Source: a virus
Reading direction: 5' to 3' (one strand)
IMG/VR virus record: IMGVR_UViG_3300045988_166360
Location: 3,753 to 67,752 of that record
Length of the DNA stretch: 64,000 nucleotides
The notes under the pieces were generated by a model. It saw only the letters and a program-made list of their open reading frames with translations, did not search any database and was not told where the DNA came from. Positions within the stretch are counted from its first letter, which is position 1. Each line of letters opens with the position of its first letter. Positions 1 through 64,000 of this stretch are shown here, piece after piece. The translations under genes and the position numbers were made by a program.

Positions 1-2
1 AT

Positions 3-2054
3 GGCACGGCGGCGCAGTTGCTTCATGCAGGTGCCATCCCCATTAAGGGCATTAAAGAGATTAGCTCCCTGGTGAAAGAGTGGGGCCAAATGCGACTGCT
101 GTACAGGAAAGCTCAGGAAGGAGGCATTGGAGCAGAAGCGTCTGCTCAAAAGCTTCTTCAAGCCGAAGAAAACTATAACAAAAAACTGCAATACTGGCAG
201 GAAATCGGCTTGCTTGATGCTGGGCAAATGGAGTTCCTTCGGAATGTTTGGAAACTGGAAGAGTACGCCAAGGTTCAGCAGGAACTGGAATCCGGGGACT
301 TCGAGAATTCTTTCTACAACTTCGTGGAATCCCTAGAGAACAAACGTACAGAGGAATCCCTTAAGGAAAAAGCAAAGGCCACAGCCAAGAAAGCAGTTAA
401 GACAGCAGGGGCTCCTATTGACTGGATGAAACTGGCTTATGGCATGCCGGATGCCGCGGCTAAAATTGCCCTGTTTAGAAACCAGCAGGAGCTGAGCCGC
501 GTGCAGTTAGGTATCCAGCTGGAACGAGCGAAAGCCAGTGACGAACCTAACGCCAGACAGCAGGCTCTTCTTCGTGCATTCGCGGATGGGAAACAGGCGT
601 GGTCAGCTTATGTGGACAGGCACGCGGCCTCCAAAGTAAAGACCCTGCTCCCCACTGCAACCCGCACTCCCTCCTGGGTTAAGACGATGGGGGAATGGAT
701 GGCTCCTTACTTCATGTTCCAGTATCATACCTTCCAGTCCACTATGTACAATGTCGGATATGGAATGGGGGAAATAAATGACGGGGTATGGGCAATCAAC
801 CACGGCAAGAAAAAAGAAGGGGCGTACCTTATATCCCGCGGCACCGGGAGATTCCTGGGTTCCGCGGCGGCCTTACTGGCTGTGCCTGCAATGTCGCGTT
901 GGCTCTGGATTACGGTCCTTCATAATTTACTCGAAGATGACAAAGACAATATTCAAGTGATAGATAATGAAACAGTGCTTCGCAAAATGGCTGAGTCAGG
1001 ACTGTTTCCTACCTATGATAAATTTGGAGACCTGTTAGCCGTGATAGACCGAGACAAGAATACCTTCTCGTATTTTAATTTGGACTATGTAAACCCCTTT
1101 AAGAACATAGTTAAATCCTTTAGCACGTTATGGAGACTGGCAGTAGATTATGATGAGGACCGATGGTCTTCCAACCCCAAGGAAGAACTGCTTAACTTGT
1201 TAAAGACTACCGTTCTCGCTCCTTCCATGCTGGGGTCTACTCTGGTTGCATTGGCTGACGAAGAAAACTATCCTTACCAATATGCCACTGTAGGAGATGA
1301 AAATATTAAACCCCTTGAAGGGATTCTTAACGCTGTGGCTATTGCCGCAGGATTCGCCCCTCAAATGGGAGGGGAACACACCTGGACATTCGCAGAGCGC
1401 ATGGCCAAAAAAGTAAATGATAACCTGCCGTTCTACAACTGGATAATTAAATCAGTTAGACAATTCGGTAGCAACTCACCGGACATAAGTGACAGAGCTT
1501 ACCTTGCTCAAACAATGGGCACAGGCTTACGAAGGCCAATGGATTTATCGGATGCCTGGTCCCGTGGTTTAAAGAACGCACAACGTGCGCTCAATGAAAC
1601 CAAACGCATGTCTATTCTTAAGCCCAACTTCTATTCAAGAATAGATAACAATGCCAACGTAGATTCTATTCTGGCAGAAGAACAGGAAGCAATCATCAGC
1701 CGCTATGTTGACATGGTAAACGCTTGCCGATTTGTCTATGCTCTAAGCAAAAGCCCCTCAAAACAAACCCCGGATACTTCTCTGAAAGTAGTTTTAGAGA
1801 AGTCAGGTGTAAGTGCCAAACAATTCAACGCGGCTTTGTCAGGGGTAATTCCGGGAATAATCAGTAAGGAATCCGCTAAGGAGGCCATCAACCGCCTGAA
1901 CCTTGAAAAAGAAAAGTCAAACCTTACCGACTCTGGACGAAAGGCCATCGAAAAACAAATTGAACTCATTCTTCAGTTCGTGAAGAAGGGTTCCATTGAT
2001 GTCAATGACAGAGCTCTAAGCCAAAAAGAAATCGAAGGAGCTCTTCAACAGTAA
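3..2054 (+). CDS. Large virion-associated protein, C-terminal part (5' end lies outside window)
   Basis: Frame is open from nt 3 with no upstream stop; >680 codons; hydrophobic/Gly-rich segments; stop TAA 2052-2054 followed by hairpin 2082-2108. Function inferred only from size/composition and similarity in character to the large protein at window end. Confidence 0.45.
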   Translation, partial: GTAAQLLHAGAIPIKGIKEISSLVKEWGQMRLLYRKAQEGGIGAEASAQKLLQAEENYNKKLQYWQEIGLLDAGQMEFLRNVWKLEEYAKVQQELESGDFENSFYNFVESLENKRTEESLKEKAKATAKKAVKTAGAPIDWMKLAYGMPDAAAKIALFRNQQELSRVQLGIQLERAKASDEPNARQQALLRAFADGKQAWSAYVDRHAASKVKTLLPTATRTPSWVKTMGEWMAPYFMFQYHTFQSTMYNVGYGMGEINDGVWAINHGKKKEGAYLISRGTGRFLGSAAALLAVPAMSRWLWITVLHNLLEDDKDNIQVIDNETVLRKMAESGLFPTYDKFGDLLAVIDRDKNTFSYFNLDYVNPFKNIVKSFSTLWRLAVDYDEDRWSSNPKEELLNLLKTTVLAPSMLGSTLVALADEENYPYQYATVGDENIKPLEGILNAVAIAAGFAPQMGGEHTWTFAERMAKKVNDNLPFYNWIIKSVRQFGSNSPDISDRAYLAQTMGTGLRRPMDLSDAWSRGLKNAQRALNETKRMSILKPNFYSRIDNNANVDSILAEEQEAIISRYVDMVNACRFVYALSKSPSKQTPDTSLKVVLEKSGVSAKQFNAALSGVIPGIISKESAKEAINRLNLEKEKSNLTDSGRKAIEKQIELILQFVKKGSIDVNDRALSQKEIEGALQQ

Positions 2055-2081
2055 ACAATATTAAAACCTTGACGTATAGGG

Positions 2082-2108
2082 GGCATGGGGAGTACACTTC
2101 CCCATGCC
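2082..2108 (+). terminator. Hairpin (10-bp perfect stem GGCATGGGGA/TCCCCATGCC) followed by TTCTTTTCG
   Basis: Inverted repeat read directly; T-rich tail; 28 nt after stop of upstream ORF. ATG of next ORF lies in 3' arm. Confidence 0.4.
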
Positions 2109-2715
2109 TTCTTTTCGTATCATACCTAACCATGTCAAAGCAACCCCGCCTGGGGGATGGAAATTTATTGTCCCTGAATCCATGAGTGTTCGGTTGAAAG
2201 GTATTAAAATCGAAGGCCCCACACTTGAACAACTTCGAAAGAATGTAACCCGGCTGTTCATAAATAACGGAGAACCTTTTCGTAATGAACAGTTTGAAGA
2301 AGCCTTGTGCTCCACTCTGCCTTTAGAATATTGCATGACTTGTGGAGATAAGGGGATTGAATGGCGAGAATATGAGCCCATGTCCGCACGAAAAGTCCTG
2401 GCTTTCTTCGCCACCATGGTGTTATGGTATAGGCAAGGGCACCGATTTGTAAGCAGTGAAGAGGCCCAACGACGCTATGCTATTTGCAAACAATGCCCAC
2501 GGGCAACCTCAACACCACCGCCCGGCTTGGACAAAGAAGGATGTGCAACATGCGGAGCCGAAGGCGCGGGGAGAAAATTCTTAAAAGAGAAAACACAAAA
2601 TCTTGTGGACCTTGCCAACGGGGAGCCTCCCTTATACTGCACCTTGTGTGGCTGTGACCTGACCGTAAAAGCCCACTTTGATATAGACTCTGACTGTTGG
2701 AAGAAAAAGCCTTGA
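2104..2715 (+). CDS. Cys-rich hypothetical protein (multiple CxxC pairs)
   Basis: 203-aa ORF; CMTCGD, CKQCP, CATCG, CTLCGC motifs suggest zinc-ribbon(s). Start overlaps terminator stem; alternative ATG near 2182. Confidence 0.4.
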   Translation: MPSFRIIPNHVKATPPGGWKFIVPESMSVRLKGIKIEGPTLEQLRKNVTRLFINNGEPFRNEQFEEALCSTLPLEYCMTCGDKGIEWREYEPMSARKVLAFFATMVLWYRQGHRFVSSEEAQRRYAICKQCPRATSTPPPGLDKEGCATCGAEGAGRKFLKEKTQNLVDLANGEPPLYCTLCGCDLTVKAHFDIDSDCWKKKP

Positions 2716-2730
2716 CAATAATAAACACAC

Positions 2731-2760
2731 AAGCCCAGCAGGGAAATCCCTGCTGGGCTT
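2731..2760. terminator. Bidirectional hairpin between convergent genes (AAGCCCAGCAGGGA..TCCCTGCTGGGCTT)
   Basis: 12-14 bp perfect inverted repeat located between + gene ending 2715 and - gene ending 2849. Confidence 0.45.
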
Positions 2761-2848
2761 GATGCTAAGAACCCAAACACTATAGTCCAAATAAAAAGAC
2801 TATCGTTGCGGGATTTTTATATCATGTTATTATTTAAAGTGTCAACCT

Positions 2849-3208
2849 TTATTTTACGATATAGTTTTTATCCGTATAATCTTTCTTGAGTTTAGCAAGA
2901 TGGGATTCGGCCTCTTCCCATTTACTTTTCAATTCCGATACTGTTATTTCGTACTCATAAATAGCTAAACGAATTGCGTCTTCCGCAGTGAGGAATATAT
3001 CTTTATTAAAGATACCTGTATCTTGAGTTCGAAAATGATGATTGATAAAGTGCACTTCAACCTTTTTATTTCCTAAATTGTAGGAGATATAATCTACTTC
3101 TACCCCCAGAATGACAGGCCATCCAGCCTGAGATGATTTGATATATGCTGTACTTCCTTTGTGCAAAGGAATATTTTTGAGCTCTTCGATTTCAAAAGAA
3201 GTTTTCAT
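2849..3208 (-). CDS. Hypothetical protein (119 aa)
   Basis: ORF in minus-strand early block, no recognisable motif. Confidence 0.45.
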   Translation of the reverse strand: MKTSFEIEELKNIPLHKGSTAYIKSSQAGWPVILGVEVDYISYNLGNKKVEVHFINHHFRTQDTGIFNKDIFLTAEDAIRLAIYEYEITVSELKSKWEEAESHLAKLKKDYTDKNYIVK

Positions 3209-3266
3209 TGTATTACTTTTTTAAATTTGTTGGTCTTTCCTGGCAACGCAAGTATAAGGCTAGAGG

Positions 3267-3767
3267 TTATTTAGATTCAAGAGTGGCAACAAGTTGCGTA
3301 ATCATCCCAATACAAGCCTGCAATTCAGAAGCCGGATTAACGTCCGCTAATCTATCATGGGTCCAGATATTAAAAAGACGAACCAGTATTCTATCTTCCG
3401 CACAGTCTTTATAGCTTTTAGCCATCACCGTGCGTTGAAATTGTTTCAGAATAAGATGAAGCTCATAAGTTTCAAACACCTTAGCCCAGTTCTTAGAGTG
3501 ATACTCTAAATACCACCGAGCTTTCTTAAGGTCTTCAACACGCTTCTTTTTATACCGGGAACGCATCAAATACTTTACGGCATTTCCCAAAGCAAAAGGA
3601 AGTTTGCCTGTAATCTCGATAGCTTCAATACCGCTGGGATGAGAAGTATAATGAGAAGGATGATTAACCACATCGTTTGATGTATTATCTTTCTCCGGTA
3701 AATCTGCAAACGCCCTGGTCTTCACTCTACTAGACACTACGGTATTTATTACTTCGTGTTCTTGCAT
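3267..3767 (-). CDS. DUF3310-like phage protein
   Basis: Motif VNHPSHYTSHPSGIEAIEI...GNAVKYLMRSRYKKKRVEDLKKARWYL resembles the conserved PSHY...GIE.I..IE...GNA.KY..R...K...EDL.KA.WYL core recalled for DUF3310 phage proteins. Confidence 0.5.
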   Translation of the reverse strand: MQEHEVINTVVSSRVKTRAFADLPEKDNTSNDVVNHPSHYTSHPSGIEAIEITGKLPFALGNAVKYLMRSRYKKKRVEDLKKARWYLEYHSKNWAKVFETYELHLILKQFQRTVMAKSYKDCAEDRILVRLFNIWTHDRLADVNPASELQACIGMITQLVATLESK

Positions 3768-4350
3768 TTTGTGTAAGTGATTGATAAATTAAACGTTGTC
3801 TATATTTTTGTACAAGATAGTCTGCTTTTAAATAAACTTCGGCTGGGGGTAAGGCCCGCGGGCCGCGAGTGGTGGACCAATTATAACTGACTCGAACCAA
3901 AAACTTAAGAACTTTTTCAGCTATTTTTTTAGCCTCAGAAGAACTGCCTACCTGAGCAACCGCTACATAAGAAAACAATTGATATTTCGCAGGCCCCCCT
4001 ACAACATAATAACGATTCTGGTTTTTTTTCCATAAAAGACTTTCTGCTTTCCTATTTTTAGCATACACGTTTATAAAATCACAAGCAAGGAAGCCTCCAT
4101 AATCCAACTCCCTTGCACCTAAAGATTTTTTCTCCGAAAGCTTTGTGTCTTTCCACCTTTCATGTGCAGGCAGATAGCTTTTTAGGTTCTCTAAAAATGC
4201 TTCTCTTGCCTTACGTGCGTTTCGTAAATACCTGTACCGGATTAAAGCACGGTATCTTGGAGTATCTGGAAAAGTCTTATATAAACCTTCACCGTAATAA
4301 TATCGAAGAGACATCTTGTAGAATAGCAGGAATATAAATTCGAGAACCAC
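3730..4350 (-). CDS. Hypothetical basic protein (206 aa; probable true start at internal Met near 4314)
   Basis: ORF overlaps both neighbours; Arg/Lys/Tyr-rich; no motif recognised. Confidence 0.4.
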   Translation of the reverse strand: MVLEFIFLLFYKMSLRYYYGEGLYKTFPDTPRYRALIRYRYLRNARKAREAFLENLKSYLPAHERWKDTKLSEKKSLGARELDYGGFLACDFINVYAKNRKAESLLWKKNQNRYYVVGGPAKYQLFSYVAVAQVGSSSEAKKIAEKVLKFLVRVSYNWSTTRGPRALPPAEVYLKADYLVQKYRQRLIYQSLTQNARTRSNKYRSV

Positions 4351-4978
4351 AGTCGGGGGTATCCTTAAAAGCCCAGGCTAAACCATATTTATCTTCCATA
4401 CCTTTTCGAAGAGTATGGAAAAGACTTCGAATTTGAGGCTGAGCAGAACTGTCCAAACGCATACGGAAGATATGTCTCCACTCCCGGAGGTTGGTAGTCA
4501 CGGCAATGGTTGTAGCAGTACAGTTAGGGAGAAGACCGCGGGCTTCTTCAGGCGGCAATCCTTCTTTAATAAGGTTCTCATAAGAATCCACCATTGTCTG
4601 ACACCTACCCTTGAACAACATGATAGGCGAAAAAGACAAGGAACGGTCTCCAAAGAACTGAGGCTTAACCAGTTGAATAGTTCCTTTCTTATTATAGTTC
4701 ACATACCGCTGGGACTCCATGGAGAAAGCGCAGTGGCGGTGACGTACCAACTGATGGGTCACACTTCTATCTGTAGTCAGAACTGCGGAGATTGTAATAT
4801 GTTCCAGCACACTTTCATGTCCCCGGTGGAGAATTTTAGACAAGAAATCATGAGGGCTTCCTTTAGTCTCACTTTTATAACAAGTGCGCCCTGCTTTTTC
4901 TGCCATAGCTACTGCCTCAGAAACTGTCTCCTGACTAAGAGGAAGACGCACCTGCTGTTCAATCCATTCAATGTTCAT
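4289..4978 (-). CDS. thyX: Flavin-dependent thymidylate synthase ThyX
   Basis: 229 aa; contains ThyX signature RHR-x7-S (LVRHRHCAFSMESQRY) and overall ThyX-like size. Confidence 0.8.
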   Translation of the reverse strand: MNIEWIEQQVRLPLSQETVSEAVAMAEKAGRTCYKSETKGSPHDFLSKILHRGHESVLEHITISAVLTTDRSVTHQLVRHRHCAFSMESQRYVNYNKKGTIQLVKPQFFGDRSLSFSPIMLFKGRCQTMVDSYENLIKEGLPPEEARGLLPNCTATTIAVTTNLREWRHIFRMRLDSSAQPQIRSLFHTLRKGMEDKYGLAWAFKDTPDCGSRIYIPAILQDVSSILLR

Positions 4979-5264
4979 TGTTGTCTGTTCTGTTTAAGAG
5001 TTCTTTAAATCTTTCCTCAGCTTCCACAATGTTAGTGTAAGTCCACCCATAACTCCCCCATTCTTCAGGACTGGGCAAATATTCGTCCCCTGCTTTAACT
5101 CCTGTGAAGTCATTGTCTTTCAACCGGGTTCGGACAAGAACAACTTCATAATTCTTACGTACCCATTCGGGGCAAGTCTGTACATAAAGAGCTACGTTTC
5201 TTTTCCTTCTTATCAGAGTAAGTGTAAAGGGTTTTCTAATATATTTGTCAGGAATCTTTTTCAT
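4968..5264 (-). CDS. Hypothetical protein (98 aa)
   Basis: ORF; contains VKAGDEYL beta-strand motif loosely like KGDxV motifs elsewhere. Confidence 0.4.
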   Translation of the reverse strand: MKKIPDKYIRKPFTLTLIRRKRNVALYVQTCPEWVRKNYEVVLVRTRLKDNDFTGVKAGDEYLPSPEEWGSYGWTYTNIVEAEERFKELLNRTDNNEH

Positions 5265-5293
5265 TTAGTGGTATTGTAAATTAAGTTTTTATG

Positions 5294-5548
5294 TTAATTC
5301 AAGCTTGAGGTTTCGTTTGGCTGAGGGATAATACCAGAAGTTACCGCAATTTGTATTTCCTCTTTTATAATTTGCTCTAACTGAGAAGAAGGTTCAAATA
5401 TCAGGTTAGCATAGAAACAACCAACATATCTGTCTATAGACATAGGGATACCTTTCTTCTTAGCCGCCTTATAAAAAACGGGGATATACTCTTTGAGAAA
5501 ACTTCGTACTAATTTTTCATGCTTCTGAATTAAAAATCTCTTCCTCAT
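5294..5548 (-). CDS. Small hypothetical protein, tandem paralog A (84 aa)
   Basis: Paralogous to 5578..5820 (shared YKxAxKKGIxxxxDxYxG and EEIQ/VQxAV motifs); upstream intergenic sequences also duplicated. Confidence 0.45.
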   Translation of the reverse strand: MRKRFLIQKHEKLVRSFLKEYIPVFYKAAKKKGIPMSIDRYVGCFYANLIFEPSSQLEQIIKEEIQIAVTSGIIPQPNETSSLN

Positions 5549-5577
5549 TTAATGGTATTATAAATTAAGATTTTATG

Positions 5578-5820
5578 TTAATCCAAGTTTTGAGGTCTTC
5601 TTAAAACAATGCCGGGACGTGGGATGTCCATCCTCTCTACTGCCCATTGGACTTCTTCCCGCACTATAGAATCAATAGCCTGGGCACCAAGTCTACCAAC
5701 TGCAATCCCAATATAATTGTCCATAGTCAGGTCAATCCCCTTCTTCTGAGCCCTCTTATACCACAATGGGATATTCTTTTTAAGATAGTGTCGAATTAAA
5801 TCCTCCTTCATACTTACCAT
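5578..5820 (-). CDS. Small hypothetical protein, tandem paralog B (80 aa)
   Basis: See 5294..5548; tandem duplication including leader (ttaatggtattataaattaag... vs gtggtattgtaaattaag...). Confidence 0.45.
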   Translation of the reverse strand: MVSMKEDLIRHYLKKNIPLWYKRAQKKGIDLTMDNYIGIAVGRLGAQAIDSIVREEVQWAVERMDIPRPGIVLRRPQNLD

Positions 5821-6380
5821 TGAGTTATCACGGACACATTATGGCCTTGCCAGTGGTAATGCTTTTCCACCTTGCCCTCTTTATCCCTTGTCACCACGGA
5901 AACCGAGGTTCCATCCCCACCCGAGGCGACATCAAGGTCCGATACTTTGAGACCTTTAAATGTCCCCACGCCTTTACTGCCTACCATTACAGCACACCAT
6001 TCATATTCGGCATCCACGAAAGCCGGGGAACCCGCGGGTTCACAGGAAGTAAAACATATAACAGCAACCAGGCCCAACAGGATAGCCAAAACCAACATAC
6101 TGATTTTATGAGTTAAGTGCTTCATATATTTTCGGTGTCTTCTTCGTTTAAGTTTGAGTTGTTTTTTAATTCTTTTCCGATTGTTCTTAACCTGAAAGCG
6201 CACATTGTCCGGCAGAGGTTTAAGGTAAGGGCGCATCCTTTCCAGCTCGTAGAAAAACAGGAGAACATACCCGCAGGTAGCGCATACTATTTGTGGGTCA
6301 GAACCATCAGTAACCTGATAGGGGGCCCCACATATAGGACATACGAGGGAATCAGTTGAGGATGATTTTTGACTTGGCAT
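5814..6380 (-). CDS. Zinc-ribbon protein fused to basic linker and signal-peptide/lipobox-like segment (188 aa)
   Basis: N-term CPICGAPYQ...CATCGY zinc ribbon; KR-rich stretch; hydrophobic MLVLAILLGLVAVICFTSC followed by C-terminal domain. Could be one protein or internal start. Confidence 0.4.
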   Translation of the reverse strand: MPSQKSSSTDSLVCPICGAPYQVTDGSDPQIVCATCGYVLLFFYELERMRPYLKPLPDNVRFQVKNNRKRIKKQLKLKRRRHRKYMKHLTHKISMLVLAILLGLVAVICFTSCEPAGSPAFVDAEYEWCAVMVGSKGVGTFKGLKVSDLDVASGGDGTSVSVVTRDKEGKVEKHYHWQGHNVSVITQW

Positions 6381-6942
6381 CTTCTACACGTTGTTGCAAA
6401 ACTTCCTTGCTGATATAGGAGTATTCAGAAAGCTTCAACACTTTCTGGCTTACGACACTGGCCAGGACTGTAAAATACCTGAAGGTATTAAAGGGTTCCT
6501 TGGATTCCTTGGATTCCTTGGATTCCTTGGAATGATAGGAGACAAGCATATGAACAGCCATAACAAGAACAATAGCACGGACTATCGTATTTGTATCTGT
6601 GTACATGGCACACGCTTTTCCTTCATTCTCAATTTCCTGAGTGAACATGACATAATCCCGGAGTTGAGTGACATATTCCACCGCCTTTTCCAGCATAAAT
6701 TTAATCCCTTGAACCGGGGGAGGCACGACTCCGGGGAACAGGGAAGCGGCATGTTCCCCAATCGCCACGGCTTTTTCAGCCACCTCTTCCGCAGAAGCAT
6801 TTTTAGCCAAGCCGAAATCAGGGATGGATTCCCAAGCCAGTTCCAGTTCTGCCTTAAGCTTAATGAATTCCGGCTCTTTCATCTCCTGGGCCACCGCCTC
6901 TGTAACAGCGTCAAGGACAATTTCTTTTTTAATATCAGTCAT
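6352..6942 (-). CDS. Hypothetical protein with SKESKESKE repeat (196 aa)
   Basis: ORF; internal 9-bp tandem array (6494-6532) encodes SKE x4. Confidence 0.45.
   Translation of the reverse strand: MTDIKKEIVLDAVTEAVAQEMKEPEFIKLKAELELAWESIPDFGLAKNASAEEVAEKAVAIGEHAASLFPGVVPPPVQGIKFMLEKAVEYVTQLRDYVMFTQEIENEGKACAMYTDTNTIVRAIVLVMAVHMLVSYHSKESKESKESKEPFNTFRYFTVLASVVSQKVLKLSEYSYISKEVLQQRVEDAKSKIILN
6494..6532. repeat. 9-bp tandem repeat ggattcctt x4
   Basis: Read directly; in-frame within minus-strand ORF. Confidence 0.8.
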
Positions 6943-6947
6943 ACTTC

Positions 6948-7421
6948 TTAATCAATAAAATTCGGAACGACAAATACAGCGTCATGTGAGGCTCCTTTGT
7001 GAACCTCTGCCTCCTTCACTGTAATTTTCATCTGGTTTTCAACCAGAGAAAGGAGGACTAAAGAATCCCGGCTGAAAATCTGTTCTTCACCCGTTTCAAT
7101 GTTCTTGCAAACAAACCCAGGTTTCCTGCCATTGGAGAACCTAACCACCACATAATCCCTGCATCTAGATGTTTGATGAGCATACAGAAGGTATCGAACT
7201 ACATCTCCTACTTCCAAATAGCGTAACGGAAGGTAAAGCATCCGGGTGAGGTCATATGGCTGAGCCATAATTAAAGAAGAAACCGGATTTGTTAAGGGCT
7301 TAACCAGATAGTTATGGTCTTTTTTCAAAAGGATTCCGGGATTTATTCCCTTGTAAAGAACAAGGTCTCCAACTTCCAGAGGGTTTATCTGGTCTATAAG
7401 TAATCTAAGATTTATACTCAT
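6948..7421 (-). CDS. Hypothetical protein with two KOW/SH3-like 'VGDxVxY' beta-motifs (157 aa)
   Basis: EVGDLVLYKG and EVGDVVRYLL internal repeat; motif resembles KGDxVRY of paralog family at 45230-46477. Confidence 0.45.
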   Translation of the reverse strand: MSINLRLLIDQINPLEVGDLVLYKGINPGILLKKDHNYLVKPLTNPVSSLIMAQPYDLTRMLYLPLRYLEVGDVVRYLLYAHQTSRCRDYVVVRFSNGRKPGFVCKNIETGEEQIFSRDSLVLLSLVENQMKITVKEAEVHKGASHDAVFVVPNFID

Positions 7422-7585
7422 TTTCTTTTATATTTACGGTTAAGTATTATATACTGTAGGAAAGCATCCCCTATGATATAGAATATCATCCCACACCAAC
7501 AAAGGAGCAATACTGTACCAATGAAGAATAAAATGTCAATCATGAAAACATTATAATTGAACAGGGAAGAGTAGGGGGCTTCCAG

Positions 7586-8155
7586 CTAGGCACGGAGGTT
7601 ATCCTGTAGGGAACCACCCAGAGCAAGGCTTTCTATTTCTTCTTCCGTCACGTCATTTAGCCTGATAGCCAAAGCTTCTTCGGCAAAATCCACAAGCACT
7701 ACCCCCTCCGGTTCCAGAAAGGCCGGGCGATATTTAACTTCCTGGGTCAAAGCGGGACGCGCCTTAAAGAGAGCGGCATAAAGGCTTGTGGAGTATCTGA
7801 CCGCATTGATTCCCGGACGGCGGGGAGTATAATACAGAGTGGCGTATTTATGTTCCTTCCCGCGCTTTACAACGGGGGTTTCCAGCCGCATCACCATGAC
7901 GCTTCTGTTCTTGTGGTCATTATGATAAATCACAGGCAATGTGATTTTGGATTTATCAAAAGAAGCCGGACCGAACCCGTAGCTTTCCAGCTCAAGGATA
8001 GCCGGAGTCCATGGGTTCCATGGGATAGTAAGTAGAGTTAGCGTATCTACTATAAACAGAGGGTCAGAGGGTATCTTTTCTCCATAAATATCAGGATTCT
8101 TCTTTACATAGTCAGTAAGAAGCCATAGTTGTTGTGCCAGTGCGATAGATTTCAT
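7586..8155 (-). CDS. Hypothetical protein (189 aa)
   Basis: ORF in early block; no motif recognised. Confidence 0.45.
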   Translation of the reverse strand: MKSIALAQQLWLLTDYVKKNPDIYGEKIPSDPLFIVDTLTLLTIPWNPWTPAILELESYGFGPASFDKSKITLPVIYHNDHKNRSVMVMRLETPVVKRGKEHKYATLYYTPRRPGINAVRYSTSLYAALFKARPALTQEVKYRPAFLEPEGVVLVDFAEEALAIRLNDVTEEEIESLALGGSLQDNLRA

Positions 8156-8192
8156 TCTAGTGTCAGGGGTTAAAGTTATATAAAGATTCTAA

Positions 8193-8540
8193 TCAATAGA
8201 CCGCAGGAGATATACCATAATCTTCCAGTATGCGAGCGTTTAAACATGCCAAGTTCTGGTGTTTATACATGCGCTTTCGGCACATATGAATGGCAACCTC
8301 CATTAAAAACTGGGGAACAAACCAGAACAACACCAAAAACGTCCACACGGAGAATGGTACGAAAGGTCCATATAAAATACTTATAAGAAGAATGGTACTA
8401 CTGGAAATAAAACCCACTAAGCTCACAGCAAAAGAAAACCTGTCAAAAAGGCTCCACCAAAAATGGTATTTATCAGCCATTCTTATGTGCTTCAAATATC
8501 TGGCACGAGTCTCCAACATAGTAGTATCAAAAGAATTCAT
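8193..8540 (-). CDS. Small membrane protein (two predicted TM helices)
   Basis: Hydrophobic stretches FAVSLVGFISSSTILLISILYGPFVPFSVWTFLVLFWFVP. Confidence 0.45.
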   Translation of the reverse strand: MNSFDTTMLETRARYLKHIRMADKYHFWWSLFDRFSFAVSLVGFISSSTILLISILYGPFVPFSVWTFLVLFWFVPQFLMEVAIHMCRKRMYKHQNLACLNARILEDYGISPAVY

Positions 8541-8562
8541 AGCGTAATGTAAGGCTCTACGT

Positions 8563-9171
8563 TTAACGGAACACTACTTTAATTTCGGTTACATCCGAGT
8601 TCTCCTTCTTAGCAACAACTGTGCTGAACTTCACCATACAGGGGAGGAACATTTTTTCAACTAGACGGCGTGCTTTAATAGATTTCTGTTTCAACGTTCC
8701 AGGTTTATCACAGTTCAACAACCGAAACTTCATGTAAGATAAACTCTGGTCAACCATAAAATCCACCGCACCCAGTTCATCCGCAACCTTAAGTCCCACG
8801 TCATTCCAGTTCTGGTTGATTACGGCTAAAAAAATATTAGCCCATTCAGTTGCATCTTTAAAGGACAAGGAGGCCACATCCAAAAGAGCCAGAGCCTGCC
8901 CGTTCCACTTCAACCTATAAAGACGGGTGACATATGAGGTAAGGGAAATGCGTTGCAATTCAACGGCGTATGGTCTTCTATACGGTTTCACGAACGCCGA
9001 ACCTTCCCCGTTCCAAACCTTCGAATTTTCAATCCGTACAGAATCTTCTTCCGCGTGTAAGGACAGGAAGGAAGGTTGAATCATGTTTACATAAGTAACC
9101 AACCTAACCCATTCAGTACGGGAAAGTTCTTCACGGGTTCTGCAATTAGTGTTTACTCGAAAAGCTTTCAT
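8563..9171 (-). CDS. Hypothetical protein (202 aa)
   Basis: ORF; no motif recognised. Confidence 0.45.
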   Translation of the reverse strand: MKAFRVNTNCRTREELSRTEWVRLVTYVNMIQPSFLSLHAEEDSVRIENSKVWNGEGSAFVKPYRRPYAVELQRISLTSYVTRLYRLKWNGQALALLDVASLSFKDATEWANIFLAVINQNWNDVGLKVADELGAVDFMVDQSLSYMKFRLLNCDKPGTLKQKSIKARRLVEKMFLPCMVKFSTVVAKKENSDVTEIKVVFR

Positions 9172-9223
9172 GCGTTATATAGGTATTTAAATAATGCTTT
9201 AGTTTAGAATAAGTATCGTTATA

Positions 9224-10402
9224 TCAAATAAAAGAGGGCGGGTTAATAAGGGAAGTATCAATCGCAGGGTATAAAGAGCAAGTGCCGTTAGTAATGAGAT
9301 ACTTTGACCTGTCAGTAAGCAGGACTTCAAGACGTTGATTTACTCCCTGATAATGCTCATGGGCATCTAACCATTCTTTCAATAGACCTTGCAAGTACCT
9401 TTCACTCTTAGCACTGGTCAAAGCTACTTCCACCTTGTCAAGCTCATTCTTAATGTGGCATTCCTGTTCTTTCAGATTTTGCACCAAAACCTCCCGCCCT
9501 ATGTCATCCGTTCGGAAACTAAAGGTACCTCGGCAAGTATAAAAAATATCTGCGGGGAAAGAAATACGTTCAACAACTTCCGCAAATAGCGGGTCTCCTG
9601 TCTTACAAACGTTAATAATAAGAGCCAGCTCATTCACATCTACAAAAGTTTTAATATTATGCAAGGGGTATCTGTCCCGGAGAGCATCAAAAGTAGCAAG
9701 TTCAGAATGAAAGAAATGCTCAACCAAATAAGGGGTAAAGAAATTTCCTGCCAAATCCTTGACCTTATGGCGCAGAACGAGCATAAAAAGCCGGGAAATT
9801 TTTAATGCAATCCAGCGATTGATTAGATAATTTTGAGTGCGTTTGACATCTCGAAGCATGCTTTCAACCGCATCACGACAACCCAGTATCTCGTTAGAAT
9901 TAAGCTTATACAGAAAACGGTCCAACACATATGCACACGCCGTTTCTACCTGCCACATATGATTATCAACATTCTTATGATTATCAACATTGAGAAAAGA
10001 AAACAGGTGTGTATAGAGAGAACTAGCTAAAGTTTTTCCCATACTGATATGAATGCCATAAATGGGCATGAAGCAGGAGGTTGCCAATGCTACACCATTT
10101 CTTCTGCGTATTTGTGCCTCCTTCTCGTCATACTCCCCTTTACAGTCTCCACAACTTGATGTATTGAACAGGAAAGCTTCCCGGACATCACCCGGGTAAG
10201 GATTGTCCAGATACTTCACAGGTTGGAGGCAATCCAAATCCCCGCAAAAATAAATGAGGGAAAGGGCGTTATCCTTGAAGCTTTTTATAAGTTTTACTGT
10301 AGTTATATTTTTCATACTTAAACAACTGTTGAATGTTAATGAATTAACGGTTGTACTTAGGAATAGCGGTGTAATAACTATCTCTTTTATAGTGATAGGC
10401 AT
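9224..10402 (-). CDS. Hypothetical protein (392 aa; Cys-containing)
   Basis: Largest early-block ORF; internal small repeat NVDNHKNVDNH; no catalytic motif recognised. Confidence 0.45.
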   Translation of the reverse strand: MPITIKEIVITPLFLSTTVNSLTFNSCLSMKNITTVKLIKSFKDNALSLIYFCGDLDCLQPVKYLDNPYPGDVREAFLFNTSSCGDCKGEYDEKEAQIRRRNGVALATSCFMPIYGIHISMGKTLASSLYTHLFSFLNVDNHKNVDNHMWQVETACAYVLDRFLYKLNSNEILGCRDAVESMLRDVKRTQNYLINRWIALKISRLFMLVLRHKVKDLAGNFFTPYLVEHFFHSELATFDALRDRYPLHNIKTFVDVNELALIINVCKTGDPLFAEVVERISFPADIFYTCRGTFSFRTDDIGREVLVQNLKEQECHIKNELDKVEVALTSAKSERYLQGLLKEWLDAHEHYQGVNQRLEVLLTDRSKYLITNGTCSLYPAIDTSLINPPSFI

Positions 10403-11165
10403 GAGGTGAAAAAATATCTTGAAGAAGGGAATCCTGTTTAATCATTTCCCGCTTGATTTTAATTGCCGACTGCACAATCTTTCTTAAAAGGCTTTCCTTT
10501 TGTAAATTATGCAGGGATTTAAGCGTTTCCTCAATTTTAGATTCCAGATACTCAACATCTTTTTTAAGCTCAAGGATTATAGATTGCATAGCCTCTCCCT
10601 TGACAATACGGCGGCTTTCAGAATCCACAAGCTCTTTAAAGTCTAACGAAAAAGAAATGGACTCGTTCAAGGAAGAAGAAGCTATTCCAAAAAAGCGCAA
10701 ATACTGCCTATTATACTCGCTAAATTCTACGTAACCTTTAAGCTTGGCTAATACTTCATGTTGTTGCGCCTGTTTTAAAGCTTCCTCCAAACAAACTTTA
10801 ATCATTTTGTCCAGCTTAACATTGTACACTTTCCCTTCAAAAAAAGGAAGATTAGCAATAACTCGCTGAATAAAATCTACGGATGTAACGGCACAATAAT
10901 AATAAACTAGCAAGTTTTGTCTTGAGTAAATTATATCATTCCAAAAATTTCTCAAACAACTCCCTAATTCAGCCCATTCTTGAGCTCTAAACCCGTCAAC
11001 AGGCTCTTCGTTAAACATGCACCATATTTCTTCCCTGACTTTGGAACGAGCGGCTTCACTTTTAGCAATATAATTTACTACTTCGGTATTCTTAGCGTAT
11101 TTCATATTCATATTTATTCTTTTTCTATTGTTTATTATTTCTTCTATGTTAATATTTTTATTCAA
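10344..11165 (-). CDS. Hypothetical protein (<=273 aa; likely starts at MNMKY near 11111)
   Basis: ORF overlapping neighbour by 59 nt; coiled-coil-like C-terminal half. Confidence 0.45.
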   Translation of the reverse strand: MNKNINIEEIINNRKRINMNMKYAKNTEVVNYIAKSEAARSKVREEIWCMFNEEPVDGFRAQEWAELGSCLRNFWNDIIYSRQNLLVYYYCAVTSVDFIQRVIANLPFFEGKVYNVKLDKMIKVCLEEALKQAQQHEVLAKLKGYVEFSEYNRQYLRFFGIASSSLNESISFSLDFKELVDSESRRIVKGEAMQSIILELKKDVEYLESKIEETLKSLHNLQKESLLRKIVQSAIKIKREMIKQDSLLQDIFSPHAYHYKRDSYYTAIPKYNR

Positions 11166-11406
11166 CAGGGGAATGAATTTCCATTTCTTCTAAATAGTCT
11201 TCTTTATCTGGCACGAAAACTTCACCCCATTGAATATGTAAAGCTTCTTCGTCTTCGGTAAAGATTAAACTACCAGACATCCCACAACACGGGCATGTTT
11301 CAGCAGTAACAGGCACTAACCCCCTCCATTCACAATTTAAACAAGTTACCGCATCCCCGTTTCCGGTAAAAATGCGCCCTAAGTTCAACATTTTTTCTTT
11401 GTTCAT
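11158..11406 (-). CDS. Zinc-ribbon protein (82 aa)
   Basis: CLNCEW...CPCCG four-Cys motif. Confidence 0.45.
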   Translation of the reverse strand: MNKEKMLNLGRIFTGNGDAVTCLNCEWRGLVPVTAETCPCCGMSGSLIFTEDEEALHIQWGEVFVPDKEDYLEEMEIHSPVE

Positions 11407-11432
11407 ATATATATATTATAATTAGTTTATAT

Positions 11433-11729
11433 TCAGGCGGGATTCATTCCTGCATCTTCCAGTATCAGGCAAAGGGGGTCAGACAGGTGCACACGAGAAA
11501 CTACCCACTTATCTTTGTTGTGAAGATATTCCTCCGTCCTCATCCTTTTATAATGTGCATTTTGAAGCACTCCCTTCTGTTTAGCCAATACCAAAATCGC
11601 AGAATCAAATTCTGATGCAAATTTCGCAAGCTCTATCAATTCAGAATCCGCATCTTGTGACAATTGCAGAACATAAGGTTCTACCTGTTTGACTTTCCGA
11701 GCAAGTTGATTAAGGGTCATTTTGTACAT
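11433..11729 (-). CDS. Hypothetical protein (98 aa)
   Basis: ORF only. Confidence 0.4.
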   Translation of the reverse strand: MYKMTLNQLARKVKQVEPYVLQLSQDADSELIELAKFASEFDSAILVLAKQKGVLQNAHYKRMRTEEYLHNKDKWVVSRVHLSDPLCLILEDAGMNPA

Positions 11730-11738
11730 AGTTAATAT

Positions 11739-11978
11739 TTAATCAAAAATAACAGAAATGCCAATGTCACCAACTACAATATTAGCATCATATGAGGCTA
11801 CGGCTTCCCGGACTACGGGCAAAATTACATCTACCACTGATGTGAAAATATTTAAAATGCAGACATTGCAAGAGCGGAAACTTTTACCCTCAATGCTACG
11901 TATAAGTGGGTGCAAGTTTTGCTCATGTGCCGCTTTCCATATATTATCTGCTATAATAGCCATATTATTTTCTCTCAT
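11739..11978 (-). CDS. Hypothetical protein (79 aa)
   Basis: ORF 70 nt downstream of early promoter-like motif 12052-12087. Confidence 0.4.
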   Translation of the reverse strand: MRENNMAIIADNIWKAAHEQNLHPLIRSIEGKSFRSCNVCILNIFTSVVDVILPVVREAVASYDANIVVGDIGISVIFD

Positions 11979-12051
11979 AAGTATATTTCTTTCTATTAGT
12001 TTTTTGTTATTTATCCCTTGTGGGTTGTCTTCAACTTAGCAGATTTTGCTA

Positions 12052-12087
12052 CCTTGTCAAATTATTTTTTAGATTGTATGACAAAAA
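12052..12087 (-). promoter_or_regulatory. Early promoter-like motif (minus strand: TTTTTGTCATACaatctaaaaaaTAATTTGACAAGG)
   Basis: One of 5 near-identical copies; fits Bacteroidota-type TTTG(-33)/TAnnTTTG(-7) spacing; located upstream of minus-strand gene start 11978. Confidence 0.4.
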
Positions 12088-12097
12088 CGGGGAACTT

Positions 12098-12676
12098 TTA
12101 TACTGAAACAACTTCACAACCTATAATTACCACTCGGCAAAAGTCCTGACAGTCTCCCTTAATTTCACGGATTGTAGAAAGAAGATGAATAAAATCGTCC
12201 GGTTTCTTGAACTTGACAAGTTGAGGGAAAAGAGTAGTACCCAGATTTACCGCTCCAAAGTTGGATTGAAGATGTGCCCTAATACAACGCCGAAGCTCTT
12301 TATTCTTAATTGAACCTGTCATGACAATGGCATTTTTTCCCACATAGGAAGCCGACAAGTCTTCAAAAGAAGGGGAAACTCCTGCAAAGGCCCGCCGTGC
12401 AATGTTGCTCATGTTTTCCCATAAAGGGCGGCGACAATATACTAATCTGGTTCCCCGTCTTGAAGCTATTTCATTCCACCATTTACGGGAATTTATAATA
12501 TCTAGAGGCATTTCCCAGTTTTCAACCTCCTGCAAATTATTGAGCCGGAAAGAAATAGATTCCATGGATACCGGGGCGGCAAATTTAACGTTGCCCTGCT
12601 GGTCAACTACAATCATATAAAATTGCCCCGTTTTAGATTCATAAACAAGAGCGTGTAATTTGTCAATCATATTCAT
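12098..12676 (-). CDS. Hypothetical protein (192 aa)
   Basis: ORF; possible Rossmann-like segment (GKNAIVMTGS) but no confident family. Confidence 0.45.
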   Translation of the reverse strand: MNMIDKLHALVYESKTGQFYMIVVDQQGNVKFAAPVSMESISFRLNNLQEVENWEMPLDIINSRKWWNEIASRRGTRLVYCRRPLWENMSNIARRAFAGVSPSFEDLSASYVGKNAIVMTGSIKNKELRRCIRAHLQSNFGAVNLGTTLFPQLVKFKKPDDFIHLLSTIREIKGDCQDFCRVVIIGCEVVSV

Positions 12677-12712
12677 ATTTTATTTTCTAGTGATTTTTAA
12701 GGTTATATTCTT

Positions 12713-13087
12713 CTAAATATTTTTATTACTCAAAATTATCTGAATTAAAAAAGAAGCCTGACGCAAAGCCCTAGCTTGAACGTTTAGCCAAGATTCATTT
12801 CTGTTCGGAGGTTTGATGCCGCCTTTAGTTTTCTTAAGTTCCGAAAGAGTACACAAACGGTTAGCTATATCTGTATCATAAATTAAAGAGCACCCACTAA
12901 AAGAATAATGCTTCCAACTATCCGCACCATTTAACAAATATCTTTTTAGGCAGTTTAATTCTATAACTTTGCCGTCTTCAATATTTTCCGCTAACTCTTT
13001 AGCGTATAAAGTCACACCTTTCCCCCATGTGCTACGCGGGCACATAGCTTCCAACTCTTCCAATACTTTTTTTTGATTGTATATCAT
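12713..13087 (-). CDS. Hypothetical protein (124 aa)
   Basis: ORF only. Confidence 0.4.
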   Translation of the reverse strand: MIYNQKKVLEELEAMCPRSTWGKGVTLYAKELAENIEDGKVIELNCLKRYLLNGADSWKHYSFSGCSLIYDTDIANRLCTLSELKKTKGGIKPPNRNESWLNVQARALRQASFLIQIILSNKNI

Positions 13088-13108
13088 ATCTATATTATAT
13101 TTATTGAT

Positions 13109-13570
13109 TTACTTAATAAGACGCAAAGAAATTACTCTTACTTTTATAGGATTGCTTTCCCTCAACCATTCCTCCCTTTCTGATAGAATATAATTCTGTT
13201 TATGATTTTTAAATATCTTATTTACCGCTGAAAGTTGCCATTCCCTACGGGTGTAGCGTGATTCTATCGGAAAAACTACTTCCAACCTAAATTCCGACAA
13301 CTTACGAACCAATAAAACCTGCGATAATTTCTTTAATTCCTCCTTTATATTATCCGCAACTGTCTTTGAAGTTTTACCGGAAAAAATTTCCAACAAATCA
13401 GAAGCCGCCGCATAAAGTTCTTCACCGTCATCCCACACTTGACTAGCGGTTTGCCAGTGGCAAACATAACAACCCGCTTCATAATACATGCCAAGACCGG
13501 GTTCCGGCTCATAATCCATTACTTCTAAAAACCCGCCACAAAAAGGGCATTTTAAATCTGTAACTTCCAT
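13109..13570 (-). CDS. Zinc-ribbon-containing hypothetical protein (153 aa)
   Basis: CPFCGG...CYVCH motif at N-terminus. Confidence 0.45.
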   Translation of the reverse strand: MEVTDLKCPFCGGFLEVMDYEPEPGLGMYYEAGCYVCHWQTASQVWDDGEELYAAASDLLEIFSGKTSKTVADNIKEELKKLSQVLLVRKLSEFRLEVVFPIESRYTRREWQLSAVNKIFKNHKQNYILSEREEWLRESNPIKVRVISLRLIK

Positions 13571-13612
13571 AATTTTATAAATAGCTTTAATTTATTAGTC
13601 ACTTCTGATTAG

Positions 13613-13900
13613 TCACTTCTTTTGGCTCCCAGTTGTCCGGTATCTTGTCTTCAAAAACCCCGCACGTTTTGCAAAGTAGGCTATTTCAGCTTGTGGACTA
13701 GTTGAAGTACGGGAAAAACGTTTATAAGTTAAATACAACCGAGAAGACAAAGAATGAATTACTCCTATTGCGGTACCGTGAAGATATAAAACAGGGCCTT
13801 CACTACGCAAGGGAGACTTGCCCGTAATTTTAACGCATGCTAAATAATCCGGCACTAGCTTTTCAATATATTTTCTCATAATTAGGTCTTTTCTATTCAA
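13613..13900 (-). CDS. Hypothetical protein (95 aa)
   Basis: ORF downstream of promoter-like motif 13952-13987. Confidence 0.4.
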   Translation of the reverse strand: MNRKDLIMRKYIEKLVPDYLACVKITGKSPLRSEGPVLYLHGTAIGVIHSLSSRLYLTYKRFSRTSTSPQAEIAYFAKRAGFLKTRYRTTGSQKK

Positions 13901-13951
13901 TTTGTTATCTCTTTCCTATATAGGATATTTTCAAACTATCAAATTTTACTG

Positions 13952-13987
13952 CCTTGTCAAATTATTTTTCAAAGAGTATGACAAAAT
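13952..13987 (-). promoter_or_regulatory. Early promoter-like motif copy 2 (TTTTGTCATACtctttgaaaaaTAATTTGACAAGG)
   Basis: Near-identical to 12052-12087; 52 nt upstream of minus-strand start 13900. Confidence 0.4.
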
Positions 13988-14028
13988 CACAACTTATTTA
14001 TATAGAGCAACTTACAAAATCTAACAAT

Positions 14029-14580
14029 TTACAGATAGTCCACGCGGGAAAGGTATTTACTCCAATTCAGATTTTCCGGCTCTACCTCCTGACCTTTCAC
14101 TTGTTGGAACGTCATATAAAGTACAACTCGATTTCCTTTAATATCAAATCCAAGAGCACACCATTCATCTATGTATTCATCCCCGTCTTTTGCGTCTAAA
14201 ATGCAACCGTCAAATACCCTGTCAGAAGGGTGCATGTGCTCAGAAGCACAAAATACTTTACCTTCATACACAAACCCCCCGAACTTCTTTCGTAAGTCAT
14301 TGAAATTCACGGATGAGGCCCCATATACAAAATGATTGTCATTATCCGCTACCACTTCCACTACATAGAGAGGGGAACCGAGAGCCTTGCCAAGCATGGC
14401 CTCCATGTACTCCACGGAAGAACGGGAGGGGATATAGACTAGCCACGCAGTGCCCCGCGGCCAGCAAATAAATTCACGGGTTAGGGCCCTTTGTGCACGC
14501 TTTTTAGCATTGCGCCCGTCCGCACCCTCGCTATTGAGATAACTCCAAAATACAACAACAATTTTTGCTTGCTTGTCCAT
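14029..14580 (-). CDS. Hypothetical protein (183 aa)
   Basis: ORF immediately downstream (minus sense) of direct repeat copy 1. Confidence 0.45.
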   Translation of the reverse strand: MDKQAKIVVVFWSYLNSEGADGRNAKKRAQRALTREFICWPRGTAWLVYIPSRSSVEYMEAMLGKALGSPLYVVEVVADNDNHFVYGASSVNFNDLRKKFGGFVYEGKVFCASEHMHPSDRVFDGCILDAKDGDEYIDEWCALGFDIKGNRVVLYMTFQQVKGQEVEPENLNWSKYLSRVDYL

Positions 14581-14671
14581 AACTTATTTTTCTGATTTGT
14601 TATTTTTTATATAGCGGCGGGGGAACCTTTCCCCGTTCGCATGACTTCACTTTATCGCATTTTTTCAGCAC

Positions 14672-14703
14672 GTCAACTATTTTTTTTATTTTGTATGACA
14701 AAG
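14672..14703 (-). promoter_or_regulatory. Early promoter-like motif copy 3 (inside direct repeat 1)
   Basis: Minus strand CTTTGTCATACaaaataaaaaaaaTAGTTGAC; would drive 14029..14580. Confidence 0.35.
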
Positions 14704-14869
14704 CTATAACCCCTTTATTTAGAGCTCTTTAGGTAGTCTAACATATGGAGGTCAAAAGCTGATTGCCGTTCCCGCCCCATACCTTCCCGCTTACGATATG
14801 AAGCGAGAAAATGACAGGGGGAGAAAAGAAAATTCCTACCTAAATAGTAGGAATTAGGAAGAAAAGAAT

Positions 14870-14891
14870 GGGCCGCCGAAACGGGCGGCCC
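14870..14891 (-). terminator. Hairpin GGGCCGCC-gaaacg-GGCGGCCC with U-rich tail on minus strand
   Basis: Perfect 8-bp stem directly downstream of minus-strand gene ending 14907; minus-strand 3' flank ATTCTTTTCTTCC. Confidence 0.5.
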
Positions 14892-14906
14892 CAGTGAAGA
14901 GTTGAA

Positions 14907-15455
14907 CTATTCAATCAACCTCTTCACGCGCGCTTCCGCGTCCTCATAAGACGGACTCATGAACCGCCCGCCCTGATAAGTATCTAATGCACTCTTACTT
15001 AAATAGTTGATGTGTACATAAAAGCTCAAATAGGGCCGCCCGTGCCGTGCGTAGTTCCACCGTTCAGGGGCAAGTGACTCGTCCCAGGGCCTATCAGCAA
15101 CGCGGCGAAAACCCGCCCTAACGTAGAGGTCATTGAGTTTTTCAGTATCCAAGCACATCAGCCACGCCGCGCCGTGCGCTACCGCGTCACAGACTAGCCA
15201 GCCACCGAGTACAATGCTTTTTGGACTCTTGATAAGCGTAACTAGCTCTAACTCTTCCGTGACTGCGTACACTGCCACGGGCTCGGCGGGGGTGCCGATA
15301 AGGTGGCATTGAGCTTTTTTACGTGCGTACCAGTCACGAGACTGGATATCTACCGCGCCGCGCGTGCCTTCATCAATGAGGCTACGCAGTTTTTCGGCGG
15401 CGGTCAGCCACTCGTCAATATTTTCCGTTCCGGCGTTGTATTGGTATCTCTTCAT
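14907..15455 (-). CDS. GNAT-family N-acetyltransferase-like protein (182 aa)
   Basis: Motif LNDLYVRAGFRRV matches GNAT motif B (N..A..Y...GF) with upstream HGAAWL acetyl-CoA-pocket-like segment; gene bracketed by 313-bp direct repeats. Confidence 0.45.
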   Translation of the reverse strand: MKRYQYNAGTENIDEWLTAAEKLRSLIDEGTRGAVDIQSRDWYARKKAQCHLIGTPAEPVAVYAVTEELELVTLIKSPKSIVLGGWLVCDAVAHGAAWLMCLDTEKLNDLYVRAGFRRVADRPWDESLAPERWNYARHGRPYLSFYVHINYLSKSALDTYQGGRFMSPSYEDAEARVKRLIE

Positions 15456-15540
15456 TTTTTCTGATTTGTTATTTTTTATATAGCGGCGGGGGAACCTTTC
15501 CCCGTTCGCATGACTTCACTTTATCGCATTTTTTCAGCAC

Positions 15541-15572
15541 GTCAACTATTTTTTTTATTTTGTATGACAAAG
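15541..15572 (-). promoter_or_regulatory. Early promoter-like motif copy 4 (inside direct repeat 2)
   Basis: Identical to copy 3; would drive GNAT gene 14907..15455. Confidence 0.35.
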
Positions 15573-15741
15573 CTATAACCCCTTTATTTAGAGCTCTTTA
15601 GGTAGTCTAACATATGGAGGTCAAAAGCTGATTGCCGTTCCCGCCCCATACCTTCCCGCTTACGATATGAAGCGAGAAAATGACAGGGGGGGGAGAAAAG
15701 AAAATTCCTACCTAAATAGTAGGAATCAGGAAGAAAAGAAT

Positions 15742-15763
15742 GGGCCGCCCGTTTCGGCGGCCC
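15742..15763 (-). terminator. Hairpin GGGCCGCC-cgtttc-GGCGGCCC (loop is reverse complement of copy-1 loop)
   Basis: Directly downstream of minus-strand gene ending 15771. Confidence 0.5.
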
Positions 15764-15770
15764 CGGTGAA

Positions 15771-16199
15771 TTAAAGAATGCCCTGAAAAACCCGGTAGAT
15801 TTTACCGCTTCCCGGCATGGTGCGGGGGTCATGCAGTGCGTAGGGGGTTAGTCCAAAAGGGCACCATGCGAGAAACTCACTGATTTCCAAGGATTTCAGG
15901 CAATCAACGGCATTGACGGCGGGGGAATCCGTAACTACGATTAAATCACGCGCGCCCGCGCGGATAAGTTGGAAATTTTCATAAGTTTTTGAGTATCCGG
16001 GGGTTTGATACGCCGCCATTAACACTATCGCTTTATCAATTTCCGCGGGGGTCAGCTGATAAGATTTGACGCGGACTTCTGCGAGGCCCCATGATTCAAC
16101 GGTCAACGTCCAAACCGTTTGATTGTCAATGCGTTCCCGTTCAACCTTCCAATTCAAATGCAGGTCTTCAATGTGCCCTTTCGTATGTACTGTCTTCAT
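15771..16199 (-). CDS. Hypothetical protein (142 aa); last gene of minus-strand block
   Basis: ORF; beyond it (16200-19020) no convincing coding sequence. Confidence 0.45.
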   Translation of the reverse strand: MKTVHTKGHIEDLHLNWKVERERIDNQTVWTLTVESWGLAEVRVKSYQLTPAEIDKAIVLMAAYQTPGYSKTYENFQLIRAGARDLIVVTDSPAVNAVDCLKSLEISEFLAWCPFGLTPYALHDPRTMPGSGKIYRVFQGIL

Positions 16200-16390
16200 T
16201 TTTAATGATTTCTATTGTTTTATTTCCCCCGGATTCCGGGGAACAGGGTCATCATATCAGGGGCGGGGGCCTTGTCAACCCACGGTTTCCGCGGTATCCG
16301 TTGATTCCGCGGTATCCGTTGATTCTTAGGTAGTTGTGATTGTGTCATACAAGATTTTCCGGGTTCCGTGGGCACAGGGGATTCCGTGGC

Positions 16391-16444
16391 TTCCGGGGGT
16401 TCCGGGGGTTCCGGGGGTTCCGGGGGTTCCGGGGGTTCCGGGGG
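16391..16444. repeat. 9-bp tandem repeat ttccggggg x6 (non-coding)
   Basis: Read directly; adjacent to copy of GC-rich mini-element (16357-16399). Confidence 0.85.
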
Positions 16445-16529
16445 TCAACTTTTATACACCATACCTATACCCCTATGGGTATAAGAGTACAATATATAGG
16501 GCCCCCCCCCCTCAAACTGGTCAAATATT

Positions 16530-16629
16530 TGACTATTTCGAAATCGAAACAATTAAGAAAGGGTAACTGTTTCCTTTCTTAAATAGTTAAAGAACATTGA
16601 CTATTTCGAAATCGAAACAATTAAGAAAT
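16530..16629. repeat. Two copies of 32-bp element ttgactatttcgaaatcgaaacaattaagaaa (16530-16561, 16598-16629)
   Basis: Exact direct repeat separated by 36 bp; contains TTCGAA palindromes; candidate protein-binding sites. Confidence 0.8.
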
Positions 16630-17051
16630 CTTAACTAATCGGCTCAATTTTGCATTATATGTATTATGCGAAGTATGGAAGGGAAAAGCTTTAAGAATCA
16701 ACAGGTTACGCTAAACAGGGTGCCAATAGGAAACAAACTGGGAAAAGGGGCGGCTGAATGTTAGAGCACCCGCGGAACCCACTGTTCCCCATACACTTAG
16801 GAAGAAACGGGCACCAAGAAATCAACGGAATCAGGGAATCAAAAGGACATTATGGAGACCGTCCGGGTTAGAGTTACTCGAACCTGACTTCTGGGAAAAT
16901 CTGGAACTTTTTGAAAAATTTTTCAACCAAAAAAGACCAAATACCACCACGGTTTCCAGGGCTCCGGGGAAGCAAAGTGGCCATTGTAAAAGATTAACTC
17001 AAATTTTTTCGGGGAAGACACGGGGCTAAATACCCCTTCTGGGCACAGAGG

Positions 17052-17646
17052 CTGTCAAGAAAAATCGACACGCGGCGGGCTCGGGAGACAAACAGAGGTG
17101 AGGACTAAACAGTGAAGATAACGTAGGTGTTCTTAAACAACCTGCGGACTAAAAACAGTCATGAAAGTATACAAAGTTCTAATCAGTTCTACCTGGTTCT
17201 ACTGGGTTCTAATGCAACGAACCCCTGCTGAAACCCAAAGGGTTAAGAGGATTCAGGGTTAGAGTTACTCGAAGGTTCAGAAATAAAATCAAGTTACCGT
17301 CACAGTGACGATAAACTCCCTTCTGACTGACGACAACGTTTACAAACAGGAGGTCTGTCAAGAAAAATCGACACGCGGCCTGGCTTCATTTTCATCCACT
17401 TCATGCTTGACAGAAGAGAAATTTCTGCTATAAAAGCCTTCGGTTCTCGAAGAGGTCTGCCGGGGCTCACTCCCCCAACTGTAGACCCGCCCTTTACTCA
17501 GGTAGCCGCAACAGACAATGACGAGTAAAACTGTTGGCCGGGCAGACCTGGTGTCGGGTTCGAGAACCAAACTTCCATTGGATACCCCGGAGGTCGCGGC
17601 AACGGCTTCCGGGGTTTTTTGTTGTCAAGAAAAATCGACACGCGGC
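17052..17646. repeat. Three copies of 25-bp element (c/t)TGTCAAGAAAAATCGACACGCGGC at 17052-17076, 17355-17379, 17622-17646
   Basis: Exact 24/25 matches, spaced 303 and 267 bp; second family gggttagagttactcgaa at 16865-16882 and 17256-17273. Confidence 0.85.
17585..17620 (+). terminator. Intrinsic terminator CCCCGGAGG..CTTCCGGGG + TTTTTT
   Basis: 9-bp stem (one G-U), 12-nt loop, U6 tail; in non-coding region, implies a plus-strand transcript ending here. Confidence 0.55.
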
Positions 17647-18351
17647 AGAAACAAAAATCCGGGAGAGATTCCCGTAATGGCAAACCTCTCCCGGACAGAG
17701 TGACGAATAGTGAATAGTGAAGCGAATAGAAAGGAGGTGCTCATGCAAAGAATCTTAACCAGAGCGGTTTCTGAATCCACGTCGCGTAGTGGCTTCAACA
17801 GGGGTTTTGCACAGGCAACGGCACCACCTTATCAGTCATTGAGTTTGTTGTCAAGGATATTGATTCCCGACCTGAGTTCTATAAAGAATCCCTTTTCCCG
17901 CAATGTTACCCTACCGTAACCGCGTTAATTGGGAAAAACGGGTTCGTGGTTCTGGGAGAAAAAACCACGCCGTTTTAATTAGGAGTAACTCTGTGAAAAT
18001 AAAATTTAGGAATTTACAATGTTACCCAACCTTTCCACGCCTTTCCTATTTCGTCTCCTTAGTTTGTCCGTCTCCCATCTTCAAAGCGGTTTTAGATAGG
18101 GGTAACATTGCAAGAACAGGAACAAATGGAAACATACACAATACAGAAATCATCACATAAAGGAGAAACCCAAACAGAAAGTTGACAAGAGAAGGCAAGG
18201 AGGAACCCAAAAAACTTGACTCAGAAAAAAGGTCATGATAACATCACTCAGGTTCTGTTCCTTAAAAGAGTATCAGACGAAAAAGGTTAAAATGTGTTCT
18301 GAGTCTTGTCAGGACAGGCCCATAATCGCGTTCATGGTTTCTGATTAGAGT

Positions 18352-18393
18352 CTGAGGGAGTCTATCCGAAAGGGTGAGGCTCCCTCAGTTTTT
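18352..18393 (+). terminator. Intrinsic terminator CTGAGGGAG..CTCCCTCAG + TTTTT
   Basis: Perfect 9-bp stem, 19-nt loop, U5 tail; in non-coding region. Confidence 0.55.
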
Positions 18394-18860
18394 GTAGTTA
18401 AAGAGGAAGCACATACACCAAACTCAAGCCCTAGCCCGAGAAGGCCCTTCCCTCATTGAAGCTAAACCAGTTATGCAATTTGTAGTTGAAAAAATAGTTT
18501 TGAAATAGTAGGCAAAAATTACGTCTAAACTACGCGTAAGTGACTGATTATTAAATGCGGGCCTTTATTTGTAGTAAATAGTAGTAGAGAAAAAAATTGT
18601 ATATATATATAATTTATAATATATAAAAAAAAAAAAAATAAAAAAAATATATTTACTGTATTACTATTTACTATTTAAAAAAAAAAGACAGTTAACCTGT
18701 TGAAAATCAACCTGTTATGAATAGTTTTACCAAAAACTATTTTTGAACCCCCGGAGTCCAAGGAACCCCCGGAATCCACTCTCCGACATCATGTAACATG
18801 TTCGAGATTAGTGGCTTACAAAAATAGTTGTGACCTCCTTTCTGCTTCAACTACAAAACG
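18390..18860. other. Candidate replication origin core: TTTGTAGTT(G/A)AA repeats (18390, 18479, 18567 direct; 18846 inverted) flanking ~100-bp AT-rich tract (18565-18690)
   Basis: Repeats and >85% AT tract read directly; located at strand-switch immediately upstream of primase-helicase module. Confidence 0.4.
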
Positions 18861-19021
18861 TAATTTCTTCTATTTCAATGACTTCTCATCCACACACAGC
18901 TCTCATCTACCCGGGTGTAGTCCAGCAAAGAGCTGTCCTCACCCTCTGAATGTCAGTTTCAGATACAAACCTGACACTTTTCGCTTGACTTCCTCCACTT
19001 CGTCTGCTAAGGTCTCCTTCC

Positions 19022-19705
19022 ATGACCGAAACATCTAATCTGGACCTGAGCCACTACCGACAATACCTGCATATAGACCCCCAATACCTTTGGGACGAAA
19101 AAGAGCAATGCTTTCAGACCCGCAGTATGAGAGCCCAGGAATCCACGGATTCCGTTGTGGCCTGCATTCTGAAAGTCTTTTGTGAATCCCCTCTCTATGT
19201 ATCTCTCGAAAGACTGCATCGGCTCTTCTGTCTGATAAAAGGAAGAGAAGCGGACCCCACGGAATCCGCGGCCCTCAAGGAGCTTTTTCTTATTGCTTTT
19301 TATCCTGTAAGTGCTGAGCTTCGTCTCCCGACTTATTGCAGTTTTCAATACGTGTGGAGCAAGGGCGGGTATGCAATGGCACATTATAGCGAACATCTCC
19401 GTTGGGAATTTAATAATGAATATGGCATCTACACCGACAAAGTTCTTCCTGTCAATAAGGTTCCTTTGTGCAATCTACTGGACATCAAACAGAAACGGTG
19501 CTATCCCATGCTTCTGGCCATCATCCATGAGCTGAACGGCAAATCCCTTGCCATACCCGAACTGCTCAGGAATCCTTATTTGTCGAAGTTCAGCAGGAAT
19601 ACCGTACTGAAACATGCCGAAGATGTATCAGCCCGGTATGGGCTTAAAACATCGTCAGGCCGCCCTGCGGTTTTGAATTCCGACTGCAAAATTTTCTATT
19701 ACTGA
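19022..19705 (+). CDS. Hypothetical protein (227 aa), first gene of plus-strand replication module
   Basis: ORF with ATG start; no motif recognised. Confidence 0.45.
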   Translation: MTETSNLDLSHYRQYLHIDPQYLWDEKEQCFQTRSMRAQESTDSVVACILKVFCESPLYVSLERLHRLFCLIKGREADPTESAALKELFLIAFYPVSAELRLPTYCSFQYVWSKGGYAMAHYSEHLRWEFNNEYGIYTDKVLPVNKVPLCNLLDIKQKRCYPMLLAIIHELNGKSLAIPELLRNPYLSKFSRNTVLKHAEDVSARYGLKTSSGRPAVLNSDCKIFYY

Positions 19706-19711
19706 TAAACC

Positions 19712-22576
19712 ATGACGACACAAAACAACAATACGCCGGAGGACGATTTGGAACTTACATTCACGTCACTCCGTCTTAGCCAGTTGCAGTTCAAAACAAA
19801 AGGCACGAAACTCGCCACAGCGGGAAGTTGCAACCATTCAATATCCATTCCATTGAGGGACGTGCTTTGTCTCTTTAAAGGGGAGAAGATTACCAACCCG
19901 GAACTCATCCGGTTCTCCTATCAGGTGAAAATGTTCCAGGCAATGCAGAATCTGGTAGATGAAGAATCTCTTTGTCTCCCGCCCCTGTATACCCGGATAT
20001 TAGCGCAATGGAAGAAGCTGGGCCTCACGCCGGGGGAACTAAAACCCTCGCTCCCTGCTGTTGTGCCCTCTGTTCAGTTCCTGGGCAAACCCGGTTTCTA
20101 TGACTTTTCCGCAGGTTCCTGTTACTACACTAACCGCAGGCTTGTCTCCGTTGACGGAACTTCCTGGCGGCATACAGGTGTCTTCGGCATTGACGTGGAC
20201 CTTAAGGAAAACCCGGAACATACTGCGGAGTCATTACTGGATGTGGCTCGCGCCAAACTCCCGGGCCTTGACGGCTTTCTGTTTGCCTATGTAAGTCCGA
20301 ACCGGGGGCTTAAGATTTTCTTCCAGGTCTCTCATCAGAATCTGCAACAGCTGAATCAGATGCCTCAGCTGGAAGGTGAAGAAGGAGAAGAGCTGGATGT
20401 AAAGCGTTTGGCCAATGAGCGTGCTTTCCTTCATAATGTCGTCTACTACAAATTGGCTGATTATGTAGCTAAGGAAACGGGGTTTGTTCTGGACATGGCC
20501 TGCAAGGACCCGGCACGGATGCAGTTTCTCTATCTGGGAACCTTTATCCCCGGAACCCAAGGAACCCCCGGATTCCATGTAAGCAACATTGCCGAAGTAA
20601 AGGAAGCATACCTGAGAGATGCGAAGAATCGTCCAGTTAATTCGGAACTCCCCAGCGTAGCTCCCGGTTCTCCTAAACCCAAAATTCTGGTGGATTTCAT
20701 TCGTTGGCTTAAAGTCAATGAGTACCATGATACGGCCCAGGGCCTTGAGCAAATGGACTATGTTAAGGGTGATGGGTGCCTCTACGGCGAATGCCCTCAA
20801 TGTCGTGGCGGGAGGTCTGAAGTCAGCACAAATCTTGACCTTAGATTTTATCCTCACCCACAGTATGCAAATCGTTCCTACTTCTATTGCTTCCATGCCA
20901 GTTGCCATGGTGCTAATCCCGATGTTGTGTCTGTCCAATGGCTCTTCAATCAGTACCTTGCGGATATTGAGGCTGAAGTGGAAAAGAATCTGAATGTAGA
21001 AGTCTGGTGTCAGGACCCTTTGCTGATGAAATGTTTCATGCAGGGGTTGAGCCCTGTCAACTCCAACGCCTCAATACCTGATGTCAGCTCTGCGAAACTG
21101 CGTCGGCTGGATTACCCTTATGTTAAACAGTCCAAGACAGGGAAGCTGATACCTCTTCTGACCGACAGGAATATTGGTCATCTTCTGCACTATGGACTTA
21201 ATATCAGGGTGTTCCGTCGCATGAACACCCAAGAGCTTCTCCTTTTGGATTTCAAGAACTGCAGGTGGTACGAAACCAACCCGGCTATTCTGTCCCAGAT
21301 TTCCGGGTTCTGGCAGGAGGTGGTGCCGGGACAGGCTATTCCGGCGCAACGCCTGATGGATGCGTTGCGTAATCTGGCGCAGAGCAACTACTATCACCCA
21401 TTGGCAACATTCGCCAGTTCGCGCCCCTGGGATGCTCAGGACCGTCTTCGCAATTTCCTTGACTTCTTTGTCATGGACCAGACTGTGGAAATGCCCGAAG
21501 GCTGGACTCCTGACTCCTATAGGGATGCAGTCCTTACCACCTGGCTCATCTATCTCTGGAAACGTGTCGCCATGCGTCTCGACCTAAACCCCACAGGCAC
21601 CGTGAATCAAGGGTTCCCCCAGAACTATGTACCTGTGTTTTCCGGGAAGCAGGGTGTAGGTAAGACCAAAGCTACCGAATGGCTCTTCAATGGGTTGTCC
21701 ATTGATAAAGCTCAGTCCATTGAAGGTTCAAACAGCGCAGACTCTACGGTTCAGATGTCCCGGCACTCTGTTATCGTACTCGACGAAATTGATGAGGAAG
21801 TATCTAATAAAGCCAAGCAGAGCAAGCTGAAACGGATTCTCACCGGAGAATCGGACAACTGCCGTATTGCTTATGGGTCTGCACCGTCAACCTATCACTA
21901 TTGCGCCAGTGTCATAGGGTCCACCAACCAAAGCCAGTTCCTGCGGGACAACTCCGGCTCCCGTCGTTATTATCCGCTTATTCTTGGTGAACGTCCGAAA
22001 CCAAAAGAACCTCTGCCCGAAGGTGTAGATGTTAACTGGGATGCCGTTAAGAAGCTGTTCGAAATGGATAACCAGCAACTCTGGGCCCAGATTAAGTACA
22101 TGGTGGATTCCGGGGAAGCTGATAAGTACAGCTGGTCGAAACTGGTTAAGGTTGGTGAATACGTAGCTTCGAATTACGCCAGTTGCCAGGGGGACGATAC
22201 GGACCTGGTGAAATATCTGGTGCCCGTGGCTCTTAAGGATACGGATGTGTCGGGGGGCCGTTTGTCCAAAAAGATTCCCGGAAATTTTACAACCATGCGA
22301 AATGTCCTTGAATACGTGCGAGTTACCTGGGGTAACGGGTCCCGGCAGGAAGGCTGGGATGATAAGAATTTTGAGCGCGACCTTGCTCAAGCGTATGGGC
22401 GGGATTCCCTGATGAAGCATAGTGTCCGGCGTGAGTGTGACCCAGGTCCGGTTCAACGTTATTTCTTCCTGCCTGTTGACCTGTGGATGAAGGAAGCCAG
22501 CAGGGAAACAAAGGAGCGAATCTATGCACAGTACCCCCATATTGAGAAATTGTCACAAACCTCGCTCGAAAGTTAA
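19712..22576 (+). CDS. Bifunctional primase-polymerase (PrimPol) / SF3 (D5-like) helicase
   Basis: N-terminal FGIDVD and LKIFFQ PrimPol-like motifs plus CPQC..C.H.SCH zinc finger; C-terminal Walker A GKQGVGKT, Walker B VIVLDEID, motif C GSTN. Confidence 0.75.
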   Translation: MTTQNNNTPEDDLELTFTSLRLSQLQFKTKGTKLATAGSCNHSISIPLRDVLCLFKGEKITNPELIRFSYQVKMFQAMQNLVDEESLCLPPLYTRILAQWKKLGLTPGELKPSLPAVVPSVQFLGKPGFYDFSAGSCYYTNRRLVSVDGTSWRHTGVFGIDVDLKENPEHTAESLLDVARAKLPGLDGFLFAYVSPNRGLKIFFQVSHQNLQQLNQMPQLEGEEGEELDVKRLANERAFLHNVVYYKLADYVAKETGFVLDMACKDPARMQFLYLGTFIPGTQGTPGFHVSNIAEVKEAYLRDAKNRPVNSELPSVAPGSPKPKILVDFIRWLKVNEYHDTAQGLEQMDYVKGDGCLYGECPQCRGGRSEVSTNLDLRFYPHPQYANRSYFYCFHASCHGANPDVVSVQWLFNQYLADIEAEVEKNLNVEVWCQDPLLMKCFMQGLSPVNSNASIPDVSSAKLRRLDYPYVKQSKTGKLIPLLTDRNIGHLLHYGLNIRVFRRMNTQELLLLDFKNCRWYETNPAILSQISGFWQEVVPGQAIPAQRLMDALRNLAQSNYYHPLATFASSRPWDAQDRLRNFLDFFVMDQTVEMPEGWTPDSYRDAVLTTWLIYLWKRVAMRLDLNPTGTVNQGFPQNYVPVFSGKQGVGKTKATEWLFNGLSIDKAQSIEGSNSADSTVQMSRHSVIVLDEIDEEVSNKAKQSKLKRILTGESDNCRIAYGSAPSTYHYCASVIGSTNQSQFLRDNSGSRRYYPLILGERPKPKEPLPEGVDVNWDAVKKLFEMDNQQLWAQIKYMVDSGEADKYSWSKLVKVGEYVASNYASCQGDDTDLVKYLVPVALKDTDVSGGRLSKKIPGNFTTMRNVLEYVRVTWGNGSRQEGWDDKNFERDLAQAYGRDSLMKHSVRRECDPGPVQRYFFLPVDLWMKEASRETKERIYAQYPHIEKLSQTSLES

Positions 22577-22699
22577 GATTTTTTCTTGACAAAAATTATA
22601 AGAAGGTCACAATGGGCCCGTCCTGCGGGTACGAGGCGGGCCCATTCAGCTTCCTCCTTACCCGCTGTTGAATACTAAAACGCCAACCAGCAATAAGAC

Positions 22700-23164
22700 A
22701 TGAATAGTGTAACCGAACCGAATGAACATGACATGACCCTGTACTCCGAAGATGGAGTTCCGGTCATTCGCATTCCCCGCCTCTGCCCCTACTGCCACCA
22801 AAGCCATGTGCAGTTTGAGACAGAAGTGTACTCATCCCAGACCGTGATATATCTGACCTGCCCTGTCTGTGGAATTTCGACTGCCCCTTATAAGCCGGGC
22901 CCGGAGGCTTCCGTAGTTACTGCCCAGTATTTTGTCATGAAGCAGTGGCTTCGGCAGATTGCCATGCTTCCGGCATTCATGCTGTTGCGCCCCGGGGACG
23001 ACTTGCTTCTCAAGGACTCTGCTCACGTAACCGCAGTAACCACGCCGCTGGAATCTGACCATAATTTTCTGGTGATGGACAAGGAGGGCCGGGTCTTTAT
23101 GATAGCTCCCTCTGACATTGACTCCGCGCTTAACGACCGCATCAAAAGAATCCTTAAACACTGA
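22700..23164 (+). CDS. Zinc-ribbon protein (154 aa)
   Basis: CPYCHQ...CPVCG motif. Confidence 0.45.
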   Translation: MNSVTEPNEHDMTLYSEDGVPVIRIPRLCPYCHQSHVQFETEVYSSQTVIYLTCPVCGISTAPYKPGPEASVVTAQYFVMKQWLRQIAMLPAFMLLRPGDDLLLKDSAHVTAVTTPLESDHNFLVMDKEGRVFMIAPSDIDSALNDRIKRILKH

Positions 23165-23168
23165 AACC

Positions 23169-23555
23169 ATGAACGACTTGATTGTTGCGCCCACAACCAT
23201 TGCAGATTATATTGACCGGACTTTCAAACAGATGGGGCTGGTGGAATCTTCTTCCGACCTTCTCCGACACCTGCAATGGGAGATTGAAGAGTATAAGGAC
23301 GCGGAAGGTTCTGACAGAGCCGCCGAGGCTTTTGATGTAGCCGTGCTTGCCGTGCGTCTCCTTCATGCCGTGCTGAATGAAGCGGAGGATTACAGTGCCG
23401 CCAATTACAGAGCGTTTGAGAAAGAGAATGAGATACGGAAGCGGATGCGTTATGCCCTCAAGTTTTTTAAGGAAAGGAGCGGTGAGAACCTCCCCGGGGC
23501 TACTCCCTACGAGTGCTATGCCGACGCGAAGAAACACCTTAACCAGATGGACTGA
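23169..23555 (+). CDS. MazG-like nucleotide pyrophosphohydrolase (128 aa)
   Basis: EIEEYKDAE...EAFDVAVLAVRL matches MazG/HisE EExxE...E..D helical metal-binding motif; stop overlaps polymerase start by 1 nt. Confidence 0.55.
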   Translation: MNDLIVAPTTIADYIDRTFKQMGLVESSSDLLRHLQWEIEEYKDAEGSDRAAEAFDVAVLAVRLLHAVLNEAEDYSAANYRAFEKENEIRKRMRYALKFFKERSGENLPGATPYECYADAKKHLNQMD

Positions 23556-25459
23556 TGGAAAGTGCTACTGCTTTGTCTCTCCCGAAGGTGCCTGGCTATG
23601 ACATGGAGATTACGGAGGACCAGACGAAACTGGCGGGCCCTGTCCTTGCGATTGACTTTGAAACTTTTTATGAAGGGGAATATTCCCTTAAACGAATGGA
23701 CCCCCGGTCCTATTGCACCCACGAGAAGTTTGACGCATATGTCATGTCGGCCTACGATGGGAAGTATTGCTGGGTGGGGCATCCTAAAGAGTTTAACTGG
23801 GCAGAAACCACCAGAGATAAAATCATTGTTTCTTTCAACGCCAGCTTCGACTACGCCGTTTACCTGTTTGGACTGAAAGCCCCCGGAAGCCACGGAATCC
23901 CCTGTACCCCCGGATTCCGCACACCCTTCACTGCCTGGCTCTGTTCACGCGCGGCCTCCAATTATCTGTCCATATATGGCTCACTGTCGGAGATAGTGCT
24001 TCGTTTATGGAACATTGCGGTCAGCAAGGAAGTCCGGGCCAGGGCAGAGGGCATCGACTTCCGTACCCTGGATGCGATTCCCGAAGATATGAAGGAATAC
24101 GTGGCGGGCGACTCCTACTACTGTTACGCTGTCTGGGACAAGTTTGAGCGTTTCTGGCCGGAGCATGAACGCGAGTGTTGGCTGAACACCTGCATCATGG
24201 GATGGAGGGGCGTGCCGACCAGCCGCGCGGCTGTTGAGGAAGGACTGGAACTGCTGAAGGAGGCAAGGGAACAGTATAAGGAAGCCATCCCCCTGGAAAA
24301 GAAACTTTCCCTTCTCCAACTCCGCAAAGCCTGCCAGGATTTAAATATCCCCCCTCCTGAAACAACCAGCAAGGCCAGTGAGAAATTTACGGACTGGCTT
24401 GAAACTTACGGAAAGCTTATTCCCTGGGTAAGCCTTTTGGGCAAGTACCGGAGCGTCAACCGTCTTATTTCTCTGACGGAGCGCATGCTTTCCCGTGTCT
24501 ATACCGACCATGAAGGGGTGGACCGGATTCCTTACACGCTTACCTACTGTGGAGCCAGTACGGGACGCTGGACAGCCGGAGGTGACAAATTAAACCTGCA
24601 ACAGCTTAACCGGGATAAGGTTGGGGAGTTTAGCCAGCGGGAACTTATTCAGGCACCTCCCGGGTATAAGCTGGTGGTCTGTGACTGGGCCGGGATTGAA
24701 GCCCGCCTCACTGCCTGGCTTTGCGGGCAGGAAAAAATTCTTGAAACCCTCCGCGCAGGTGAAAAGGACATCTATGCCGCTAACGCGAAAGGCTGGGGCC
24801 TTATCCCTGATTCGGTGACAGATTTCAAGGCATACTGCAAGGAGACCCCCGGGCAGGAAAATCTTCGCCAGCATGTGAAAGCCGGGGTGCTTGCCTGTGG
24901 TTTCAGTGCGGGATGGTCTGCGATTCAACGCACCAATCCGGGCATGGACCGAAACCAGTGCCAGGCCATTGTCGATATGTACCGGAGCCGGAGCCCGGAG
25001 GTGGTCGCGTGGTGGCGGGAACTTGACGCACTGGCGGCCCGCGGCTACCGGACTCCTTCCCACAGTTTTGCCCTCACCCTGCCCTCCGGGCGAAAGCTGT
25101 ATTATCGTAACTGTTACAAGAAGCTTATCCAGCCCAAAGACGGGAGGCGGCCCTACTTCGCAACCTGTGTCAATTTCGGGAAAAAGACTTCCATTGTAAA
25201 TACTAACCTGTTGAGCAACAACAATATCCAGGCTATTGCCCGCGACCTGATGGTTCGCGCTTTCAACAGATTCTGCAAGGAATTGCCCGGGGCCAGCCCG
25301 TGTCTTCTTGTCCATGACGAAGCTGTGGTTATGGTTCCCGCGGACAGCGCGGAGGAATACGCACAGCGGATTGAGGAAATCATGGAGGACACTCCCCAAT
25401 GGGCGAACACCCTGCCTCTCCTTGCCGAACCGGAAATCATGGAGAAGTATAGGAAATGA
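23555..25459 (+). CDS. Family A DNA polymerase with 3'-5' exonuclease domain
   Basis: Exo I AIDFETF; exo YVAGDSYY; motif A CDWAGIEARL (cf DYSQIELR); motif B RQHVKAGVLACGFSAG; motif C LVHDEAVV. Confidence 0.85.
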   Translation: MESATALSLPKVPGYDMEITEDQTKLAGPVLAIDFETFYEGEYSLKRMDPRSYCTHEKFDAYVMSAYDGKYCWVGHPKEFNWAETTRDKIIVSFNASFDYAVYLFGLKAPGSHGIPCTPGFRTPFTAWLCSRAASNYLSIYGSLSEIVLRLWNIAVSKEVRARAEGIDFRTLDAIPEDMKEYVAGDSYYCYAVWDKFERFWPEHERECWLNTCIMGWRGVPTSRAAVEEGLELLKEAREQYKEAIPLEKKLSLLQLRKACQDLNIPPPETTSKASEKFTDWLETYGKLIPWVSLLGKYRSVNRLISLTERMLSRVYTDHEGVDRIPYTLTYCGASTGRWTAGGDKLNLQQLNRDKVGEFSQRELIQAPPGYKLVVCDWAGIEARLTAWLCGQEKILETLRAGEKDIYAANAKGWGLIPDSVTDFKAYCKETPGQENLRQHVKAGVLACGFSAGWSAIQRTNPGMDRNQCQAIVDMYRSRSPEVVAWWRELDALAARGYRTPSHSFALTLPSGRKLYYRNCYKKLIQPKDGRRPYFATCVNFGKKTSIVNTNLLSNNNIQAIARDLMVRAFNRFCKELPGASPCLLVHDEAVVMVPADSAEEYAQRIEEIMEDTPQWANTLPLLAEPEIMEKYRK

Positions 25460-26820
25460 GCTGTCCTCTTAAACCATACCCGCCCCAGGTGGAGTGCATT
25501 GATGCCATGGTCAGGGCATTACGTGCCCGCGGCTTTGTTATCAACAAGTCCTGCACCGGGACGGGGAAGACTCTTGTCACTATCGAAACGGCCCGCATCC
25601 TGGGCCTCCGTCCTCTGGTTGTCTGTCCTGCCATTGTTGTCACCCAGTGGAAACGTGCCATGGAGGCGCAGGGTGTAGTTGATGCGGGCATCTATTCCTG
25701 GGAGAAAATCCGCAGGGGTAACACACCGTTTTACTCCAAGCCTCCACGGATTCCCCGTAGCCGTGTAGCCCTTGGCAGATGGACCCTTCCCGACAATTCG
25801 GTCCTTGTCCTGGATGAAAGCCACAAGGCCAAGACCTACCGGAGCCAGAGCAACATCATGGCATTGTCTGCCGCGGTCCAGAAGATTCCCTCCATCCTGC
25901 TTTCGGCCACTCCGTTCATTACCCCGTTGGACATGAGCGTCCCGGCAACCTATGCCGGATGGATTAGGGACCCCCGGATTGGTTTCTGGATGTGGGCTGG
26001 ACAGCAAGGATGTACCGAGTCTTTCTGGGGTGGATTGGAATTTAAGTTATCCACTAGAACTCAATCCCTTATGGAGAACTTGAAACGTAAGCTGTTCGAC
26101 GCGGGCGTTATGACGGAGATTGACAGGGAAAAGCTTGACACATTCTTTCCGAAAAACCGTATTGAATATCTGTCCGTAGACGTGGAGGTAGGGGGCATGA
26201 AAAGGATTAAGGCATTGCAGAAAGCCCTGGACAAGCTGGATAATGCCTGGGCCGAAAGCATTGAGCGAGCCAGTGAGAACGGTGTTGAACTTCCTGCGAT
26301 AGTGGAGTTGCTTCGTCTTCGCCAGCAGTCGGAGCTCGCCAAGCTTCCCACAATGGCAGAAAAGGCGGTGGAGCTGTTGGAAAGCGGATATAGTGTCGCC
26401 ATCTTTGTTTCGTTCCTTGACAGCATACAGACCCTTTCGGAGCTTATCTGTCAGAAAGCGGAGAAAGAAATGTTGTTTTCCGAAATCAGCGGAAGACTGA
26501 CCGGAACGGAGAGGCAGGAGGAAGTTGATAAGTTTCAATCAAATAGAACCCGTGTCGCTCTGGTTCAGATTAGCGCGGGCGGGACCGGAGTATCCCTCCA
26601 TGACACGGATGGCAATTTCCCCCGGGCCGCTCTTATCTCTCCTGACTACTCTATTCAAAATCTGTTGCAGGCCCAGGGGCGTATTGCCCGGTTGGGGGCC
26701 CGGTCCTCCACCATTCAATATATCGTGACTGCCGCGGATACCGTGGAAGAAAAAATCATTAAAGCACTCAACACTAAGGAAATTTGTTTTAACTCCCTTA
26801 CACTCAATGACAGCGAATAA
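25456..26820 (+). CDS. SF2 (DEAH/SNF2-like) DNA helicase
   Basis: Walker A CTGTGKT, motif II VLDESHKAK, motif III LLSATP, motif VI QAQGRIARLG; ATGA overlap with polymerase. Confidence 0.75.
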   Translation: MSCPLKPYPPQVECIDAMVRALRARGFVINKSCTGTGKTLVTIETARILGLRPLVVCPAIVVTQWKRAMEAQGVVDAGIYSWEKIRRGNTPFYSKPPRIPRSRVALGRWTLPDNSVLVLDESHKAKTYRSQSNIMALSAAVQKIPSILLSATPFITPLDMSVPATYAGWIRDPRIGFWMWAGQQGCTESFWGGLEFKLSTRTQSLMENLKRKLFDAGVMTEIDREKLDTFFPKNRIEYLSVDVEVGGMKRIKALQKALDKLDNAWAESIERASENGVELPAIVELLRLRQQSELAKLPTMAEKAVELLESGYSVAIFVSFLDSIQTLSELICQKAEKEMLFSEISGRLTGTERQEEVDKFQSNRTRVALVQISAGGTGVSLHDTDGNFPRAALISPDYSIQNLLQAQGRIARLGARSSTIQYIVTAADTVEEKIIKALNTKEICFNSLTLNDSE

Positions 26821-28042
26821 TAAAGTACCAGCGGATAATTCCGCGGACACTCACAGTAAATACAGCCCGAGTTCGATTGCCATGCTCGCAACCTGTCCGG
26901 GATATATTCCCCGCCCTATGACACAGGATGAAGAAGAGGATGAATTTTCCCCCTCTGCCGTGGGCACCCGAGTCCACGGAGCCCTGGAAACCCAGAACCC
27001 GGATATGCTTTTAACCCGGCATGAGCGTTCCCTTTATAACGCGGCCAACAATATGCTGGGCATTTTGCGGGAAATGTTTACCAAAGAGGTGGGAACTGCG
27101 GAGTTCGAAGCACTGCCCGAACACAAGTTCCCCGGTATCCGTTTTAACCCGGATGACCCGGAACAGACGGGGACTGCCGACGTTTTATTCCGACATGGAA
27201 ATACCTCTATGATTGTGGACTACAAGATGGGCATTGTGCCCGTGTCCAACCCCGAGGTTAATAGTCAGTTTATTTATTATGGGTTGTTGGAATTTGCAGA
27301 ACGCCCTGAATGTGAAAGGATTATACTTGCAGTAATTCAACCGAGCCAGCAGGATGCGCTTAAGACCGCCGCCTTCTACCGGACGAAGGAATCACCGACA
27401 TTTTCTTCCGACATGCCCACGGTATCCATGGATGCCGTGGAAGCCGTGGAATCCGTGGCTTCCGTGATTATGCGCCGCTGTAGGGATGCGGATAATCCGT
27501 ATGCCTATTCTTCGTCGCCTCATGTCTGTCCCTACTGTGACCGACTGGCGACTTGTAAGAAGATTACCAGCATGGCCAGGAACTTCTCCCTTAAAGTATT
27601 GAAGGATAAGGAGTTAGCGGAAGGCATGATTGATAGTGTCGGGTCTGCCATGGATAACCCGGAAACCCTGGGTTCCCTTCTTTCCTTTGCAAGCATTATC
27701 AGCGAGGCGAATAAGGTGCATAAGGATTATGCCAAAACCCTGTTCTCCTGTGGGGTGGATGTCCCCGGCTGGAAGTACGCGAGCCGGGGAAGCACCGTTA
27801 AGGTGGACAATGATTCCTTCCGTGCCTACGTGGAACAATTTTTATCTCCGGAGGATATTCTGGACAACATATCCAGGCTCCCAGTCATGAAACTCCTGGA
27901 CCTTCTGTTGGAGAAGTCCATGGAATCCGGGGTTTCCGGGAAGGATAAGAAGGCCGCTAAGGAATTACTGTTGAAGGAATTACAGGACCTGGGCATTGTA
28001 CGTGAGGTGAAAGGCGCAATGGCTCTGTTAAAAATGAAATGA
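26807..28042 (+). CDS. PD-(D/E)xK nuclease, Cas4/RecB-like with Cys cluster
   Basis: D..(IVDYKMG) D-x-K catalytic-like motif, N-terminal CPGY and C-terminal CPYCDRLATCKK cysteines typical of Cas4-like Fe-S nucleases; contains 9-bp array 27439-27471. Confidence 0.55.
   Translation: MTANNKVPADNSADTHSKYSPSSIAMLATCPGYIPRPMTQDEEEDEFSPSAVGTRVHGALETQNPDMLLTRHERSLYNAANNMLGILREMFTKEVGTAEFEALPEHKFPGIRFNPDDPEQTGTADVLFRHGNTSMIVDYKMGIVPVSNPEVNSQFIYYGLLEFAERPECERIILAVIQPSQQDALKTAAFYRTKESPTFSSDMPTVSMDAVEAVESVASVIMRRCRDADNPYAYSSSPHVCPYCDRLATCKKITSMARNFSLKVLKDKELAEGMIDSVGSAMDNPETLGSLLSFASIISEANKVHKDYAKTLFSCGVDVPGWKYASRGSTVKVDNDSFRAYVEQFLSPEDILDNISRLPVMKLLDLLLEKSMESGVSGKDKKAAKELLLKELQDLGIVREVKGAMALLKMK
27439..27471. 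repeat. Imperfect 9-bp tandem repeat gccgtggaa/tccgtggct (encodes AVEAVESVASV)
   Basis: Read directly; CCGTGG core. Confidence 0.7.
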
Positions 28043-28156
28043 AAAATTGTTGACATTAGCGGAGATTCTGCTAAGGTTCCCCGCGTCGAGAGGTTAAGGG
28101 GGCGGTTCACTCGCTAAAGAAATTCCCCCGCATAGAATATAAGAATACTTGAATAT

Positions 28157-28918
28157 ATGGCTACTGTAAGAAAATCTAATGACCCGGACATGCAGGATGA
28201 AGCTCTTGATTTGATGGAATGTCCTCGACAGGAGTTGGCTTCTATTAACAACTATCAGTCTTTTGAAGGCGAAACGGATGCTTCCGACATCCAGATTCCT
28301 TATCTTAAACTGTGGCAAGCCTCTAGTGAGGAAGCTAAACTGGACAACCCTGTAGGAAGTTTGGGTGCCTTTCTTCTCAACGGTCTCGTTGTCGCCGAGC
28401 GCAATAATCCCCTGGAATGTATTGTGCTGAAAGCTAAAAAGTGTTATCGGGAATTCATTCCTTTCAACGAGCGTCAGCCGGGAGTTTTTGCCAAGACCTG
28501 GAACACCAAGGAGGAATATGAGGCCGAAGGTTTTACCAAGGAACAGGTTAACCGCGCCCTGGCCATGTGGCTTCTGATTAAGAAGCCCGAAGGGATTAAG
28601 GATGCCTCTACTACCCAGGATGACCTTGATGCTCTCTTCACGATTGACTTCATGGGCGACCAGTGGACCCTGGCCCGTTACACGCCGGAAGGCAACCAGT
28701 ATACGGGTGTTGGTGCACCCTTCATCCAGTTCATGATGCTGAAAGGTGCCAAGACTGGTTCCCTTGCCTACCGTGTCCAGATTGGAGCACAGAGGGCGGT
28801 AAGCCGTGACGGCAAGCACAGCTACGCGAAAGCTTACCTTAAGTTCAAACCCCATCCCGTGGAGGGCCAGGTGGAGGCTATTCAGGAGATGGGCCTCTTG
28901 TCCGCTGTGACCCAGTAG
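28157..28918 (+). CDS. Hypothetical replication/recombination-module protein (253 aa)
   Basis: ORF with promoter-like TTGACA 28050 upstream and terminator 28966 downstream; position suggests SSB/annealing-type accessory but no motif recognised. Confidence 0.45.
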   Translation: MATVRKSNDPDMQDEALDLMECPRQELASINNYQSFEGETDASDIQIPYLKLWQASSEEAKLDNPVGSLGAFLLNGLVVAERNNPLECIVLKAKKCYREFIPFNERQPGVFAKTWNTKEEYEAEGFTKEQVNRALAMWLLIKKPEGIKDASTTQDDLDALFTIDFMGDQWTLARYTPEGNQYTGVGAPFIQFMMLKGAKTGSLAYRVQIGAQRAVSRDGKHSYAKAYLKFKPHPVEGQVEAIQEMGLLSAVTQ

Positions 28919-28965
28919 CCGATTTTCCCATCGACTTCGCTATTGTATAATTGTTTTTGCTATTG

Positions 28966-29003
28966 GTTCTTGTACCCCCGCCCCGTTGGGAAACGCGGCG
29001 GGG
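28966..29003 (+). terminator. Intrinsic terminator CCCCCGCC..GGCGGGGG + TTTTCTTTG
   Basis: Perfect 8-bp GC stem and T-rich tail. Confidence 0.55.
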
Positions 29004-29006
29004 GTT

Positions 29007-29035
29007 TTCTTTGCGCTTGACTCAGACATGTTTCT
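29007..29035 (+). promoter_or_regulatory. Sigma70-like promoter TTGACT-N17-TATATT
   Basis: Read directly; 15 nt upstream of RuvC-like gene ATG. Confidence 0.45.
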
Positions 29036-29050
29036 CCGGTATATTCCCGA

Positions 29051-29566
29051 ATGCAACTGGTAGCATGTGACCCCGGTGTCCACGGAGCCCTCGCTCTCGC
29101 GGATACCCGGCAAAAAAAAATATATGTGCAAAATATGCCGGAAGATACTCGTGAACTGGAAGGGCTCCTGAACAAGCTACCCAGTCAAGGCGACCGCAGG
29201 CTTGTGATTGAGAAAATGAGCTATGCCATGAGTGGAGGCGGCAAGGTGAGCAATCCCCGAAGTTCCGGGCTCCTGGGTTATGCTACTGGGCGCGTTGTCG
29301 GATATGCCCTTGCCAGTGGTTACGAATTGACGGAAGTCCCCCCTGTCAAGTGGATGAGGGCTGTTGGAGCTTATGACAGCGGCCTTACCGCAAGGGACAG
29401 GACCCGATGGAAGAATAATCTGAAACAGATAGCTATTGAGAATTTCCCCGGAGTTAAGGTGACGCTACAGAATGCGGATGCCCTGCTCATCCTCCTGTGG
29501 GCTTTCCGTGAATTCAGCGGAGACCACAGTCTTACCATGGGCTCCTGGGAGATAGCCCGAATTTGA
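29051..29566 (+). CDS. RuvC-like Holliday junction resolvase
   Basis: N-terminal VACDPGVHGALAL resembles RuvC/YqgF GIDPG start; C-terminal NADAL acidic catalytic-like motif; 171 aa. Confidence 0.6.
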   Translation: MQLVACDPGVHGALALADTRQKKIYVQNMPEDTRELEGLLNKLPSQGDRRLVIEKMSYAMSGGGKVSNPRSSGLLGYATGRVVGYALASGYELTEVPPVKWMRAVGAYDSGLTARDRTRWKNNLKQIAIENFPGVKVTLQNADALLILLWAFREFSGDHSLTMGSWEIARI

Positions 29567-29569
29567 AAC

Positions 29570-31405
29570 ATGGCCAGACATTTTACACGCTATGGGAGGC
29601 AATGGGAATTTGGAACCTCCGACCTGGATATTGAGCTTTGGTGCTTCAAATATGACTGGCCTGTAGAGAAAGGCGGCCTGGGACGGTACGGTCACGCGCA
29701 TCACGCCATTGACTTGTTGTGGAATTATGAAGGGAGCCCCACACCTATTATCTGGACCCCCTGGCTGGAACAGATGATTGAGACTGCATCCGTGCACGAC
29801 GTATGTATTATGGGCGGCGGTTCTTCCAGCGGCAAGTCCCTGTCCATGGCTATCATGGCGTTGCTTTATTATCTTGCGGACCCCATTGATACTTTATGCC
29901 TTGTCACTTCTACAACTATTGAAGGCGCGAAAAAACGTATCTTCAAGGATATTAAGAGGTTGTGGAGACAGGAATTTCCTGGACGGCTTGTTGATGGCAA
30001 GGGCCAGATTAAAGGCATCAATGAGGAAGGAAAGATTGATGATTCCCGCGGCATTGCCATTATTCCCTGTGCCAACGTAGGAGACCCGAGTTCCCGGTTC
30101 ATTGGTATTAAAGCCAAGAATATGCACGTATTTTATGACGAGCTGTCGGAGCTTCCTATTGAATTGGTGGATGTTTGGAGGACCAACCTCATCACCAACC
30201 GTTCGGACACGCCTCCCACCCTGATGGCCGCGTCCAACCCCAAAAGCCGGACGGATGCTTTTGGGGTAATGGCTATGCCTAAAGATGGGTGGAACTCCGT
30301 GGATATTTTTGAAGAATATTCCTGGGAAACCCGCGACGGAATCTATATCCGGTTTGATAATACCCAGAACCCGCGGATTAAATATCAGCGTGAGGATTGG
30401 AGTTTTTATACTCCTTTGAGTATTATCCAGCAAACTATTGACCAGTATGGCGAGAACAGCCCGTTTGTCATGCGGTTCCATAAAGCCACTTTTTCTGATG
30501 ATACGGAAGAAGGGGCTCTTTTGTCAGAAGCGGAAATTTATGGAAGCGGAGCCGATGCCATGCCTGTCTGGGGAGATGGAGAGCTTGTCACTATTGCAGG
30601 TCTTGACCCGGCCTATACTAACGGAGGCGACCAAACCTGCCTTAAGTTTGCGAAAGTAGGAAAGACGGTTGAAGGTCTTTGGGCTTGCGCGGTGACTCAT
30701 ACCTACCTGCTTAAATCTACTAAAGCCAAGGAAAAGCTGAGGCAACGAAACTTTGATATTGCCCAACAGGTAGGCGAGCTCCTGCGTGCCCATAATGTTC
30801 AAAGTAAATATCTGGCCGTTGACGTGACCGGAGGTACGGGTTTTATTGATATTCTTGCCCAGCATGTGGGCACAGACTTCCAGACGGTAAGCTTTGCTGG
30901 AAAGGCAAGCAGTGTCCCTCTGGGCCTGCTTCAAAACCAGGAGGCATGCCAGCAGTATTCCAACAAGGTTTCTGAGTTGTGGGGTTGTGTCAAGTTGGCC
31001 ATCAACGCCCGTCAGCTGTATGGGCTTGACCCGACAACGATTGTCGAATTGAAGTCCCGGCTTTACACTATGAATGGAACCCGTATATCCATTGAACCCA
31101 AGGTAGCCATGAAGAAAAGAATCCACAAATCCCCGGATAACGCGGATGCGTTGGCTCTTATAGTACACGTCTGCCGGGGAATCATGGGACCTGACTTCGG
31201 TAAAATACGGCTTGACATCCAGAACCAGCAAGTGGTAAAACATGAAGAAGTTATCAAATATCGAACGGACGGCACCGCGTATATCGAAGCCCGGGATATT
31301 GGAAGGTATCTTGGCGGGTTTACTCCCGCGACTTCTGAAGACCGCCCGTTACAAGATGATTTTCGTGAAGAAGTGAATCAGGCAATGAGTATGTTATGGA
31401 CCTAA
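29570..31405 (+). CDS. terL: Terminase large subunit
   Basis: Walker A IMGGGSSSGKS, Walker B VFYDELSE, C-terminal nuclease-like LAGLDPAYTNGGDQTCL...D; 611 aa; followed by portal candidate. Confidence 0.85.
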   Translation: MARHFTRYGRQWEFGTSDLDIELWCFKYDWPVEKGGLGRYGHAHHAIDLLWNYEGSPTPIIWTPWLEQMIETASVHDVCIMGGGSSSGKSLSMAIMALLYYLADPIDTLCLVTSTTIEGAKKRIFKDIKRLWRQEFPGRLVDGKGQIKGINEEGKIDDSRGIAIIPCANVGDPSSRFIGIKAKNMHVFYDELSELPIELVDVWRTNLITNRSDTPPTLMAASNPKSRTDAFGVMAMPKDGWNSVDIFEEYSWETRDGIYIRFDNTQNPRIKYQREDWSFYTPLSIIQQTIDQYGENSPFVMRFHKATFSDDTEEGALLSEAEIYGSGADAMPVWGDGELVTIAGLDPAYTNGGDQTCLKFAKVGKTVEGLWACAVTHTYLLKSTKAKEKLRQRNFDIAQQVGELLRAHNVQSKYLAVDVTGGTGFIDILAQHVGTDFQTVSFAGKASSVPLGLLQNQEACQQYSNKVSELWGCVKLAINARQLYGLDPTTIVELKSRLYTMNGTRISIEPKVAMKKRIHKSPDNADALALIVHVCRGIMGPDFGKIRLDIQNQQVVKHEEVIKYRTDGTAYIEARDIGRYLGGFTPATSEDRPLQDDFREEVNQAMSMLWT

Positions 31406-32070
31406 AGAGCGCGTCACAAAACACTATCGCACCCGTCACTGCGGACTGCAATTGGCAAAACACGTTGTACCGCAAGGTGTTGGACATGTATAAAGCCGGA
31501 GCCCCGATATCTGTTATTTCGGAAATAACAGGATTGCCGGAGGATAAGATTAACAAGCTGGTGGACCAGGTGCAACTTTCCCGGGAAGAATTAACCATCC
31601 GAAACCAGCTTCTCAACAGCTATACTCAAAACACTCAAGCCCGCATCCTGAAACGCCAGGAAGCTCGAACCAATATTGAGCTCAATATTGTAGAGAACAT
31701 GAGTGAGCAGTATAAAGACCTGATGAACAGCGGGTTTAAGAAGGTGGCCAGCTTTATGGCAGACGCGGATATTTCGTCCCTTAAAGAAGTCCCTATGTTC
31801 TTGTCCATCATGGAACGGAGCCACGACCTGTGGGAACGGTTTAACGAAGCTATTGCCAAGCGTGACATGGATATGTTGGCTACGGTAATTAAACAGTTTG
31901 AGCTTGAGCAGACGGAGACGATTACCCAAATGGGGTTGCAGGGAGGCCCTATTGTTCTCAATAAAGACGGAACCCGGCCAGAGCTTAAGGAGGACAGTGC
32001 CAGCCGCACCATTACGCTCAAACTTAAAAAGAAGGGTGTAAAACCGGAAGAGGACCCGAATAATCGTTGA
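31396..32070 (+). CDS. Hypothetical protein (224 aa), overlaps terL stop; possible HTH
   Basis: ATG overlapping terL stop (translational coupling); helical, PISVISEITGLPEDKINKL HTH-like. Confidence 0.45.
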   Translation: MDLKSASQNTIAPVTADCNWQNTLYRKVLDMYKAGAPISVISEITGLPEDKINKLVDQVQLSREELTIRNQLLNSYTQNTQARILKRQEARTNIELNIVENMSEQYKDLMNSGFKKVASFMADADISSLKEVPMFLSIMERSHDLWERFNEAIAKRDMDMLATVIKQFELEQTETITQMGLQGGPIVLNKDGTRPELKEDSASRTITLKLKKKGVKPEEDPNNR

Positions 32071-32094
32071 CATTTTTGATAAGGTTGTTATAGT
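32067..32094 (+). promoter_or_regulatory. Sigma70-like promoter TTGACA-N16-TATAGT
   Basis: Read directly, 8 nt upstream of ATG 32102. Confidence 0.45.
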
Positions 32095-32101
32095 CAGCGG
32101 C

Positions 32102-32932
32102 ATGGCTCGAGACGAAAATTTGCAAGAACTCTTCCGTCGATGGACTCCGGTTACGCTTATCAATCTGCCAGAGGAAATTCAAACTCCTGAAATTTTCCCC
32201 GATTACATGGGCCCTGAGAAGGACCCAGCCCCTGTCGGACATGTTAAGGGCCTTTTGACGGTTTTAGGTTATTCGCATGACCTTAAGAGACCTTACGTAG
32301 TTAAATGTGTTTGCGGAAACATTCTTAAGGCTTCGGTTCAGCAGGTCTCGCTTCAATATAAAATGGCCCAATATCTGTCACAGGACACTCTTTGTTGCGG
32401 CTGTTTCTGCCAGATTACGCGCACGGCTTATTTGATTCGCCTTCGGGTTGAAGCTTTACGTTCCTGGTGCCAGCAGATGGGGTCCTGGCTGGACGACCTC
32501 AACACTCTTCGGAGGTATGCCCGGAAATATAAAGTGGAAATCAGTAAGAATGTTGAACATAGAAAGCCTCTTCGTCAGATAGTGCGGATGGAATATGAGG
32601 ATGACCCTTTGACTTTTGACCGCAGGGTTGAGCCTAAAATGATTGATGACCAGGATATGTTCATGAAACTTATCGCCCCCAGCCCGGAGTATGAAAAATT
32701 TCTGAGGGAAATGGCTGATAAATTAGCGCATGAATATGAACCCTGGGCCGCCATTCCCATGGCAAGCCTTAGTGCGTATGCCAGTTACAAACGGGAATTG
32801 CCGGAATTTGATGCGGCCACCTTCATTAACTTTGTCAATTATCTCATTGACATGGAACAGAATTCAAGTAAAGTTGCTTCATCCGATGGCGAAGAAAACC
32901 AAAAAGACAGAAAATCGAAAAAAGGGAGCTAA
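32102..32932 (+). CDS. Hypothetical protein (276 aa, Cys-containing)
   Basis: ORF; no motif recognised. Confidence 0.45.
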   Translation: MARDENLQELFRRWTPVTLINLPEEIQTPEIFPDYMGPEKDPAPVGHVKGLLTVLGYSHDLKRPYVVKCVCGNILKASVQQVSLQYKMAQYLSQDTLCCGCFCQITRTAYLIRLRVEALRSWCQQMGSWLDDLNTLRRYARKYKVEISKNVEHRKPLRQIVRMEYEDDPLTFDRRVEPKMIDDQDMFMKLIAPSPEYEKFLREMADKLAHEYEPWAAIPMASLSAYASYKRELPEFDAATFINFVNYLIDMEQNSSKVASSDGEENQKDRKSKKGS

Positions 32933-33440
32933 TCGAAAACCCACTTTAGGTTCTTCTGAGAATGTTAAGAACTTCCTTTCGGTGGCAAAAGACCCTGCGG
33001 TCTGGGACAAAGCCTGGGAATACCGTAATTATTTTCGTTCGTGGGTAAGCGCGGGCAAGCGTCCCATTTTAGAACCCAGAGGTTTTGAAGTAAATAACCC
33101 TCGTTATGATGTGGTTGGTACTCAACACCTTATGTGCCCTAAAGTTGTCAATAAGCCAGGAGTTCCGCATAAATATTTCCGCTTGTACATGTTTCAAAAT
33201 TACCCTGGCTTCGTCAACCACATGGGTTCCAGGGAGGACCGCAAGTACCCCTACTTCAATTTTTTGATGTATGAGCCTATTGTTGAGGCTCAGTTTTACT
33301 TCCGCTGGTATGCGTTCAGCGCATTGATGACCCACAGGGCTTTCAGCATCCTGCCTCCGCAGGCAGTCCTGTCCTTAACCCAAGCTTCCGAAATGGACGC
33401 TTTAGTATATCCTGAAAACAAACTACACACTGTACTTTAA
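32886..33440 (+). CDS. Hypothetical basic-N-terminus protein (184 aa)
   Basis: In-frame ATG (MAKKTKKTENRKK...) inside longer track ORF 32730..33440; overlaps previous gene end by 47 nt. Confidence 0.4.
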   Translation: MAKKTKKTENRKKGANRKPTLGSSENVKNFLSVAKDPAVWDKAWEYRNYFRSWVSAGKRPILEPRGFEVNNPRYDVVGTQHLMCPKVVNKPGVPHKYFRLYMFQNYPGFVNHMGSREDRKYPYFNFLMYEPIVEAQFYFRWYAFSALMTHRAFSILPPQAVLSLTQASEMDALVYPENKLHTVL

Positions 33441-33442
33441 CT

Positions 33443-34357
33443 ATGGCTACTATAGTAATCCCGTGTGAGCCTCGCGTGCTGGTCAACGGTACGCGGATTG
33501 CTCAAAACCTGCTTGACAGCGTAGCGGCTTCCAGCCGCCCTGACCATGAAGTCTGGCTTCTGCTTCCGTACCGGGCGAAAGCGGCGGCTGAGCCTATGCT
33601 TGACCTGTTGCGAAATCAGTTCCGGGACCTTCGGACTCTGGAACTTCTCACACCTGTCACTGACCCTTACAAACTGGTGACACATATGTTCGCACGTCTT
33701 CATCAGGCACTCACCTATGAAAATAATCTGAATGAACGTCCCATTATTTGGGTGTCCGAACGCGGCAATGAAACCTTCCTCCCCGGAGCCATTGATGCCC
33801 TGGATGCCGCGTTCTTCCGTAAAAAGTGTGACACGGTTGCGGGTAAGTATTTTACTATCCCCGCTACGGAAACTTCTGCGGAATCTTTTACCCTGGATGG
33901 GACCTTTGTTATGTCCAGCCAACTGGCCAAGATTTATTCCCAGCGGGTTCCTTATGTTTCCGTGTCCTCTCATTTCCGGCTCTTCCTTGATAAAGTGCTG
34001 ACGGAAAAATGCTACAACGTAGCGAACTGGGACGAGCTTATTCAAGTGGGCCCGGTGCCCACTACTGACGGTTTTGTTCTGCCGCAGGAATCAGAGCAAA
34101 GCTATGTGACTTCCCCTGTAGAAGTAAGCATTGCCAAATTCAGTGAAGAAACTGTTAAGATTCTGGGACAGAGCGAACAGACTGGCGGTCCGGTAAAAGC
34201 TCGTGAAGACCTTTCGGAAGCGGAAGGATTGAAACCTTCCACCCGTATCGTTGTTCCGAAAGCGACCAAGCCCAAGTCTAAAAAAGCGGCTAAGGAAGAC
34301 GCAGTTACTTCTGACGCAATTAAGCCGGAAGAAGACCCTGAATCCGAATTCATTTAA
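33443..34357 (+). CDS. Hypothetical protein with Lys/Glu-rich C-terminal tail (304 aa)
   Basis: ORF between terminase and portal candidate. Confidence 0.45.
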   Translation: MATIVIPCEPRVLVNGTRIAQNLLDSVAASSRPDHEVWLLLPYRAKAAAEPMLDLLRNQFRDLRTLELLTPVTDPYKLVTHMFARLHQALTYENNLNERPIIWVSERGNETFLPGAIDALDAAFFRKKCDTVAGKYFTIPATETSAESFTLDGTFVMSSQLAKIYSQRVPYVSVSSHFRLFLDKVLTEKCYNVANWDELIQVGPVPTTDGFVLPQESEQSYVTSPVEVSIAKFSEETVKILGQSEQTGGPVKAREDLSEAEGLKPSTRIVVPKATKPKSKKAAKEDAVTSDAIKPEEDPESEFI

Positions 34358-34362
34358 TCGTT

Positions 34363-36642
34363 ATGCCTAAACCAGATTCCATTGCCCCGGTAGGGCCCGG
34401 AGTTATCGGCGTGGTTGACGAGAATGGCAACCTGCTGAAACGGCGGGTGCCTACCGCCGACCAGGCACGAGCTCTTTTATATTTCTGCCTCACCGCGGAC
34501 CAGTTGTCCATGCAGGCCCGCACGGAAGCTCAGGCTGAACTTGACGGACAACGCCCGTATGACCCGATGGCTTTGTCCGCAGTAGGACAGAACTACCGGA
34601 CCAATTACAATTTCCGCACCATGCGGATTATCCGGGAAAAAGTGGCGGCCAGTTTGAGAGAGGTGTGGGACAGCCCTGAATTCATTTCAGTGCAAACCCG
34701 CTTCGGAGACGACTCCCGCAGACCTATTTATTCGGATATTCTGTCTTCCGAACTCACCCAGATGGTGAAGTCCATGCCGGGGTTCACCTCTATTATTACC
34801 GACCTCCTGCATTATTTTTCTTTCCATGGTTTCGGTCTTGCCTACTTTGAGGACCCCGACTCCTGGTTCTTTAAGGCAGGAAGCTTGAATGAATTTGCTT
34901 TTGAGCGCAAGGTTAAACCGGATAGCAGTACGCTGGAAGTGGTATTCGCCACGCGAACTCTGCGGGCTCATGAACTTTATGAGTATATCCGTGACCCCCA
35001 GACTGCGCGTGAAGCGGGCTGGGATGTGGAGGAAGTAATGAAAGTTCTTCGTACCGCCAGTTATAACCAGACTGTTCAGCCTCAGCGTATCTCCTGGGAA
35101 ACGGAGAAGATGCTCAAGAACGGCGATTATACTTTGACGGATATTATTGGAACCAGCATTCCAATTTCCCACATGTGGGTTCGTGAATTCGACGGCACTG
35201 TCACCCATTCCATTTTCTTTGTCAACGGGAATGGCGGCAATGGCCAGGATGTGAAGAGGGACCAGAACCGGGATGTGGATGACACCAAGTTCCTTTACAC
35301 AAAGTATGGAGCTTATGACTCCATGGAACAGGCGTTTGTTCTTTTCCCCCTGGGCAGTAGCACCAACGGGGACATCCATGCTTTGCGCGGGTATGGGAAC
35401 GACCTTCTTCCCCACACCAGAGTTATCGACAAACTGGTGAACCAGGCGACGGATGCCGCTTTTCTGGGTATGTCTTTGAATGTGATGGCTTCCAATGAGA
35501 CTTCCCGTCTCTCTGCCATGGTCAATCCGATGGGGGCTTACACTATCCTGGACCCCACGGTACAGTTGCAGACCAATGCCACGCCCAATCTGCAACAGGT
35601 TGCTTCCCTCCCCTTGACTTTGTTGCAAAGCCAGATTAGGGAACGTCTGGGTGAAATAGATGTCAACGCGGACGGAGGAATGGGCCGGACCCAACTGGAA
35701 GCGGAAATTCGAATGGGCAACGCAAGCAAGGTCAGCAACAATATCATGGACATGCTTTTGGAGCACTTGTCCACCCTTCTCCGTGAAATCGTTCGCCGCA
35801 TTATCCGCAAGGACTATGACGAGGGGATTGCCGGGGCTAAGGAACGCCAGCGCATGATTGACCGCCTTGAGGAAGCCGGGGTTCCCGTGGAAGCCCTGTT
35901 TGCCATTGACCTGGATAGCGTTACAGCCCTGCCTCCCATTGGCGCGGGCAGTAAGGTAAGACGGACTCTGGCTCTCCGGCAGTGCCTCAACTATATGCAG
36001 TTCATGCCCCGGGCTGGGCAGGAACGTCTGATTCGTATGGCCATTGCCAACGAAACGAACGGACGCACGGCCCGCCTTCTCATGCCATTGAAGGATGACC
36101 CCAACCCCTCTGAAACGATTGCCGCATCCATTGCTTCCGTACAGAACAATCAGCTTATGGCGGGACAGGAAGTTCCGGTTATGCCGAACGAAGACCACCG
36201 GACGCATGCCGAAGTGCATGCCAACTTTATTCTGTCTCTGGTCCCCGATGCCCAGCTTACTCCTGAAGAAATGGCTCAACTTGCTCAGCCTCTGCAACTT
36301 TTGGTAAGCCAACTTGCTGGTCATATGGATTATCTACAGGCCAGTAAGGAAGTCGTTCCCGAATTTGAACAGTATGAAAAACTGGTCAAACGGTGTAACG
36401 AAATCATTACCAATGGCATGCGGGCCCTCGAAGCCATGCAGGCCAGGCAGAATGAAGAGCAGGGCCAGGAAGAAGGGCCTACGCCGGAACAAATGAAAGC
36501 CCAGGCCGACATCGAATTGAAGCGCATGAAGACGGAAGCGGAAATTAAACTGGCTCAAGAAAAACAACAGGCAGAAATAGCGGCCAAGACTGTTGAAGCA
36601 AACGCCAAGGCCGCGGCAAACCTGGGAGGTACCAATGTCTAA
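34363..36642 (+). CDS. Portal protein (candidate)
   Basis: 759-aa protein positioned between terL and scaffold/MCP, coiled-coil Lys/Glu-rich C-terminus; assignment by synteny and size only. Confidence 0.5.
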   Translation: MPKPDSIAPVGPGVIGVVDENGNLLKRRVPTADQARALLYFCLTADQLSMQARTEAQAELDGQRPYDPMALSAVGQNYRTNYNFRTMRIIREKVAASLREVWDSPEFISVQTRFGDDSRRPIYSDILSSELTQMVKSMPGFTSIITDLLHYFSFHGFGLAYFEDPDSWFFKAGSLNEFAFERKVKPDSSTLEVVFATRTLRAHELYEYIRDPQTAREAGWDVEEVMKVLRTASYNQTVQPQRISWETEKMLKNGDYTLTDIIGTSIPISHMWVREFDGTVTHSIFFVNGNGGNGQDVKRDQNRDVDDTKFLYTKYGAYDSMEQAFVLFPLGSSTNGDIHALRGYGNDLLPHTRVIDKLVNQATDAAFLGMSLNVMASNETSRLSAMVNPMGAYTILDPTVQLQTNATPNLQQVASLPLTLLQSQIRERLGEIDVNADGGMGRTQLEAEIRMGNASKVSNNIMDMLLEHLSTLLREIVRRIIRKDYDEGIAGAKERQRMIDRLEEAGVPVEALFAIDLDSVTALPPIGAGSKVRRTLALRQCLNYMQFMPRAGQERLIRMAIANETNGRTARLLMPLKDDPNPSETIAASIASVQNNQLMAGQEVPVMPNEDHRTHAEVHANFILSLVPDAQLTPEEMAQLAQPLQLLVSQLAGHMDYLQASKEVVPEFEQYEKLVKRCNEIITNGMRALEAMQARQNEEQGQEEGPTPEQMKAQADIELKRMKTEAEIKLAQEKQQAEIAAKTVEANAKAAANLGGTNV

Positions 36643-36955
36643 TATCTGGCCCACCTATACTGAGGAAGCGTTCAGGACCAACCCGAAAGCCCAGGGTTCC
36701 CTGTTCGAATTGTTGCAGGACCCTGTGATGCAGGAGGCCCTTCTTATTATCCAGTCTAAATTGAATGCGTCCCTTCCATCCACTGTAGAAGCGGCGGCTC
36801 TTGCCGGAGCCTATGCCGCGGGAGCTCAGGCCGTAATCTCCGGCCTCCATAGACTGGCGCAACCCATGGAATCCACGGAAGCCCCGGTAGCCATGGAACC
36901 CGTGGCTACCGTGGAACGGAACGCCTGGATTAACTCACTTAAACCTATTATCTAA
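36635..36955 (+). CDS. Small hypothetical protein (106 aa), overlaps portal stop
   Basis: ATG 36635 overlapping portal stop (ATGTCTAA); contains degenerate CCACGG/CCGTGG repeats 36866-36925. Confidence 0.4.
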   Translation: MSNIWPTYTEEAFRTNPKAQGSLFELLQDPVMQEALLIIQSKLNASLPSTVEAAALAGAYAAGAQAVISGLHRLAQPMESTEAPVAMEPVATVERNAWINSLKPII

Positions 36956-36963
36956 ACTAATTT

Positions 36964-38172
36964 ATGTCAGACACTCAAAATCCCGCTATTGCGGAGGCCC
37001 CCGTGCCCAGGGCTATCGACTCAGCTGTTCGAGGAATCTTTGACCAGGTATTCAATACGCCTCCGGGTACTTCGGATTCTCCGGTACCCCCGGCCCCGGA
37101 TGGGACGGTCATCCTTTCAGAGCAACCCCGAATTGCCCAGGAAGAAGTCCAACCCACCCCCGCTGTAGAAGAAATTAAAAATCCTAACGGAAATCCTGTT
37201 GAAGAAGTTAAGCCGGAAGAACCGGAAGAGGAAGAAACGGAGGAAGAAGAACAGGAGGAAACGGAAGAAGAGTCAGAAGAACAAAAGGGGAAGGACGAGG
37301 AAGAAACAACTCCCCCGGAAAGGAAAGCAAGCAAAGCCGCCAGCAAGGCTTTTGCCGAGATGCGGGTCCAGCTGAAAGGAGCCAAGAAGGAAATCCAGGA
37401 ACTGAGACAGCAACTCGAAGAAGCTAAGTCCATCACCCCTGACAGCGAAGAACTGGAAGCTCTCCGCGAAATTGTCAAGGGTTATGCCTTTACCGCTACG
37501 GAGGAATATAAGACTCAGGTCACTAATCCGTACAATAAAGCCAATGCCCGGATTGGCGAACTGGCGCAAAGCGAAGGTGTCACTGTCGATATGGACCGGA
37601 TGAATGAGGTTGCTCTTAATTCGGAACTGGATGCCTTCGATAAAGAAGAAGCCTATGAAACTATCGGAACGGATGCCGGACTGAGCGGGGCTTCCCTTTC
37701 CCGTTTTGTCCGCATGGCCAAAATCCGGGATGCCGCTATTGAAGCGCACGGCAAGTTCCAGGCAGATGCTGACAAGTATGTGGAGGAACTGAAAGCCAGC
37801 AGGGGTAAAACCGCAGAAGGTGGCAAGTATGAAGTCAATCTTGACAATTATACGTTGGAAGCCATGCGGGCGAGAGCCAAAGAGCTGGGGATTAACTCCG
37901 AAATTACAGAGGACAATCTCAAGCATGCACGCCATTTAGCCCACAAAATCAACAACAGTTCTTTTATGGACGGAGCCCTTGCGGAAATCATGCAGAAGGA
38001 ACTGCTGGAAGCTCGCGGACAGATTGAAGCCCTGGAAGCCAAGGTGAAAAAGCTTCGCAATGCCCGCCCCACTGCTGGGAAAGGAAGCCCTGAACCTCCT
38101 GAAAATCCCAAACCTACGGGGCCAGTAAGTGTGAATGATGTTATTCACAGTGCTTTTGACTTGCTTCATTAA
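36964..38172 (+). CDS. Scaffolding protein (candidate)
   Basis: Highly acidic (EEPEEEETEEEEQEETEEESEE) low-complexity N-half and coiled-coil C-half, directly upstream of MCP candidate. Confidence 0.5.
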   Translation: MSDTQNPAIAEAPVPRAIDSAVRGIFDQVFNTPPGTSDSPVPPAPDGTVILSEQPRIAQEEVQPTPAVEEIKNPNGNPVEEVKPEEPEEEETEEEEQEETEEESEEQKGKDEEETTPPERKASKAASKAFAEMRVQLKGAKKEIQELRQQLEEAKSITPDSEELEALREIVKGYAFTATEEYKTQVTNPYNKANARIGELAQSEGVTVDMDRMNEVALNSELDAFDKEEAYETIGTDAGLSGASLSRFVRMAKIRDAAIEAHGKFQADADKYVEELKASRGKTAEGGKYEVNLDNYTLEAMRARAKELGINSEITEDNLKHARHLAHKINNSSFMDGALAEIMQKELLEARGQIEALEAKVKKLRNARPTAGKGSPEPPENPKPTGPVSVNDVIHSAFDLLH

Positions 38173-38181
38173 GCCTGGAAT

Positions 38182-38210
38182 AAATATTTCTTGACATCTA
38201 CCTGGAAATA
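38182..38210 (+). promoter_or_regulatory. Promoter-like TTGACA with weak -10 (TACAAA) upstream of capsid gene
   Basis: Read directly in 215-nt intergenic region; followed by direct repeat ggtgcatc x2. Confidence 0.3.
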
Positions 38211-38386
38211 ATACAAAAAAGGTGCATCCAAAGCGGTGCATCTTTTTTGCTTTACCCGCGAGCAAACAAATATTTTCATTTCGCAGGCGTATCAATCCTG
38301 GTCCTGTCCCTGCCGTGACCGCCAAAGAACCCATCCAATTTATCCAAACAAAGGAGCCGTTGCCGTAATCAACTAAAAAAAAACAA

Positions 38387-39643
38387 ATGGCTAATTCTCC
38401 TAACGACATTCAGGCCCAGGACCTCAAGTTGGTCACGATGACCAACCTTCTTAACGCCACTATGTACAGCACGTTTGCTCGTACTTCCCCCTGGAACTCC
38501 CAGATGATTATGTCTGGCGAGTGGACGGACGGCGTTGGTGACTCCGGGCGTATCGCAACCTTCGGTGCTACGGACCCCCGTCCCGAATGGATGAACATCA
38601 GTCTTAACTCTACTTCTGACCAGATTCCGATTACGGTCAATGACACGGGTGCTACTATCTACTCCTACAGCCGCTTCATTACGCGCCTGGCTTCCCAGAA
38701 ACTGGACGTGCTTCGTATGCGCCAGTCCTGGCAGGCTCAGCAACAGGCCGAAAACGTGGTTAAGCAGTTGGTCCGAGCTGTGGGCAACACCTGGTCCCGT
38801 TTCTACCGTCAGAGCTACATCAACATTGCGTCCTACAAGCTTATCCCCACGAAGGCGGGCATTGTCGGTCTCGATGTGGTAAGCAACGACATCAACTCCA
38901 TGCCGGAAGTTAAGCCGGAAGCCGCGCTTAACGACAACCTGATGAACCAGGTATGGCAGGTCCTCATCAATGAAGGAGCAGGCGAATCCGCGGCTTTCAT
39001 GGACCAGGGTTCCCCGGTGTTCCTGGCTTACACCTCCAAGGATACGGTTGACTTTATCCTGCGTGAAAACCAGATTATCCACAAGGACTGGAACTTTGCC
39101 GAAGCGGCTGAGGGTAAGGAAGCTACTCTGCTTCGCCAGCTTGGCGTGAAGTGGACGTACAAGGGCTTCACCTATATCGTGGACAACATGAACCCCCGCT
39201 ATACTTTCGATGACACCAAGCCGACCGGGCAGAAGTGGGTGGAAGTTCCGCAGTACATCAAGTCCGAAACGGCTGTGGGTTCCCGTTATGTCCCGAACCC
39301 GGCTTACCTGAACGCGCCGTATGAGGACACCATTGTGTTCGTCAAGGACGTGTACAAGTCTCTGGTTCCCCGTCCGGTTTCCGCTTATGGCCAGGCCAAG
39401 TGGGACCCCGTAACCTACGCGGGCGAACTGACCTGGGTAAACAACAAGGACAACAACGGCAACTATATGGGCACTCAGGGCCTGTTTATTGCCACGCTGT
39501 CTGCGGCCCCGATGCCTGTTTTCCCGCGTCACGGCGTTGTCATTCGTCACATCCGCACGACTTCAGGTCGTGACCTGGTAGATGCGAATGGCCAGCCCAT
39601 TGGTTCCCTGGTCAGCACTCCTTCCGCAGTTGCTGGTCTGTAA
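38387..39643 (+). CDS. Major capsid protein (candidate)
   Basis: 418 aa, follows scaffold, preceded by long leader, followed by strong terminator; assignment by synteny. Confidence 0.55.
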   Translation: MANSPNDIQAQDLKLVTMTNLLNATMYSTFARTSPWNSQMIMSGEWTDGVGDSGRIATFGATDPRPEWMNISLNSTSDQIPITVNDTGATIYSYSRFITRLASQKLDVLRMRQSWQAQQQAENVVKQLVRAVGNTWSRFYRQSYINIASYKLIPTKAGIVGLDVVSNDINSMPEVKPEAALNDNLMNQVWQVLINEGAGESAAFMDQGSPVFLAYTSKDTVDFILRENQIIHKDWNFAEAAEGKEATLLRQLGVKWTYKGFTYIVDNMNPRYTFDDTKPTGQKWVEVPQYIKSETAVGSRYVPNPAYLNAPYEDTIVFVKDVYKSLVPRPVSAYGQAKWDPVTYAGELTWVNNKDNNGNYMGTQGLFIATLSAAPMPVFPRHGVVIRHIRTTSGRDLVDANGQPIGSLVSTPSAVAGL

Positions 39644-39666
39644 TCTAAACCCTTAACTCAGTAACC

Positions 39667-39705
39667 GGGGCGGGTGGGATATTCCTGCCCGCCCCATATT
39701 TTTTA
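39667..39705 (+). terminator. Intrinsic terminator GGGGCGGG..CCCGCCCC + ATATTTTTT
   Basis: Perfect 8-bp GC stem, T-run. Confidence 0.6.
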
Positions 39706-39711
39706 AGTCAA

Positions 39712-39990
39712 ATGAAAATTGCTTACGACCCTGAAAAGTTCGGTGAACTTAAACCCGGAGACGATGTGCAAGTCATGGGTGTTGGTGTAGTTTCCGACGA
39801 CGGTAAATCCATTGAAATCGTTTCTATCGAAGACCAGGAACTGGATGAGAGTGACGAGGACGAGAAGGATGACGAGGAATCCGAGGAAGAAACCGAATCC
39901 CCTAAAAAAGTAACCGAAGAAGAAACGGATGAAGAACTGGCAGAAGGGGCAGACCTTGATGCCATTATTGCGTCCGGTTTTGGCAGATAA
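39712..39990 (+). CDS. Small protein with strongly acidic C-terminal tail (92 aa)
   Basis: ELDESDEDEKDDEESEEETE tail; could be decoration/connector or DNA-mimic-like. Confidence 0.45.
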   Translation: MKIAYDPEKFGELKPGDDVQVMGVGVVSDDGKSIEIVSIEDQELDESDEDEKDDEESEEETESPKKVTEEETDEELAEGADLDAIIASGFGR

Positions 39991-40008
39991 ACTTTAAAGT
40001 TTTAGTAT

Positions 40009-40539
40009 ATGGCTTCCATCACTTTCCCCACGGCATCCCCGGTAACTTTGAATTCCGGGGAAGAATATACCACGGAAATCGCGGATAAGAGCGACTACAT
40101 TCTTATGTTCACTTTGGACCGGGGTACTGGTTCCCTCCTGATTCAGAACTCATCTACACTGGTAGATGGAACGGACGTGTTTAACCGCCCCCTGCTTCTG
40201 AAACAGTTGGATTCAGCCAGTGCCCCGAACATTAAAGCTACGGCTACTTTGGCCGAAGCGGTTATCACTCTTTCCGTAGTTAAAGCACCTGCTTCTGAAT
40301 ACGGAACTGTTTCATGCACTCCTGGCGTTAAACATCAAGTGAGCCTTTCCGTAGATTCAGCCGAACCGGAAACTTCTTCCGCGGTTATTTACTTCGGAGA
40401 CTCTCTGGATGCCGCGGTTTCCTCTGTTTACGTGCATGACGGAGACCTCATTATTCCTCCTGAAGACAATGCAGTCGTTCCTCTCAACAGGGGAATTTTG
40501 CTTACCCCCCTTGTCGAACAAACTAAAGCTCAAGCTTAA
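40009..40539 (+). CDS. Virion structural protein, beta-rich (176 aa)
   Basis: Ser/Thr/Val/Ala-rich Ig-like composition; between MCP and tail fibre. Confidence 0.45.
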   Translation: MASITFPTASPVTLNSGEEYTTEIADKSDYILMFTLDRGTGSLLIQNSSTLVDGTDVFNRPLLLKQLDSASAPNIKATATLAEAVITLSVVKAPASEYGTVSCTPGVKHQVSLSVDSAEPETSSAVIYFGDSLDAAVSSVYVHDGDLIIPPEDNAVVPLNRGILLTPLVEQTKAQA

Positions 40540-40558
40540 CCCTTAACAATTTTAAATT

Positions 40559-41524
40559 ATGCCTGCAACCAATCTTCCCATTCCCGCAGAAAACGCCGCC
40601 ATCAACCGCGGCGAACTGTACCAGCTTACGGGCCTCACCGCAAGCACCCGGTACCAGTTTGTAATCAGTTCTACTAAAAACCCTTCTGTCACAATCGCAA
40701 AAGAAGAAGCCCTGACCACTATCCAGGCACAGGGCAATTTTAACGGAACCCCGTTTTATTTCACCACGGACGCTGGACAAACCTCAGCCTATTTGCTGGT
40801 GAACGCGCTGGAAGGAGCTGTTATTACGTTGAACATGAAGGCTGACCCCATCCCGTCTCCTTCTTCCGTTACGCTTCCCAATACGCTGGACCCCGACAAG
40901 TGGTACGTGGTGACGGGTTTGACCAACGGTGCCCTCTATGAACTGGCCGTAAGTTCCGATGCCCCGGTAACTGTGTTTTCCAAAACTGGAACCGCCCTGG
41001 CGACTGCGGTGGAAAATCCCCCGCTTATGACCCAGGCGGGCTCTATCCAGTTCCAGACTACGGGAACTTCCGCGTGGCTGTATGTGGACGGGGCTTTCCC
41101 GGCCAACGTCAGTCTGAAACCCTTCACTGGCGTGGTGGGTTCCGTGCCTCCCCAGGTTACTCAACTTAATTCGACCACCCTTACTGTAGCTCTTCAGGGC
41201 CCCGCTCCTGCCGGGTATTATTTCCTGGATGTTGTTACGGAAGCCGGGTCTAATGCCAATTCCGATGGAACCCTTACCACGAATGTAACTCCGACTTACC
41301 AGGCCTGGACAGGGTTGAAATCCGGGGCTATGCTGGAACCTTTGACTCCCGCCAACAGCAAAGTAACTGCGACGGATATTCAAGGACGCATGATGTTCAG
41401 TTCGGGAGCCGTTCTGGGTAGTGGCCAGAGCACGACGCTTGTCACTCTGACCGTACCAACCGGAGGCACTCCGCAGGAATTTAGCGGGACTGCCGTGGTC
41501 ACTTTTGCCGGGAACATTTCTTAG
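40559..41524 (+). CDS. Virion structural protein, beta-rich (321 aa)
   Basis: As above. Confidence 0.45.
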   Translation: MPATNLPIPAENAAINRGELYQLTGLTASTRYQFVISSTKNPSVTIAKEEALTTIQAQGNFNGTPFYFTTDAGQTSAYLLVNALEGAVITLNMKADPIPSPSSVTLPNTLDPDKWYVVTGLTNGALYELAVSSDAPVTVFSKTGTALATAVENPPLMTQAGSIQFQTTGTSAWLYVDGAFPANVSLKPFTGVVGSVPPQVTQLNSTTLTVALQGPAPAGYYFLDVVTEAGSNANSDGTLTTNVTPTYQAWTGLKSGAMLEPLTPANSKVTATDIQGRMMFSSGAVLGSGQSTTLVTLTVPTGGTPQEFSGTAVVTFAGNIS

Positions 41525-41543
41525 CACCCAATCCATTTAACCT

Positions 41544-41572
41544 TGACACACATGGACCCATTGACCTATAGT
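41544..41572 (+). promoter_or_regulatory. Sigma70-like promoter TTGACA-N18-TATAGT
   Basis: Read directly upstream of tail-fibre gene; overlapped by palindrome 41554-41582. Confidence 0.4.
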
Positions 41573-41582
41573 CAATGGGTCC
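41554..41582. promoter_or_regulatory. Perfect 12-bp-arm palindrome GGACCCATTGAC-ctata-GTCAATGGGTCC overlapping the -10
   Basis: Read directly; candidate operator or terminator for upstream gene. Confidence 0.35.
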
Positions 41583-41601
41583 GAACTTTTGAATTCTTTT
41601 T

Positions 41602-43380
41602 ATGGATATTAACGACTATATAAACGGGACTCCTATTGAGCCGGGGGTTACGTACAAACTGGGGAATGCGGATGCCAATACCGCGTGGACCCTGGTTTCC
41701 GACCGCCCGTGCCTCTTTAAGCTGTCAGCCACGGCACCCACGGATTCCGCGTGGTCCAATGTCACGGAGGAACAATATATCATTAACGGAGACGTTTCCA
41801 ATCAGGTTATTGAAATCACGTCTCCCAATGGCAAGTATTTTGTCGTAGCCACCCATGACCAGGATTCCGCGGCTACCGTGGAATCCGCGTATGCTACGGT
41901 GTCTCTTAAGCCGTTGGGTTTCAATGTAGAGGACTCATATGAAACAACTCCGTTGAATGGAGACGGCCCGGTAACTGAAGGCTTTTATAAGATTTCCAAC
42001 CTTGAATCCGGCAAGCTTTATTCCTTCAACGTAACCCCCGACGCGGGCGGCCTTAAGGCTACCAATCCCTCGCCGGAGTATGCTTTCTCCCTGTTCAGCG
42101 TAGATGGAAGCAACAATCCCAAGGCATTACTGGCCGCAGGGATTACGGAATGCCAGCTGGTATTTGTAGCCACGGAATCCACGGCAGTGCTGAACCTGTC
42201 CTCCACGCTTCCCGACAGCGAGTTTTTTGTCTGCATCCGAAATTTTAGTTTAGGCTCTGGTGGTTCCGGGTTCGACCCTTCTTCTGACCAGAGTATCACC
42301 GGAGCCTGGACCTTCTCCAATATTACCGTACCTACTCCCACGGCCTCTGGACAAGCGGCTAACAAGGGTTACGTGGATTCGAACTTCGTTTCGAAGTCTA
42401 ATAATGAAACTATTGCAGGTGTTAAGACTTTTTCTTCGCCGCCTGTAGTTCCCAGTCCGACTGCGAATAATCAGGCCGCGCCGAAAAGCTATGTCGATTC
42501 CGCAGTAGATTCTGTTCACGAGTTTGACCCCGCAGAAGCCCAAAACATTACCGGGTCTTGGAGCTTTTCGGATGGATTGACCAGAACCACAAAAGCATCC
42601 CCTGCAAATACAGATATCATGAATAAGGAAATGAGTGATGCTGTATATGTACCTAAAGCGGGGGATTCTACTGTAGAGGGCACTAAAACCTTTTCCGGTT
42701 CAATTACCTTAGCTAATGAGGCTCCACTTGTTTTAGGGACAGGAACGGAGGCCGTAAAAATTTCGGGGTCAGGAACCGGGTCTGCTGTTATTGAAGGAGG
42801 CAACGATGCAACTTTGGATGTAGCTGTTCCCGTATCATTACAGGAAACCGTAGCGATAACCAAGTTTACTTCAGATATATCTGAAATACCTTCTGCTCAG
42901 TCTCCGGTTACTCTGTGGGAACTTCAGAGCTTGAACGACGGTTGTTTGATAACTCAAACAATCCCTAGCGGGAATCTCACTCTTACGGCTAAGGCATTTA
43001 CTTCTGGTATAACTATTCAAAATAATGGATGGGCTATTACCAATAGTGCAGGACAATGCAACGGAGGTTACATTTTTCGAGGGGGAGTTACTTTTAGTCA
43101 AACTATTACAGTAGCTCAAACTGCTACCTTTAATGGTTCGGTAACGTTAGGCAACTCAGCCAAGATTTCTGGCCCTACACTGGACGAGTCGGCTATTTCT
43201 GACACGACATATATCCCTGTAGGCAACTCTGACCAGAAATATATCAAGTATAAGGAACTGACTAAAGCAGATTACGATGCTTTAGAAACGAAAAGCAATT
43301 CAACTATTTACTTTTTAACTGACCAGACTATGTGGGCTATCGGCACCAAGGAATTGGTGACTTCCGATATGCCCGCTTGA
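41602..43380 (+). CDS. Tail fibre protein
   Basis: Repeated G-x-W-x-F-S...P..xx(Q/N)AA(N/P)K(G/S)YVD segments (ITGAWTFSN...ANKGYVD; AGVKTFSSPP...APKSYVD; ITGSWSFSD) typical of phage tail-fibre repeats; 592 aa. Confidence 0.6.
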   Translation: MDINDYINGTPIEPGVTYKLGNADANTAWTLVSDRPCLFKLSATAPTDSAWSNVTEEQYIINGDVSNQVIEITSPNGKYFVVATHDQDSAATVESAYATVSLKPLGFNVEDSYETTPLNGDGPVTEGFYKISNLESGKLYSFNVTPDAGGLKATNPSPEYAFSLFSVDGSNNPKALLAAGITECQLVFVATESTAVLNLSSTLPDSEFFVCIRNFSLGSGGSGFDPSSDQSITGAWTFSNITVPTPTASGQAANKGYVDSNFVSKSNNETIAGVKTFSSPPVVPSPTANNQAAPKSYVDSAVDSVHEFDPAEAQNITGSWSFSDGLTRTTKASPANTDIMNKEMSDAVYVPKAGDSTVEGTKTFSGSITLANEAPLVLGTGTEAVKISGSGTGSAVIEGGNDATLDVAVPVSLQETVAITKFTSDISEIPSAQSPVTLWELQSLNDGCLITQTIPSGNLTLTAKAFTSGITIQNNGWAITNSAGQCNGGYIFRGGVTFSQTITVAQTATFNGSVTLGNSAKISGPTLDESAISDTTYIPVGNSDQKYIKYKELTKADYDALETKSNSTIYFLTDQTMWAIGTKELVTSDMPA

Positions 43381-43383
43381 TGT

Positions 43384-43410
43384 GGGGGGGGGAGCTATTC
43401 CCCCCCCCCC
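43384..43410. repeat. Homopolymer pair G9 ... C11 forming potential hairpin downstream of tail-fibre stop
   Basis: Read directly (43384-43392 G9; 43400-43410 C11). Confidence 0.8.
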
Positions 43411-43438
43411 ACGGAACTAATTTACTGCAACAAAAGAC

Positions 43439-43927
43439 ATGAATAACTACACCCATTTTGCATATCTCACCAGCGCAGAAACCAAGGGTATTGTGGCCCC
43501 GGTTGTAGCGTTGCCCGCCGAAGCCCCGGAAGGGTTTTATAAGATTAAACTTTGGTTTGGCCCTGAAACTTCTTCTAGTGCTGGTTCTCAACCCTGTGAT
43601 ATTTGGATTACTACTACCTCTAGTAGCGTTTCCTTGCCTGACATCTCTTCAAATACGAGCAATTTAAGTGTTTCTCTAAATAGAGCCTCCCAGCTGTTAG
43701 TGAAAGGGTTGGATGGCAATATTTATACCTGTGGTTTTACCTCAATGGAGAGGTTTACTTATCCAGCCGACTCTGAACTGATAGGGGGAGAACTGCATGT
43801 TTACCATACTGCTTCTACTCCCGGTTCGGTGAAGTTGAGCTTTAAGGCATCCTCCGCCGAAGAAGAGCATGACGTAGTACGAGTGGCATTCTTCCAAATT
43901 AGTGGCCCTGTAAATCAATCTGAATAA
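43439..43927 (+). CDS. Small beta-rich protein, paralog 1 (162 aa)
   Basis: Shares LPAEAP(E/S)G(F/W)Y(K/E)(I/V) N-terminal motif with 43944..44372. Confidence 0.45.
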   Translation: MNNYTHFAYLTSAETKGIVAPVVALPAEAPEGFYKIKLWFGPETSSSAGSQPCDIWITTTSSSVSLPDISSNTSNLSVSLNRASQLLVKGLDGNIYTCGFTSMERFTYPADSELIGGELHVYHTASTPGSVKLSFKASSAEEEHDVVRVAFFQISGPVNQSE

Positions 43928-43943
43928 GTTCTAAGGAGAAATC

Positions 43944-44372
43944 ATGTATATAAAATTTATCAACCTTACGGCACAATCTACTAACGAAACAGATATTGCC
44001 ACCCTACCAGCCGAAGCTCCTTCTGGATGGTATGAAGTAGAGATTCCTGGGGGAGTTGCTTCCTATGCGTACAACGTTCAAGCGCATGGTCAAGGTTCCG
44101 GTGCTTATCAAGATTCCTTTCTTTCGATTCTTTATCAAGCAAACCCCTGCCTTCTTTTGTCAGGTGCAAGTTTGAGTGTTTTGTCTTCGAACTATGACTC
44201 CGAAACCAACTCCGTTATGTGGTCTGTGCCGAACGGAACTACTTTGGTTCAAATGAGATGCTTCTTCAAGCATGTTCAAGGAACAGAAACGCCTTTGGTT
44301 TCCTTGATGGGGCTTAATGTTTTTACTTCGGGAAACTATGTGAAAACCGTTATAGTTCGTCAATTAGCTTAG
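43944..44372 (+). CDS. Small beta-rich protein, paralog 2 (142 aa)
   Basis: See above; has AAGGAG SD 7 nt upstream (rare in this genome). Confidence 0.45.
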   Translation: MYIKFINLTAQSTNETDIATLPAEAPSGWYEVEIPGGVASYAYNVQAHGQGSGAYQDSFLSILYQANPCLLLSGASLSVLSSNYDSETNSVMWSVPNGTTLVQMRCFFKHVQGTETPLVSLMGLNVFTSGNYVKTVIVRQLA

Positions 44373-44377
44373 TTTTT

Positions 44378-44734
44378 ATGAACTCTTTCATAACTATTAT
44401 TTATCCAGATTTGGGTAATTTTAATCTTGCCACAATTTTTTTACTTGGAAAAGACGATTCCGGCAATGTGCTGTCTTCTTCCTGGGAGCTGTCGGACTTG
44501 TCGGAAAGTCAAAGAGAAGCTTATAACACTCTGGTGGAAGCTATCAAATCAGAACAGGAGCTTTGGACTGTCAGCCAGGGGTGGATTTATCCCGGGTATA
44601 AAGACGGAACATTGACTGAATTGATTCTAAAATTAGAAGCCGTTTCTGATTCAGGAAACCGTTTCCTTCTGCCCGACAGGACTACTTCGGACCCTGCCTA
44701 TCTTAATTTGTACTCTTCATTTATAGCCTCATGA
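44378..44734 (+). CDS. Hypothetical protein (118 aa)
   Basis: ORF only. Confidence 0.4.
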   Translation: MNSFITIIYPDLGNFNLATIFLLGKDDSGNVLSSSWELSDLSESQREAYNTLVEAIKSEQELWTVSQGWIYPGYKDGTLTELILKLEAVSDSGNRFLLPDRTTSDPAYLNLYSSFIAS

Positions 44735-44832
44735 CCTTAAAGGAATTGCTTGAACTACTTACAAACCGCCGAAAATGAAAAAAGGAAAAGGTAAAGGAAA
44801 AGGTAAAGGGTGCGGTAAATAACGCACGTCAA

Positions 44833-44861
44833 CCCCGGAGGGCATCCCCTCCGGGGTTTTT
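44833..44861 (+). terminator. Intrinsic terminator CCCCGGAGGG-catc-CCCTCCGGGG + TTTTT
   Basis: Perfect 10-bp stem, 4-nt loop, U-run. Confidence 0.65.
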
Positions 44862-44893
44862 GTCATACAGAAATAATAATGTTGACAAAAAGC
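44857..44893 (+). promoter_or_regulatory. Early promoter-like motif copy 5 on plus strand (TTTTTGTCATACagaaataataatGTTGACAAAAAGC)
   Basis: Same motif as minus-strand early promoters, here 24 nt upstream of ATG 44917. Confidence 0.4.
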
Positions 44894-44916
44894 AATTGTC
44901 AGATAAATTGAGAGAC

Positions 44917-45243
44917 ATGGAGTACGACTCTACATCTAAAAATATTGTGGTAGTTCAAGACTTAACCAATGGTCTTGGGCATATTATTGAGAGTAATAAT
45001 AACAAAGAATCCGGTACAAAGAAGCGGGCTTATGTTGAATTTCCTTCAGCCCCACTTCCAGTGCCTTTGCCCTCCATGAGTTGGAATGAAGCTGATAAGA
45101 CGGAAGAAGCTTTTCGTATCACCCGACTTCATGACTCTTCATTAGCCCCAGACCAGGAACTTTCAGAGTCAGAATCACAAATTAAGGAAGAAGTGAAATG
45201 GACTACTGAATGGGCAAAGGAACAATTGAATGAACAAAATTAA
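44917..45243 (+). CDS. Hypothetical protein (108 aa; first ATG of track ORF 44860..45243, which begins at a TTG)
   Basis: ATG 44917 downstream of promoter-like motif; AT-rich codon usage. Confidence 0.4.
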   Translation: MEYDSTSKNIVVVQDLTNGLGHIIESNNNKESGTKKRAYVEFPSAPLPVPLPSMSWNEADKTEEAFRITRLHDSSLAPDQELSESESQIKEEVKWTTEWAKEQLNEQN

Positions 45244-45652
45244 AATGAAAATACAAAATAGACTATTCCAAAAAGGGGACACGGTGCGGTTCATAAATCA
45301 AGGGAGGATTCTCTCTCCACCGTTCGATTATGATAAAACGTATACAGTAACCCAAAAGGAAACAGAAACTGGGATAGTATATATTGATGGCTGTGGCATT
45401 TCATACGCCCTGCTGGAAGTGGTCGAGCCCGTTGAAAATATTTATCCTCTTGTATTTCATGAGGCAGTAAAATATCTGATGGAAGGACATATTCTGGAAA
45501 GATTGTCGCCTGTAAGTGAGGCTAAATTTCAGATACGTATGATTGATGGTCACATTCAAAGCAGAGACAGTGAATCTACTGATGACATAGATTGGTGCCC
45601 TTGTGTGCTCGATGACGAAGATGTTATGTCCAGGTGGAAAATTGTTGACTAA
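45230..45652 (+). CDS. Small protein with KGDxVRF KOW/SH3-like motif (paralog family)
   Basis: FQKGDTVRF motif shared with 45671 and 46241 ORFs. Confidence 0.4.
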   Translation: MNKIKMKIQNRLFQKGDTVRFINQGRILSPPFDYDKTYTVTQKETETGIVYIDGCGISYALLEVVEPVENIYPLVFHEAVKYLMEGHILERLSPVSEAKFQIRMIDGHIQSRDSESTDDIDWCPCVLDDEDVMSRWKIVD

Positions 45653-45670
45653 TTAACTAATTGAAACACA

Positions 45671-46234
45671 ATGAAGAGAGAAAATTGTAAACCAGGAACC
45701 GAAGTATTTATTCCAGGAACTGTACTTTCAAATGATAATTACCCGTCAACTCCCATAGAAGTGGTCCTGCAAAGGGGACCTGATGCTTGCACAATGTATT
45801 TTTCCCCGGATGTTTTGAAGCTGAAAGACCTTTTTCCGAAAAGAAAGTTTTATAAAAAGGATAAGGTGCGGTATATGCCCAGCGGACGAGAATGTTATAT
45901 CGTACCTCCAAAAACGGATAAGATATATGAAGTAGTTTCTAATGAAGATTCGGATGGCTGGATTTATATAAAAGGCCCTGATTTTAATAACTGTGTCAAA
46001 TGGTTTGACTTGGAGCTTATTGAACCCGCTGAATCCTTCGAAGACGTTTCTTCTTTTTCAGTATTAAAATATGAAGACGCTTATTTTCGTGTAGGGCGTG
46101 AGGGGCGTTATGTCTATGAAATTTGGTTTGGCCCCAGAGTAGACAGCCCCCTTACTGAAGAGGATGCTCGCCAGAAAGCACAGGAACTTTGTGATGAATT
46201 AAATCGCAAATATAATAAGAAGTTAAATAATTAA
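45671..46234 (+). CDS. Paralog-family protein: CKPGTxVF N-domain + KKDKVRY beta-motif (187 aa)
   Basis: MKRENCKPGTEVF...FPKRKFYKKDKVRY aligned with 46241 ORF MNRKECKPGTKVF...FPKKRKFRKGDKVRY. Confidence 0.45.
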   Translation: MKRENCKPGTEVFIPGTVLSNDNYPSTPIEVVLQRGPDACTMYFSPDVLKLKDLFPKRKFYKKDKVRYMPSGRECYIVPPKTDKIYEVVSNEDSDGWIYIKGPDFNNCVKWFDLELIEPAESFEDVSSFSVLKYEDAYFRVGREGRYVYEIWFGPRVDSPLTEEDARQKAQELCDELNRKYNKKLNN

Positions 46235-46240
46235 ATTACT

Positions 46241-46477
46241 ATGAACCGTAAAGAATGTAAGCCCGGCACGAAAGTATTTGTTGAAGCTGTTATTCTTCAG
46301 GATAAGGGAGGAACAACCTGCCCTATTGAAGTGTGCATAAAGTTCTTGCCTAATACCAGTGGCCCAGTATGTTGGGTTAATCCTGAGCAATTATTTCTGA
46401 TAGAAAATTTTCCAAAGAAAAGAAAGTTTCGTAAAGGAGATAAGGTAAGATATAAATCCTCGTATGGTTTGTTCTAA
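46241..46477 (+). CDS. Truncated paralog (78 aa) of 45671..46234
   Basis: Same N-domain then stop shortly after KGDKVRY; likely decayed tandem duplicate. Confidence 0.4.
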   Translation: MNRKECKPGTKVFVEAVILQDKGGTTCPIEVCIKFLPNTSGPVCWVNPEQLFLIENFPKKRKFRKGDKVRYKSSYGLF

Positions 46478-46547
46478 TTATCTTGGTTATTGTTTATGCC
46501 TGCTTGTATCTTATAGACAGGTTTAAATAAGTTCCTCTAAAATAATA

Positions 46548-46575
46548 TTCTTGACAAACCGAAACAGAGAACTAT
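46548..46575 (+). promoter_or_regulatory. Sigma70-like promoter TTGACA-N16-TATAAT (consensus hexamers)
   Basis: Read directly; 30 nt upstream of ATG 46606. Confidence 0.5.
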
Positions 46576-46605
46576 AATTCTTCAAACTTCTAACCATAAT
46601 CAATT

Positions 46606-47190
46606 ATGAATCTAAATAAGGTAGTACCTTCATGCTCTCATTGCCGTTACAGCGATTTAACTGCTGAAACTTTTCCATGTTCAACTTGTTCTGACGAGTA
46701 TGAACATTTCACACCAAAACCCGAATGCACTTCCTGTATCCACGGTAGCCGTTCATCCGGGGAACCTGCCTGCTCGGTATGCAATGATACGAAGGGAGAA
46801 GCAACCTCCGTCTGCAATGACTGTGAATATAACGGCACACCCCGTCTTACTTACCCCTGTACACGCTGTATGGCTAATCCTTTCAACATTGCTCTACAGA
46901 AAAGCGCGGAGGCTGGTTATCAAAAATTCGTGGATGAAATGAATTCCCGTCCGACCCCCTGTATTTGCGGAAAGGACCCGGAATATGTAGAAACAGTTAT
47001 TTATCCCGGAGAGGTCCACCGCTATGTGGTCTGCAATGGCGACTGCCCCGTACCCCATTCTCTGTCGGTCCACGGCGGCAATAGCCGGGAGGAAACCATT
47101 GGACGATGGAACACTTTTATTTTTAATCTTAAACAGAACAAAGAATTATATGTATACAGCAAACATACCCCTTTACGTCAAGCAGGTTAA
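46606..47190 (+). CDS. Cys-rich multi-zinc-ribbon protein (194 aa)
   Basis: At least six CxxC pairs (CSHC, CSTC, CTSC, CSVC, CNDC, CTRC). Confidence 0.45.
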   Translation: MNLNKVVPSCSHCRYSDLTAETFPCSTCSDEYEHFTPKPECTSCIHGSRSSGEPACSVCNDTKGEATSVCNDCEYNGTPRLTYPCTRCMANPFNIALQKSAEAGYQKFVDEMNSRPTPCICGKDPEYVETVIYPGEVHRYVVCNGDCPVPHSLSVHGGNSREETIGRWNTFIFNLKQNKELYVYSKHTPLRQAG

Positions 47191-47194
47191 ACAA

Positions 47195-47383
47195 ATGCGT
47201 AAACTTCTTCAGAATAGCTTCGGCTTATCCTGGGAAGAACTTGCGTGCATGACAGATTCCGAAGTCGAAGAAACCCTGGCTTCCCTGGGATACGTTCTTG
47301 TCAAAAACTTTTCGGCAGGAAATGATACCCTGTATGTAGTTCCCAAGAGTATGCTTGAAAACGTTTACGCTCTGACTCGATGA
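47195..47383 (+). CDS. Small hypothetical protein (62 aa)
   Basis: In-frame ATG within track ORF 47024..47383, 5 nt after previous stop. Confidence 0.3.
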   Translation: MRKLLQNSFGLSWEELACMTDSEVEETLASLGYVLVKNFSAGNDTLYVVPKSMLENVYALTR

Positions 47384-47474
47384 TTACAGATGCCCCCCCT
47401 CTGGTTTATATTCTTCTCACTCTAAGTTTTTGTATTTCTTATTACCTGTACTCTAAAAATCCTGACCTCTTTAC

Positions 47475-47954
47475 ATGAAAAATCAAAGCCAACTCATCAA
47501 ACACCCCGGACTCAAGTATCCCCGGAAGCCACGGAACAGCACACCCCCTGTACAGAAAATCCCACACGGATACCTTTCAACACAGGAAATCGCGGATGCC
47601 GTGGGAAGAACTCCTACATGTATTCTTACTACACTGGAACGCCGTAAAGTGCCTAAAGTACGTTTCGGAAGGGTTGTGTACTGGGACGGAGAACTTGCCC
47701 GAGAGTATATCAGGGAAGTCGATGCTGACGTGTATGACCATATGCCTAACGGATATATTGACATAGAAAGCGCGTTGGAACTTACCGGATTCAAAAGTGC
47801 CGCTTATTTATCCACCCTGTTCAAGAGAGGGAAAGTGCGCCGTATCCGGTACCGGGATGACATGGGAGCCGGAAGAAAGACGAGGTTCGCGTACAATGTT
47901 CTTGACCTGGAAACTCTTTTGAGTTTAAATTCTGACCCGGAGGACCATGACTAA
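47475..47954 (+). CDS. DNA-binding protein with two excisionase/MerR-type HTH motifs
   Basis: LSTQEIADAVGRTPTCILTTLERRKVPKVRFGRVVYW and IESALELTGFKSAAYLSTLFKRGKVRRIRY resemble AlpA/Xis HTH_17; N-terminus carries mini-element copy 47519-47555. Confidence 0.5.
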   Translation: MKNQSQLIKHPGLKYPRKPRNSTPPVQKIPHGYLSTQEIADAVGRTPTCILTTLERRKVPKVRFGRVVYWDGELAREYIREVDADVYDHMPNGYIDIESALELTGFKSAAYLSTLFKRGKVRRIRYRDDMGAGRKTRFAYNVLDLETLLSLNSDPEDHD

Positions 47955-48303
47955 GAGTATCTTCACTACCCAAAGAACGCTTCATCCGCGGATGGGGGCA
48001 CAGGAAAGGCTGTTAGGGATTTTAACAAACCTGGAACTGTTCGGTGTTGATTTTTCTTTGTCTTCTCTCAGGATTCTTTTGGCCCTTCACGGAAGCGGGG
48101 GTACCGCGAAACTAACGGCAAAACAGTTATCCCTTCAGCTAAGCCTGTCCACCTCGAACATTTCTTATCACCTCAACAAGCTTCTGGATTATGGCCATGT
48201 GGAGAAGGTAACGGACAGCGACCCCCAGCAATACCAGCTCACGGCACGGGGGAGGAACCTCTGCCGTGACATCTTCAAACCCCAAGAATACATCAACAAA
48301 TGA
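47947..48303 (+). CDS. Winged-helix (MarR/ArsR-like) transcriptional regulator
   Basis: LTAKQLSLQLSLSTSNISYHLNKLLDYGHVEKV recognition-helix/wing pattern. Confidence 0.5.
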   Translation: MTKSIFTTQRTLHPRMGAQERLLGILTNLELFGVDFSLSSLRILLALHGSGGTAKLTAKQLSLQLSLSTSNISYHLNKLLDYGHVEKVTDSDPQQYQLTARGRNLCRDIFKPQEYINK

Positions 48304-48722
48304 CTCAAGAAGAAATTGAAAAGGTAGCCGAACGGCTTTATGCTTTGACGGATTCCAGGATTCTATGGAATGACCTGGACGACGAAGGCCGGAAACCCTA
48401 CGTCAATCTGGCAGACAGCCTGGTGGACAAAAGACCCGAAATTTTGGCAGAACTGGTATCTAAGTATTGTGTCGATTTCGGAATGCCCAGCAAGTACAAG
48501 GCGGTTGTCGCTGGGATTATTTCCGGGATTCTTACTGCGGTCCTGGCCCTGACGGGCTTTTCCGTAACAGGCTGTTCTTCTGTCGAGGTGACAGAAGGCG
48601 AAGCCGTCCTGTGCAAAGACGGCTCCTGCCTGGTACTAACCCCTGGACATATCTCCTATTCCCAGGCCCAGCCGGAAACGGACGTGCCTCCGGTTGTCCA
48701 GGTAAAACCCAACAAGAAGTGA
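48300..48722 (+). CDS. Membrane-anchored protein (one TM then Cys, 140 aa)
   Basis: AVVAGIISGILTAVLALTGFSVTGCSS hydrophobic segment with lipobox-like TGC. Confidence 0.45.
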   Translation: MTQEEIEKVAERLYALTDSRILWNDLDDEGRKPYVNLADSLVDKRPEILAELVSKYCVDFGMPSKYKAVVAGIISGILTAVLALTGFSVTGCSSVEVTEGEAVLCKDGSCLVLTPGHISYSQAQPETDVPPVVQVKPNKK

Positions 48723-48723
48723 C

Positions 48724-49677
48724 ATGACCGACAACGAGGTTCAATATTCCGAGTTACCCTCTGCCCCGGACCTCTTTAATCATCCGGTACCCACGGTTCC
48801 CGTGGGTACCGAATTGTTTAATGACACGCCTCCGTTCGATTCTCTTCCTGACCCCATTGCCCCGGTTTATGGGGATAGTGACGTGGGAGTACAGGTTTCG
48901 CGTCCTTACAATGACGACCCGTTGTTTCGGAATTACCCGGAAAACATGTTCGCCATTGTTTATGACCCTGAGTCTATTAACGGCCCCAGTGTAAAATATG
49001 TGGCCGGAGTTATTATTGAGGGCAACAATGTTATCCAAATCGGAGGGACTCCGGGGTCTCTGCAAAACGTAATGAGCAACGAGCATGCTCCTTTGGATGA
49101 CAATATTACCTGGTATTTGAATGTACAGAGTGACAGGTCTGCTTCTACCGTCAGCAGTACAAAGGACCCGCTGGCAGACTTTTGGGTTCCTCTGGCCAAG
49201 ATAACCAAAGGATGCAACGGTTATATTCAACAGTTGCACCGGGGGGCTGTCTTTCTCTCTACGTCCGCTTATGGTTTTGAAGTTCAGTTGGAGTTCAATG
49301 AACAAGGGACCCGGACGGGGATTAAAGTGCGTCCCGGTATCGTCATGTTGAATGGAAAGTCCCTGGGGAAATTCCCTGAAACCTTACAGGATGAGCCCTG
49401 GTATTACTCTGCCTTTACTCAGGATGGTCCGGTATATTTAAGACTTACCCTAGACGACCATAGTATGGTAACGGGCTCCGCTATTGAATTTGAGTTAGCG
49501 ACCCCTAAAATATACAATCTAGTCATAGGTGCCGAGCAAAAAGAGGACCCTCCATTTACCTACTCTTTTTTATTAGCAGATATTAAAGAAAAACAAGTCA
49601 CTCAGTATCTGCTGGGTACGGTCCAGTTACCTGTAGGTGGTGGTACTTTCTTCCCATATGGTGCTATCGATGAATAA
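48724..49677 (+). CDS. Hypothetical (possibly virion/baseplate) protein (317 aa)
   Basis: ORF; beta-rich; no motif recognised. Confidence 0.45.
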   Translation: MTDNEVQYSELPSAPDLFNHPVPTVPVGTELFNDTPPFDSLPDPIAPVYGDSDVGVQVSRPYNDDPLFRNYPENMFAIVYDPESINGPSVKYVAGVIIEGNNVIQIGGTPGSLQNVMSNEHAPLDDNITWYLNVQSDRSASTVSSTKDPLADFWVPLAKITKGCNGYIQQLHRGAVFLSTSAYGFEVQLEFNEQGTRTGIKVRPGIVMLNGKSLGKFPETLQDEPWYYSAFTQDGPVYLRLTLDDHSMVTGSAIEFELATPKIYNLVIGAEQKEDPPFTYSFLLADIKEKQVTQYLLGTVQLPVGGGTFFPYGAIDE

Positions 49678-49734
49678 TAAATCCCCCATTGCTATGTCTG
49701 TCAGGGGGAGTTTATGAAAATATAAAACAACATC

Positions 49735-50472
49735 ATGGTTAGGGTTTATTTATTTACTTATGCAAAAGATGCAAACCCTGCGTTAGCCTGCGTTCGCTGT
49801 CTTCGAAATACGTTGCCTGAAGCTTGGATTACTGTTGTAGATGATGCTTCTGCTCCTTGTTCTTCCGATTTTATAAGACAATGTTTTCAGTTGGGGGTTT
49901 TTTCTTACATGCAAAGCACCTTTCCTCGAAATGGAAACTTGAAAGGGGATAGATGTATTAAAGGCATTCTGTCCACGTTGGTTCAAAATTCAAACGAAGA
50001 TGACGTTATCATAAAGATTGACTCTGATACTTTGTTACTGTCTCCTGCTCCTATAGAACGAATGCGGAACTTGGAGGCAGATGGCTTCGGAGCCAGTTCT
50101 TTATTCCGTCCTTTCGCGGGATTATGCTATGGCTTTACACAAAAAGCATTAAAACTTTTACATGAAAAAACATATCTATTACCGTCTTCCTCTACGATAG
50201 AAGAAGATTTATGGATTGGAAAATTGATTTTTTTACAAAAGTTAAATATGGCTATAGACAGGCCATGGACTCCCGTACATACTCAAGGACGGTGGACTGC
50301 CTATAACTGGCCATATTCTCCTGTCTTAGAACTATATCGCTCTTTGGACGTAGTAACGTTTGGAACTTTTGAAGGAATCCCCTCTGTAGATAAAAACCAT
50401 GTGGCAAACAAAATGAACGCTTTAATAGACTTGGTATATGGACCTGGCAATAATACCTGCAAAGCATCATAG
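49735..50472 (+). CDS. GT-A fold (family 2-like) glycosyltransferase
   Basis: VVDDASAP and IKIDSDTLL (DxD) motifs at spacing typical of GT2; low-GC island. Confidence 0.45.
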   Translation: MVRVYLFTYAKDANPALACVRCLRNTLPEAWITVVDDASAPCSSDFIRQCFQLGVFSYMQSTFPRNGNLKGDRCIKGILSTLVQNSNEDDVIIKIDSDTLLLSPAPIERMRNLEADGFGASSLFRPFAGLCYGFTQKALKLLHEKTYLLPSSSTIEEDLWIGKLIFLQKLNMAIDRPWTPVHTQGRWTAYNWPYSPVLELYRSLDVVTFGTFEGIPSVDKNHVANKMNALIDLVYGPGNNTCKAS

Positions 50473-51043
50473 TTCAGAAGTCCCTTATAAAAACTTTCGG
50501 GCTCTATGGAGGGAGCCTCTTTTTTTACATTCCGTGAGGTATGCAGTAAAAGAAGGTGTACCCTGTGTAGTTTCTACGGACAGCGAAATTATTAAAGGTT
50601 TATGTCGTCGAAATAATATCCCTTACCTCCATGAAGAAGTAGATGATTCTAATATCCTGAATTGTGTAACTCAAGTAGTTAAAAAAGAAAAAGTGGATAG
50701 GTGGATTCTTTTACAACCTACAAGCCCGATACGCCCCCCCTCTCTGCTTAAGAAGTTATTGAGTAAGAATAATGAAAATATTATGACGGTTCAAAAAATA
50801 TATCTCCATGGTAAACTGGGAAGCCGTTTTATACATAAAACTCGAAGGCAGGAATCCTCTGAAATCTTATATCAATTCAACGGAAGTATTTTAATAGGGA
50901 GTTATGACATGGTAATGAAGGAACAGACCCTATTCAAAAACCCTTTAATGGTAGAACAGAGGGGACTATATAACTATCAAATAGACTATCTTGAAGATTT
51001 TGAACACCTGGAAAGGTATGGAAATTTGCATTGTGGGGAATAA
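50438..51043 (+). CDS. CMP-nonulosonate/CMP-Kdo-type cytidylyltransferase (NeuA/KdsB family)
   Basis: AIIPAKHHSSEVPYKNF matches AIIPARxxSKxxPxKN; LLQPTSPIR matches LLQPTSPLR of acylneuraminate cytidylyltransferases. Confidence 0.6.
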   Translation: MDLAIIPAKHHSSEVPYKNFRALWREPLFLHSVRYAVKEGVPCVVSTDSEIIKGLCRRNNIPYLHEEVDDSNILNCVTQVVKKEKVDRWILLQPTSPIRPPSLLKKLLSKNNENIMTVQKIYLHGKLGSRFIHKTRRQESSEILYQFNGSILIGSYDMVMKEQTLFKNPLMVEQRGLYNYQIDYLEDFEHLERYGNLHCGE

Positions 51044-51533
51044 AAAGCCCAGTCAGGATTTTACCCAGGAAATAAATTCCGCAGACCAGGTTGTTCGAGT
51101 CAGTAAAATGGATTATCTAGATACTAGGTTGATAGGTTCTCGAACTGATGAACTGTATCTGGAACCAAACATGGTGTGGCATTCTTATTCGCCAGAGGTT
51201 AGAAAATTATCTCTACTGCCCCGCATACCTTTAATTCATATTAGAGAATCCTGGTGGAACCGGGTAGGAGAACACCTGCTTAAACAAAAGTGGATTAACA
51301 AAGGCCAAGTTAGAATAATTCCTAAAAGCAGGGAATTGGTTATGCCGGGATGCACTACATTGGCAATAGCTGTATATGATATTTCATTAAGATTCCCCGA
51401 AGCCAAATTACTTTTAACTGGGGCAGACATAGGGGAAGAAAGAAGAAAAATATTTTGGATTCATGTTTCCGGTGGAGAGGTGGAATTTTTGAATAGACTT
51501 ATTTCAGAAGGAAGACTGAGGGTGTTGGGATAA
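50991..51533 (+). CDS. CstII/Maf-like (GT42 / DUF115-like) putative nonulosonate transferase
   Basis: ICIVGNKKP (cf AGNGPSL) and TTLAIAVYDISLRFPEAKLLLTGADI (cf TSGVYMCAVAIALGYKEIYLSGIDF), later WIHVSG (cf YIGHSK His base). Similarity by eye only. Confidence 0.35.
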   Translation: MKILNTWKGMEICIVGNKKPSQDFTQEINSADQVVRVSKMDYLDTRLIGSRTDELYLEPNMVWHSYSPEVRKLSLLPRIPLIHIRESWWNRVGEHLLKQKWINKGQVRIIPKSRELVMPGCTTLAIAVYDISLRFPEAKLLLTGADIGEERRKIFWIHVSGGEVEFLNRLISEGRLRVLG

Positions 51534-51613
51534 TGATTGCGGGAATATACAGAAAATGTATATTCCCGCAATCGTTTTATGAGAATGACACGGAAAACGC
51601 TTGATGGATTTTT

Positions 51614-52336
51614 ATGGCCAGTAATAATAACCCCATGTCCGAAACACAACCTAACCATGAGTTTGATGATTTTGTTTTCATCATTTTTGCGTACAACTCT
51701 ACCCTGGACTGGCCGGAGCGTGAGCCTCTGCTTGTTCACTATTCTGTCAATTATCTGCTCAACCACGGAATCCCCGGAACCCGTATTACCGTTCTGGCCA
51801 ATGACCTGTCGGTATGTTCCTGGGCAAACCAGCAGGGAATGAAGTTTATCCAGCTTAAAGCCACAAACCGTAAAACGATTACGGAAGCTATATCCTCCAT
51901 AATGGGGGAGAATCCGTGGAAGAATATCATATGTCTCAACACCGTATTTCCTGTGCGTGAAGCGGACCTCCTGTCTTTGATGTGCAGTCAAATCAGGACG
52001 GAAAAACAACGGCTCTTTCTCACTGCTCACATGGGAGCCCACCACCAGAAGGAAGATAACACAGTAACTTGGGATACTGTATTGAACGGAAGTATCTTGG
52101 GCTTTCGTCACGACTCTGATATTAAATCCATCTTCCATCCCGATACATTGTATCCTGTGCATCACAATGCTGAATGCGGGAATTATAACATCTGCTACAG
52201 ATACCAGTATATGAAGGAACCCCTGGAATCCGCGGTTGCCGTGGGTTACAAAATGTCCGCATGGACTGCGCCCTGCCCATCAGAATATCCCCGCAGGGTG
52301 GAAATAAAGCTGGACAAGGACACAGCTACCCACTAA
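51614..52336 (+). CDS. Second nucleotidyltransferase-like protein (240 aa)
   Basis: NIICLNTVFPVREADLL resembles ILLQPTSPIRPPSLL of the upstream cytidylyltransferase; contains partial mini-element 51765-51785. Confidence 0.4.
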   Translation: MASNNNPMSETQPNHEFDDFVFIIFAYNSTLDWPEREPLLVHYSVNYLLNHGIPGTRITVLANDLSVCSWANQQGMKFIQLKATNRKTITEAISSIMGENPWKNIICLNTVFPVREADLLSLMCSQIRTEKQRLFLTAHMGAHHQKEDNTVTWDTVLNGSILGFRHDSDIKSIFHPDTLYPVHHNAECGNYNICYRYQYMKEPLESAVAVGYKMSAWTAPCPSEYPRRVEIKLDKDTATH

Positions 52337-52346
52337 CCTGACTCGC

Positions 52347-52802
52347 ATGAACAACTCCAACTTATATTTTGATGGGACTCTGGGAAGGTTCATCAGGAAA
52401 GAAATCTATGACCAGGTTAGCGTAGACAGCAACCTGATTGCCCTGCAGGGTCTGGCCTGCGGAGAATTGACCGTAGGGGCAGGATTCAATAATCGCCTGA
52501 AGCTGTACATTTCCCATGCCTCCGGCCTGGATTTAAGCACGTCCCAAAGTGTTTCCTTTGATATGGTGACAAAGGTGGCTCCTTATAACCAGGGCAACTT
52601 GCCCATATATACGGTAGTCGATACGACTGGCGCGTACATATCTAAACCCGCAGGGACTTCCGACGTATGCCTTTTCTCTACAAACATTATTGAGTTTGAC
52701 CCGGAGAAATATCCAAGAGGCACCTATTGGATGGAAATTTCTCTCAACTGTACAGGGAGAGTATGGTGCAACACTTTTCCCATTCTTTTTCACATCATTT
52801 AA
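52347..52802 (+). CDS. Hypothetical protein (151 aa)
   Basis: ORF only. Confidence 0.4.
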   Translation: MNNSNLYFDGTLGRFIRKEIYDQVSVDSNLIALQGLACGELTVGAGFNNRLKLYISHASGLDLSTSQSVSFDMVTKVAPYNQGNLPIYTVVDTTGAYISKPAGTSDVCLFSTNIIEFDPEKYPRGTYWMEISLNCTGRVWCNTFPILFHII

Positions 52803-52807
52803 CCAAC

Positions 52808-53188
52808 ATGAAATTAGACCTCAACAGAATACTGAAACTTTATCCGCTCCTTAAAATCCTCCACTACCAGACAAAGGAAGGCTTTCATCATGAAAAATAT
52901 GATGAAGCATTCGATGACCTGGGGGAACTTGCGGACAAATTTATTGAAACCTACATGGGGCTGAATGGACGGGACTGGATTGCAGGTTCCCTCCCCATGC
53001 CCAAACTTGTAGAACCCAACACCCGGAACTGCGTTGCAAGATACCGCATGGACATCATTGACGACCTTATCCCCTATCTCTACCAGATGGCTCGAGGACA
53101 TAAGGCCCTGAACAAATTGGCAGAAGATTTTGACGAAGCCGCCCACGGAATCCTTGGTCTCCTGGAAAACTTCAGCAATGGCCAATAA
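52808..53188 (+). CDS. Hypothetical protein (126 aa; internal ATG of track ORF 52727..53188)
   Basis: ATG 6 nt after previous stop. Confidence 0.35.
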   Translation: MKLDLNRILKLYPLLKILHYQTKEGFHHEKYDEAFDDLGELADKFIETYMGLNGRDWIAGSLPMPKLVEPNTRNCVARYRMDIIDDLIPYLYQMARGHKALNKLAEDFDEAAHGILGLLENFSNGQ

Positions 53189-53193
53189 AGGTT

Positions 53194-53685
53194 ATGCCCT
53201 GTGTGTATAATAAAGCAGAGTTTTACATGGCCAATGACGGCCCGGAAAGCAACTCTGAAATCATATCCCAGGTTCTGCCACGCATGGACGGGATACTTTC
53301 CCGAGCCCGCTCCATGACTTGGGGCATGATTAGCTATTCCCTGTCCAGGACAAATAATCCTTTCGGCATTGCGCTCGAACATATGCGGGTAGGCTTCGCC
53401 GCACGAACCGTATCCCTGCCGGATGTTACGGGTGTGTGTGATGTGTCCCATTGGATAATTATGGAAACGGTCCCCCTTTCTTTCGAGGACTTCCGTTGTA
53501 TTTTCAGGATTCTGGAACCCACGGTATCCCCGGATGAACTGCACGATTATCTCCTGCATAATCAATGGTACACTCCTTCCAAAGAAATCCAACTGGACAA
53601 CGACATGATTACCCTGTTCCACTGGGAACTGGGCTACCCTGAAAACGAACGAATCAACCCACTGAAAAATGACACAGAACAATAA
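53194..53685 (+). CDS. Hypothetical protein (163 aa)
   Basis: ORF only. Confidence 0.4.
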   Translation: MPCVYNKAEFYMANDGPESNSEIISQVLPRMDGILSRARSMTWGMISYSLSRTNNPFGIALEHMRVGFAARTVSLPDVTGVCDVSHWIIMETVPLSFEDFRCIFRILEPTVSPDELHDYLLHNQWYTPSKEIQLDNDMITLFHWELGYPENERINPLKNDTEQ

Positions 53686-54409
53686 AATCAAAAAGATTCA
53701 ACAGCTGGTAGGCGTAACTGCTGACGGCATTATAGGCCCTAAAACCATTGACGCAATTCTTAAGCGGTTGACTTCGGATTCCATGGGTACCGGGGAATCC
53801 GTGGATGCTTATGAAATCCGTAACCGGATGGCCGCTAAAATCCTGAACATGGAAGACTATAAAATTACGGGGCCAGAATCCCTGCGGGTTACGCGCCTCC
53901 CCTCCGGTGATGGAGGCGGCACCCGGGAAATCGCAGGTATCTGCGACGGGATTGAACCGGAAGTGTTTAACCGGATTAAATCTCTGCTGGACAAGGGACT
54001 GCGGGAAGAAGCATGGGAGGACTGCCTCAGCTATGTACTTGAGAATACGGCCACCATTGCAAGCTATTTTCCGAATTATGGTTTTGGCTACGAATTCATG
54101 GTGCGCGACCTGGCCTTTAACATGGGCAATGCCGGAGCTATCAAAGTTATCCAGGGCATGGCCAACCGTGAGGGCACTGACGAGATTGCAGTGGATGGGA
54201 AGTGGGGCATTAAAACGCAGACAGCTTTGCTGGGGCTGACCTCAACCCTGCCCGAAGACTACGTGGTTAATGCTCTGGACAAAGCGGCCCGAACCCGTTA
54301 CCAAAGTATTGTGGATGCCAATCCCGTCAAGGAAAAATTCCTCAAGGGGTGGCTCAACAGATGCGACGACCGCCTGGCTTTTGCTAATACTCTTGTGTCA
54401 AGCAAATAA
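53669..54409 (+). CDS. Putative endolysin / peptidoglycan-binding protein
   Basis: Two PG-binding-like repeats (VTADGIIGPKTIDAI; VDGKWGIKTQTALL); catalytic domain not identified. Confidence 0.4.
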   Translation: MTQNNKIKKIQQLVGVTADGIIGPKTIDAILKRLTSDSMGTGESVDAYEIRNRMAAKILNMEDYKITGPESLRVTRLPSGDGGGTREIAGICDGIEPEVFNRIKSLLDKGLREEAWEDCLSYVLENTATIASYFPNYGFGYEFMVRDLAFNMGNAGAIKVIQGMANREGTDEIAVDGKWGIKTQTALLGLTSTLPEDYVVNALDKAARTRYQSIVDANPVKEKFLKGWLNRCDDRLAFANTLVSSK

Positions 54410-54439
54410 TTCTTTACACAGAGAAACGCGTTTAGTATC

Positions 54440-54475
54440 ATGGCGGCGGGGTTAATCCTGCCGCCATGTTTTTAT
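54440..54475 (+). terminator. Hairpin ATGGCGGC..GCCGCCAT + GTTTTTATTTG
   Basis: Perfect 8-bp stem, T-rich tail; next ORF ATG lies in 3' arm. Confidence 0.45.
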
Positions 54476-54840
54476 TTGCTTTACTAGGCGTGGATGTTGG
54501 TGTCTGGACAATGTTCCTGACCCGCATTGTGGAGGAAATGAGCCCCGCGTACCTGGTGTTCGTGGGGCTCATTTTCGTGGCGGTTAAACTGGGGTACAAA
54601 TATCTTAGCAAAAAAATTGATTTTACCTTGGACAAGGAAAAGTCATTTTTGGTCTTGCTTCAAGAGGCTCTACATGTTATCTCCGAACTGGATGAAACTC
54701 TCGACCAACTGCATGGGAAAGTTGATGCTCTCCGAAGCGACCATGAAGAGCTACTGGAACTACTCAGACAACAAAACATAACCAATGAAATTCCTGTCAA
54801 AACTATTTCAAAACCTCGAAAACCAAAAAACAGTCTGTGA
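54466..54840 (+). CDS. Holin-like membrane protein (two TM helices + charged coiled-coil tail)
   Basis: MFLFALLGVDVGVWTMFL and AYLVFVGLIFVAVKLG hydrophobic segments; adjacent to lysin candidate. Confidence 0.4.
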   Translation: MFLFALLGVDVGVWTMFLTRIVEEMSPAYLVFVGLIFVAVKLGYKYLSKKIDFTLDKEKSFLVLLQEALHVISELDETLDQLHGKVDALRSDHEELLELLRQQNITNEIPVKTISKPRKPKNSL

Positions 54841-55297
54841 TAAACTGGCCACAGACCTGAACTGCTTAAGCAAAGAGTTGAGTCAATGCAGAAAACGCAT
54901 TGCTGAAAGAAACCGATTCTATGCTACGCTTCCCATTGGGTGTGAAGAGGAAATGAAACTGCCCAGGAACCAGTGGGCATACTTCCTAAAAGGGAAAGTG
55001 GGGATTAAATACGTAGGGGAAAACCTTACCAGTTCCGTTACCTATGTCAAAACAAGGGAGGAAGTTAAAATCCCCAGGATTATTGACAGTGAACGGTCCC
55101 ACAAACTCTATGTTATTTCTGGATATGTTATTGACAGGACTACAAATCTGACATATTCTGAAGGCGAATCAATTTCTTTTTTGAGGGGAGAACCCATGTC
55201 CCTGACCATTTACGGTTATGTCAGGATGACCTGGACTCCCCCGCTTCCCGGCTCAACACTTCCGTTCTTCCATTCGAATCATGCCTCTAATTCCTAA
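54785..55297 (+). CDS. Coiled-coil hypothetical protein (170 aa)
   Basis: ORF overlapping previous by 56 nt; possible spanin or assembly factor. Confidence 0.3.
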   Translation: MKFLSKLFQNLENQKTVCDKLATDLNCLSKELSQCRKRIAERNRFYATLPIGCEEEMKLPRNQWAYFLKGKVGIKYVGENLTSSVTYVKTREEVKIPRIIDSERSHKLYVISGYVIDRTTNLTYSEGESISFLRGEPMSLTIYGYVRMTWTPPLPGSTLPFFHSNHASNS

Positions 55298-58163
55298 TAC
55301 TGGTGCATCCAGCCCGCAACCGCCGATAATTCCAATAGGGACCACGGACAGTTCGTGGCGCAACGGCCATGACCCGGACCGCCCCATGGGGGAACCCATT
55401 ATCAATTTTCCCTATGCCGTAGTTAAGAACGTCATGTTCTTCGTGGAACGGATTGTCAAAAATCCTAATGAACTGTCTGCCGAACTGGGGACTCCCTACA
55501 ACCCCACTGCCGGGACCACCTTCCTCCCGTACATGCGGGAAGCGGTCCTGGTCCATGTGGAACCCGTAGCGGAAGACGCGCGTCGGCATATCTATCGGTT
55601 CTACTACATGGTGCCTCCCCAGGAGCAGTTCAAATACAACATCCAGGATATGAAAAAAATTCAGGATGGGTATACGCTTAAGGACACGGCGGCGAACGGG
55701 AAGTTTATGAGCAGTGCGGCAGATGCCGACGACTTGAAAGATTTCTACGAGATTACCCGGGAATGGGTGGAACCCACGGATTCCGCGTACACCCCGTTAG
55801 CCCTTGGTTCCTTTGACCCCAGCAACGAGAAGCTTGACCCTGACTTCTATGACTTGCACGATTTCACGGGCTACGATGCCCAGCTGGTTTATGAAGAAGT
55901 AGGAAAATTTGAGGAAGACTACCTCAACAAATATTTCCGAAAAGTGTTGCGCGTGTATAAAACTCTCCCCGGTCCTGTTGTCAAGGAGTTCATGCCCAAC
56001 AATATGTGGGTAAAGGGGGACACTGTATGGGAAAACGGCGGCCCCGGAACTTCTGTTCCCGAAAACGAATGGGTGTCTCAAAACGCTATCAAACTTTCCC
56101 GCGAAGTGTGGGCCGCCCCTCTGTGGGAAGGGGAAGGCGGGCCGGAACCTGGACAGGCGCGCATCCCCCATATGCCTACGGAAGAATTCGGGGAACAGCC
56201 CATCAGCACGGGGTGGGACAAGGGTTCCTACCCCAGCCTTCAGATGTACACTATTGTGTCCATGTTCAAGCGCAATTCATCCATTGTGGAAAAGGAACAG
56301 CAGAACAGCCTTTCCGGCAACTGTTGCAACCCCGACTCCCGGTTCGTGCGCTGTATCAACACCACAGTGACGACCAGCCAGTCAGTGGACTGGACGGCCA
56401 ACGGGGACCTTCCATCCATTGAACCCCCGGACCCCAGTGAGAACTGTAGCCAATGGAGGGTGGATAGTAGTGTGGTAGTCCGAGAAGGGTATAGCCAGAA
56501 GGAAACCCGGAAGCAATGCACTACGTATAAACAGATTGACGAGTTCTGGGAATCCCAGTTCGACCGGATTACGAACCAGGTTTATCCGGTGCTTCGCAAA
56601 ATCGTGCACGACCCCTCCACCGACTTCGACACGGTATGGCAGGAAGAAGGGTTCAAAAAATACACGGATGCCGTGGGTAATGTTTACTACGGGCGCAAGC
56701 TGGAAAACCCGACAATCGAAGTTCCGGTTTCCATCCCCGACACCCCCTGGACCCAGCTGACTTATTCCCTGAACGATTTTACCGCTTCGGAGGACAACCC
56801 CAGCCCGAGCGGCATGCTCACCAATTTCAGTACGGTCAACCCCTGGAACAGCCCCAGTTATCCGAACTACGCCGGAACCTTCGCGTTCAACTGCGAATAT
56901 ACTTCCAACAATACCGGGGATGACAGGGGCACCGTGGTTTCCATCAACTTCAAAGGAAACCGCTGGTGGCCTATGTATATTCAAAACAGCTACCCCACTT
57001 CGGAGTCTCCGGGAACAATTACTAATTCACCGCACTACGTGAACATTAACCCTGACGGTCCCTGGTACACCCAGAACGGCCAGTACAAAGTCAGAGGGGA
57101 ACTTTTCATAACTGACACCCTGTATGCCGAAGGGGTCACTGGCCAGACCTGGACTTTCCCCATAGGTTATATGGACGGTTCAGGTGTGTACCAGCGCAAC
57201 AATTCCTATAACCCGGAAATGAAATTTACCGTAGGAGCTTTGCCTACGGGAATCAGCAACGCTTACCTGGACGTGGAGTTGGGCCAGTTGAATCTTCATT
57301 GCTGGATTGAAAACCCAGACAACTCTAATATCACCGGGACTATTCCCATACTCCTGAACGGCACAAAAATATTTGACATCGAAGTTTCCGGTGTAGTCAG
57401 TACCGGGAACGAACCTCCGAACGTAAGCAGTTCAAGGCTCGCCAAAGCCGACTATACGGACGGGACCTACGTCCTCAAATCCGAAGTCGTTAATAAGCTG
57501 GACATGACGTTCAACTGCCAACGGTTCCCTTACTGGCAGTTTGGAGTAACTATAGCCAGCTTAAACGGCAATACCTATAAACGGGAAACAAGCACCGAAG
57601 TGTCCCGTGTAGTCCTCCGGCAGTGGGTGAACCCCTGCTACGCTGTGGATAGCTACATGCAGGTTCCCGGTATTGGATATTACCGGAAATATACCACCAC
57701 CATGAACTACAGTTTCCCGCCAGTCCTGGGAAGCGTCATGTGGATGCCGTGGAACACCCGGCCCGATATGTCCGGGAAAGGAGGCGGCCAATACTTCCCT
57801 ACGACAACCATGTCTCAGGACTCCTATTCAGGCCCCTGCACGGCAATTGTGGAAGAACTGTTCAGCCCGGATGGTTCCTGGCCGAACACCTGGGGCCTGG
57901 GAACAACTCCGCAGTATATTACCAACAGCGGGTATTTCTCCACGCCGTTGGTGGATTTCCGTCTCCCAGCCTGCCTCCACCCTAACCTGAACTTTGTCGT
58001 GACAATCGGAAACCAGGATGCCAAATGGCAACCCGGCCAATTCACATGCACCTTCCCTTCCACCTCTGTGACCACCTGGCAACCCGTAACTTCCTACTAC
58101 GCGTCCCCGTGGAACGGCGGCATGCTGTGCAAGAAAGTAACCATCTATCCTCCAACCGCATAA
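55281..58163 (+). CDS. Large virion protein (960 aa), likely tail/receptor-binding
   Basis: Trp/Tyr/Asn/Pro/Thr-rich, typical of carbohydrate-binding tail proteins; no catalytic motif recognised. Confidence 0.45.
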   Translation: MPLIPNTGASSPQPPIIPIGTTDSSWRNGHDPDRPMGEPIINFPYAVVKNVMFFVERIVKNPNELSAELGTPYNPTAGTTFLPYMREAVLVHVEPVAEDARRHIYRFYYMVPPQEQFKYNIQDMKKIQDGYTLKDTAANGKFMSSAADADDLKDFYEITREWVEPTDSAYTPLALGSFDPSNEKLDPDFYDLHDFTGYDAQLVYEEVGKFEEDYLNKYFRKVLRVYKTLPGPVVKEFMPNNMWVKGDTVWENGGPGTSVPENEWVSQNAIKLSREVWAAPLWEGEGGPEPGQARIPHMPTEEFGEQPISTGWDKGSYPSLQMYTIVSMFKRNSSIVEKEQQNSLSGNCCNPDSRFVRCINTTVTTSQSVDWTANGDLPSIEPPDPSENCSQWRVDSSVVVREGYSQKETRKQCTTYKQIDEFWESQFDRITNQVYPVLRKIVHDPSTDFDTVWQEEGFKKYTDAVGNVYYGRKLENPTIEVPVSIPDTPWTQLTYSLNDFTASEDNPSPSGMLTNFSTVNPWNSPSYPNYAGTFAFNCEYTSNNTGDDRGTVVSINFKGNRWWPMYIQNSYPTSESPGTITNSPHYVNINPDGPWYTQNGQYKVRGELFITDTLYAEGVTGQTWTFPIGYMDGSGVYQRNNSYNPEMKFTVGALPTGISNAYLDVELGQLNLHCWIENPDNSNITGTIPILLNGTKIFDIEVSGVVSTGNEPPNVSSSRLAKADYTDGTYVLKSEVVNKLDMTFNCQRFPYWQFGVTIASLNGNTYKRETSTEVSRVVLRQWVNPCYAVDSYMQVPGIGYYRKYTTTMNYSFPPVLGSVMWMPWNTRPDMSGKGGGQYFPTTTMSQDSYSGPCTAIVEELFSPDGSWPNTWGLGTTPQYITNSGYFSTPLVDFRLPACLHPNLNFVVTIGNQDAKWQPGQFTCTFPSTSVTTWQPVTSYYASPWNGGMLCKKVTIYPPTA

Positions 58164-58167
58164 TCTC

Positions 58168-58905
58168 ATGGCGTTCATTACTAAATCCTATTTGACGTAT
58201 CGAAATGTATGCGACGAATTGTGTATGCTCATTACCAATACGCCGCCCTCCAAAACCAATGTTGACTTCCGCAGGATTCTAAAAGAAGCCCAGAACCTCC
58301 TGCTTAACGAAGCCACGGTATCCCCGGATTCCATGGCAACTCTTGACTTCGAAGGGATTGAACGGGACGGAACCATATCCTTGCCGGAAGAATATGACAG
58401 TATCGTTGAGGCATGGACTCCGGGGGGCCAGAGGTACAACATTGTTGACCGGGCCATGTTCGAATCCAACACCTGGTTCCGTAGCGAGTACCCCCGCAGG
58501 CCGCACGGTTCCCCTCCCCTCATGGTGGACATGGGGCTAAATGACAAAAACCTCCGCACCTATGCCGTACTGTCTGGTAGCAATGGCATTAACGACCAGA
58601 ACAACACCATGACCGTGACCGCGCGTTGCGCCCTCCGCGGGCTGTCCCTGAATGTTTATGACGACAGCGCATGGGAAGATGAAGAGGTCCGCATTTATCC
58701 GGGATGTCTTCCCGCCCTCAAGGCCATGATGCTGTCCGTAGTCTACAATGAACAGGGCAATACCCAGATGGGCACGGACAGTTACGGACTGGCAGTCAAA
58801 TACCTGAACGACCATCTTCGCAAATACCGTCAGGGCACCTATCAGGCACCCAACATTATTCAAGTGGGTGGCCTGATGCAGAGCCCCGGACTTAATCTCA
58901 TGTAA
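58168..58905 (+). CDS. Hypothetical virion-module protein (245 aa)
   Basis: ORF only. Confidence 0.45.
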   Translation: MAFITKSYLTYRNVCDELCMLITNTPPSKTNVDFRRILKEAQNLLLNEATVSPDSMATLDFEGIERDGTISLPEEYDSIVEAWTPGGQRYNIVDRAMFESNTWFRSEYPRRPHGSPPLMVDMGLNDKNLRTYAVLSGSNGINDQNNTMTVTARCALRGLSLNVYDDSAWEDEEVRIYPGCLPALKAMMLSVVYNEQGNTQMGTDSYGLAVKYLNDHLRKYRQGTYQAPNIIQVGGLMQSPGLNLM

Positions 58906-58910
58906 CCCTT

Positions 58911-59996
58911 ATGGCAACTCAATCTACAGCTACAAGTAATGAAGGGAAGAACCCCGTAACCAAGTCTCCGCGGCAGAAGATTACTGAAGAAGTTCTGCCC
59001 AAGGTAAACCCCGACGTGCCGCTTCGCCCCAGCTCCAACAACGACCCGAACAAACCTGTCGATGCTAAGGCATTGAACGAAGTGGCCGCGGCCAACAGCA
59101 ACCACGGAATCCAGAGACCTCCGGGAACCCCGGAAAGGCCCAGCGCGGCCTACTGGGCCAGCAAGGGAATCACGGAACCCACGGTTCCAGGTGCCGCGGA
59201 CCCGAACAGCAGAGCCTATGCGGAAGCCCAGCGGGCCAGTTACCAAAAACTCATAGCCCAGGGGCCGACCGCAGAGGACAGGCTTCTCATGAGGGGCGTG
59301 GACCAGAATGTAAGCAGAGGGCAGATGCCTGTAATCAGAGGACCTGAACCCGCCGTACCCACGGGACCCACGGTACCCACGGGACCCGGGGGTCGAACTT
59401 CCGCGTCTTCGAATCTGACCTTCGGGGACTTCAGTGCGAAAATGAAGAATGACCTCCCCCCGGAACAGTATAAACTTTTCCAGTCCCTGTCTCCCGCTGT
59501 ACAAACAAACCTATACAACAGGTTTAAAGCGCAACAGATTAGACAGATGGGAACCACGGGAACCACGGGAACCACGGGAACCACGGGAACCACGGGAACC
59601 ACGGGAACCGTGGGGGCCTTGCCTGCCGGGGGTTCTCCCATACCTACGGCAGAAACAACCCCGCTGGGACGGGATGAAAAAATGCTGAATGTTCTGCGGG
59701 ACTCTACAGCAGACCCGCAAGCCAGGGCTCAAGCCAAAGCCTATCTGACGGTCAAGACCATGTATGCCCAGAAAGGAAAATACGCAAACGAAATTAAAGC
59801 CCTGGAACGAGGTGCCCGCGCTTACCGTAAACAACTGGACAATATGTTCAAAAATACTTTGAACCGAAGGGACCCGCGGTACCAACAACAGTATGACCAC
59901 CTAAGATTGCTGAGGAAGAACAACCCGCAGGCGAAACTTATCATGTACACGGAACTGTTGAAGAGGCCGGAGTTTGCTTCTCTTAGATTCAAATAA
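58911..59996 (+). CDS. Low-complexity Pro/Gly/Thr-rich protein with (GTT)x6 repeat (361 aa)
   Basis: Disordered composition; arrays 59352-59386 and 59549-59611 in frame; mini-element copy 59101-59135. Confidence 0.45.
   Translation: MATQSTATSNEGKNPVTKSPRQKITEEVLPKVNPDVPLRPSSNNDPNKPVDAKALNEVAAANSNHGIQRPPGTPERPSAAYWASKGITEPTVPGAADPNSRAYAEAQRASYQKLIAQGPTAEDRLLMRGVDQNVSRGQMPVIRGPEPAVPTGPTVPTGPGGRTSASSNLTFGDFSAKMKNDLPPEQYKLFQSLSPAVQTNLYNRFKAQQIRQMGTTGTTGTTGTTGTTGTTGTVGALPAGGSPIPTAETTPLGRDEKMLNVLRDSTADPQARAQAKAYLTVKTMYAQKGKYANEIKALERGARAYRKQLDNMFKNTLNRRDPRYQQQYDHLRLLRKNNPQAKLIMYTELLKRPEFASLRFK
59549..59611. repeat. 9-bp tandem repeat gggaaccac x6-7 (encodes GTTGTT...)
   Basis: Read directly; CCACGG core. 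Confidence 0.85.
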
Positions 59997-60035
59997 TTCC
60001 ACGACCGGAGAGTGAAGTATTTTCACTTGACGTTA

Positions 60036-60075
60036 GCCCCCGCTTTGATAGACTTAGGCAGTCCCCAAAGCGGGG
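60036..60075 (+). other. Hairpin CCCCCGCTTTG..CAAAGCGGGGG (11-bp perfect stem, 18-nt loop), no U-tail
   Basis: Read directly between genes. Confidence 0.3.
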
Positions 60076-60107
60076 GCGCATTATATTAGCAACCAAACAT
60101 TTAAGCA

Positions 60108-63100
60108 GATGGCCATTGATTTTACTAAAGCCAGCCTGACGGATTGGGACCTGGATTCCGAACGTGCAGAACGACGGGAGGCCCGCGCCGCAGAAAAGCA
60201 TGCCGCATGGCAACAGACACAGGAACAGAAAGCCCTGGACCGCCAGGCGAGAGAAGCTGAAAAAACCAGAAAGCGGGAAATTGAAGCAGTTGATGCCGAC
60301 GTGGACTTCGCTACCTACTTGTCTGACACTCTGGAAAAGCAGAGGAAGGAGTTGGAAAAGCAAGCTAAGGAAGCAAAGACAGCGAAAAGAACAGAGGTAA
60401 CGGAAGCACGGGAAGACCAGAGGTTTGACTGGGCCCTTCAGGATAGGCGTAAAAAGGAAATTAACGAAGCCGTAGCATCTCTGGGCAAGCGCAATATAGG
60501 CTTGTATGCGGAAACCCTTGATGACCTGGCAGAGTATGTGAACCAGGACGAAAACAGTTTTATCGACCTGAAACAAGCCAGTAAAGGCGACTCTTCCCTT
60601 CTCGAAAAACTCAACGATTCTCTGGATGCCACTGTAGTATCTTCCAATTCCCTGACCCCTACTGACCCTGCATTCGTTTCCAGGTATGGTATCAGTGTAG
60701 GGGAAAACGGACTGCCCGTTATCACTGAAAAATTTTTAGCCATTGCGGCAGACCGCACCCGTAATTCAGGGGAGGTAAGCAAAGCGATTGCAAACACGTT
60801 AGCGGCTAACAGGAAAAAATATATTAAGGAACACCTGGATGCCACTGGACTCAACGCCGCACAGGTAGAAGCGGAAGCCCCGGCAACCATGGAAGCCGAA
60901 GAAATTAAGGCCCTTCTTGATAATATCCGGCGTAAAAATATTGACACCTTCAAAGCCGCCAGGAAAGTTTACGACAAATACAACACGGCATCCACGGAAG
61001 CCATTCAGGGCAGGAAGCCCAGTGAGGCCAGCGTGGGGGAGCCTGGCGTTGGCGAATCCTTTGACACGGCACCTTCATTCACTGGGAATGTTTTTGCTGA
61101 GCTCGCCAACCTGTCCAAGTCTCCCAGCACTATGTTCCGTCTCGTCCGTGACTACGGTAAATACGTAGCCGACACGGCATCCACGGTAGCCAAGGAAGCC
61201 ACGGATGCCCGTGCCGCTGAAGCCGGGAAGCGAGCCATCACTGCCGCGAAGACAGTGGACAACATTATTCAGCGGATGGAGGACGAGTATGAGGGCATCA
61301 ACTCCGTAGCCCTCCGGGAAAATTTGATGGACGAAGCCAAGGTTGCCGAAGCCGCCGTGAAACGGTTGGCTCCCATGGTTGACCTTGACGAGATGCGGGC
61401 CGTGGCTGACAAGAAGAGCCATGAACTGGGCCGCACCATTGAATCGGATTACCGCCGTGACTATGCTGACACGCTGTATGCCGAACTGGAAAAGCGCAAT
61501 CCAGGATTAAGCCGTGACCTGATTCGCACACTGGGAACTACGGAACTCCTGAATGCCCAGACCAACGGCCTGAAGAAACGCGGCAGTCTTGATGACGCGG
61601 TTGCCGGGGCCATGAGCCAATACAGGAGCACGGCTGGTCAGGTCGCTGACGTTCTTACCTTCCAACCGGGGAATCTGGCAGGGAAAACCAGTGACCCGCT
61701 GAGTACAATGGAATGGCGGCAAGGTGCGCGTGGTTGGGAGTATGGTATAGTGGGCGGTCCTACCTTTGAGGTCAGCACCGAACAGCTTCGTGATTACATG
61801 AAGAACTACGGGATTAAGAACACGAAGGACGCGCTCAATTCCCTTAGTCATGCGGCAAGACAGGGGGACCTCAACATAGGCAGAGGTACGCTGTTTGCAT
61901 ACAACCCCCACACGAGAGAGGTTGATACAAACGCCACGCTCCAATACAATCCCAATGCCCTGTATGATGACGACCTATTCAATCGTAGCGTCAACCAGTT
62001 GCAGGAATCAGGAGCAGACCCAGAGCTGATTGAGAAAACGATTGAGCAGTGGAAGAAGACTCGCACCAAATCCGCAAGCGAAATGGTCAAGCAGAACATG
62101 GAACTGGAAGAAACTCTAGGGGCTCTTCGAGATACCTGGATGGGAACTGGTGCCGGATTTGCTGGTGGCTGGGTCATGGACCGTCTGGATAAGATGCTGT
62201 CCTTCAAAGAGTTCTATAACAGTGGCAAGGAGAATGGCCAGAGTGATGAGCAGATTCTTGCCGCATGGCAGAAGGAAGGACAGGGTACTATCAACTCCAT
62301 TCTCCGGGGCCTTCAAATCGGCACACACAAATTTGCTGATATCGGGACGGGAGCTGTTGCGGGGTCCCTTCTTTTCGCCTCCAACCTTTTGGGCAGTGAC
62401 ACTGGCCGGGAAAAAGCCCGCACCATGTGGAACACGCTGAATGAAAAACAGAGGGCAGAAGGTGAACTGGTCAAGGGAAATCTCATGGCTGACATGTCTG
62501 CGGAGATTGTCAACCTGGGATACCAAATGGTAGGTACCTATGTGGGAGGTGCGGTTGGTGGTATTGCCGGGCGAGCCCTGGAACGCACAGCAATGAATGG
62601 TCTTATCAAAGCAAGTGCCAAGGTAATAGCCCGTAGAACCGAAGCCCTCGTACCTGCCGCACGTCCGGGACTAGCGAGCAGTGTAAGCGGAGGCATCCAA
62701 CGGGTTATGAACCGGGCCGCCAATATAAACCTACAGCGTGCGGGTGCGGGTGCCGGGGTTAATACTGTCATTGCCAGTCAGGTAGTGCCCCAAGCATACT
62801 CCGAAATTTTTTACGCGGTCTATGACCGGGAGATGGAAGGTAAGGAACCCACCGCAGAGAACCTCGAAGCGGCTCAAGCCAAAGCCAACCTCAGAGCTTT
62901 AATGGGTTCAGGGATTGCGGGCGGCATGTCCATTCTGATTAACAACCGCGCAGGTATGGAGTCCTTCATGCGTAAAGTAGTGGGAGCCAAAAACCTCCGC
63001 AGGGAAAACTGGTTCAACCGTGTAGATGAACGTCTTTCCAATTGGCGAAGAAAAAACTGGAAAGACATGACCAACATAGAACGCACTAAAGCGGTAGCTT

Positions 63101-64000
63101 CTTACCTTTACAGTTGCGCCAAGGTTTCCGCTGAAGGGGCCACTGAAGAATTGGCTGACGAATTCCAGGAATGGGCTGTGACTGAACTGGCCAAGAATGG
63201 GGAAATATCTGAACAGTCTATCGGAACTTTCGAAGGAGTCGTTGAAACAGGGGCCAAGATTGCTTTCCTTGGTATGCTTGGTGGGGTGTATGGAGCACGA
63301 ATCGCAGGAGAAACCCCCGCTCCCTTCCAGCTTTCTCCCACGGCACCCACGGCACCCACGGCACCCACGGCAACCATGGTATTTAAAGAAGCCAGCCAGC
63401 TGGTAGAGAGTACAGGCAAAGCCCTGGAATCCGTGGACCCCACGGGACCCGCGGCACCCCTGCTCGAATCGGGCCGGAAGACTATTGAAGTAGCGGGGGA
63501 CAGGGGGGACGTGGAGCTGGTGGCCGCGGACTGGGTGAACAAGACCGTAGCCAATGAGGAACTCCATCTGTCGGATGAACAAAAGGCACAATGGATTTCC
63601 ATGGCACCCGCATTAGGCATGACCAACTTCCAATCTTTCCGCAACTATGTGCAGGAAGCCTCCGACAGATACCAGTACGAAGGGGAAACCGCCGCGGCTG
63701 AGTACCTTGCGGATGTTATTCGTGACCTGCCCAACACGATGGCCTATGCAAGCGATACCAATGTGGGCATCATGCGCTCCATGCTGACCGAAGCATTCGA
63801 CGCAATGAAGAGCCGCGAAGCGAACATCCCTCTGGATGACAACCTTGACCTTCAGGGTACTGGGGACGAAAGCCTGGACGAAGCTTCCAATATCATCAAC
63901 ACCCTGACGAACGAAGAAACGGATACCACGGATACCACGGATACCACGGATACCACGGATACCACGGATACCACGGATACCACGGATACCACGGATACCA
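60108..64000 (+). CDS. Very large virion protein, tape-measure/ejection-protein-like (3' end outside window)
   Basis: Frame open for >1290 codons from ATG 60108 to window end; coiled-coil N-region, Gly/Ala-rich hydrophobic segments (GAVAGSLLFASNLL, VGGAVGGIAG), arrays PTAPTAPTAPTA (63329-63364) and TDTTDT... (63924-64000+). Confidence 0.5.
63924..64000. repeat. 9-bp tandem repeat acggatacc x8.5, continues past window
   Basis: Read directly; CCACGG core; in-frame (TDT repeats). Confidence 0.85.

Follow-up and report, generated by a model that had tools for sequence, protein, structure and literature searches.

Syntenic relatives of the phage studied here, at 38-44% identity and with the same GC content, are without arrays of the kind described below and contain only a background level of CCNNGG pairs spaced 9 bp apart (0-4 lag-9 pairs). 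The phage itself comes from an uncultured lineage of the human gut, and carries dozens of short arrays with a 9-bp unit, located within genes as well as in the main non-coding region. The array signal is lineage-specific. We analysed it in a 64,000-nt stretch of the genome (the window), whose coordinates are used throughout.

Results

A degenerate array with a 9-bp period

An initial annotation had reported an excess of the 11-mer class CCNNGGAWTCC and, as a separate feature, seven tandem arrays of 9-bp units. The excess is real and broader than claimed: counting both strands, we found 48 matches, far above the 100 dinucleotide-preserving shuffles, which had 1.87 on average and never more than 8. 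Real matches lie within ~5 bp of the 19 positions listed there, with three exceptions: the match given at 52250 is at 52221, and the sites at 47524 and 53520 fall in arrays but outside the strict AWT class (spacers AAG and TAT). All seven tandem arrays were recovered by TRF with period 9, at 6496-6531 (CCTTGGATT unit), 16361-16445 (CCGGGGGTT unit), 27424-27466, 59357-59387, 59549-59609, 63337-63376 and 63919-64000. Their units had been described as variants of CCACGG, but are variants of CCNNGG followed by 3 nt, the commonest inner pair being CCACGG/CCGTGG (59 of 126 units).

The 11-mers and the tandem arrays, moreover, are one phenomenon. At a lag of 9 there are 80 CCNNGG pairs where 1.4 are expected, and in 9-bp register there are 38 triples against 0; pair counts at other lags are 0-7. 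Masking of the perfect tandem arrays still left 50 lag-9 pairs, and the signal was absent from every other XYNNZW class. What underlies both is a degenerate array of 9-bp period, (CCNNGG+NNN)n, whose spacers follow the consensus A-W-T. We counted 42 such arrays between 5885 and 63994, 36 within ORFs and 6 in non-coding DNA (Table 1). The contexts named earlier were correct for a minus-strand gene, non-coding DNA, the PDDEXK exonuclease, a 361-aa protein and an ORF of >1297 aa, but the tail-module and virion labels are without a Pfam hit.

Table 1. Arrays and associated features, with codon phase and comparison with relatives.
Feature	Position	Context	Phase	Remarks
3 units (2 perfect)	5885..5908	ORF 5814-6380 (-), Zn-ribbon protein	1	
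4 units (2 perfect)	6014..6046	ORF 5814-6380 (-), Zn-ribbon protein	1	
Perfect (CCTTGGATT)x4	6498..6530	ORF 6352-6942 (-)	1	Encodes SKE repeats
2 units	8009..8023	ORF 7586-8155 (-)	0	
2 units	12562..12576	ORF 12098-12676 (-)	1	
15-bp perfect palindrome CCCCGGATTCCGGGG	16227..16241	Non-coding		Just downstream of promoter-like site; 28 nt upstream of ATG at 16199
Sigma-70-like promoter match TTGACA-16-TATGAT (-)	16251..16278 (16278->16251)			11/12, extended TG; consensus match only; arrays on both sides
6 units (3 perfect)	16280..16330	Non-coding		18-bp super-repeat; directly upstream of promoter-like -35
9 units (8 perfect), incl. (CCGGGGGTT)x6	16366..16443	Non-coding		
2 units	16947..16961	Non-coding		
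3 perfect units	18749..18772	Non-coding		Adjoins A/T tract 18600-18690
3 units	19134..19157	ORF 19022-19705	1	
3 units	19257..19280	ORF 19022-19705	1	
4 units	20548..20580	VapE-like primase-helicase (19712-22576)	2	Indel-prone segment
4 units	23881..23913	DNA polymerase A (23555-25459)	2	Relatives at 81% identity: equal length, outside 9-bp register
2 units	26732..26746	Helicase 25456-26820	1	
6 units (5 perfect)	27417..27467	PDDEXK exonuclease, aa 204-221	1	Least conserved segment; same length in array-lacking homologues
3 units	27918..27941	PDDEXK exonuclease, aa 371-379	1	
3 units	29071..29094	RuvC-like resolvase ORF 29051-29566	2	
2 units	29535..29549	RuvC-like resolvase ORF 29051-29566	1	
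4 units (2 perfect)	35876..35908	ORF 34363-36642	1	
6 perfect units	36864..36914	ORF 36593-36955	1	All different in NN/NNN
2 units	38030..38044	ORF 36964-38172	1	
2 units	40028..40042	ORF 40009-40539	1	
5 units (2 perfect)	41729..41770	ORF 41602-43380 (tail-tip/BppL-like)	1	
5 units (2 perfect)	41858..41899	ORF 41602-43380 (tail-tip/BppL-like)	1	
2 units	42170..42184	ORF 41602-43380 (tail-tip/BppL-like)	1	
2 units	47274..47288	Intergenic		187 nt upstream of ORF pair incl. winged-helix gene; homology breakpoint in relatives
2 units	47520..47534	ORF 47475-47954	0	
MarR/ArsR-like winged-helix protein (+), candidate binder	47947..48303			118 aa; Pfam MarR_2 34 bits (cut-off 27)
2 units	48791..48805	ORF 48724-49677	1	Identical in 7/7 relatives
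2 units	51763..51777	ORF 51614-52336	2	
3 perfect units	52221..52244	ORF 51614-52336	1	
3 units	53143..53166	ORF 52727-53188	2	
2 units	53519..53533	ORF 53194-53685	1	
4 units	53772..53804	PG-binding protein 53669-54409	1	+1 unit in relatives (57 vs 66 bp), inner NN different
3 perfect units	58313..58336	ORF 58168-58905	1	
5 units	59350..59391	ORF 58911-59996	1	66 vs 57 bp in relatives; start of divergent 1.2-kb segment
9 units, incl. (CCACGGGAA)x6	59554..59631	ORF 58911-59996	1	93/102/129 bp among close relatives
3 units	60878..60901	Giant ORF 60109->window end	1	
5 units	61172..61213	Giant ORF 60109->window end	1	9 bp shorter in five relatives; ~300-bp in-frame segment instead in L032/L035
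5 perfect units, incl. (CCACGGCAC)x3	63338..63379	Giant ORF 60109->window end	1	45/48/57/66 bp among relatives
5 units	63422..63463	Giant ORF 60109->window end	1	
Perfect (CCACGGATA)x8	63926..63994	Giant ORF, to window end	1	TDT repeats

Units run head-to-tail in strict 9-bp register, two of them forming a 15-bp pseudo-palindrome, CCNNGG-AWT-CCNNGG. As expected for recognition of duplex DNA, the unit is strand-symmetric: spacer position 1 (A30/C9/G9/T14) mirrors position 3 (T29/G10/C14/A9), and 58 of 62 spacers have W at the centre. Within single arrays the CC and GG stay constant and the differences fall in NN and NNN, as at 36864-36914, with a mild enrichment of identical neighbours. A hairpin signal was ruled out, neighbouring units not being complementary, as was a mobile element, there being no long sequence common to the arrays.

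The 2.8-kb non-coding region has its arrays clustered around the promoter-like site and the A/T tract, and the relatives keep arrays there with different inner NN. Its array at 18749..18772 shares a near-identical 30-mer with the one in the primase-helicase gene at 20548-20580.

Coding phase and codon usage

Arrays had been noted in several reading frames. All three phases are indeed seen, but one of them, xCC-NNG-GNN, which encodes [S/T/P/A]-x-[E/D/G/A/V], holds 29 of the 36 coding arrays; across the subclade the counts by phase are 145/45/19, plus 18 non-coding. Occurrence in every phase and in non-coding DNA indicates that the arrays are not driven by protein or codons. We also held the proteins fixed and shuffled synonymous codons, which gave 6.2+-2.0 arrays against 36 observed, 6.3 lag-9 pairs against 68 and 0.3 triples against 32. 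By these shuffles, codon bias and peptide repeats, including a bias for Glu-Ser or Thr-Asp-Ser peptides, do not account for the arrays. The arrays look like a DNA-level signal that is not explained by protein sequence or codon usage.

Evolution among relatives

Array lengths are not invariant among relatives, and slippage is demonstrated by copy-number differences in multiples of 9 bp; since 9 is divisible by 3, units are added or removed with the reading frame intact. The polymerase and exonuclease arrays, on the other hand, equal in length the non-array sequence of homologues, indicating conversion by substitution and not only insertion. At matched codon positions, variation among relatives is half as frequent in the CC/GG columns as in the N columns (odds ratio 0.48, P=0.007), and at codon positions 1 and 2 the N positions are 2-3 times more variable than the flanks.

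A candidate binding protein

The only recognisable sequence-specific DNA-binding protein within the window is the winged-helix protein at 47947-48303, whose AlphaFold model matches MarR/CzrA folds. Its gene is found in all array-bearing relatives covering the region, with an invariant recognition-helix stretch. A (weak) MarR-like protein occupies this genomic slot in the array-lacking clade too, and only the helix residues differ; presence of the gene therefore does not track the arrays. As the sole candidate, this protein can be put forward as the array binder only as a guess.

Discussion

The observation in the initial annotation withstood the refuting outcomes named there (counts near expectation, invariant arrays, an explanation by codon bias), and its interpretation is partly supported. 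Among the functions it proposed, a recognition sequence for a DNA-binding activity is the one we favour, and we tentatively suggest that a symmetric DNA-binding protein may recognise the arrays as phased sites, which are remodelled by slippage. In favour of this reading are the specific excess, the independence from protein and codons, the strand symmetry, the lower variability of CC/GG, the equal-length replacement, the clustering in the regulatory region, the lineage specificity and the existence of a candidate binder. A number of observations count against binding. At third codon positions, CC/GG is not significantly better conserved than the flanks (0.29 vs 0.37, P=0.23), array positions turn over fast between subgroups, and the arrays occupy the fastest-evolving protein segments. 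They are clustered rather than evenly spaced, with no enrichment at gene starts (P=0.06), and successive sites, being 9 bp apart, lie on different sides of the B-DNA helix. The ~36 intragenic sites, without obvious regulatory logic, were likewise counted against binding.

The main rival, in which the arrays are a lineage-specific by-product of mutation, is somewhat less probable. Slippage at a common seed, as first proposed, is a real process here, evident in the copy-number polymorphism and the mild enrichment of like neighbours, but is insufficient alone because it leaves unexplained the constant CCNNGG seed, the kept CC/GG and the equal-length polymerase and exonuclease arrays. The coincidence of three homology breakpoints with arrays lends weak support to a recombination hotspot. 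For a DNA-modifying activity, no methyltransferase or modification enzyme was recognisable in the window. A host-derived signal is not supported: bacterial genomes yielded no relative, and none of the mid-GC genomes among the matches listed had dispersed arrays.

If the arrays are indeed recognition sites, they would act as a double-stranded-DNA signal with the symmetric 9-bp unit CC-NN-GG-A-W-T. A dimeric, sequence-specific protein of the phage lineage would recognise the CC/GG positions and those of the A/T spacer but not the inner NN, so that cooperative binding could use the n-1 overlapping dimer sites of an n-unit array. The ~36 intragenic arrays may be secondary sites, persisting only where there is no constraint on the encoded peptide, for the most part in phase xCC-NNG-GNN. 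The densest cluster, which flanks the promoter-like site of the leftward block of genes on both sides and lies next to an A/T tract, could serve as an operator or as an iteron-like origin.

Tandem CCNNGG units at a 9-bp period

The initial annotation had described an excess of the 11-mer class CCNNGGAWTCC together with seven 9-bp tandem arrays, and had taken CCACGG as their common core. The excess was borne out: both strands of the window together gave 48 matches, whereas 100 dinucleotide-preserving shuffles gave 1.87 on average and never more than 8, ruling out chance or base composition as its cause. All seven arrays were recovered by Tandem Repeats Finder (TRF). CCACGG, on the other hand, proved to be merely the commonest variant of a free inner pair (AC/GT 59, CC/GG 29, AT 12, AA/TT 9 and GC 8, by symmetric class). 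The hexamer CCNNGG occurred 416 times in the window compared to 306 expected, and 80 pairs were separated by 9 bp (1.4 expected), with 38 triples where none was expected. Signals at lags of 18, 27 and 36 were echoes of the lag-9 signal, and every other lag gave 0–7 pairs. This behavior was unique to CCNNGG among the 256 XYNNZW classes, the runners-up being shifted readings of the same arrays, and 50 lag-9 pairs were still left after perfect tandem repeats had been masked. The motif was present in 9 of the 14 period-9 arrays detected by TRF, including all high-scoring ones, compared to the ∼3–4% that we calculate for random units.

On chaining units that carried at least three of the four specified bases, we obtained 42 arrays of 2–9 units each, lying between 5885 and 63994 and named here by their start coordinates (array-type oligonucleotide sequences are CCACGGAATCCGTGG and (CCGGGGGTT)6). 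As shown by the contexts of the 11-mer matches, the 11-mers belong to the same phenomenon as the tandem arrays, namely degenerate head-to-tail 9-bp arrays; isolated matches, such as those at 25744 and 55774, were found within even more degenerate arrays. All six units of array 36864–36914 differ, although every CC and GG is intact. The spacer between successive hexamers was mostly A at its first base (A30/C9/G9/T14) and T at its last (T29/G10/C14/A9), with A or T at the center of 58 of the 62 spacers. The consensus is therefore CC-NN-GG-A-W-T, which is strand-symmetric, and two units make up a 15-bp pseudo-palindrome. Mirror symmetry in genes of both orientations is predicted by recognition of duplex DNA, and not by selection on peptides or by an mRNA signal.

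The commonest neighboring inner pair was AC-AC, a direct repeat. Identical neighbors were mildly enriched (14 compared to 9.3 expected, P = 0.05) and complementary neighbors were not (5 compared to 8.9 ± 2.5), indicating that hairpins are not the organizing principle of the arrays. For k-mers of at least 16 nt, the arrays had no more in common than the null level, and for k = 12–15 only ∼2-fold more; in the absence of long common k-mers, the arrays arise locally and not by transposition. A copy-paste mobile element (RPE/MITE-like, inserted in frame) was rejected on the same ground, and since the arrays in the DNA polymerase A (PolA) and exonuclease genes are equal-length replacements and not insertions. 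No transposase or reverse transcriptase was identified in the window. Association with promoters or translation starts was not significant, with 20 of the 42 arrays within 150 nt of a start compared to 14.8 expected (P = 0.06).

The arrays are specific to one phage lineage

The window represents most of a phage genome of ∼72 kb, of which ∼8 kb lie outside it. A close relative was found in a human gut metagenome, and ENA scaffold ERZ28573319 scaffold_198 (72,247 bp) is 99% identical in the exonuclease. This phage is present in gut samples such as ERZ28573319 and ERZ919568. Minus-strand genes extend from 2.8 to 16.2 kb and plus-strand genes from 19 kb on, with a 2.8-kb stretch between them. Identifiable genes encode ThyX, a VapE-like primase-helicase, PolA, a helicase, a PDDEXK exonuclease, a RuvC-like resolvase, the large terminase, a peptidoglycan-binding protein, a tail-tip-like protein, a cytidylyltransferase and one MarR/ArsR-like winged-helix protein. 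Pfam and PHROGs scans gave no annotation for the remaining ORFs of the window, and no tRNAs were found in it. Searches for cultured relatives by megablast and with TerL returned nothing, and the best tblastn match of PolA was 27% identical; an exact-protein look-up of the exonuclease gave no match, and a scan for loci related to the early genes gave none.

The lag-9 signal was present in all 38 loci of relatives that we compared, which are 81–87% identical in PolA and 80–97% identical in a 960-aa protein, and come mostly from IMG/VR sample 3300045988. Syntenic relatives that lack the arrays have the same gene order and a GC content of 0.48–0.52, with an exonuclease only 38–44% identical. At lag 9, their 13–22-kb loci contained 0–4 CCNNGG pairs, a number that did not exceed those at other lags, compared to 10–22 in the same regions of the array-bearing subclade. 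The primase-helicase is colinear between the two clades at 27% identity, and no domain difference was seen in it. The array finding is real, strong and lineage-specific. To our knowledge such arrays have not been described before, and nothing relevant or comparable was found in the literature on CCNNGG or 9-bp repeats in phages.

Some array-lacking loci have features of their own. One of them (L290, IMGVR_UViG_3300045988_169882) has 21 CCNNGG pairs at lag 18 and only 1 at lag 9, a signal that may come from a beta-solenoid/bactofilin-like repeat protein (L290:11948–12694, YdcK repeat). The structural module of another includes an IS605 OrfB/TnpB-like gene (L161:16233–17078), and in two more an HNH (NUMOD4) endonuclease is inserted between PolA and the helicase (L162:1588–2109 and L163:7863–8384).

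The constraint is largely on nucleotides

Six of the 42 arrays are non-coding. The other 36 are spread over functionally unrelated ORFs of either strand, so that arrays are found in PolA, helicase, exonuclease, resolvase and early genes as well as in non-coding DNA. Relative to the sense strand, 29 of the coding arrays are read as xCC-NNG-GNN (phase 1), five as xxC-CNN-GGN (the Gly phase) and two as CCN-NGG. Among 227 distinct arrays from loci of the subclade, the corresponding numbers were 145, 45 and 19, with 18 non-coding. The encoded peptides are [S/T/P/A]-x-[E/D/G/A/V] linkers, with TDT, PTA, GTT and SKE repeats.

Codon bias for Glu-Ser or Thr-Asp-Ser peptides had been named at the outset as what could explain the motif entirely. 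We permuted synonymous codons while keeping the protein sequences and per-gene codon counts fixed, and observed 68 lag-9 pairs compared to 6.3 ± 2.3 expected, 32 triples compared to 0.3, and 36 arrays compared to 6.2 ± 2.0. Codon bias and peptide repeats are thus excluded as the cause by synonymous-codon and codon-order shuffles. From the ratio of the codon-shuffle expectation to the observed count, the encoded peptides account for about one sixth of the signal, the remainder being constraint on the nucleotides. Over-representation that survives a codon-aware null is also a property of a hyper-abundant palindrome of the HIP1 type (HIP1, GCGATCGC, is the highly iterated palindrome of cyanobacteria; PMC5861425, PMC4390886).

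Slippage and constraint among relatives

Array lengths differ among the relatives in steps of 9 bp, with 57/66 bp at 53772, 59350 and 61172, 93/102/129 bp at 59554, and 45/48/57/66 bp at 63338, which demonstrates slippage as a process. Such whole-unit differences in copy number are those of a simple VNTR. However, a simple VNTR would have an arbitrary unit that degenerates uniformly, and here all strong period-9 arrays have CCNNGG. The inner NN of the units changes among relatives (ACG, GTG, GGG and GCG codons, for Thr, Val, Gly and Ala), and CC and GG are kept. In codon positions 1, 2 and 3, respectively, column variability was 0.25, 0.24 and 0.46 for the N positions of arrays, 0.13, 0.14 and 0.29 for CC/GG, and 0.13, 0.08 and 0.37 for the flanks. 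With stratification by codon position, CC/GG columns are half as variable as N columns (Mantel-Haenszel odds ratio of 0.48, P = 0.007), and the lower value of CC/GG compared to the flanks at third positions was not significant (P = 0.23).

Arrays are situated in the least conserved protein segments, and are placed differently in the 87% and 81% subgroups, indicating turnover. At the sites of the PolA array (23881) and of the exonuclease arrays (27417, 27918), the relatives have sequence of equal length that is outside the 9-bp register; the exonuclease arrays coincide with its two least conserved segments, with no length change in alignments down to 38% identity. Taken together, the equal-length replacements, the arrays in which all units differ around intact CC and GG, and the column variability indicate that slippage alone is not sufficient to explain the arrays.

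Arrays in the putative control region

The region between the divergent gene blocks is ∼300 bp long in array-lacking genomes (604–920 in one of them, L159) compared to 2.8 kb in the window, where 16200–19020 contains no ORF under any single stop-codon reassignment and has no Rfam match. Arrays, a promoter-like site and a palindrome follow one another at its left end (see table), such that 16227–16443 shows tandem repeats bracketing a site that is promoter-like by consensus match only. The strand-symmetric unit and its 15-bp pseudo-palindrome would suit an oligomeric binder. Another array, at 18749–18772, adjoins an A/T tract of ∼90 bp (18600–18690) and is nearly identical to 20548–20580 inside the primase-helicase gene, the two having in common the 30-mer CCCCGGAnnCCAAGGAACCCCCGGAwTCCA. 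The control-region arrays are kept in relatives with other inner pairs (CCACGGTTT, CCGTGGGTT, CCCCGGTTC). This layout appears operator- or iteron-like, with the promoter and origin assigned by resemblance to consensus sequences. The rest of the stretch has further repeats and structures, and its segment 17356–17646 is 90% conserved in one relative (L001). Small RNAs or an origin may be located in the 2.8-kb stretch.

Upstream of the first leftward gene there is an A-rich leader (AAATCATTAAAAATG) without an obvious Shine-Dalgarno sequence, the promoter-like site being of the sigma-70 type. The N-domain of the primase-helicase is BT4734-like. The leader and this domain together weakly hint at a Bacteroidota host.

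Features of the putative control region and two genes not linked to the arrays (window coordinates)
Feature	Position	Description
Array, first in leftward order	16443–16366	six copies of CCCCCGGAA plus degenerate units
Second array	16330–16280
Promoter-like site	16278–16251	sigma-70-like TTGACA-16-TATGAT, extended TG (consensus match)
Perfect palindrome	16241–16227	CCCCGGAATCCGGGG
First ATG of leftward genes	16199	28 nt beyond the palindrome
C10 tract	16502–16511
32-mer, two copies	about 16529 and 16597	TTGACTATTTCGAAATCGAAACAATTAAGAAA
Repeat, three copies	17053, 17356, 17623	TGTCAAGAAAAATCGACACGCGGC
Terminator-like hairpin	17584–17615	strong
ThyX flavin-dependent thymidylate synthase	4289–4978	leftward block
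Cytidylyltransferase-family protein	50438–51043	late genes

A candidate DNA-binding protein

The only identifiable sequence-specific DNA-binding protein in the window is the 118-aa product of 47947–48303, which matches Pfam MarR_2 at 34 bits (cut-off 27) as well as HTH_5/ArsR. Its AlphaFold model (mean pLDDT 75, core above 85) resembles MarR, CzrA and related dimeric winged-helix repressors, with a TM score of ∼0.6. All array-bearing relatives whose sequence spans the region have the gene, at 60–100% identity; LSLSTSN, the recognition-helix stretch, does not vary, compared to 40% divergence in the remainder of the protein. In the same slot, the array-lacking clade has a 107-aa protein with a weak, sub-threshold MarR_2 match and no BLASTP similarity; the xSNxxYxLxxL helix skeleton is common to the two proteins, but is filled with different residues. 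The slot is therefore older than the arrays, and what could track them is at most a change in the specificity of the protein. By its sequence and predicted fold, this MarR-like protein is a lead as a candidate binder of the arrays. It overlaps a second small ORF (47475–47954) with a faint match to FaeA-like regulatory winged-helix proteins; a pair of regulators embedded among late structural genes is unusual. The product of this second ORF and that of 19022–19705 are examples of small proteins specific to the lineage.

What the arrays may represent

We favor, tentatively, the reading that the arrays are phased recognition sites for a symmetric DNA-binding protein, remodeled by slippage. A sequence-specific mutational by-product ranks second, and the recombination, modification, peptide and hairpin readings trail. 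A more far-reaching form of the recognition-site reading, which we consider rather doubtful, is a genome-wide, in-frame ‘iteron code’, where selection would keep several dozen phased 9-bp units for one dimeric DNA-binding protein of the phage, in genes as well as in the control region. Protein linkers would then take their sequence from the DNA signal, with the number of sites adjusted by slippage, possibly for multi-site replication initiation or priming, genome condensation or partition, or global control of transcription.

Alternatively, a property of replication or repair in this lineage, contributed by the phage PolA, primase-helicase, exonuclease or resolvase or by an element since lost, could make CC/GG-bounded 9-bp units prone to duplication and local template switching. 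The arrays would be neutral or slightly deleterious scars that expand, contract and decay, and that survive only in non-coding DNA or where the encoded peptide is unconstrained. We regard this as possible, if less probable than recognition sites. The 9-bp steps in copy number, the seven perfect tandem arrays, the mild excess of identical neighbors, the location in poorly conserved segments, the rapid turnover of positions and the restriction of the signal to one lineage would all be expected of such a process. However, we know of no slippage mechanism that selects CCNNGG with NN and NNN free. Retention of CC/GG in arrays whose units all differ, the halved variability of these positions, the equal-length replacements in PolA and the exonuclease, and the prevalence of the motif among period-9 arrays likewise argue against a by-product.

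It is unlikely, in our view, that the arrays are recombination linkers or hotspots, that is, short shared homologies nearly all in one phase, at which the RuvC-like resolvase and PDDEXK exonuclease would allow modules to be exchanged or inserted in frame between co-infecting relatives. Homology breakpoints do occur at arrays 47274, 59350 and 61172, and in two relatives that are 96–97% identical (L032 and L035) a segment of ∼300 bp in the giant ORF exactly replaces the 5-unit array 61172–61213 in frame, which is domain gain or loss at an array. The single phase of 29 of the 36 coding arrays would also suit in-frame exchange. E. coli RuvC prefers to cleave at (A/T)TT|(G/C), which the ATT|C within GGAWTCC presumably fits. 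Nevertheless, only ∼4 of ∼20 breakpoint ends lie at arrays (∼1.5 expected), hypervariable arrays themselves create breakpoints in BLAST alignments, and most arrays are away from mosaic boundaries. The region 59390–60618 has the same length in relatives, and so has diverged rather than been swapped, and the model needs neither non-coding arrays nor a strict 9-bp periodicity. The breakpoints at arrays and the replaced array are suggestive of a role in recombination, and are within what hypervariable segments might give.

Less probable still is a modification or defense motif, acting as target or decoy, for example through methylation or hypermodification at CCNNGG or GAWTC or by titrating a host nuclease. 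The unit is a short palindrome of the type recognized by methyltransferases, the phage encodes ThyX, and cyanobacterial HIP1 is likewise over-represented in genes and linked to orphan methyltransferases (PMC4390886, PMC5861425). Against this, a modification motif needs no tandem arrangement or 9-bp register, and Pfam and PHROGs identified no methyltransferase, glycosyltransferase, DpdA-like or other base-modifying enzyme among the window ORFs. No matching host signal was found either: there was no relative of the phage in 185,579 species genomes, and the at least 120 motif matches listed for these genomes were from scattered, mostly high-GC taxa with single arrays (one per 8 kb). The earlier suggestion of a host-derived signal is thus unsupported.

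That the arrays merely encode low-complexity or collagen-like linkers ([ST]-x-[ED], Gly-x-Pro) in preferred codons is very improbable. One phase dominates, the peptides are linker-like and about six arrays are expected even with the proteins fixed, but the codon-shuffle test largely refutes a cause at this level, and six arrays are non-coding, all three phases are present, and the middle-codon residue varies (T/V/G/A/M/P) while the third-position G and the CC are kept. A scan of IMG/VR for five phased units returned mostly genuine collagen-like fiber genes of unrelated phages, with 20–90 units in the Gly phase, so that the five-unit pattern alone is not diagnostic. The window arrays differ from these genes in phase, length and dispersion: GGN does not recur at every third codon, the Gly phase being used by only five of the 36 coding arrays, and the arrays are short rather than long, uninterrupted and confined to fiber proteins. 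Equally remote is a role as RNA or single-strand DNA hairpins of adjacent complementary units (transcript stabilizers, terminators or N4-type hairpin promoters), a disfavored reading in spite of some perfectly palindromic pairs, one just downstream of the promoter-like site (CCCCGG-AUU-CCGGGG), and one array that scores as terminator-like, given the lack of enrichment of complementary neighbors, the predominance of the direct repeat AC-AC, and a strand-symmetric consensus in genes of both orientations.

Relation to known systems and significance

Tandem operator or iteron arrays are bound cooperatively by small dimeric proteins, as in the 8-bp metboxes of MetJ, the 7-bp heptads of the omega repressor and the ParR/parC iterons, and further examples are the ori/crr octamers of the phage P4 alpha protein and the SaPI ori iterons. 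The window arrays are like these in their head-to-tail, often palindromic unit of 7–11 bp, in having 2 to about 10 copies, in lying at promoters or origins, putative ones here, beside an A/T-rich tract, and in a copy number that varies among relatives. Operator and iteron arrays are, however, non-coding and limited to one or a few loci per replicon, unlike the ∼40 arrays spread across coding sequence in a 72-kb genome; here the inner NN is also free and the binder is only a candidate.

HIP1 is similarly a short palindrome, 15–300-fold over-represented, mostly in genes and in all frames, retained beyond codon usage, lineage-specific and long without a known function (PMC5861425, PMC4390886). 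It is a single, fully specified 8-mer in isolated copies in a cellular genome, with a link to orphan methyltransferases (PMC5861425, PMC4390886), unlike the half-degenerate motif in phased 9-bp tandem arrays of a phage with no methyltransferase identified in the window ORFs. The stoperators of Cluster A mycobacteriophages also comprise dozens of sites for one protein throughout the genome, including sites outside promoters (PMC9283540, PMC6550527). In contrast, they are asymmetric single sites of 13–14 bp bound by a phage-encoded regulator, a monomeric repressor, and are oriented with transcription, mostly in short intergenic gaps (PMC9283540, PMC6550527); the window units are symmetric, tandem, phased at 9 bp and mostly intragenic, and have no definable orientation.

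In-frame VNTRs or contingency repeats and the collagen-like 9-bp repeats of tail fibers have a three-codon period, in-frame variation by slippage and a location in virion proteins (as at 59554, 63338 and 63926) in common with the arrays. The units of ordinary VNTRs are arbitrary, and collagen repeats form long runs that are in the Gly phase throughout, unlike the 42 short arrays of one DNA-level unit, mostly outside that phase, in unrelated genes and non-coding DNA. USS/DUS and Chi sites are short motifs that, like the arrays, are dense in coding DNA in frames encoding tolerated peptides, but they are asymmetric, fully specified and non-tandem, and are properties of host genomes tied to uptake or RecBCD. 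The nearest concepts are metbox, heptad and iteron arrays, HIP1 (PMC5861425, PMC4390886) and stoperators (PMC9283540, PMC6550527).

If the arrays are protein-binding sites, this phage has a dense, phased DNA signal inscribed in its own genes, which would be a clear case of DNA-level selection overriding the choice of amino acids and possibly a new form of genome-wide control, of replication, packaging or transcription, in an abundant clade of uncultured gut phages. If they are mutational scars, they would point to a process that duplicates 9-bp units in a sequence-specific manner and is tied to the replication or repair apparatus of particular phages. Either way, the motif is simple, and array-bearing genomes alongside syntenic array-lacking ones provide a tractable comparative system.

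Follow-up and report, generated by a model that had tools for sequence, protein, structure and literature searches.

A 9-bp-phased, dyad-symmetric lattice of CCRYGG sites in coding and non-coding DNA of one clade of uncultured phages

The protein-binding iterons in the origin of phage lambda are 19 bp long, and they are confined to one locus where they lie in frame inside gene O. MetJ binds as ribbon-helix-helix dimers to metboxes of 8 bp. The 7-bp heptads of pSM19035 form contiguous arrays that are bound by ribbon-helix-helix dimers of omega/ParB and their function depends on this contiguity (PMC9499535). In cluster A mycobacteriophages (L5, Bxb1 and relatives), the stoperators are asymmetric 13-bp sites bound by a monomer, which are located in short intergenic spaces with an orientation that follows transcription (PMC9283540). 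The Rickettsia palindromic elements (RPEs) are discrete mobile elements of ~150 bp that insert in frame like MITEs and add a conserved peptide to the host protein (PMC10969869).

The window analysed here, which is the whole 64-kb stretch of phage DNA, contains repeated sequences that belong to a lattice with 9-bp phasing and dyad symmetry, (CCRYGG-NWN)n. Like stoperators, this lattice offers more than 20 copies of a short site genome-wide and beyond promoters, with a proposed effect on both initiation and elongation, the stoperators being protein-bound and the lattice putatively so. Unlike stoperators, it is self-complementary, forms phased arrays that lie mostly within ORFs and has a candidate reader only. 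The omega and MetJ arrays are similar in having gap-free short units of variable number and orientation and several arrays per replicon, but the lattice unit is 9 bp and not 7 or 8 bp, its candidate readers are HTH proteins, and its arrays are inside dozens of genes whereas the omega and MetJ arrays are at promoters and centromeres. As with RPEs, palindromic DNA lies both outside genes and, in frame, within unrelated genes, and the copy in the polymerase gene is a true in-frame insertion; the lattice, however, has no element boundaries, and most of its copies replace residues and arose by substitution. The embedding of repeats in coding sequence recalls the lambda origin, as may the array that adjoins the A+T-rich tract 18590-18740 and precedes the primase module. 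Reading the arrays as origin iterons would nevertheless leave roughly 40 others unexplained, the lattice occupying about 40 loci against the one of lambda.

Organization of the lattice

The lattice unit consists of CCRYGG and a W-centred 3-bp spacer, and the same sequence can be read as GGAWTCC heptamers with RY between them. The window contains 42 arrays of 2-8 units each, where about 1 was expected, and 37 of these are within ORFs and five in non-coding DNA (Table 1). Gap-free tandem short units, at least two per array, were confirmed for the lattice. Exactly two units are present in 27 of the 42 arrays, and this commonest form resembles a palindrome of 15 bp with a half-unit on either side (GG at -4/-3 and CC at +19/+20). 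The 9-bp repeat makes each array dyad-symmetric. Units are composed of CC-[A/G][C/T]-GG-A-W-T, the central spacer position being W in 111 of 122 cases, and they occur as CCACGG or CCGTGG with AAT or ATT as spacers. The sense strand favoured CCACGG over CCGTGG, which could be an RNA-level or an amino-acid effect.

Table 1. Lattice arrays and associated features of the window
Position	Feature	Gene or context	Remarks
5894..5908	2-unit array	ORF 5814-6380(-)	frame xCC-NNG-Gxx
6023..6037	2-unit array	ORF 5814-6380(-)	
6498..6530	4-unit perfect tandem array TTCCTTGGA	ORF 6352-6942(-)	encodes SKE repeats
8009..8023	2-unit array	ORF 7586-8155(-)	frame 0
12562..12576	2-unit array	ORF 12098-12676(-)	
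16227..16241	palindrome CCCCGGATTCCGGGG	non-coding	just downstream of -10 box of the leftward promoter-like site
16251..16278 (-)	sigma-70-like promoter, TTGACA-16-TATGAT	precedes leftward gene block	11/12 matches, TG extension; consensus match only; arrays on both sides
16280..16325	array	non-coding	directly upstream of -35 box; strict units 16280-16294, degenerate units to 16325
16357..16445	longest non-coding array	non-coding	16374-16399 is inverted 26-nt copy of polymerase 23880-23905, then GGGTTCCGG repeats
16947..16961	2-unit array	non-coding	
18749..18772	3-unit array	non-coding	immediately right of A+T-rich tract, upstream of replication genes
19134..19148	2-unit array	ORF 19022-19705(+)	
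19257..19271	2-unit array	ORF 19022-19705(+)	
20548..20571	3-unit array	PrimPol/VapE-like helicase gene	Gly-frame (IPGTQGTPG)
23881..23913	array APGSHGIPCTPG	family A polymerase, exonuclease domain	within clade-specific 10-aa insertion
26732..26746	2-unit array	helicase C-terminus	arose by substitutions in the window's sub-clade
27417..27458	5-unit heterogeneous array PTVSMDAVEAVESVA	DUF2800/PD-(D/E)XK nuclease gene	
27648..27671	gapped 2-unit array (18-bp spacing)	DUF2800/PD-(D/E)XK nuclease gene	
27918..27932	2-unit array	DUF2800/PD-(D/E)XK nuclease gene	lineage-specific
29071..29085	2-unit array	Holliday junction resolvase gene (PHROG annotation)	over conserved CDPG motif; Gly-frame
29535..29549	2-unit array	resolvase C-terminus	made by L>M and D>G changes
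35876..35890	2-unit array	ORF 34363-36642(+)	
36864..36914	6-unit heterogeneous array	end of ORF 36593-36955(+)	
38030..38044	2-unit array	ORF 36964-38172(+)	
40028..40042	2-unit array	ORF 40009-40539(+)	19 nt into ORF
41729..41743	2-unit array	tail gene 41602-43380(+)	identical in 4 relatives
41867..41881	2-unit array		forms the core of near-palindrome GGATTCCGCGGCTACCGTGGAATCC; same sequence in 4 relatives
42170..42184	2-unit array	tail gene 41602-43380(+)	
47274..47288	2-unit array (CCCTGG units)	ORF 47024-47383(+)	
47475..47954 (+)	candidate reader 1	159-aa protein	
47520-47534	2-unit array	near 5' end of 159-aa protein gene	
47947..48303 (+)	candidate reader 2	118-aa MarR/ArsR-type winged-helix protein	
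48786..48810	perfect palindrome GGTACCCACGG-TTC-CCGTGGGTACC	ORF 48724-49677, ~65 nt into ORF	2 units at 48791-48805; 100% identity in 7 relatives (flanks 76-99%) and in L329/L330
51763..51777	2-unit array		Gly-frame; almost unchanged in 7 relatives (flanks 79-96%)
52221..52244	3-unit array		near-invariant among relatives
53143..53157	2-unit array	ORF 52727-53188(+)	
53519..53533	2-unit array	ORF 53194-53685(+)	
53781..53804	3-unit array	ORF 53669-54409(+)	
58313..58336	3-unit array		encodes ATVSPDSMA
59359..59391	4-unit array PTGPTVPTGPGG		9-bp length variation among relatives
59554..59613	7-unit tandem array GGGAACCAC		TTG repeats; 9-bp length variation
60878..60892	2-unit array	long ORF 60109-63999+	
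61181..61204	3-unit array		one 9-bp unit missing in relatives
63338..63379	5-unit tandem array CCCACGGCA		PTA repeats; length changes of 9 and 18 bp among relatives
63422..63454	4-unit heterogeneous array		97-100% identity in 7 relatives (flanks 75-99%)
63926..64000	tandem array ACGGATACC, at least 8 units		TTD repeats; continues past window end

When the distances between CCNNGG sites were counted, 80 pairs were found at 9 bp, 49 at 18 bp and 34 at 27 bp, whereas the remaining distances (2 to 39 bp scanned) had 0-7 pairs, and this window-wide count showed no enrichment of 8- or 10-bp spacing. The 80 pairs at 9 bp compare with 1.4 in dinucleotide shuffles and 1.7 in codon permutations, and synonymous shuffles retained 9.9 pairs against 76 observed. 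The three-unit lattice with up to one mismatch was found at 30 loci against 0.15 windows expected. The coding arrays used all three frames with a strong bias (chi-square p=5e-9), xCC-NNG-Gxx accounting for 30 of 37 and the Gly (GGN) frame for five. Mid-gene positions were depleted of arrays (10/37, p=0.008), no significant closeness of arrays to gene starts or to promoter-like sites was observed, and the association with mosaic breakpoints was marginal (p=0.05). Since synonymous shuffling removes most of the pairs, and the arrays occur in three frames and in non-coding DNA, the signal is at the DNA level and is not explained by the encoded proteins, as the original prediction had argued.

That prediction had described one ~30-bp element present in dispersed copies. 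The sequences it quoted were found where it had placed them, and its identical core of the polymerase and intergenic copies was reproduced as a 25-mer, CCCCGGAAGCCACGGAATCCCCTGT, at 23881-23905(+) and 16374-16398(-). This 25-mer had no match in 100 dinucleotide shuffles, which bears out a similarity beyond chance, and the exact match reaches 26 nt. The likeness claimed for 18749-18778 and 20548-20577 was likewise present in the DNA (90% identity over 30 nt). Among the other listed copies, those at 47520, 51763, 53519 and 59102 contain two lattice units each, and 25741-25770 is only a degenerate fragment. The single ~30-bp element itself is refuted by CCNNGG sites that recur across the whole window with a strict period of 9 bp, and the listed copies look alike because all of them share this lattice. 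The off-lattice unit CCCCTGTRCCC is, among the listed copies, common only to the polymerase/intergenic pair, which is thus a true copy. A discrete mobile element was rejected, as no defined ends, terminal repeats or target duplications accompany the copies and they share only the 9-bp lattice. A conserved element peptide was rejected too, the encoded peptides being variable (PTVSMDAVE, ATESTA, DPGVHG, PRKPR and others) and in three frames.

Selection on lattice bases and the history of the arrays

The four-fold-degenerate C/G sites of the lattice were compared with other four-fold sites in BLAST-based alignments with relatives that represent only about two independent lineages. In 2-4-unit arrays, 0/53, 2/48, 0/46, 9/83 and 11/81 lattice sites had changed in five comparisons, the first three with relatives about 80% identical, whereas the corresponding values for background sites were 46, 44, 43, 32 and 27% (Fisher p between 8e-15 and 5e-3). 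The lattice sites were therefore changed in 0-14% of cases against 27-46% in the background. The non-lattice (N) four-fold sites within the same arrays changed at the background rate (26-42%), and isolated CCNNGG sites were near it (23-37%). The lattice bases are thus under position-specific purifying selection, which argues for a functional motif and against the RPE-like mobile insertion that had been suggested.

Most short arrays are the result of codon choice or substitution in place and not of insertion. Nearly all of them aligned without gaps to homologous residues of lattice-free, syntenic sister phages, and at the 58313..58336 locus the sister phage uses different codons, without the lattice, for an almost identical peptide. 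In addition, single sub-clades had gained sites through synonymous and conservative changes. The expectation of lineage-specific in-frame insertions held for the polymerase, where the array segment is a 10-aa insertion relative to a 45%-identical homologue and four homologues at 28-31%, and it failed for nearly all the short arrays. The polymerase insertion is genuine and old, and its peptide was kept without indels in 31 relatives; in L001, L020 and L028 the segment was replaced by other array-type units.

The idea of a mobile or templated sequence was supported in its second half only. The inverted 26-nt copy of the polymerase segment is present only in the window's genome and absent from every relative, and templated copying between arrays therefore happens. 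Furthermore, the long arrays gain and lose 9-bp units, with differences of 9 and 18 bp among close relatives and 2 to 7 copies of the primase array across relatives, and orthologous units swap AC and GT. The non-coding arrays keep their position and not their unit sequence across sub-clades: relatives have an array at the position of 16357..16445 with other unit sequences, and L013 has one ahead of its primase gene. In a near-identical phage, one contig starts inside an array.

Clade restriction and candidate readers

The lattice is restricted to one clade of uncultured phages. Lattice-positive lineages had 19-38 pairs at 9 bp and syntenic sisters of similar G+C had 0-2, with roughly one third to one half of each sister genome covered; these sisters have ~45% protein identity to the lattice clade. 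Both HTH genes at 47475-48303 were found in every lattice-positive lineage examined and were missing from the syntenic slot of three lattice-free sisters, a co-occurrence that amounts to a single phylogenetic contrast, and at least one further gene (52347-52802) has the same pattern of presence and absence. The two halves of the 159-aa protein were read as excisionase-like HTH segments, its AlphaFold model (mean pLDDT 47.5) being too poor for use. Between lattice-positive lineages, identity of the MarR-like protein is only 32-34%, though the lattice is the same. No ribbon-helix-helix match was found among ~65 proteins scanned, with many small ORFs lacking any match. We infer that the reader is a protein, and specifically one of these two clade-specific HTH proteins.

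Competing explanations and significance

The explanation that we prefer, and to which we give an even chance, is that the arrays are cooperative, phased binding sites of a clade-encoded, two-fold-symmetric DNA-binding protein that controls transcription genome-wide in the manner of stoperators. Two units would hold one dimer, and longer arrays would hold a short protein filament. The sites would have been written into existing coding sequence, mainly by xCC-NNG-Gxx codon triplets at places in the protein where small or acidic residues are acceptable. Sites also lie on both sides of the early leftward promoter-like site and next to the A+T-rich, origin-like tract. Replication slippage would then expand or shrink the arrays by in-frame 9-bp steps, and occasional ectopic copying would shift sequence from one array to another. 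Transcription is the level at which the lattice probably acts, by serving as an operator at the early promoter and as roadblocks within genes, as in stoperators.

The lattice could instead be the target of a DNA-acting enzyme with base-modifying, methylating or nicking activity, or of a packaging or condensation protein, the phased sites being kept since modification or wrapping serves protection or packaging. We regard this as rather unlikely, although the selection, symmetry and clade restriction fit it equally. CCRYGG and CCNNGG are palindromic, like the sites that type II enzymes recognise, and the phage encodes a cytidylyltransferase in its late region as well as a thymidylate-synthase-like protein and a nucleotide kinase, genes that accompany base hypermodification in some phages. 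However, the annotated parts contain no clade-specific methyltransferase or nuclease, an enzyme site has no need of strict 9-bp phasing, isolated CCNNGG is unconserved, and the lattice-free sister L207 has a homologue of the thymidylate-synthase gene. Also unlikely is a functionless, self-propagating 9-bp minisatellite, in which slippage would expand the arrays and ectopic, microhomology-driven conversion would spread and homogenise them, the self-complementary lattice allowing either orientation, with only harmless in-frame copies persisting in genes. The perfect tandem arrays, the 9- and 18-bp steps, the inverted copy, the AC/GT exchange, the swapped polymerase segments and the rarity of mid-gene arrays would all follow from it. 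Conversion would, however, homogenise both classes of base, whereas N positions diverge at the background synonymous rate and CC/GG is nearly invariant. Moreover, most short arrays came from point substitutions, even over the resolvase CDPG motif, some are identical across lineages with flanks of 75-80% identity, and the breakpoint association is marginal.

An RNA-level signal, such as a periodic site of an RNA-binding protein, structures for stability or translation, or pairing with an antisense transcript of the intergenic array at 16.3 kb, is improbable. It would account for the single favoured frame, for the sense-strand preference for CCACGG and A-rich spacers, for strong hairpins (-24 kcal/mol at 48786-48810 and -19 kcal/mol for the 41867 array) and for the complementarity of the intergenic array to the polymerase and primase segments. 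Yet the sense RNA is on average less structured than the antisense RNA, the stems are not maintained with N positions free, arrays are present in all frames and upstream of the promoter-like site, and no relative has the polymerase/intergenic complementarity; the frame bias is explained by encodability, as xCC-NNG-Gxx constrains the protein least. A protein-level repeat of collagen-like Gly-X-Y or flexible tripeptide linkers, with the DNA likeness coming from codon bias, is very improbable. In-frame copy-number variation and (GTT)n at 59554-59613 resemble the collagen-like 9-bp repeats of phage tail fibres, Gly-frame segments are present in polymerase, primase and resolvase, and most other IMG/VR matches to a generic 5-unit CCNNGG have CCWWGG or CCNGGG units and were taken as collagen-like. 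Each of those other 9-bp arrays is a homogeneous tandem repeat that stands alone at its locus, whereas the lattice arrays are heterogeneous, genome-wide and mostly outside the Gly frame, and Gly at every third residue was found only in (TTG)n at 59554 and in part of 59359. The loss of pairs on synonymous shuffling, the different codons of the sister phage, and the counts of Gly-frame and non-coding arrays, the longest array included, contradict a protein-level repeat.

A further-reaching form of the protein-binding explanation is possible but doubtful. It holds that the lattice is a new genome-wide control code, of a kind previously undescribed in phages, in which a 9-bp-phased, dyad-symmetric operator lattice over coding sequence and a co-arisen clade-specific HTH reader polymerising on 2-8-unit arrays would silence or time expression of the whole genome, or organise the DNA physically. 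If the lattice is a protein-binding code, a phage can place dozens of regulatory sites in essential genes and leave the proteins unchanged, as with the site over the conserved motif of the resolvase gene. Syntenic lattice-positive and lattice-free sisters, constrained bases at single-nucleotide resolution and two candidate readers make it advantageous for study. Overlaid motifs of this kind skew codon usage and synonymous rates, with dS far from neutral at lattice sites, they break assemblies, and they may pass for mobile elements, collagen-like repeats or recombination tracts.

The phased lattice and its reading in DNA

The window contains 416 CCNNGG sites, and pairs of these sites are found 80 times at a distance of 9 bp, 49 times at 18, 34 times at 27 and 20 times at 36, with 0-7 pairs at every remaining distance from 2 to 39 bp. 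At 9 bp, dinucleotide shuffles gave 1.4 pairs and never more than 7. Runs of three units with no more than one mismatch were found in 68 windows, which belong to 30 loci, whereas the shuffles contained 0.15 such windows. The pattern is a lattice, a 9-bp-phased motif (CCRYGG-NWN)n, and its strict chains form 42 arrays, 27 with two units, six with three and nine with four to eight; 37 of them lie in ORFs and five in non-coding DNA. Tandem Repeats Finder detected the homogeneous arrays only. The unit reads CC-[A/G][C/T]-GG-A-W-T, with a middle pair that is mostly AC, GT, AT, GC, CC or GG and a central spacer base that is A or T in 111/122 units; in the alternative register it consists of the heptamer GGAWTCC and a following RY. 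The lattice is self-complementary, with dyad axes every 4.5 bp. Half-units flank the two-unit arrays (GG at -4/-3 and CC at +19/+20), and the minimal site is therefore GG-NWN-CCRYGG-AWT-CCRYGG-NWN-CC. The coding arrays prefer the frame xCC-NNG-Gxx (30/37; Gly frame 5/37, Pro frame 2/37; p=5e-9), equally for genes on both strands, and this bias is due to encodability. The arrays avoid gene middles (10/37 in the central 50%; p=0.008). Their proximity to gene starts did not differ significantly from random (43% vs 34% within 150 nt; p=0.25), and they showed no general association with sigma-70-like sites.

The signal is in DNA and not in protein, as had been argued originally. Codon permutation within genes left 1.7 CCNNGG pairs at 9 bp, and a synonymous-codon shuffle keeping all proteins unchanged left 9.9 (maximum 17), compared with the 76 that the ORFs contain; the ORF set of these shuffles includes a few spurious ORFs from the non-coding stretch at 16.2-19 kb. 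The longest array lies in non-coding DNA. Collagen-like repeats were found to account for the (GTT)n array only, and since Gly-X-Y is encoded in a minority of arrays, they do not explain the pattern.

The original prediction had described a dispersed GC-rich mini-element of ~30 bp, inserted in frame into unrelated genes. The sequences quoted for it were all located where it had placed them, and the observation is real and non-random. The polymerase and non-coding copies share an exact 25-mer that extends to 26 nt, and such a pair was obtained in 0/100 dinucleotide-preserving shuffles; the match between a further non-coding copy and the primase copy also held. The other places contain two related 9-bp units each, except for one degenerate fragment. 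These copies are alike because they share the common 9-bp lattice; they are segments of this genome-wide pattern, and a mobile mini-element is a mis-description of them.

Coordinates of the lattice arrays and of neighbouring features in the window
Feature	Coordinates	Details
Homogeneous arrays	6496-6531, 16361-16445, 59549-59609, 63337-63376, 63919-64000	Tandem Repeats Finder
25-mer CCCCGGAAGCCACGGAATCCCCTGT	23881-23905(+), 16374-16398(-)	Polymerase gene; non-coding
Matching copies	18749-18778, 20548-20577	90% identity over 30 nt
Degenerate fragment	25741-25770	
Identity islands	48786-48810, 51763-51777, 52221-52244, 63422-63454	93-100% identical vs flanks 75-80%
Long-array length steps	59359, 59554, 61181, 63338	9 or 18 bp among relatives
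Divergent patches	25974-26174, 27374-27574	39 and 24 differences per 200 bp vs contig 165473
Primase module	18671-22573	Unrelated in DNA to L021 1-3903 (contig 165473)
Sigma-70-like site	16278-16251(-)	TTGACA-16-TATGAT
Perfect sigma-70 consensus	46551-46578	TTGACA-16-TATAAT
Candidate reader, 159 aa	47475-47954	Halves read as excisionase-like HTH segments; weak phrog_66 match
Candidate reader, 118 aa	47947-48303	MarR/ArsR-type winged-helix protein
Third gene of same presence/absence pattern	52347-52802	No family match
Region without convincing ORF	16200-19020	2.8 kb, between divergent gene blocks
Repeat CTGTCAAGAAAAATCGACACGCGGC	17052, 17355, 17622	Two exact copies and a single-mismatch copy; 303 and 267 bp apart
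Terminator-like hairpin	17584-17615	Strong
Run of 11 C	16501-16511	
A+T-rich tract	18590-18740	TA repeats, A runs; then direct repeat AACCTGTT twice
Tandem duplication, ~870 bp	14587-14898, 15456-15770	
Paralogous genes	14029-14580(-), 14907-15455(-)	Upstream regions 98% identical over 244 nt
97-nt intergenic repeat	11990-12086, 13890-13986	73% identical; contains TTGTCAAATTATTTTTT...TTGTATGACAAAA
Nucleotide kinase gene	3267-3767(-)	
Thymidylate-synthase-like gene	4289-4978(-)	
Cytidylyltransferase gene	50438-51043(+)	

Relatives, selection and array dynamics

No close cultured relative was found in INPHARED, where the best polymerase match was 27% identical. IMG/VR holds 31 contigs with a polymerase 80-100% identical and further contigs that cover the structural half, and the 9-bp periodicity is common to all these relatives; a polymerase alignment search for more distant ones in IMG/VR returned the same 31 loci and none further. 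A five-unit CCRYGG-NWN run occurs in only 42 stretches in all IMG/VR, about a quarter of them from this clade, and outside the clade it is a single homogeneous tandem repeat per locus. The generic CCNNGG pattern is common in IMG/VR, with units elsewhere mostly of CCWWGG or CCNGGG, and these arrays outside the clade are taken to be collagen-like repeats. When genome contigs were scanned for a host with the five-unit pattern, none of the matches listed was related to this phage; they comprised lone, scattered tandem repeats in Streptomyces, Myxococcota and other taxa, together with one Bacillus locus dense in repeats. Nothing relevant was found in the literature on 9-bp phage repeats and on CCNNGG.

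Syntenic sister phages, which match the window in gene order and are close to it in G+C, are free of the lattice. The sister clades include the contigs ERZ28602279 scaffold_39, SRR7057628_191 and ERZ27242361 k141_285554. The CCNNGG pairs at 9 bp number 1, of 56-65 sites, in L201-L203 (polymerase 45% identical), 2 in L207 (tail protein 43%), 1 in the partial L208 (52%) and 0 in L331 (42%), against 24 in the polymerase-region span and 38 in the tail-region span of the window, and 20, 19 and 31 in the lattice-positive L205 (tail protein 74%), L206 (68%) and L329/L330 (80%), respectively. Thus, the lattice is an innovation of one clade. The sister clade also has an HNH/NUMOD4 endonuclease gene directly after the polymerase gene, where the window has none.

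Selection on the lattice bases was monitored at four-fold-degenerate sites, with the window as reference for seven related contigs. The lattice C/G sites in arrays of two to four units were changed at 0/53 in contig 115270 (background four-fold sites 46%), 2/48 in 139056 (44%), 0/46 in 130272 (43%), 9/83 in 134760 (32%) and 11/81 in 135811 (27%). The Fisher p values for lattice against background sites ranged from 8e-15 to 5e-3, in BLAST-based alignments of relatives that amount to about two independent lineages. The non-lattice four-fold sites within the same arrays were changed at the background rate (26-42%), and those in isolated CCNNGG were near background in the same comparisons. The identity islands recur in the 80% sub-clade with little or no change. 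Constraint on CC/GG that leaves the N positions free is expected of a recognition motif and not of gene conversion, because conversion would also carry the N positions.

The arrays differ in how they arose. The polymerase copy is a lineage-specific in-frame insertion, as predicted, with 10 extra residues relative to the 45%-identical homologue and to four at 28-31%. Its peptide APGSHGIPCTPGFRTP is kept without indels in 31/31 relatives and is therefore not recent; in L001, L020 and L028 the polymerase segment is replaced by different array-type units. The short arrays did not turn out to be insertions, as their peptides align gap-free to homologous residues of the syntenic lattice-free sisters. 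The codons of EATVSPDSM in the window are GCC ACG GTA TCC CCG GAT TCC ATG, and those of the sister's EATVAPDSI are GCA ACC GTA GCC CCT GAC TCA ATC. One array in the resolvase lies over the conserved CDPG motif. Individual sub-clades have gained lattice sites via synonymous and conservative changes, such as TCC GGT ACG to GCG GAT ACC (helicase) and the changes L>M and D>G (resolvase), and AC and GT are exchanged between orthologous units. In the primase of the 81% sub-clade, an (GGAATCCGT)n array that encodes TDS repeats varies from 2 to 7 copies. The inverted 26-nt match between the polymerase and the intergenic array spans an off-lattice unit and was seen in no relative; as the polymerase peptide is ancestral, this match is a one-off templated copy from the polymerase into the intergenic array. 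The length steps of the long arrays together with this inverted copy indicate that slippage and ectopic copying do occur, in agreement with the templated sequence first proposed.

Arrays as recombination junctions were rejected, since the identity change across arrays barely exceeds random (p=0.05). Contig 165473 starts inside an array. It shares 97.6% identity with the window from position 22574 on, and the junction with its primase module, which is unrelated in DNA, is at the primase gene end. One of the two patches in which it diverges from the window adjoins an array, and in the patch at 27374-27574 it matches the more distant relative L001. The patches resemble short tracts of gene conversion between phages that circulate together.

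Non-coding region, leftward block and candidate readers

The strong sigma-70-like site on the minus strand is directed towards the leftward gene block and has arrays on both sides; one directly adjoins the -35 box, and immediately beyond the -10 box there is a palindrome. The array at 16357-16445 adjoins a conserved TGTCATACAA box, and relatives of both sub-clades carry an array at this position with different unit sequences. Another abuts the A+T-rich tract upstream of the replication genes. The sister phage has a gene-free 3-kb region at the same place, in which no arrays were found. The ORF-free region may encode non-coding RNAs and/or a replication origin, and the extremely A+T-rich tract just upstream of the replication module looks like an origin DNA-unwinding element.

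In the leftward block, the TGTCATACAA box recurs in the 97-nt repeat; the box beside the 16357-16445 array is in the opposite orientation and conserved in relatives, and it may serve the phage as a promoter or operator. A G+C-rich hairpin adjoining the upstream regions of the paralogues has its central segment reverse-complemented from one copy to the other (GGGCCGCCGAAACGGGCGGCCCC vs GGGCCGCCCGTTTCGGCGGCCCC). The combination of nucleotide kinase, thymidylate-synthase-like protein and cytidylyltransferase is seen in phages with modified bases, and this phage may likewise have modified DNA.

Three genes, including those of two predicted HTH proteins, occur in all the lattice-positive lineages examined and are missing from the lattice-free syntenic slot in the comparable regions. 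This is one phylogenetic contrast, and the co-occurrence therefore serves as a lead rather than as a test. Among the lattice-positive lineages, identity is 55-59% for the 159-aa protein and only 32-34% for the MarR-like protein. Homologues of the former were found in 10 clusters, all of clade members, and none outside the clade; its predicted structure has a mean pLDDT of 47.5. The perfect sigma-70 consensus is located midway through the late region, on the upstream side of the small-gene cassette that holds both HTH genes. Because of it, canonical sigma-70 promoters are probably used by the host, even though the primase has a BT4734-like domain.

Proposed function and rival explanations

These results together establish the feature as real, strongly non-random and under selection. 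The best-supported proposal is that the phased lattice provides binding sites for a DNA-binding protein with two-fold symmetry; two units would form one operator-like site, longer arrays would support cooperative filaments, and slippage with occasional ectopic copying would add variation. Its role is most likely genome-wide transcription control, exerted by operator action on the early promoter and by roadblocks within genes, although our confidence in this role is low.

A recognition motif could instead serve an enzymatic or structural reader in modification, nicking or packaging, which we regard as unlikely, and as the least unlikely of the rivals. A functionless, self-propagating minisatellite would go with the slippage and copying seen in the arrays and stands against the selection on their CC/GG bases; its chance is smaller again. 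An RNA-level signal is improbable. RNA hairpins were rejected as a general principle, the sense strand (mean -11.2 kcal/mol) being not stabler than the antisense (-13.0), and the hairpin z was below -2 in only 13/42 arrays. Antisense pairing of the intergenic array with the polymerase mRNA was also rejected, as the 26-nt match is missing from 31/31 relatives. Of known RNA genes, no Rfam family and no tRNA was found. A protein-level repeat, which some Gly-X-Y arrays resemble, is scarcely credible given the loss of pairs in the synonymous shuffle.

The lattice was compared with the known site families, under the binding lattice proposed here. MetJ metboxes have an architecture of contiguous short units, as does the lattice. 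Such units also make up the pSM19035 omega/ParB heptad arrays (PMC9499535). A ribbon-helix-helix protein, as for the omega/ParB and MetJ arrays, was not found among the roughly 65 proteins scanned here, while many small ORFs gave no match of any kind. Rickettsia palindromic elements, which the original prediction had called to mind, are discrete insertions of ~150 bp (PMC10969869), and most lattice copies do not belong with them. The closest functional analogue is the stoperators of cluster A mycobacteriophages, more than 20 repressor sites spread genome-wide that are 13-bp, asymmetric, orientation-dependent, intergenic and monomer-bound (PMC9283540). The lattice is best filed as a new form of the dispersed protein-binding site families in phage genomes, with a putative reader.

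Follow-up and report, generated by a model that had tools for sequence, protein, structure and literature searches.

The window, that is, the whole stretch of 64,000 nucleotides of viral DNA that was analyzed (positions 3,753 to 67,752 of IMG/VR record IMGVR_UViG_3300045988_166360), carries on its + strand a locus with the following features.

48724..49677, + strand: ORF0, 317 aa, with an N-terminal part that is core and a swappable C-terminal domain
49735..50472, + strand: ORF1, 245 aa, a predicted GT-A-fold glycosyltransferase of no assigned family
50438..51043, + strand: ORF2, 201 aa, a CTP_transf_3 (PF02348) protein, predicted CMP-ulosonic-acid synthetase
50734..50740, + strand: a poly-C tract (C7) inside ORF2, at the R-P-P codons of the SPIRPP motif
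51018..51533, + strand: ORF3, 171 aa, a minimal GT29-like (sialyltransferase-fold) glycosyltransferase, partner of ORF2
51532..51576, + strand: a perfect 20-bp hairpin followed by GTTTTAT, at the right-hand cassette boundary
51614..52336, + strand: ORF4, 240 aa, a core gene of the phage clade that is not part of the cassette

The four open reading frames that a sequence-only reading of this DNA had placed here, ORF1 to ORF4, are all present on the + strand. The DNA homology with a close relative of this phage, L003, runs up to 49253, is absent thereafter, and is found again from 51535, which delimits a low-GC swapped cassette at 49254-51534 (2,281 bp) containing the C-terminal domain of ORF0 together with ORF1, ORF2, and ORF3. 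The GC content is 0.396 in this cassette versus 0.486 and 0.474 in its flanks. Equal-sized windows with a GC content this low account for 1.2% of the + strand region (19 kb to the end) and for 8.1% of the whole 64 kb, the latter because a minus-strand block at 3-14 kb is also AT-rich. The AT-rich block of four genes described earlier is therefore borne out by the GC-content check as a block, at 49254-51534, but not in its gene content, given that ORF4 lies outside it and the C-terminal third of ORF0 inside. The low GC content was rejected as an intrinsic signature of these genes, because homologous cassettes in other phages have a GC content of 0.47-0.67. In this large Akkermansia phage, the segment 49254-51534 has been exchanged horizontally as a cassette, in which the C-terminal domain of ORF0 is joined to three predicted cytoplasmic glycan enzymes. 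Searches of GenBank phages with the DNA of the region (blastn) and with the proteins of ORF2 and ORF11 gave no match, and PHROGs, Pfam, and NCBIfam gave none for ORF0, ORF1, ORF3, ORF4, or most of the neighbors.

The hairpin at the right-hand boundary (dG of -30.5 kcal/mol, z = -9.5) begins within the stop codon of ORF3. It is kept in L003 with compensatory changes in its arms, and its loop is inverted in L006 and L007. This element is terminator-like, and it may possibly also be a recombination boundary.

ORF4, beyond the hairpin, has a GC content of 0.47 and is 78% identical in L003, which has none of ORF1 to ORF3. It had been taken for a second nucleotidyltransferase, which did not hold up: the profile-profile comparison (hhalign) with the ORF2 family gives a single weak match in register (45% probability, E of 2.2e-4), and the IIPAK..K CTP-binding loop is missing, with IIFAYNSTLDWPERE in its place. 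No match was found in Pfam, NCBIfam, or the PDB, the latter with both single-sequence and profile searches. At most, ORF4 may possibly represent a degenerate cytidylyltransferase-like fold. A 234-aa open reading frame on the minus strand at 51461-52165 was rejected as a gene because it falls within ORF4, whose protein sequence is conserved in L003, L008, and L009.

Residues 1-178 of ORF0 form a core protein of the phage clade and are 76% identical to L003, while the C-terminal domain (residues ~178-317, nucleotides 49254-49677) is replaced there by a different one, followed by an unrelated gene of 271 aa. Among GenBank phages, the C-terminal domain is found only in three phages of Akkermansia muciniphila, where it ends proteins of 716-735 aa that adjoin the tape-measure gene. 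ORF0 has no sequence match in Pfam, PHROGs, or the PDB, and single-sequence and profile searches of the PDB with its C-terminal domain gave nothing significant. ORF0 is likely a tail-associated protein and a putative virion component, with the C-terminal domain as its presumed virion-distal receptor-binding domain. The association of the island with a neighboring tail protein is real and stronger than had been guessed, because the cassette takes in the C-terminal domain of that very protein.

ORF1 is linked to this domain. In 13/13 loci it lies directly downstream of the gene carrying the ORF0 C-terminal domain, at spacings from a 41-nt overlap to a gap of ~190 nt (with 4-nt overlaps in L004 and L013), and this adjacency persists across unrelated phage backbones at only 30-50% identity. 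The ORF0C-ORF1 pair is carried by isolated phages of A. muciniphila and by prophages with Akkermansia genes on their flanks (the cassette-bearing L002, and L004), and therefore the host is Akkermansia, a bacterium of the gut mucus.

The structural model of ORF1 is of low confidence and points to a GT-A-fold glycosyltransferase nearest to GT31/GT8, with core-1 and beta-1,3-galactosyltransferases among the structural neighbors. The DxD and acidic motifs are invariant in the family, which together with the predicted GT-A fold led to the rejection of a plain tail-fiber chaperone. The assignment to GT2 proposed from the sequence found no support, given that ORF1 has no Pfam match at E<=1, including GT2 (PF00535, Glycos_transf_2); a non-significant match to Glyco_tranf_2_4 (E of 0.027) appears in only one of six family members. 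Single-sequence and profile searches of the PDB with ORF1 also gave nothing significant.

The ORF2 gene shares 35 nt with ORF1 and 26 nt with ORF3. The cytidylyltransferase motifs noted in the sequence-only reading, AIIPAKHHSSEVPYKN and LLQPTSPIR, are both found, and the profile search places ORF2 with the NeuA/KdsB enzymes, as that reading had it: PF02348 is matched with 38.0 bits (cutoff of 22.6), residues 4-192 aligning with positions 2-203 of the 217 in the profile. The homologs in L001 and L002 are likewise annotated as PF02348. ORF2 has both the CTP-binding loop, of the IIPA[RK]..S.....KN type, and the acidic motif YQIDYLEDF (I-D-x-x-x-D). Residues K9, S12, K18, N19, and D183 are invariant in the alignment of the three-member ORF2 family and align with KdsB and NeuA; we take their role to be catalytic, as in those enzymes. 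The LLQPTSPIR loop corresponds to LLQPTSPLR of NeuA from N. meningitidis (1eyr), where KdsB has QGDEP, while the family profile scores KdsB (1.4e-10) and NeuA (2.2e-9) about equally. Every NCBIfam equivalog cutoff is missed by a wide margin (30.6 versus 155 for kdsB, 27.3 versus 206 for PseF). ORF2 is thus a predicted cytidylyltransferase of the NeuA/KdsB superfamily. Its poly-C tract is C7 in the window, L007, and L008, C8 in L006, where the reading frame is shifted, and C6 and interrupted in L009; it is absent from the distant homologs.

For ORF3, the start was corrected from the TTG at 50991 to the ATG at 51018, because all nine family members are 166-171 aa long and begin with M-x-I-x-I-V-G-N. 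ORF3 has the GT-A-variant sialyltransferase fold of GT29, with ST3Gal-I as its best match; its structural neighbors in BFVD include GT29-annotated proteins of giant viruses and of an uncultured Caudovirales phage. Viral GT29 entries in BFVD include those from poxvirus, herpesvirus, and giant virus. At the sequence level, ORF3 has no Pfam match at E<=1 (GT29 PF00777, GT42, and DUF115 included), and neither the family profile nor the single sequence matches PDB sequences significantly. The GT29 model PF00777 is reached only through intermediates (28.9 bits for P0100 and 25.3 bits for P0068, cutoff of 23), in the same stretch that matches the ORF3 profile. Across 51 distant domains, the L-like (VGN...D..D.V.R...G.[RK]TD), S-like (TT...A...L.G.D), and VS-like (H149-x4-E154) positions are conserved. 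ORF3 does not have sialylmotif III, with only ~12 residues between the S-like and VS-like motifs, nor the acceptor-binding parts of full-size GT29 enzymes, a transmembrane anchor, or a conserved disulfide pair. Membership of GT42 (CstI/CstII, PF06002) or of the Maf/DUF115/MptE-like family (PF01973) was not found, so that the resemblance to CstII or Maf proposed earlier gives way to a closer one to GT29, although none of these Pfam models is matched directly. A scan of species genomes with the ORF3 profile gave a single match, of 27 residues, in a Woesearchaeota MAG, which is regarded as spurious.

Instead of a glycosyltransferase, ORF3 could be a protein of the MptE, thiamine-pyrophosphokinase, or SteA type, either a pyrophosphokinase of small molecules or a nucleotide-binding protein, in which case ORF2 and ORF3 would act on a metabolite and not build a glycan. 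This is highly improbable: the intermediates reach the Pfam cutoff for GT29 while none is reported to do so for the MptE-like or TPK models, the fusion partners and neighbors are cytidylyltransferases, GT10, GT6, GT11, GalT, and Fringe, and the conserved H-x4-E and GN/TT motifs resemble sialylmotifs.

ORF2 and ORF3 are functionally paired. Their genes have 23-26 nt in common in the window, L001, and L002, and in 22 of 41 distant relatives the CTP_transf_3 and ORF3-like domains occur in one polypeptide, other relatives being fused or adjacent to GT10, GT11, GT6, and GalT genes. A literature search of incomplete coverage found no report of a phage-borne pair of a GT29-like enzyme and a CMP-sugar synthetase. 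The locus defines an uncharacterized family of GT29-like transferases of ~170 aa, in which coupling or fusion to a CMP-sugar synthetase is obligatory. As a compact unit to "activate and transfer", the pair could be of use in glyco-engineering.

The low GC content of the cassette relative to its flanks, the frameshift of ORF2 in the close relative L006, and the phages that keep ORF0C-ORF1 and dispense with ORF2-ORF3 are all compatible with a recently acquired, decaying passenger of no present use to the phage, a fragment of a host or prophage glycan locus brought in with a useful receptor-binding domain. There is very little to recommend this explanation, given that none of the three genes is disrupted in the window, L007, L008, or L009, with pN/pS of 0.2-0.45 indicating purifying selection, that the catalytic-type motifs are invariant in the family, and that the ORF2-ORF3 pair is retained in at least four divergent lineages and in two different gene orders.

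The cassette genes are co-directional with the flanking genes and form one tightly packed unit that ends in the strong hairpin, with no strong terminator ahead of it and no convincing internal promoter or terminator that would split them from the late operon. No integrase or lysogeny module was recognized among the window ORFs scanned, the window being possibly less than the whole genome, and the phage is probably virulent. This gene arrangement suggests that the cassette genes are late-expressed and not lysogenic.

The cassette probably serves to place an acidic sugar on the tip of the phage tail or, failing that, on the surface of the host. The reading that we tentatively prefer, with a likelihood approaching even, is that late-expressed enzymes glycosylate the tail-tip domain of the phage itself and cap the glycan with a CMP-activated ulosonic acid. 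ORF1, through its predicted GT-A fold and its DxD motif, would add one or more neutral sugars. ORF2 would activate with CTP a free 8- or 9-carbon 2-keto-3-deoxy acid sugar, which may be Kdo or a nonulosonic acid such as a sialic acid. This sugar must be supplied by the host, because the phage encodes no synthase; as had been noted, there is no NeuB-type synthase in the window, nor one of the KdsA type. ORF3, translationally coupled to ORF2, would then cap the glycan, using the CMP-linked sugar as its donor. The acceptor would be the C-terminal domain of ORF0, modified in the cytoplasm as the virion is assembled. The families and folds of ORF2 and ORF3, their pairing, the limits of the cassette, the ORF0C-ORF1 linkage, and the Akkermansia host are results of the analysis; which sugar is used, in what order the steps occur, and in particular which acceptor receives it are what we infer here. 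Counting against the virion reading are ORF0 being without a match in PHROGs, Pfam, or the PDB, the low-confidence model of ORF1, the position of ORF3 below the Pfam glycosyltransferase models together with its missing motif III and acceptor-binding parts, and the near tie of KdsB and NeuA in the ORF2 family scores. Glycosylation of DNA was rejected on account of the distance of the genes from those of replication and nucleotide metabolism, the CMP-sugar pathway, and the co-variation with a tail-protein domain.

In the main rival reading, the same enzymes may instead have their acceptor at the host surface, which is possible but somewhat doubtful. ORF1 to ORF3 would then lengthen or cap the core of the Akkermansia lipooligosaccharide, or some other glycan of the cell surface, at the cytoplasmic face of the inner membrane, altering the structure that the co-inherited ORF0 C-terminal domain recognizes, and thereby block superinfection through the same receptor or the adsorption of progeny to infected cells and debris. 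O-antigen conversion modules adjoin tailspike genes in this manner in P22- and epsilon15-like phages. The gene positions bear on both readings: in L002 and L004, both Akkermansia prophages, no other phage gene separates ORF0C-ORF1(-ORF2-ORF3) from the adjoining host DNA, a classic place for lysogenic-conversion genes next to tailspike genes, which counts against the virion reading, but in prophages ORF1 also overlaps the upstream structural gene by 4 nt, and this overlap together with the embedding in, and probable co-transcription with, late genes disfavors an independent expression in lysogens. Late expression would also leave little time for modified lipooligosaccharide to reach the surface, and the window ORFs scanned contain no recognizable integrase or lysogeny module. 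Receptor conversion predicts the co-variation of a receptor-binding domain with glycan-modifying genes, whereas the way in which ORF0C and ORF1 stay strictly and closely adjacent on highly divergent backbones suggests that the two interact directly, and not that they have a target in common.

The nature of ORF3 and of its relatives is in line with a surface acceptor. ORF3 is a bare catalytic core without a protein-acceptor domain, and GT29-type enzymes normally act on glycan termini, which counts against the virion reading. The chromosomal relatives of ORF2 and ORF3 sit in bacterial surface-glycan loci with GT6, GT10, and GT11, so that a lipid-linked oligosaccharide acceptor may have been kept. 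The only one of these relatives with an identified organism is on an Akkermansia chromosome (L015), where the ORF3-type domain lies beside a blood-group-type (GT6) glycosyltransferase gene; in an unidentified bacterium it lies beside GT6, GT10, and GT11 (Lewis-type) genes. These loci hint that Akkermansia may build host-mimicking acidic glycans, although the published lipooligosaccharide structure shows none. That structure is a rough lipooligosaccharide with an unusual Kdo-rich core (PMC11436972), which would be within reach of soluble glycosyltransferases.

Within the tail-tip reading, it is conceivable, if improbable, that the phage coats its receptor-binding tip with a host-like, mucin-type sialylated O-glycan. 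ST3Gal-I, the best match of ORF3, sialylates core 1, and this match and the core-1/beta-1,3-galactosyltransferase neighbors of ORF1 are suggestively consistent with such a glycan. If so, the glycan would itself be the ligand for adsorption, a "bait" for the mucin-glycan-binding and sialidase machinery of Akkermansia, or else it could tether the virion in mucus or disguise it there. A sugar structure made by the phage, and not the contact of a protein with its receptor, would then determine the host range, and target domain and enzymes would be swapped between phages as one cassette. Whether the fiber or the receptor is modified, a receptor-binding domain that is always passed on with a glycosyltransferase would constitute a novel type of host-range module. 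A. muciniphila is among the most studied beneficial gut bacteria, while its phages and their recognition of the host are little known.

In the lipooligosaccharide loci of Campylobacter, Neisseria, and Haemophilus, CMP-sialic acid synthetases are paired with sialyltransferases (NeuA/CstII and NeuA/Lst types), and in some species the sugar is scavenged. ORF2 and ORF3 follow the same logic of activation and transfer, with a CTP_transf_3 enzyme and a predicted CMP-sugar transferase; the QPTSP loop is common to both, and the homopolymeric tract of ORF2 recalls phase-variable lipooligosaccharide genes. They differ in that ORF3 is nearer to GT29 than to GT42, GT52, or GT80, and in that the genes are phage-borne, overlapping, probably late-expressed, and without NeuB or NeuC. 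The Maf (DUF115/MptE-like) transferases of flagellin nonulosonic acids are far larger (632 residues in 5mu5) than the bare 171-aa core of ORF3, which has no PF01973 match and scores higher against GT29.

Lysogenic-conversion (seroconversion) modules adjoin the tailspike genes of P22-, epsilon15-, and Sf6-type phages. The likeness lies in glycan-modifying genes that adjoin and co-vary with a receptor-binding protein, at the prophage end in L002 and L004. Here, however, the enzymes are soluble rather than of the membrane Gtr type and translationally coupled to a late structural gene, the phage is large with no integrase detected among the ORFs scanned, and the host has rough lipooligosaccharide rather than O-antigen.

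To our knowledge, the phages in which glycosylation of the virion has been demonstrated to date are essentially the mycobacteriophages alone. There, the C-termini of capsid and tail-tube proteins are glycosylated by phage-encoded glycosyltransferases (Freeman et al. 2023, PMC10527164, as cited in PMC12619734), which offers a precedent for the virion reading. The two systems share glycosyltransferases of the structural or late region that are proposed to act on C-terminal segments of the phage's own structural proteins; the target proposed here is a tail-tip/receptor-binding domain and not the capsid or tail tube, the sugar would be acidic and CMP-activated, and the enzymes are swapped along with the putative target domain in a single cassette.

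Among GT29 enzymes, ORF3 differs in its 171 aa versus the 272 positions of the Pfam GT29 model, which failed to match and whose motif III region is missing, and in its strict pairing with a cytidylyltransferase (fused in relatives) within a phage tail-tip cassette. Kdo is possible as the donor sugar here, unlike in the NeuA pairs, and CMP-Kdo can be used by GT29 and Maf enzymes (PMC11288761; bioRxiv 10.1101/2020.06.03.131540). ORF3 resembles the bacterial GT29-like sialyltransferase homologues reported by Petit et al. 2018 (PMC5811610) in having neither a transmembrane anchor nor a conserved disulfide pair, and shares with these and with viral GT29 the GT-A-variant sialyltransferase fold and the L-, S-, and VS-like positions.

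The window is a phage-like genome with genes for a family-A DNA polymerase, a primase-helicase, a helicase, an exonuclease, a large terminase and ThyX. Neither its DNA nor the ORF2 protein has a match among GenBank phages, and the relatives compared are near-identical and related contigs from IMG/VR and Logan. The four plus-strand open reading frames that the sequence-only reading had joined in an AT-rich glycosylation island are all present, and follow the gene of a tail-associated protein with a putatively receptor-binding C-terminal domain (residues ~178-317):

48724-49677, plus strand: ORF0, tail-associated protein, 317 aa
49735-50472, plus strand: ORF1, predicted GT-A glycosyltransferase (weak model), 245 aa
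50438-51043, plus strand: ORF2, cytidylyltransferase, 201 aa
from 51018, plus strand: ORF3, predicted GT29-like transferase, 171 aa
51614-52336, plus strand: ORF4, core gene of the phage clade, 240 aa
53669-54409: endolysin

The AT-rich block was seen in the 200-nt GC profile as a trough of 0.36-0.41 at ~49500-51700, from which ORF4 has to be excluded, given that it returns to 0.47-0.50. In L003, a close relative of the window (amino-acid identity of 80% for ORF11, 92% for ORF12 and 86% for the endolysin), residues 1-178 of ORF0 (76%) and ORF4 (78%) are retained, the C-terminus of ORF0 differs, an unrelated 271-aa gene is present and ORF1-3 are absent. The DNA homology stops at 49253 and restarts at 51535. 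Taken together, the protein and DNA comparisons show that the exchanged unit is the C-terminal domain of ORF0 with ORF1, ORF2 and ORF3, ending at the ORF3 stop codon, and that ORF4 is a core gene outside this cassette.

The cassette (49254-51534, 2,281 bp) has a GC content of 0.396, versus 0.486 and 0.474 in its flanks. An equally low value is found in 1.2% of the windows of the same size downstream of 19 kb and in 8.1% across the whole window, the latter share because a minus-strand block at 3-14 kb is likewise AT-rich. Homologous cassettes in other phages have an ordinary GC content (0.47-0.67), which means that the low value is not a property of these genes and marks a recent acquisition by this phage lineage. 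At the same site, L003 carries an alternative cassette (8533-9846) made of another ORF0 C-domain and the 271-aa protein, which has no family match. This makes the site a hot spot at which units of a C-domain plus an accessory gene are swapped.

The right boundary of the cassette coincides with a perfect 20-bp hairpin (51532-51576; dG -30.5 kcal/mol, z -9.5), which begins within the ORF3 stop codon, exactly where the homology with L003 restarts, and is kept in L003 with compensatory arm changes. No strong terminator was found upstream of it within the cassette genes. In the close relatives L006 and L007, the 7 nt at the centre of the hairpin are inverted (AGAAAAT against ATTTTCT, its reverse complement), as if recombination between the arms had flipped them.

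ORF2 contains both motifs read in it, AIIPAKHHSSEVPYKN and LLQPTSPIR, and its placement within the NeuA/KdsB cytidylyltransferases was confirmed by a match to PF02348 (CTP_transf_3) of 38 bits (cutoff 22.6); it scores well below each NCBIfam equivalog cutoff. The profile of the three-member ORF2 family matches solved structures of KdsB (1.4e-10) and NeuA (2.2e-9) about equally. In alignments, the position of LLQPTSPIR is occupied by LLQPTSPLR in N. meningitidis NeuA and by QGDEP in KdsB. ORF2 is thus a true CMP-ulosonic-acid synthetase superfamily protein with a NeuA-type loop, which does not fix the sugar specificity. The R-P-P of the conserved SPIRPP motif is coded by a C7 tract (50734-50740) in a gene of 37% GC; the tract is C8 in the near-identical contig L006, where it shifts the frame of ORF2, an interrupted C6 in L009, and absent from distant homologs. 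The tract could act as an on/off switch through strand slippage, as known from phase-variable LOS genes; it could equally be an error of assembly.

ORF4, which had been taken for a second nucleotidyltransferase, has no family-model or PDB match, aligns with the ORF2 family in register but weakly (hhalign 45% probability, E 2.2e-4) and has no CTP-binding loop, and that assignment was dropped. It is kept in L003, which lacks the cassette, so it stands outside the system.

For ORF3, the TTG start first proposed (50991) has to be replaced. All nine members of its family are 166-171 aa long and start with M-x-I-x-I-V-G-N, which places the real start at the ATG at 51018 and makes the protein 171 aa long. 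No sequence match was found in Pfam, PHROG, NCBIfam or PDB. With the nine sequences aligned, AlphaFold gave a confident model (pLDDT 87.8, pTM 0.86), which resembles ST3Gal-I more than the CstII/Maf-type enzymes to which ORF3 had been likened.

Comparison scores of the ORF3 model with known structures
ST3Gal-I (GT29): 12.0
ST6GalNAc2 (GT29): 11.7
MptE-type HPPK: 10.9
SteA: 10.8
ST8SiaIII (GT29): 9.4
ST6Gal1 (GT29): 9.3
Thiamine pyrophosphokinases: 6.3-9.2
Maf: 8.4
CstI (GT42): 8.2

In BFVD, ORF3 comes closest to a 170-aa protein of 'Myoviridae sp. ctZYN8' that is itself uncharacterised (49% identity). Next in rank are entries annotated as GT29, which belong to giant viruses, poxviruses, herpesviruses and one uncultured Caudovirales phage. 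An exhaustive profile search gave 121 relatives at E <= 0.001. In the Pfam scan of 41 multidomain relatives, 22 have an N-terminal CTP_transf_3 domain fused directly to the ORF3-like domain and three match PF00777 (GT29); other fusion partners are GT10, galactosyltransferase, Gb3-synthase and Fringe. P0100 (28.9 bits) and P0068 (25.3 bits) exceed the GT29 cutoff of 23 over the stretch that the ORF3 profile also matches; P0081 combines a cytidylyltransferase domain with a GT29 match under cutoff. Over 51 full-length distant domains, the most conserved positions are N8 (98%), D23 (98%), R27 (100%), G40 (100%) and D44 (90%), followed by T113-T114 (~80%), H149 (78%) and E154 (82%, with D in a further 10%). 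By inspection, these positions resemble sialylmotifs L, S and VS (H-x4-E); a motif III segment is missing. The reading frames of ORF2 and ORF3 share 23-26 nt in the window and in L001 and L002. The cytidylyltransferase and the GT29-fold transferase make up a unit that is conserved and in many relatives fused. ORF3 is predicted to work like a CMP-sugar-dependent GT29-type transferase functionally tied to ORF2, although it is greatly reduced and falls outside GT29 as Pfam defines it.

At all its loci (the window, its close relatives L006-L009, L010, L001, L011, L012, L002, L004, L013 and L014), ORF1 comes directly after a gene whose product ends with the ORF0 C-domain, so that the predicted GT-A enzyme is locked to the swappable end of a tail-associated protein. 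At their C-terminus, the ORF0-type proteins have an invariant segment, G-G-T-F-x-P-Y-G. The two genes overlap by 41 nt in L001 and by 4 nt in L004 and L013, and at the other extreme stand ~190 nt apart in L008 and L009. The full set with ORF2 and ORF3 is found in L002; in L001, L011 and L012, ORF2-ORF3 stand instead upstream of ORFm1-ORF0-ORF1. ORFm1 (48300-48722 in the window) encodes 140 aa, in which a hydrophobic stretch inside the protein precedes the lipobox-like LTGFSVTGC; it directly precedes ORF0 in the large-phage clade (L001, L003, L011, L012), has a homolog in Akkermansia phage DTMo-2021a (L014 396-722), and may be a membrane or lipoprotein factor tied to the receptor-binding gene, with superinfection exclusion as one conceivable role.

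The only GenBank phages with the C-domain are the Akkermansia phages DTMo-2021a, Chambord and Chantilly, where it stands at the end of proteins of 716-735 aa that are followed by an ORF1-like gene and, in Chambord, next by a tape-measure gene. A. muciniphila YL44 carries Chambord and Chantilly as prophages that can be induced (PMC10197239). The genes flanking L004 and L002 (SucD, a flavodoxin-like oxidoreductase, ThiD and an Eco57I-type methylase) match exact sequences or 90%-identity clusters named Akkermansia. This distribution identifies Akkermansia as the host of the phage.

Several other features of the window were observed. A MarR-type winged-helix regulator (47947-48303; PF12802 in the window sweep and in a 61%-identical L003 homolog) and, upstream of it, a 159-aa protein of unknown function (47475-47954) are encoded immediately ahead of ORFm1-ORF0, after the structural genes and before those for lysis. 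ORF6 (52727-53188), kept between ORF4 and the endolysin in L001, L003, L011 and L012, reaches 34.5 bits for DUF5856, just below the 34.6 cutoff, and matches PHROG 858 'starvation-inducible transcriptional regulator' (3.3e-9). The adjacent ORFs 45671-46234 and 46241-46477 have similar starts (MKRENCKPGTEVFIPGTVL... and MNRKECKPGTKVFVEAVIL...) and a common later motif, K-(F)-x-K-G/K-D-K-V-R-Y, and look like tandem paralogs, the second truncated. A plus-strand, frame-2 reading frame of at least 1,314 codons (~59990-64000) continues past the window end; its L003 counterpart encodes 3,199 aa, and the minus-strand ORFs within it are probably spurious. Just past the stop of a 592-aa gene (41602-43380), G9 at 43384 and C11 at 43400 give a potential G-C hairpin (43384-43410), and G8 at 15686 and C10 at 16502 lie between divergent gene blocks.

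Synthetase-transferase fusions are also found on bacterial chromosomes: P0029, in Akkermansia, adjoins a GT6 gene, and P0030 follows GT11, GT6 and GT10 genes in a bacterium. At L015 (Akkermansia chromosome, 10001-13328), L017 (6066-13195) and L018 (306-7435), such fusions are single polypeptides (735 and 1064 aa) beside genes for GT6 (blood-group A/B-type), GT11 (alpha-1,2-fucosyltransferase) and GT10 (Lewis-type fucosyltransferase). Such gene sets suggest a pathway to a host-mimicking, possibly sialylated, blood-group/Lewis-like glycan; no glycan of that kind appears in the LOS structure published for A. muciniphila (PMC11436972).

The cassette genes all run in one direction, overlap one another and show purifying selection (pN/pS 0.2-0.45). 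ORF1 would deposit one or more neutral sugars, which ORF2-ORF3 would cap with a host-supplied ulosonic acid. The absence of a NeuB-type synthase noted from the sequence held across the 58 further window ORFs, among which no KdsA, other sugar-pathway gene, further glycosyltransferase or integrase was found. The donor could be scavenged sialic acid, which fits the NeuA-type loop of ORF2. Akkermansia releases sialic acid from mucin. The A. muciniphila LOS paper never mentions this sugar, and describes a rough LOS with three Kdo per oligosaccharide (PMC11436972). The donor could also be Kdo; CMP-Kdo can be used by GT29-family and Maf enzymes (PMC11288761; bioRxiv 10.1101/2020.06.03.131540).

As acceptor, the phage's own ORF0 C-domain is tentatively favored, at a likelihood just short of even, because its adjacency to ORF1 is strict and tight across unrelated backbones, because the genes lie within the late operon, and because the cassette is intact though the phage has no detectable lysogeny genes. 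Mycobacteriophage virion glycosylation offers a precedent (PMC10527164, as cited in PMC12619734). The main rival, somewhat less likely, is that the sugars are added to host LOS or another surface glycan, altering the receptor recognised by the same C-domain. In its favor, the module stands at the prophage end in L002 and L004, the chromosomal relatives are found among surface-glycan genes, and ORF3 has no domain for a protein acceptor.

Systems that glycosylate phage virions are known, and so are phage systems for receptor conversion. GT29-like sequences of unknown function that contain sialylmotifs have been described from bacteria (PMC5811610), and GT29 annotations are already present for uncultured phages in BFVD. 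What is new is a transferase reduced to 171 aa that is obligatorily coupled or fused to a CMP-sugar synthetase, the way in which it is combined with a GT-A enzyme and a domain of receptor-binding type in one exchangeable cassette, and the Akkermansia setting of this cassette.
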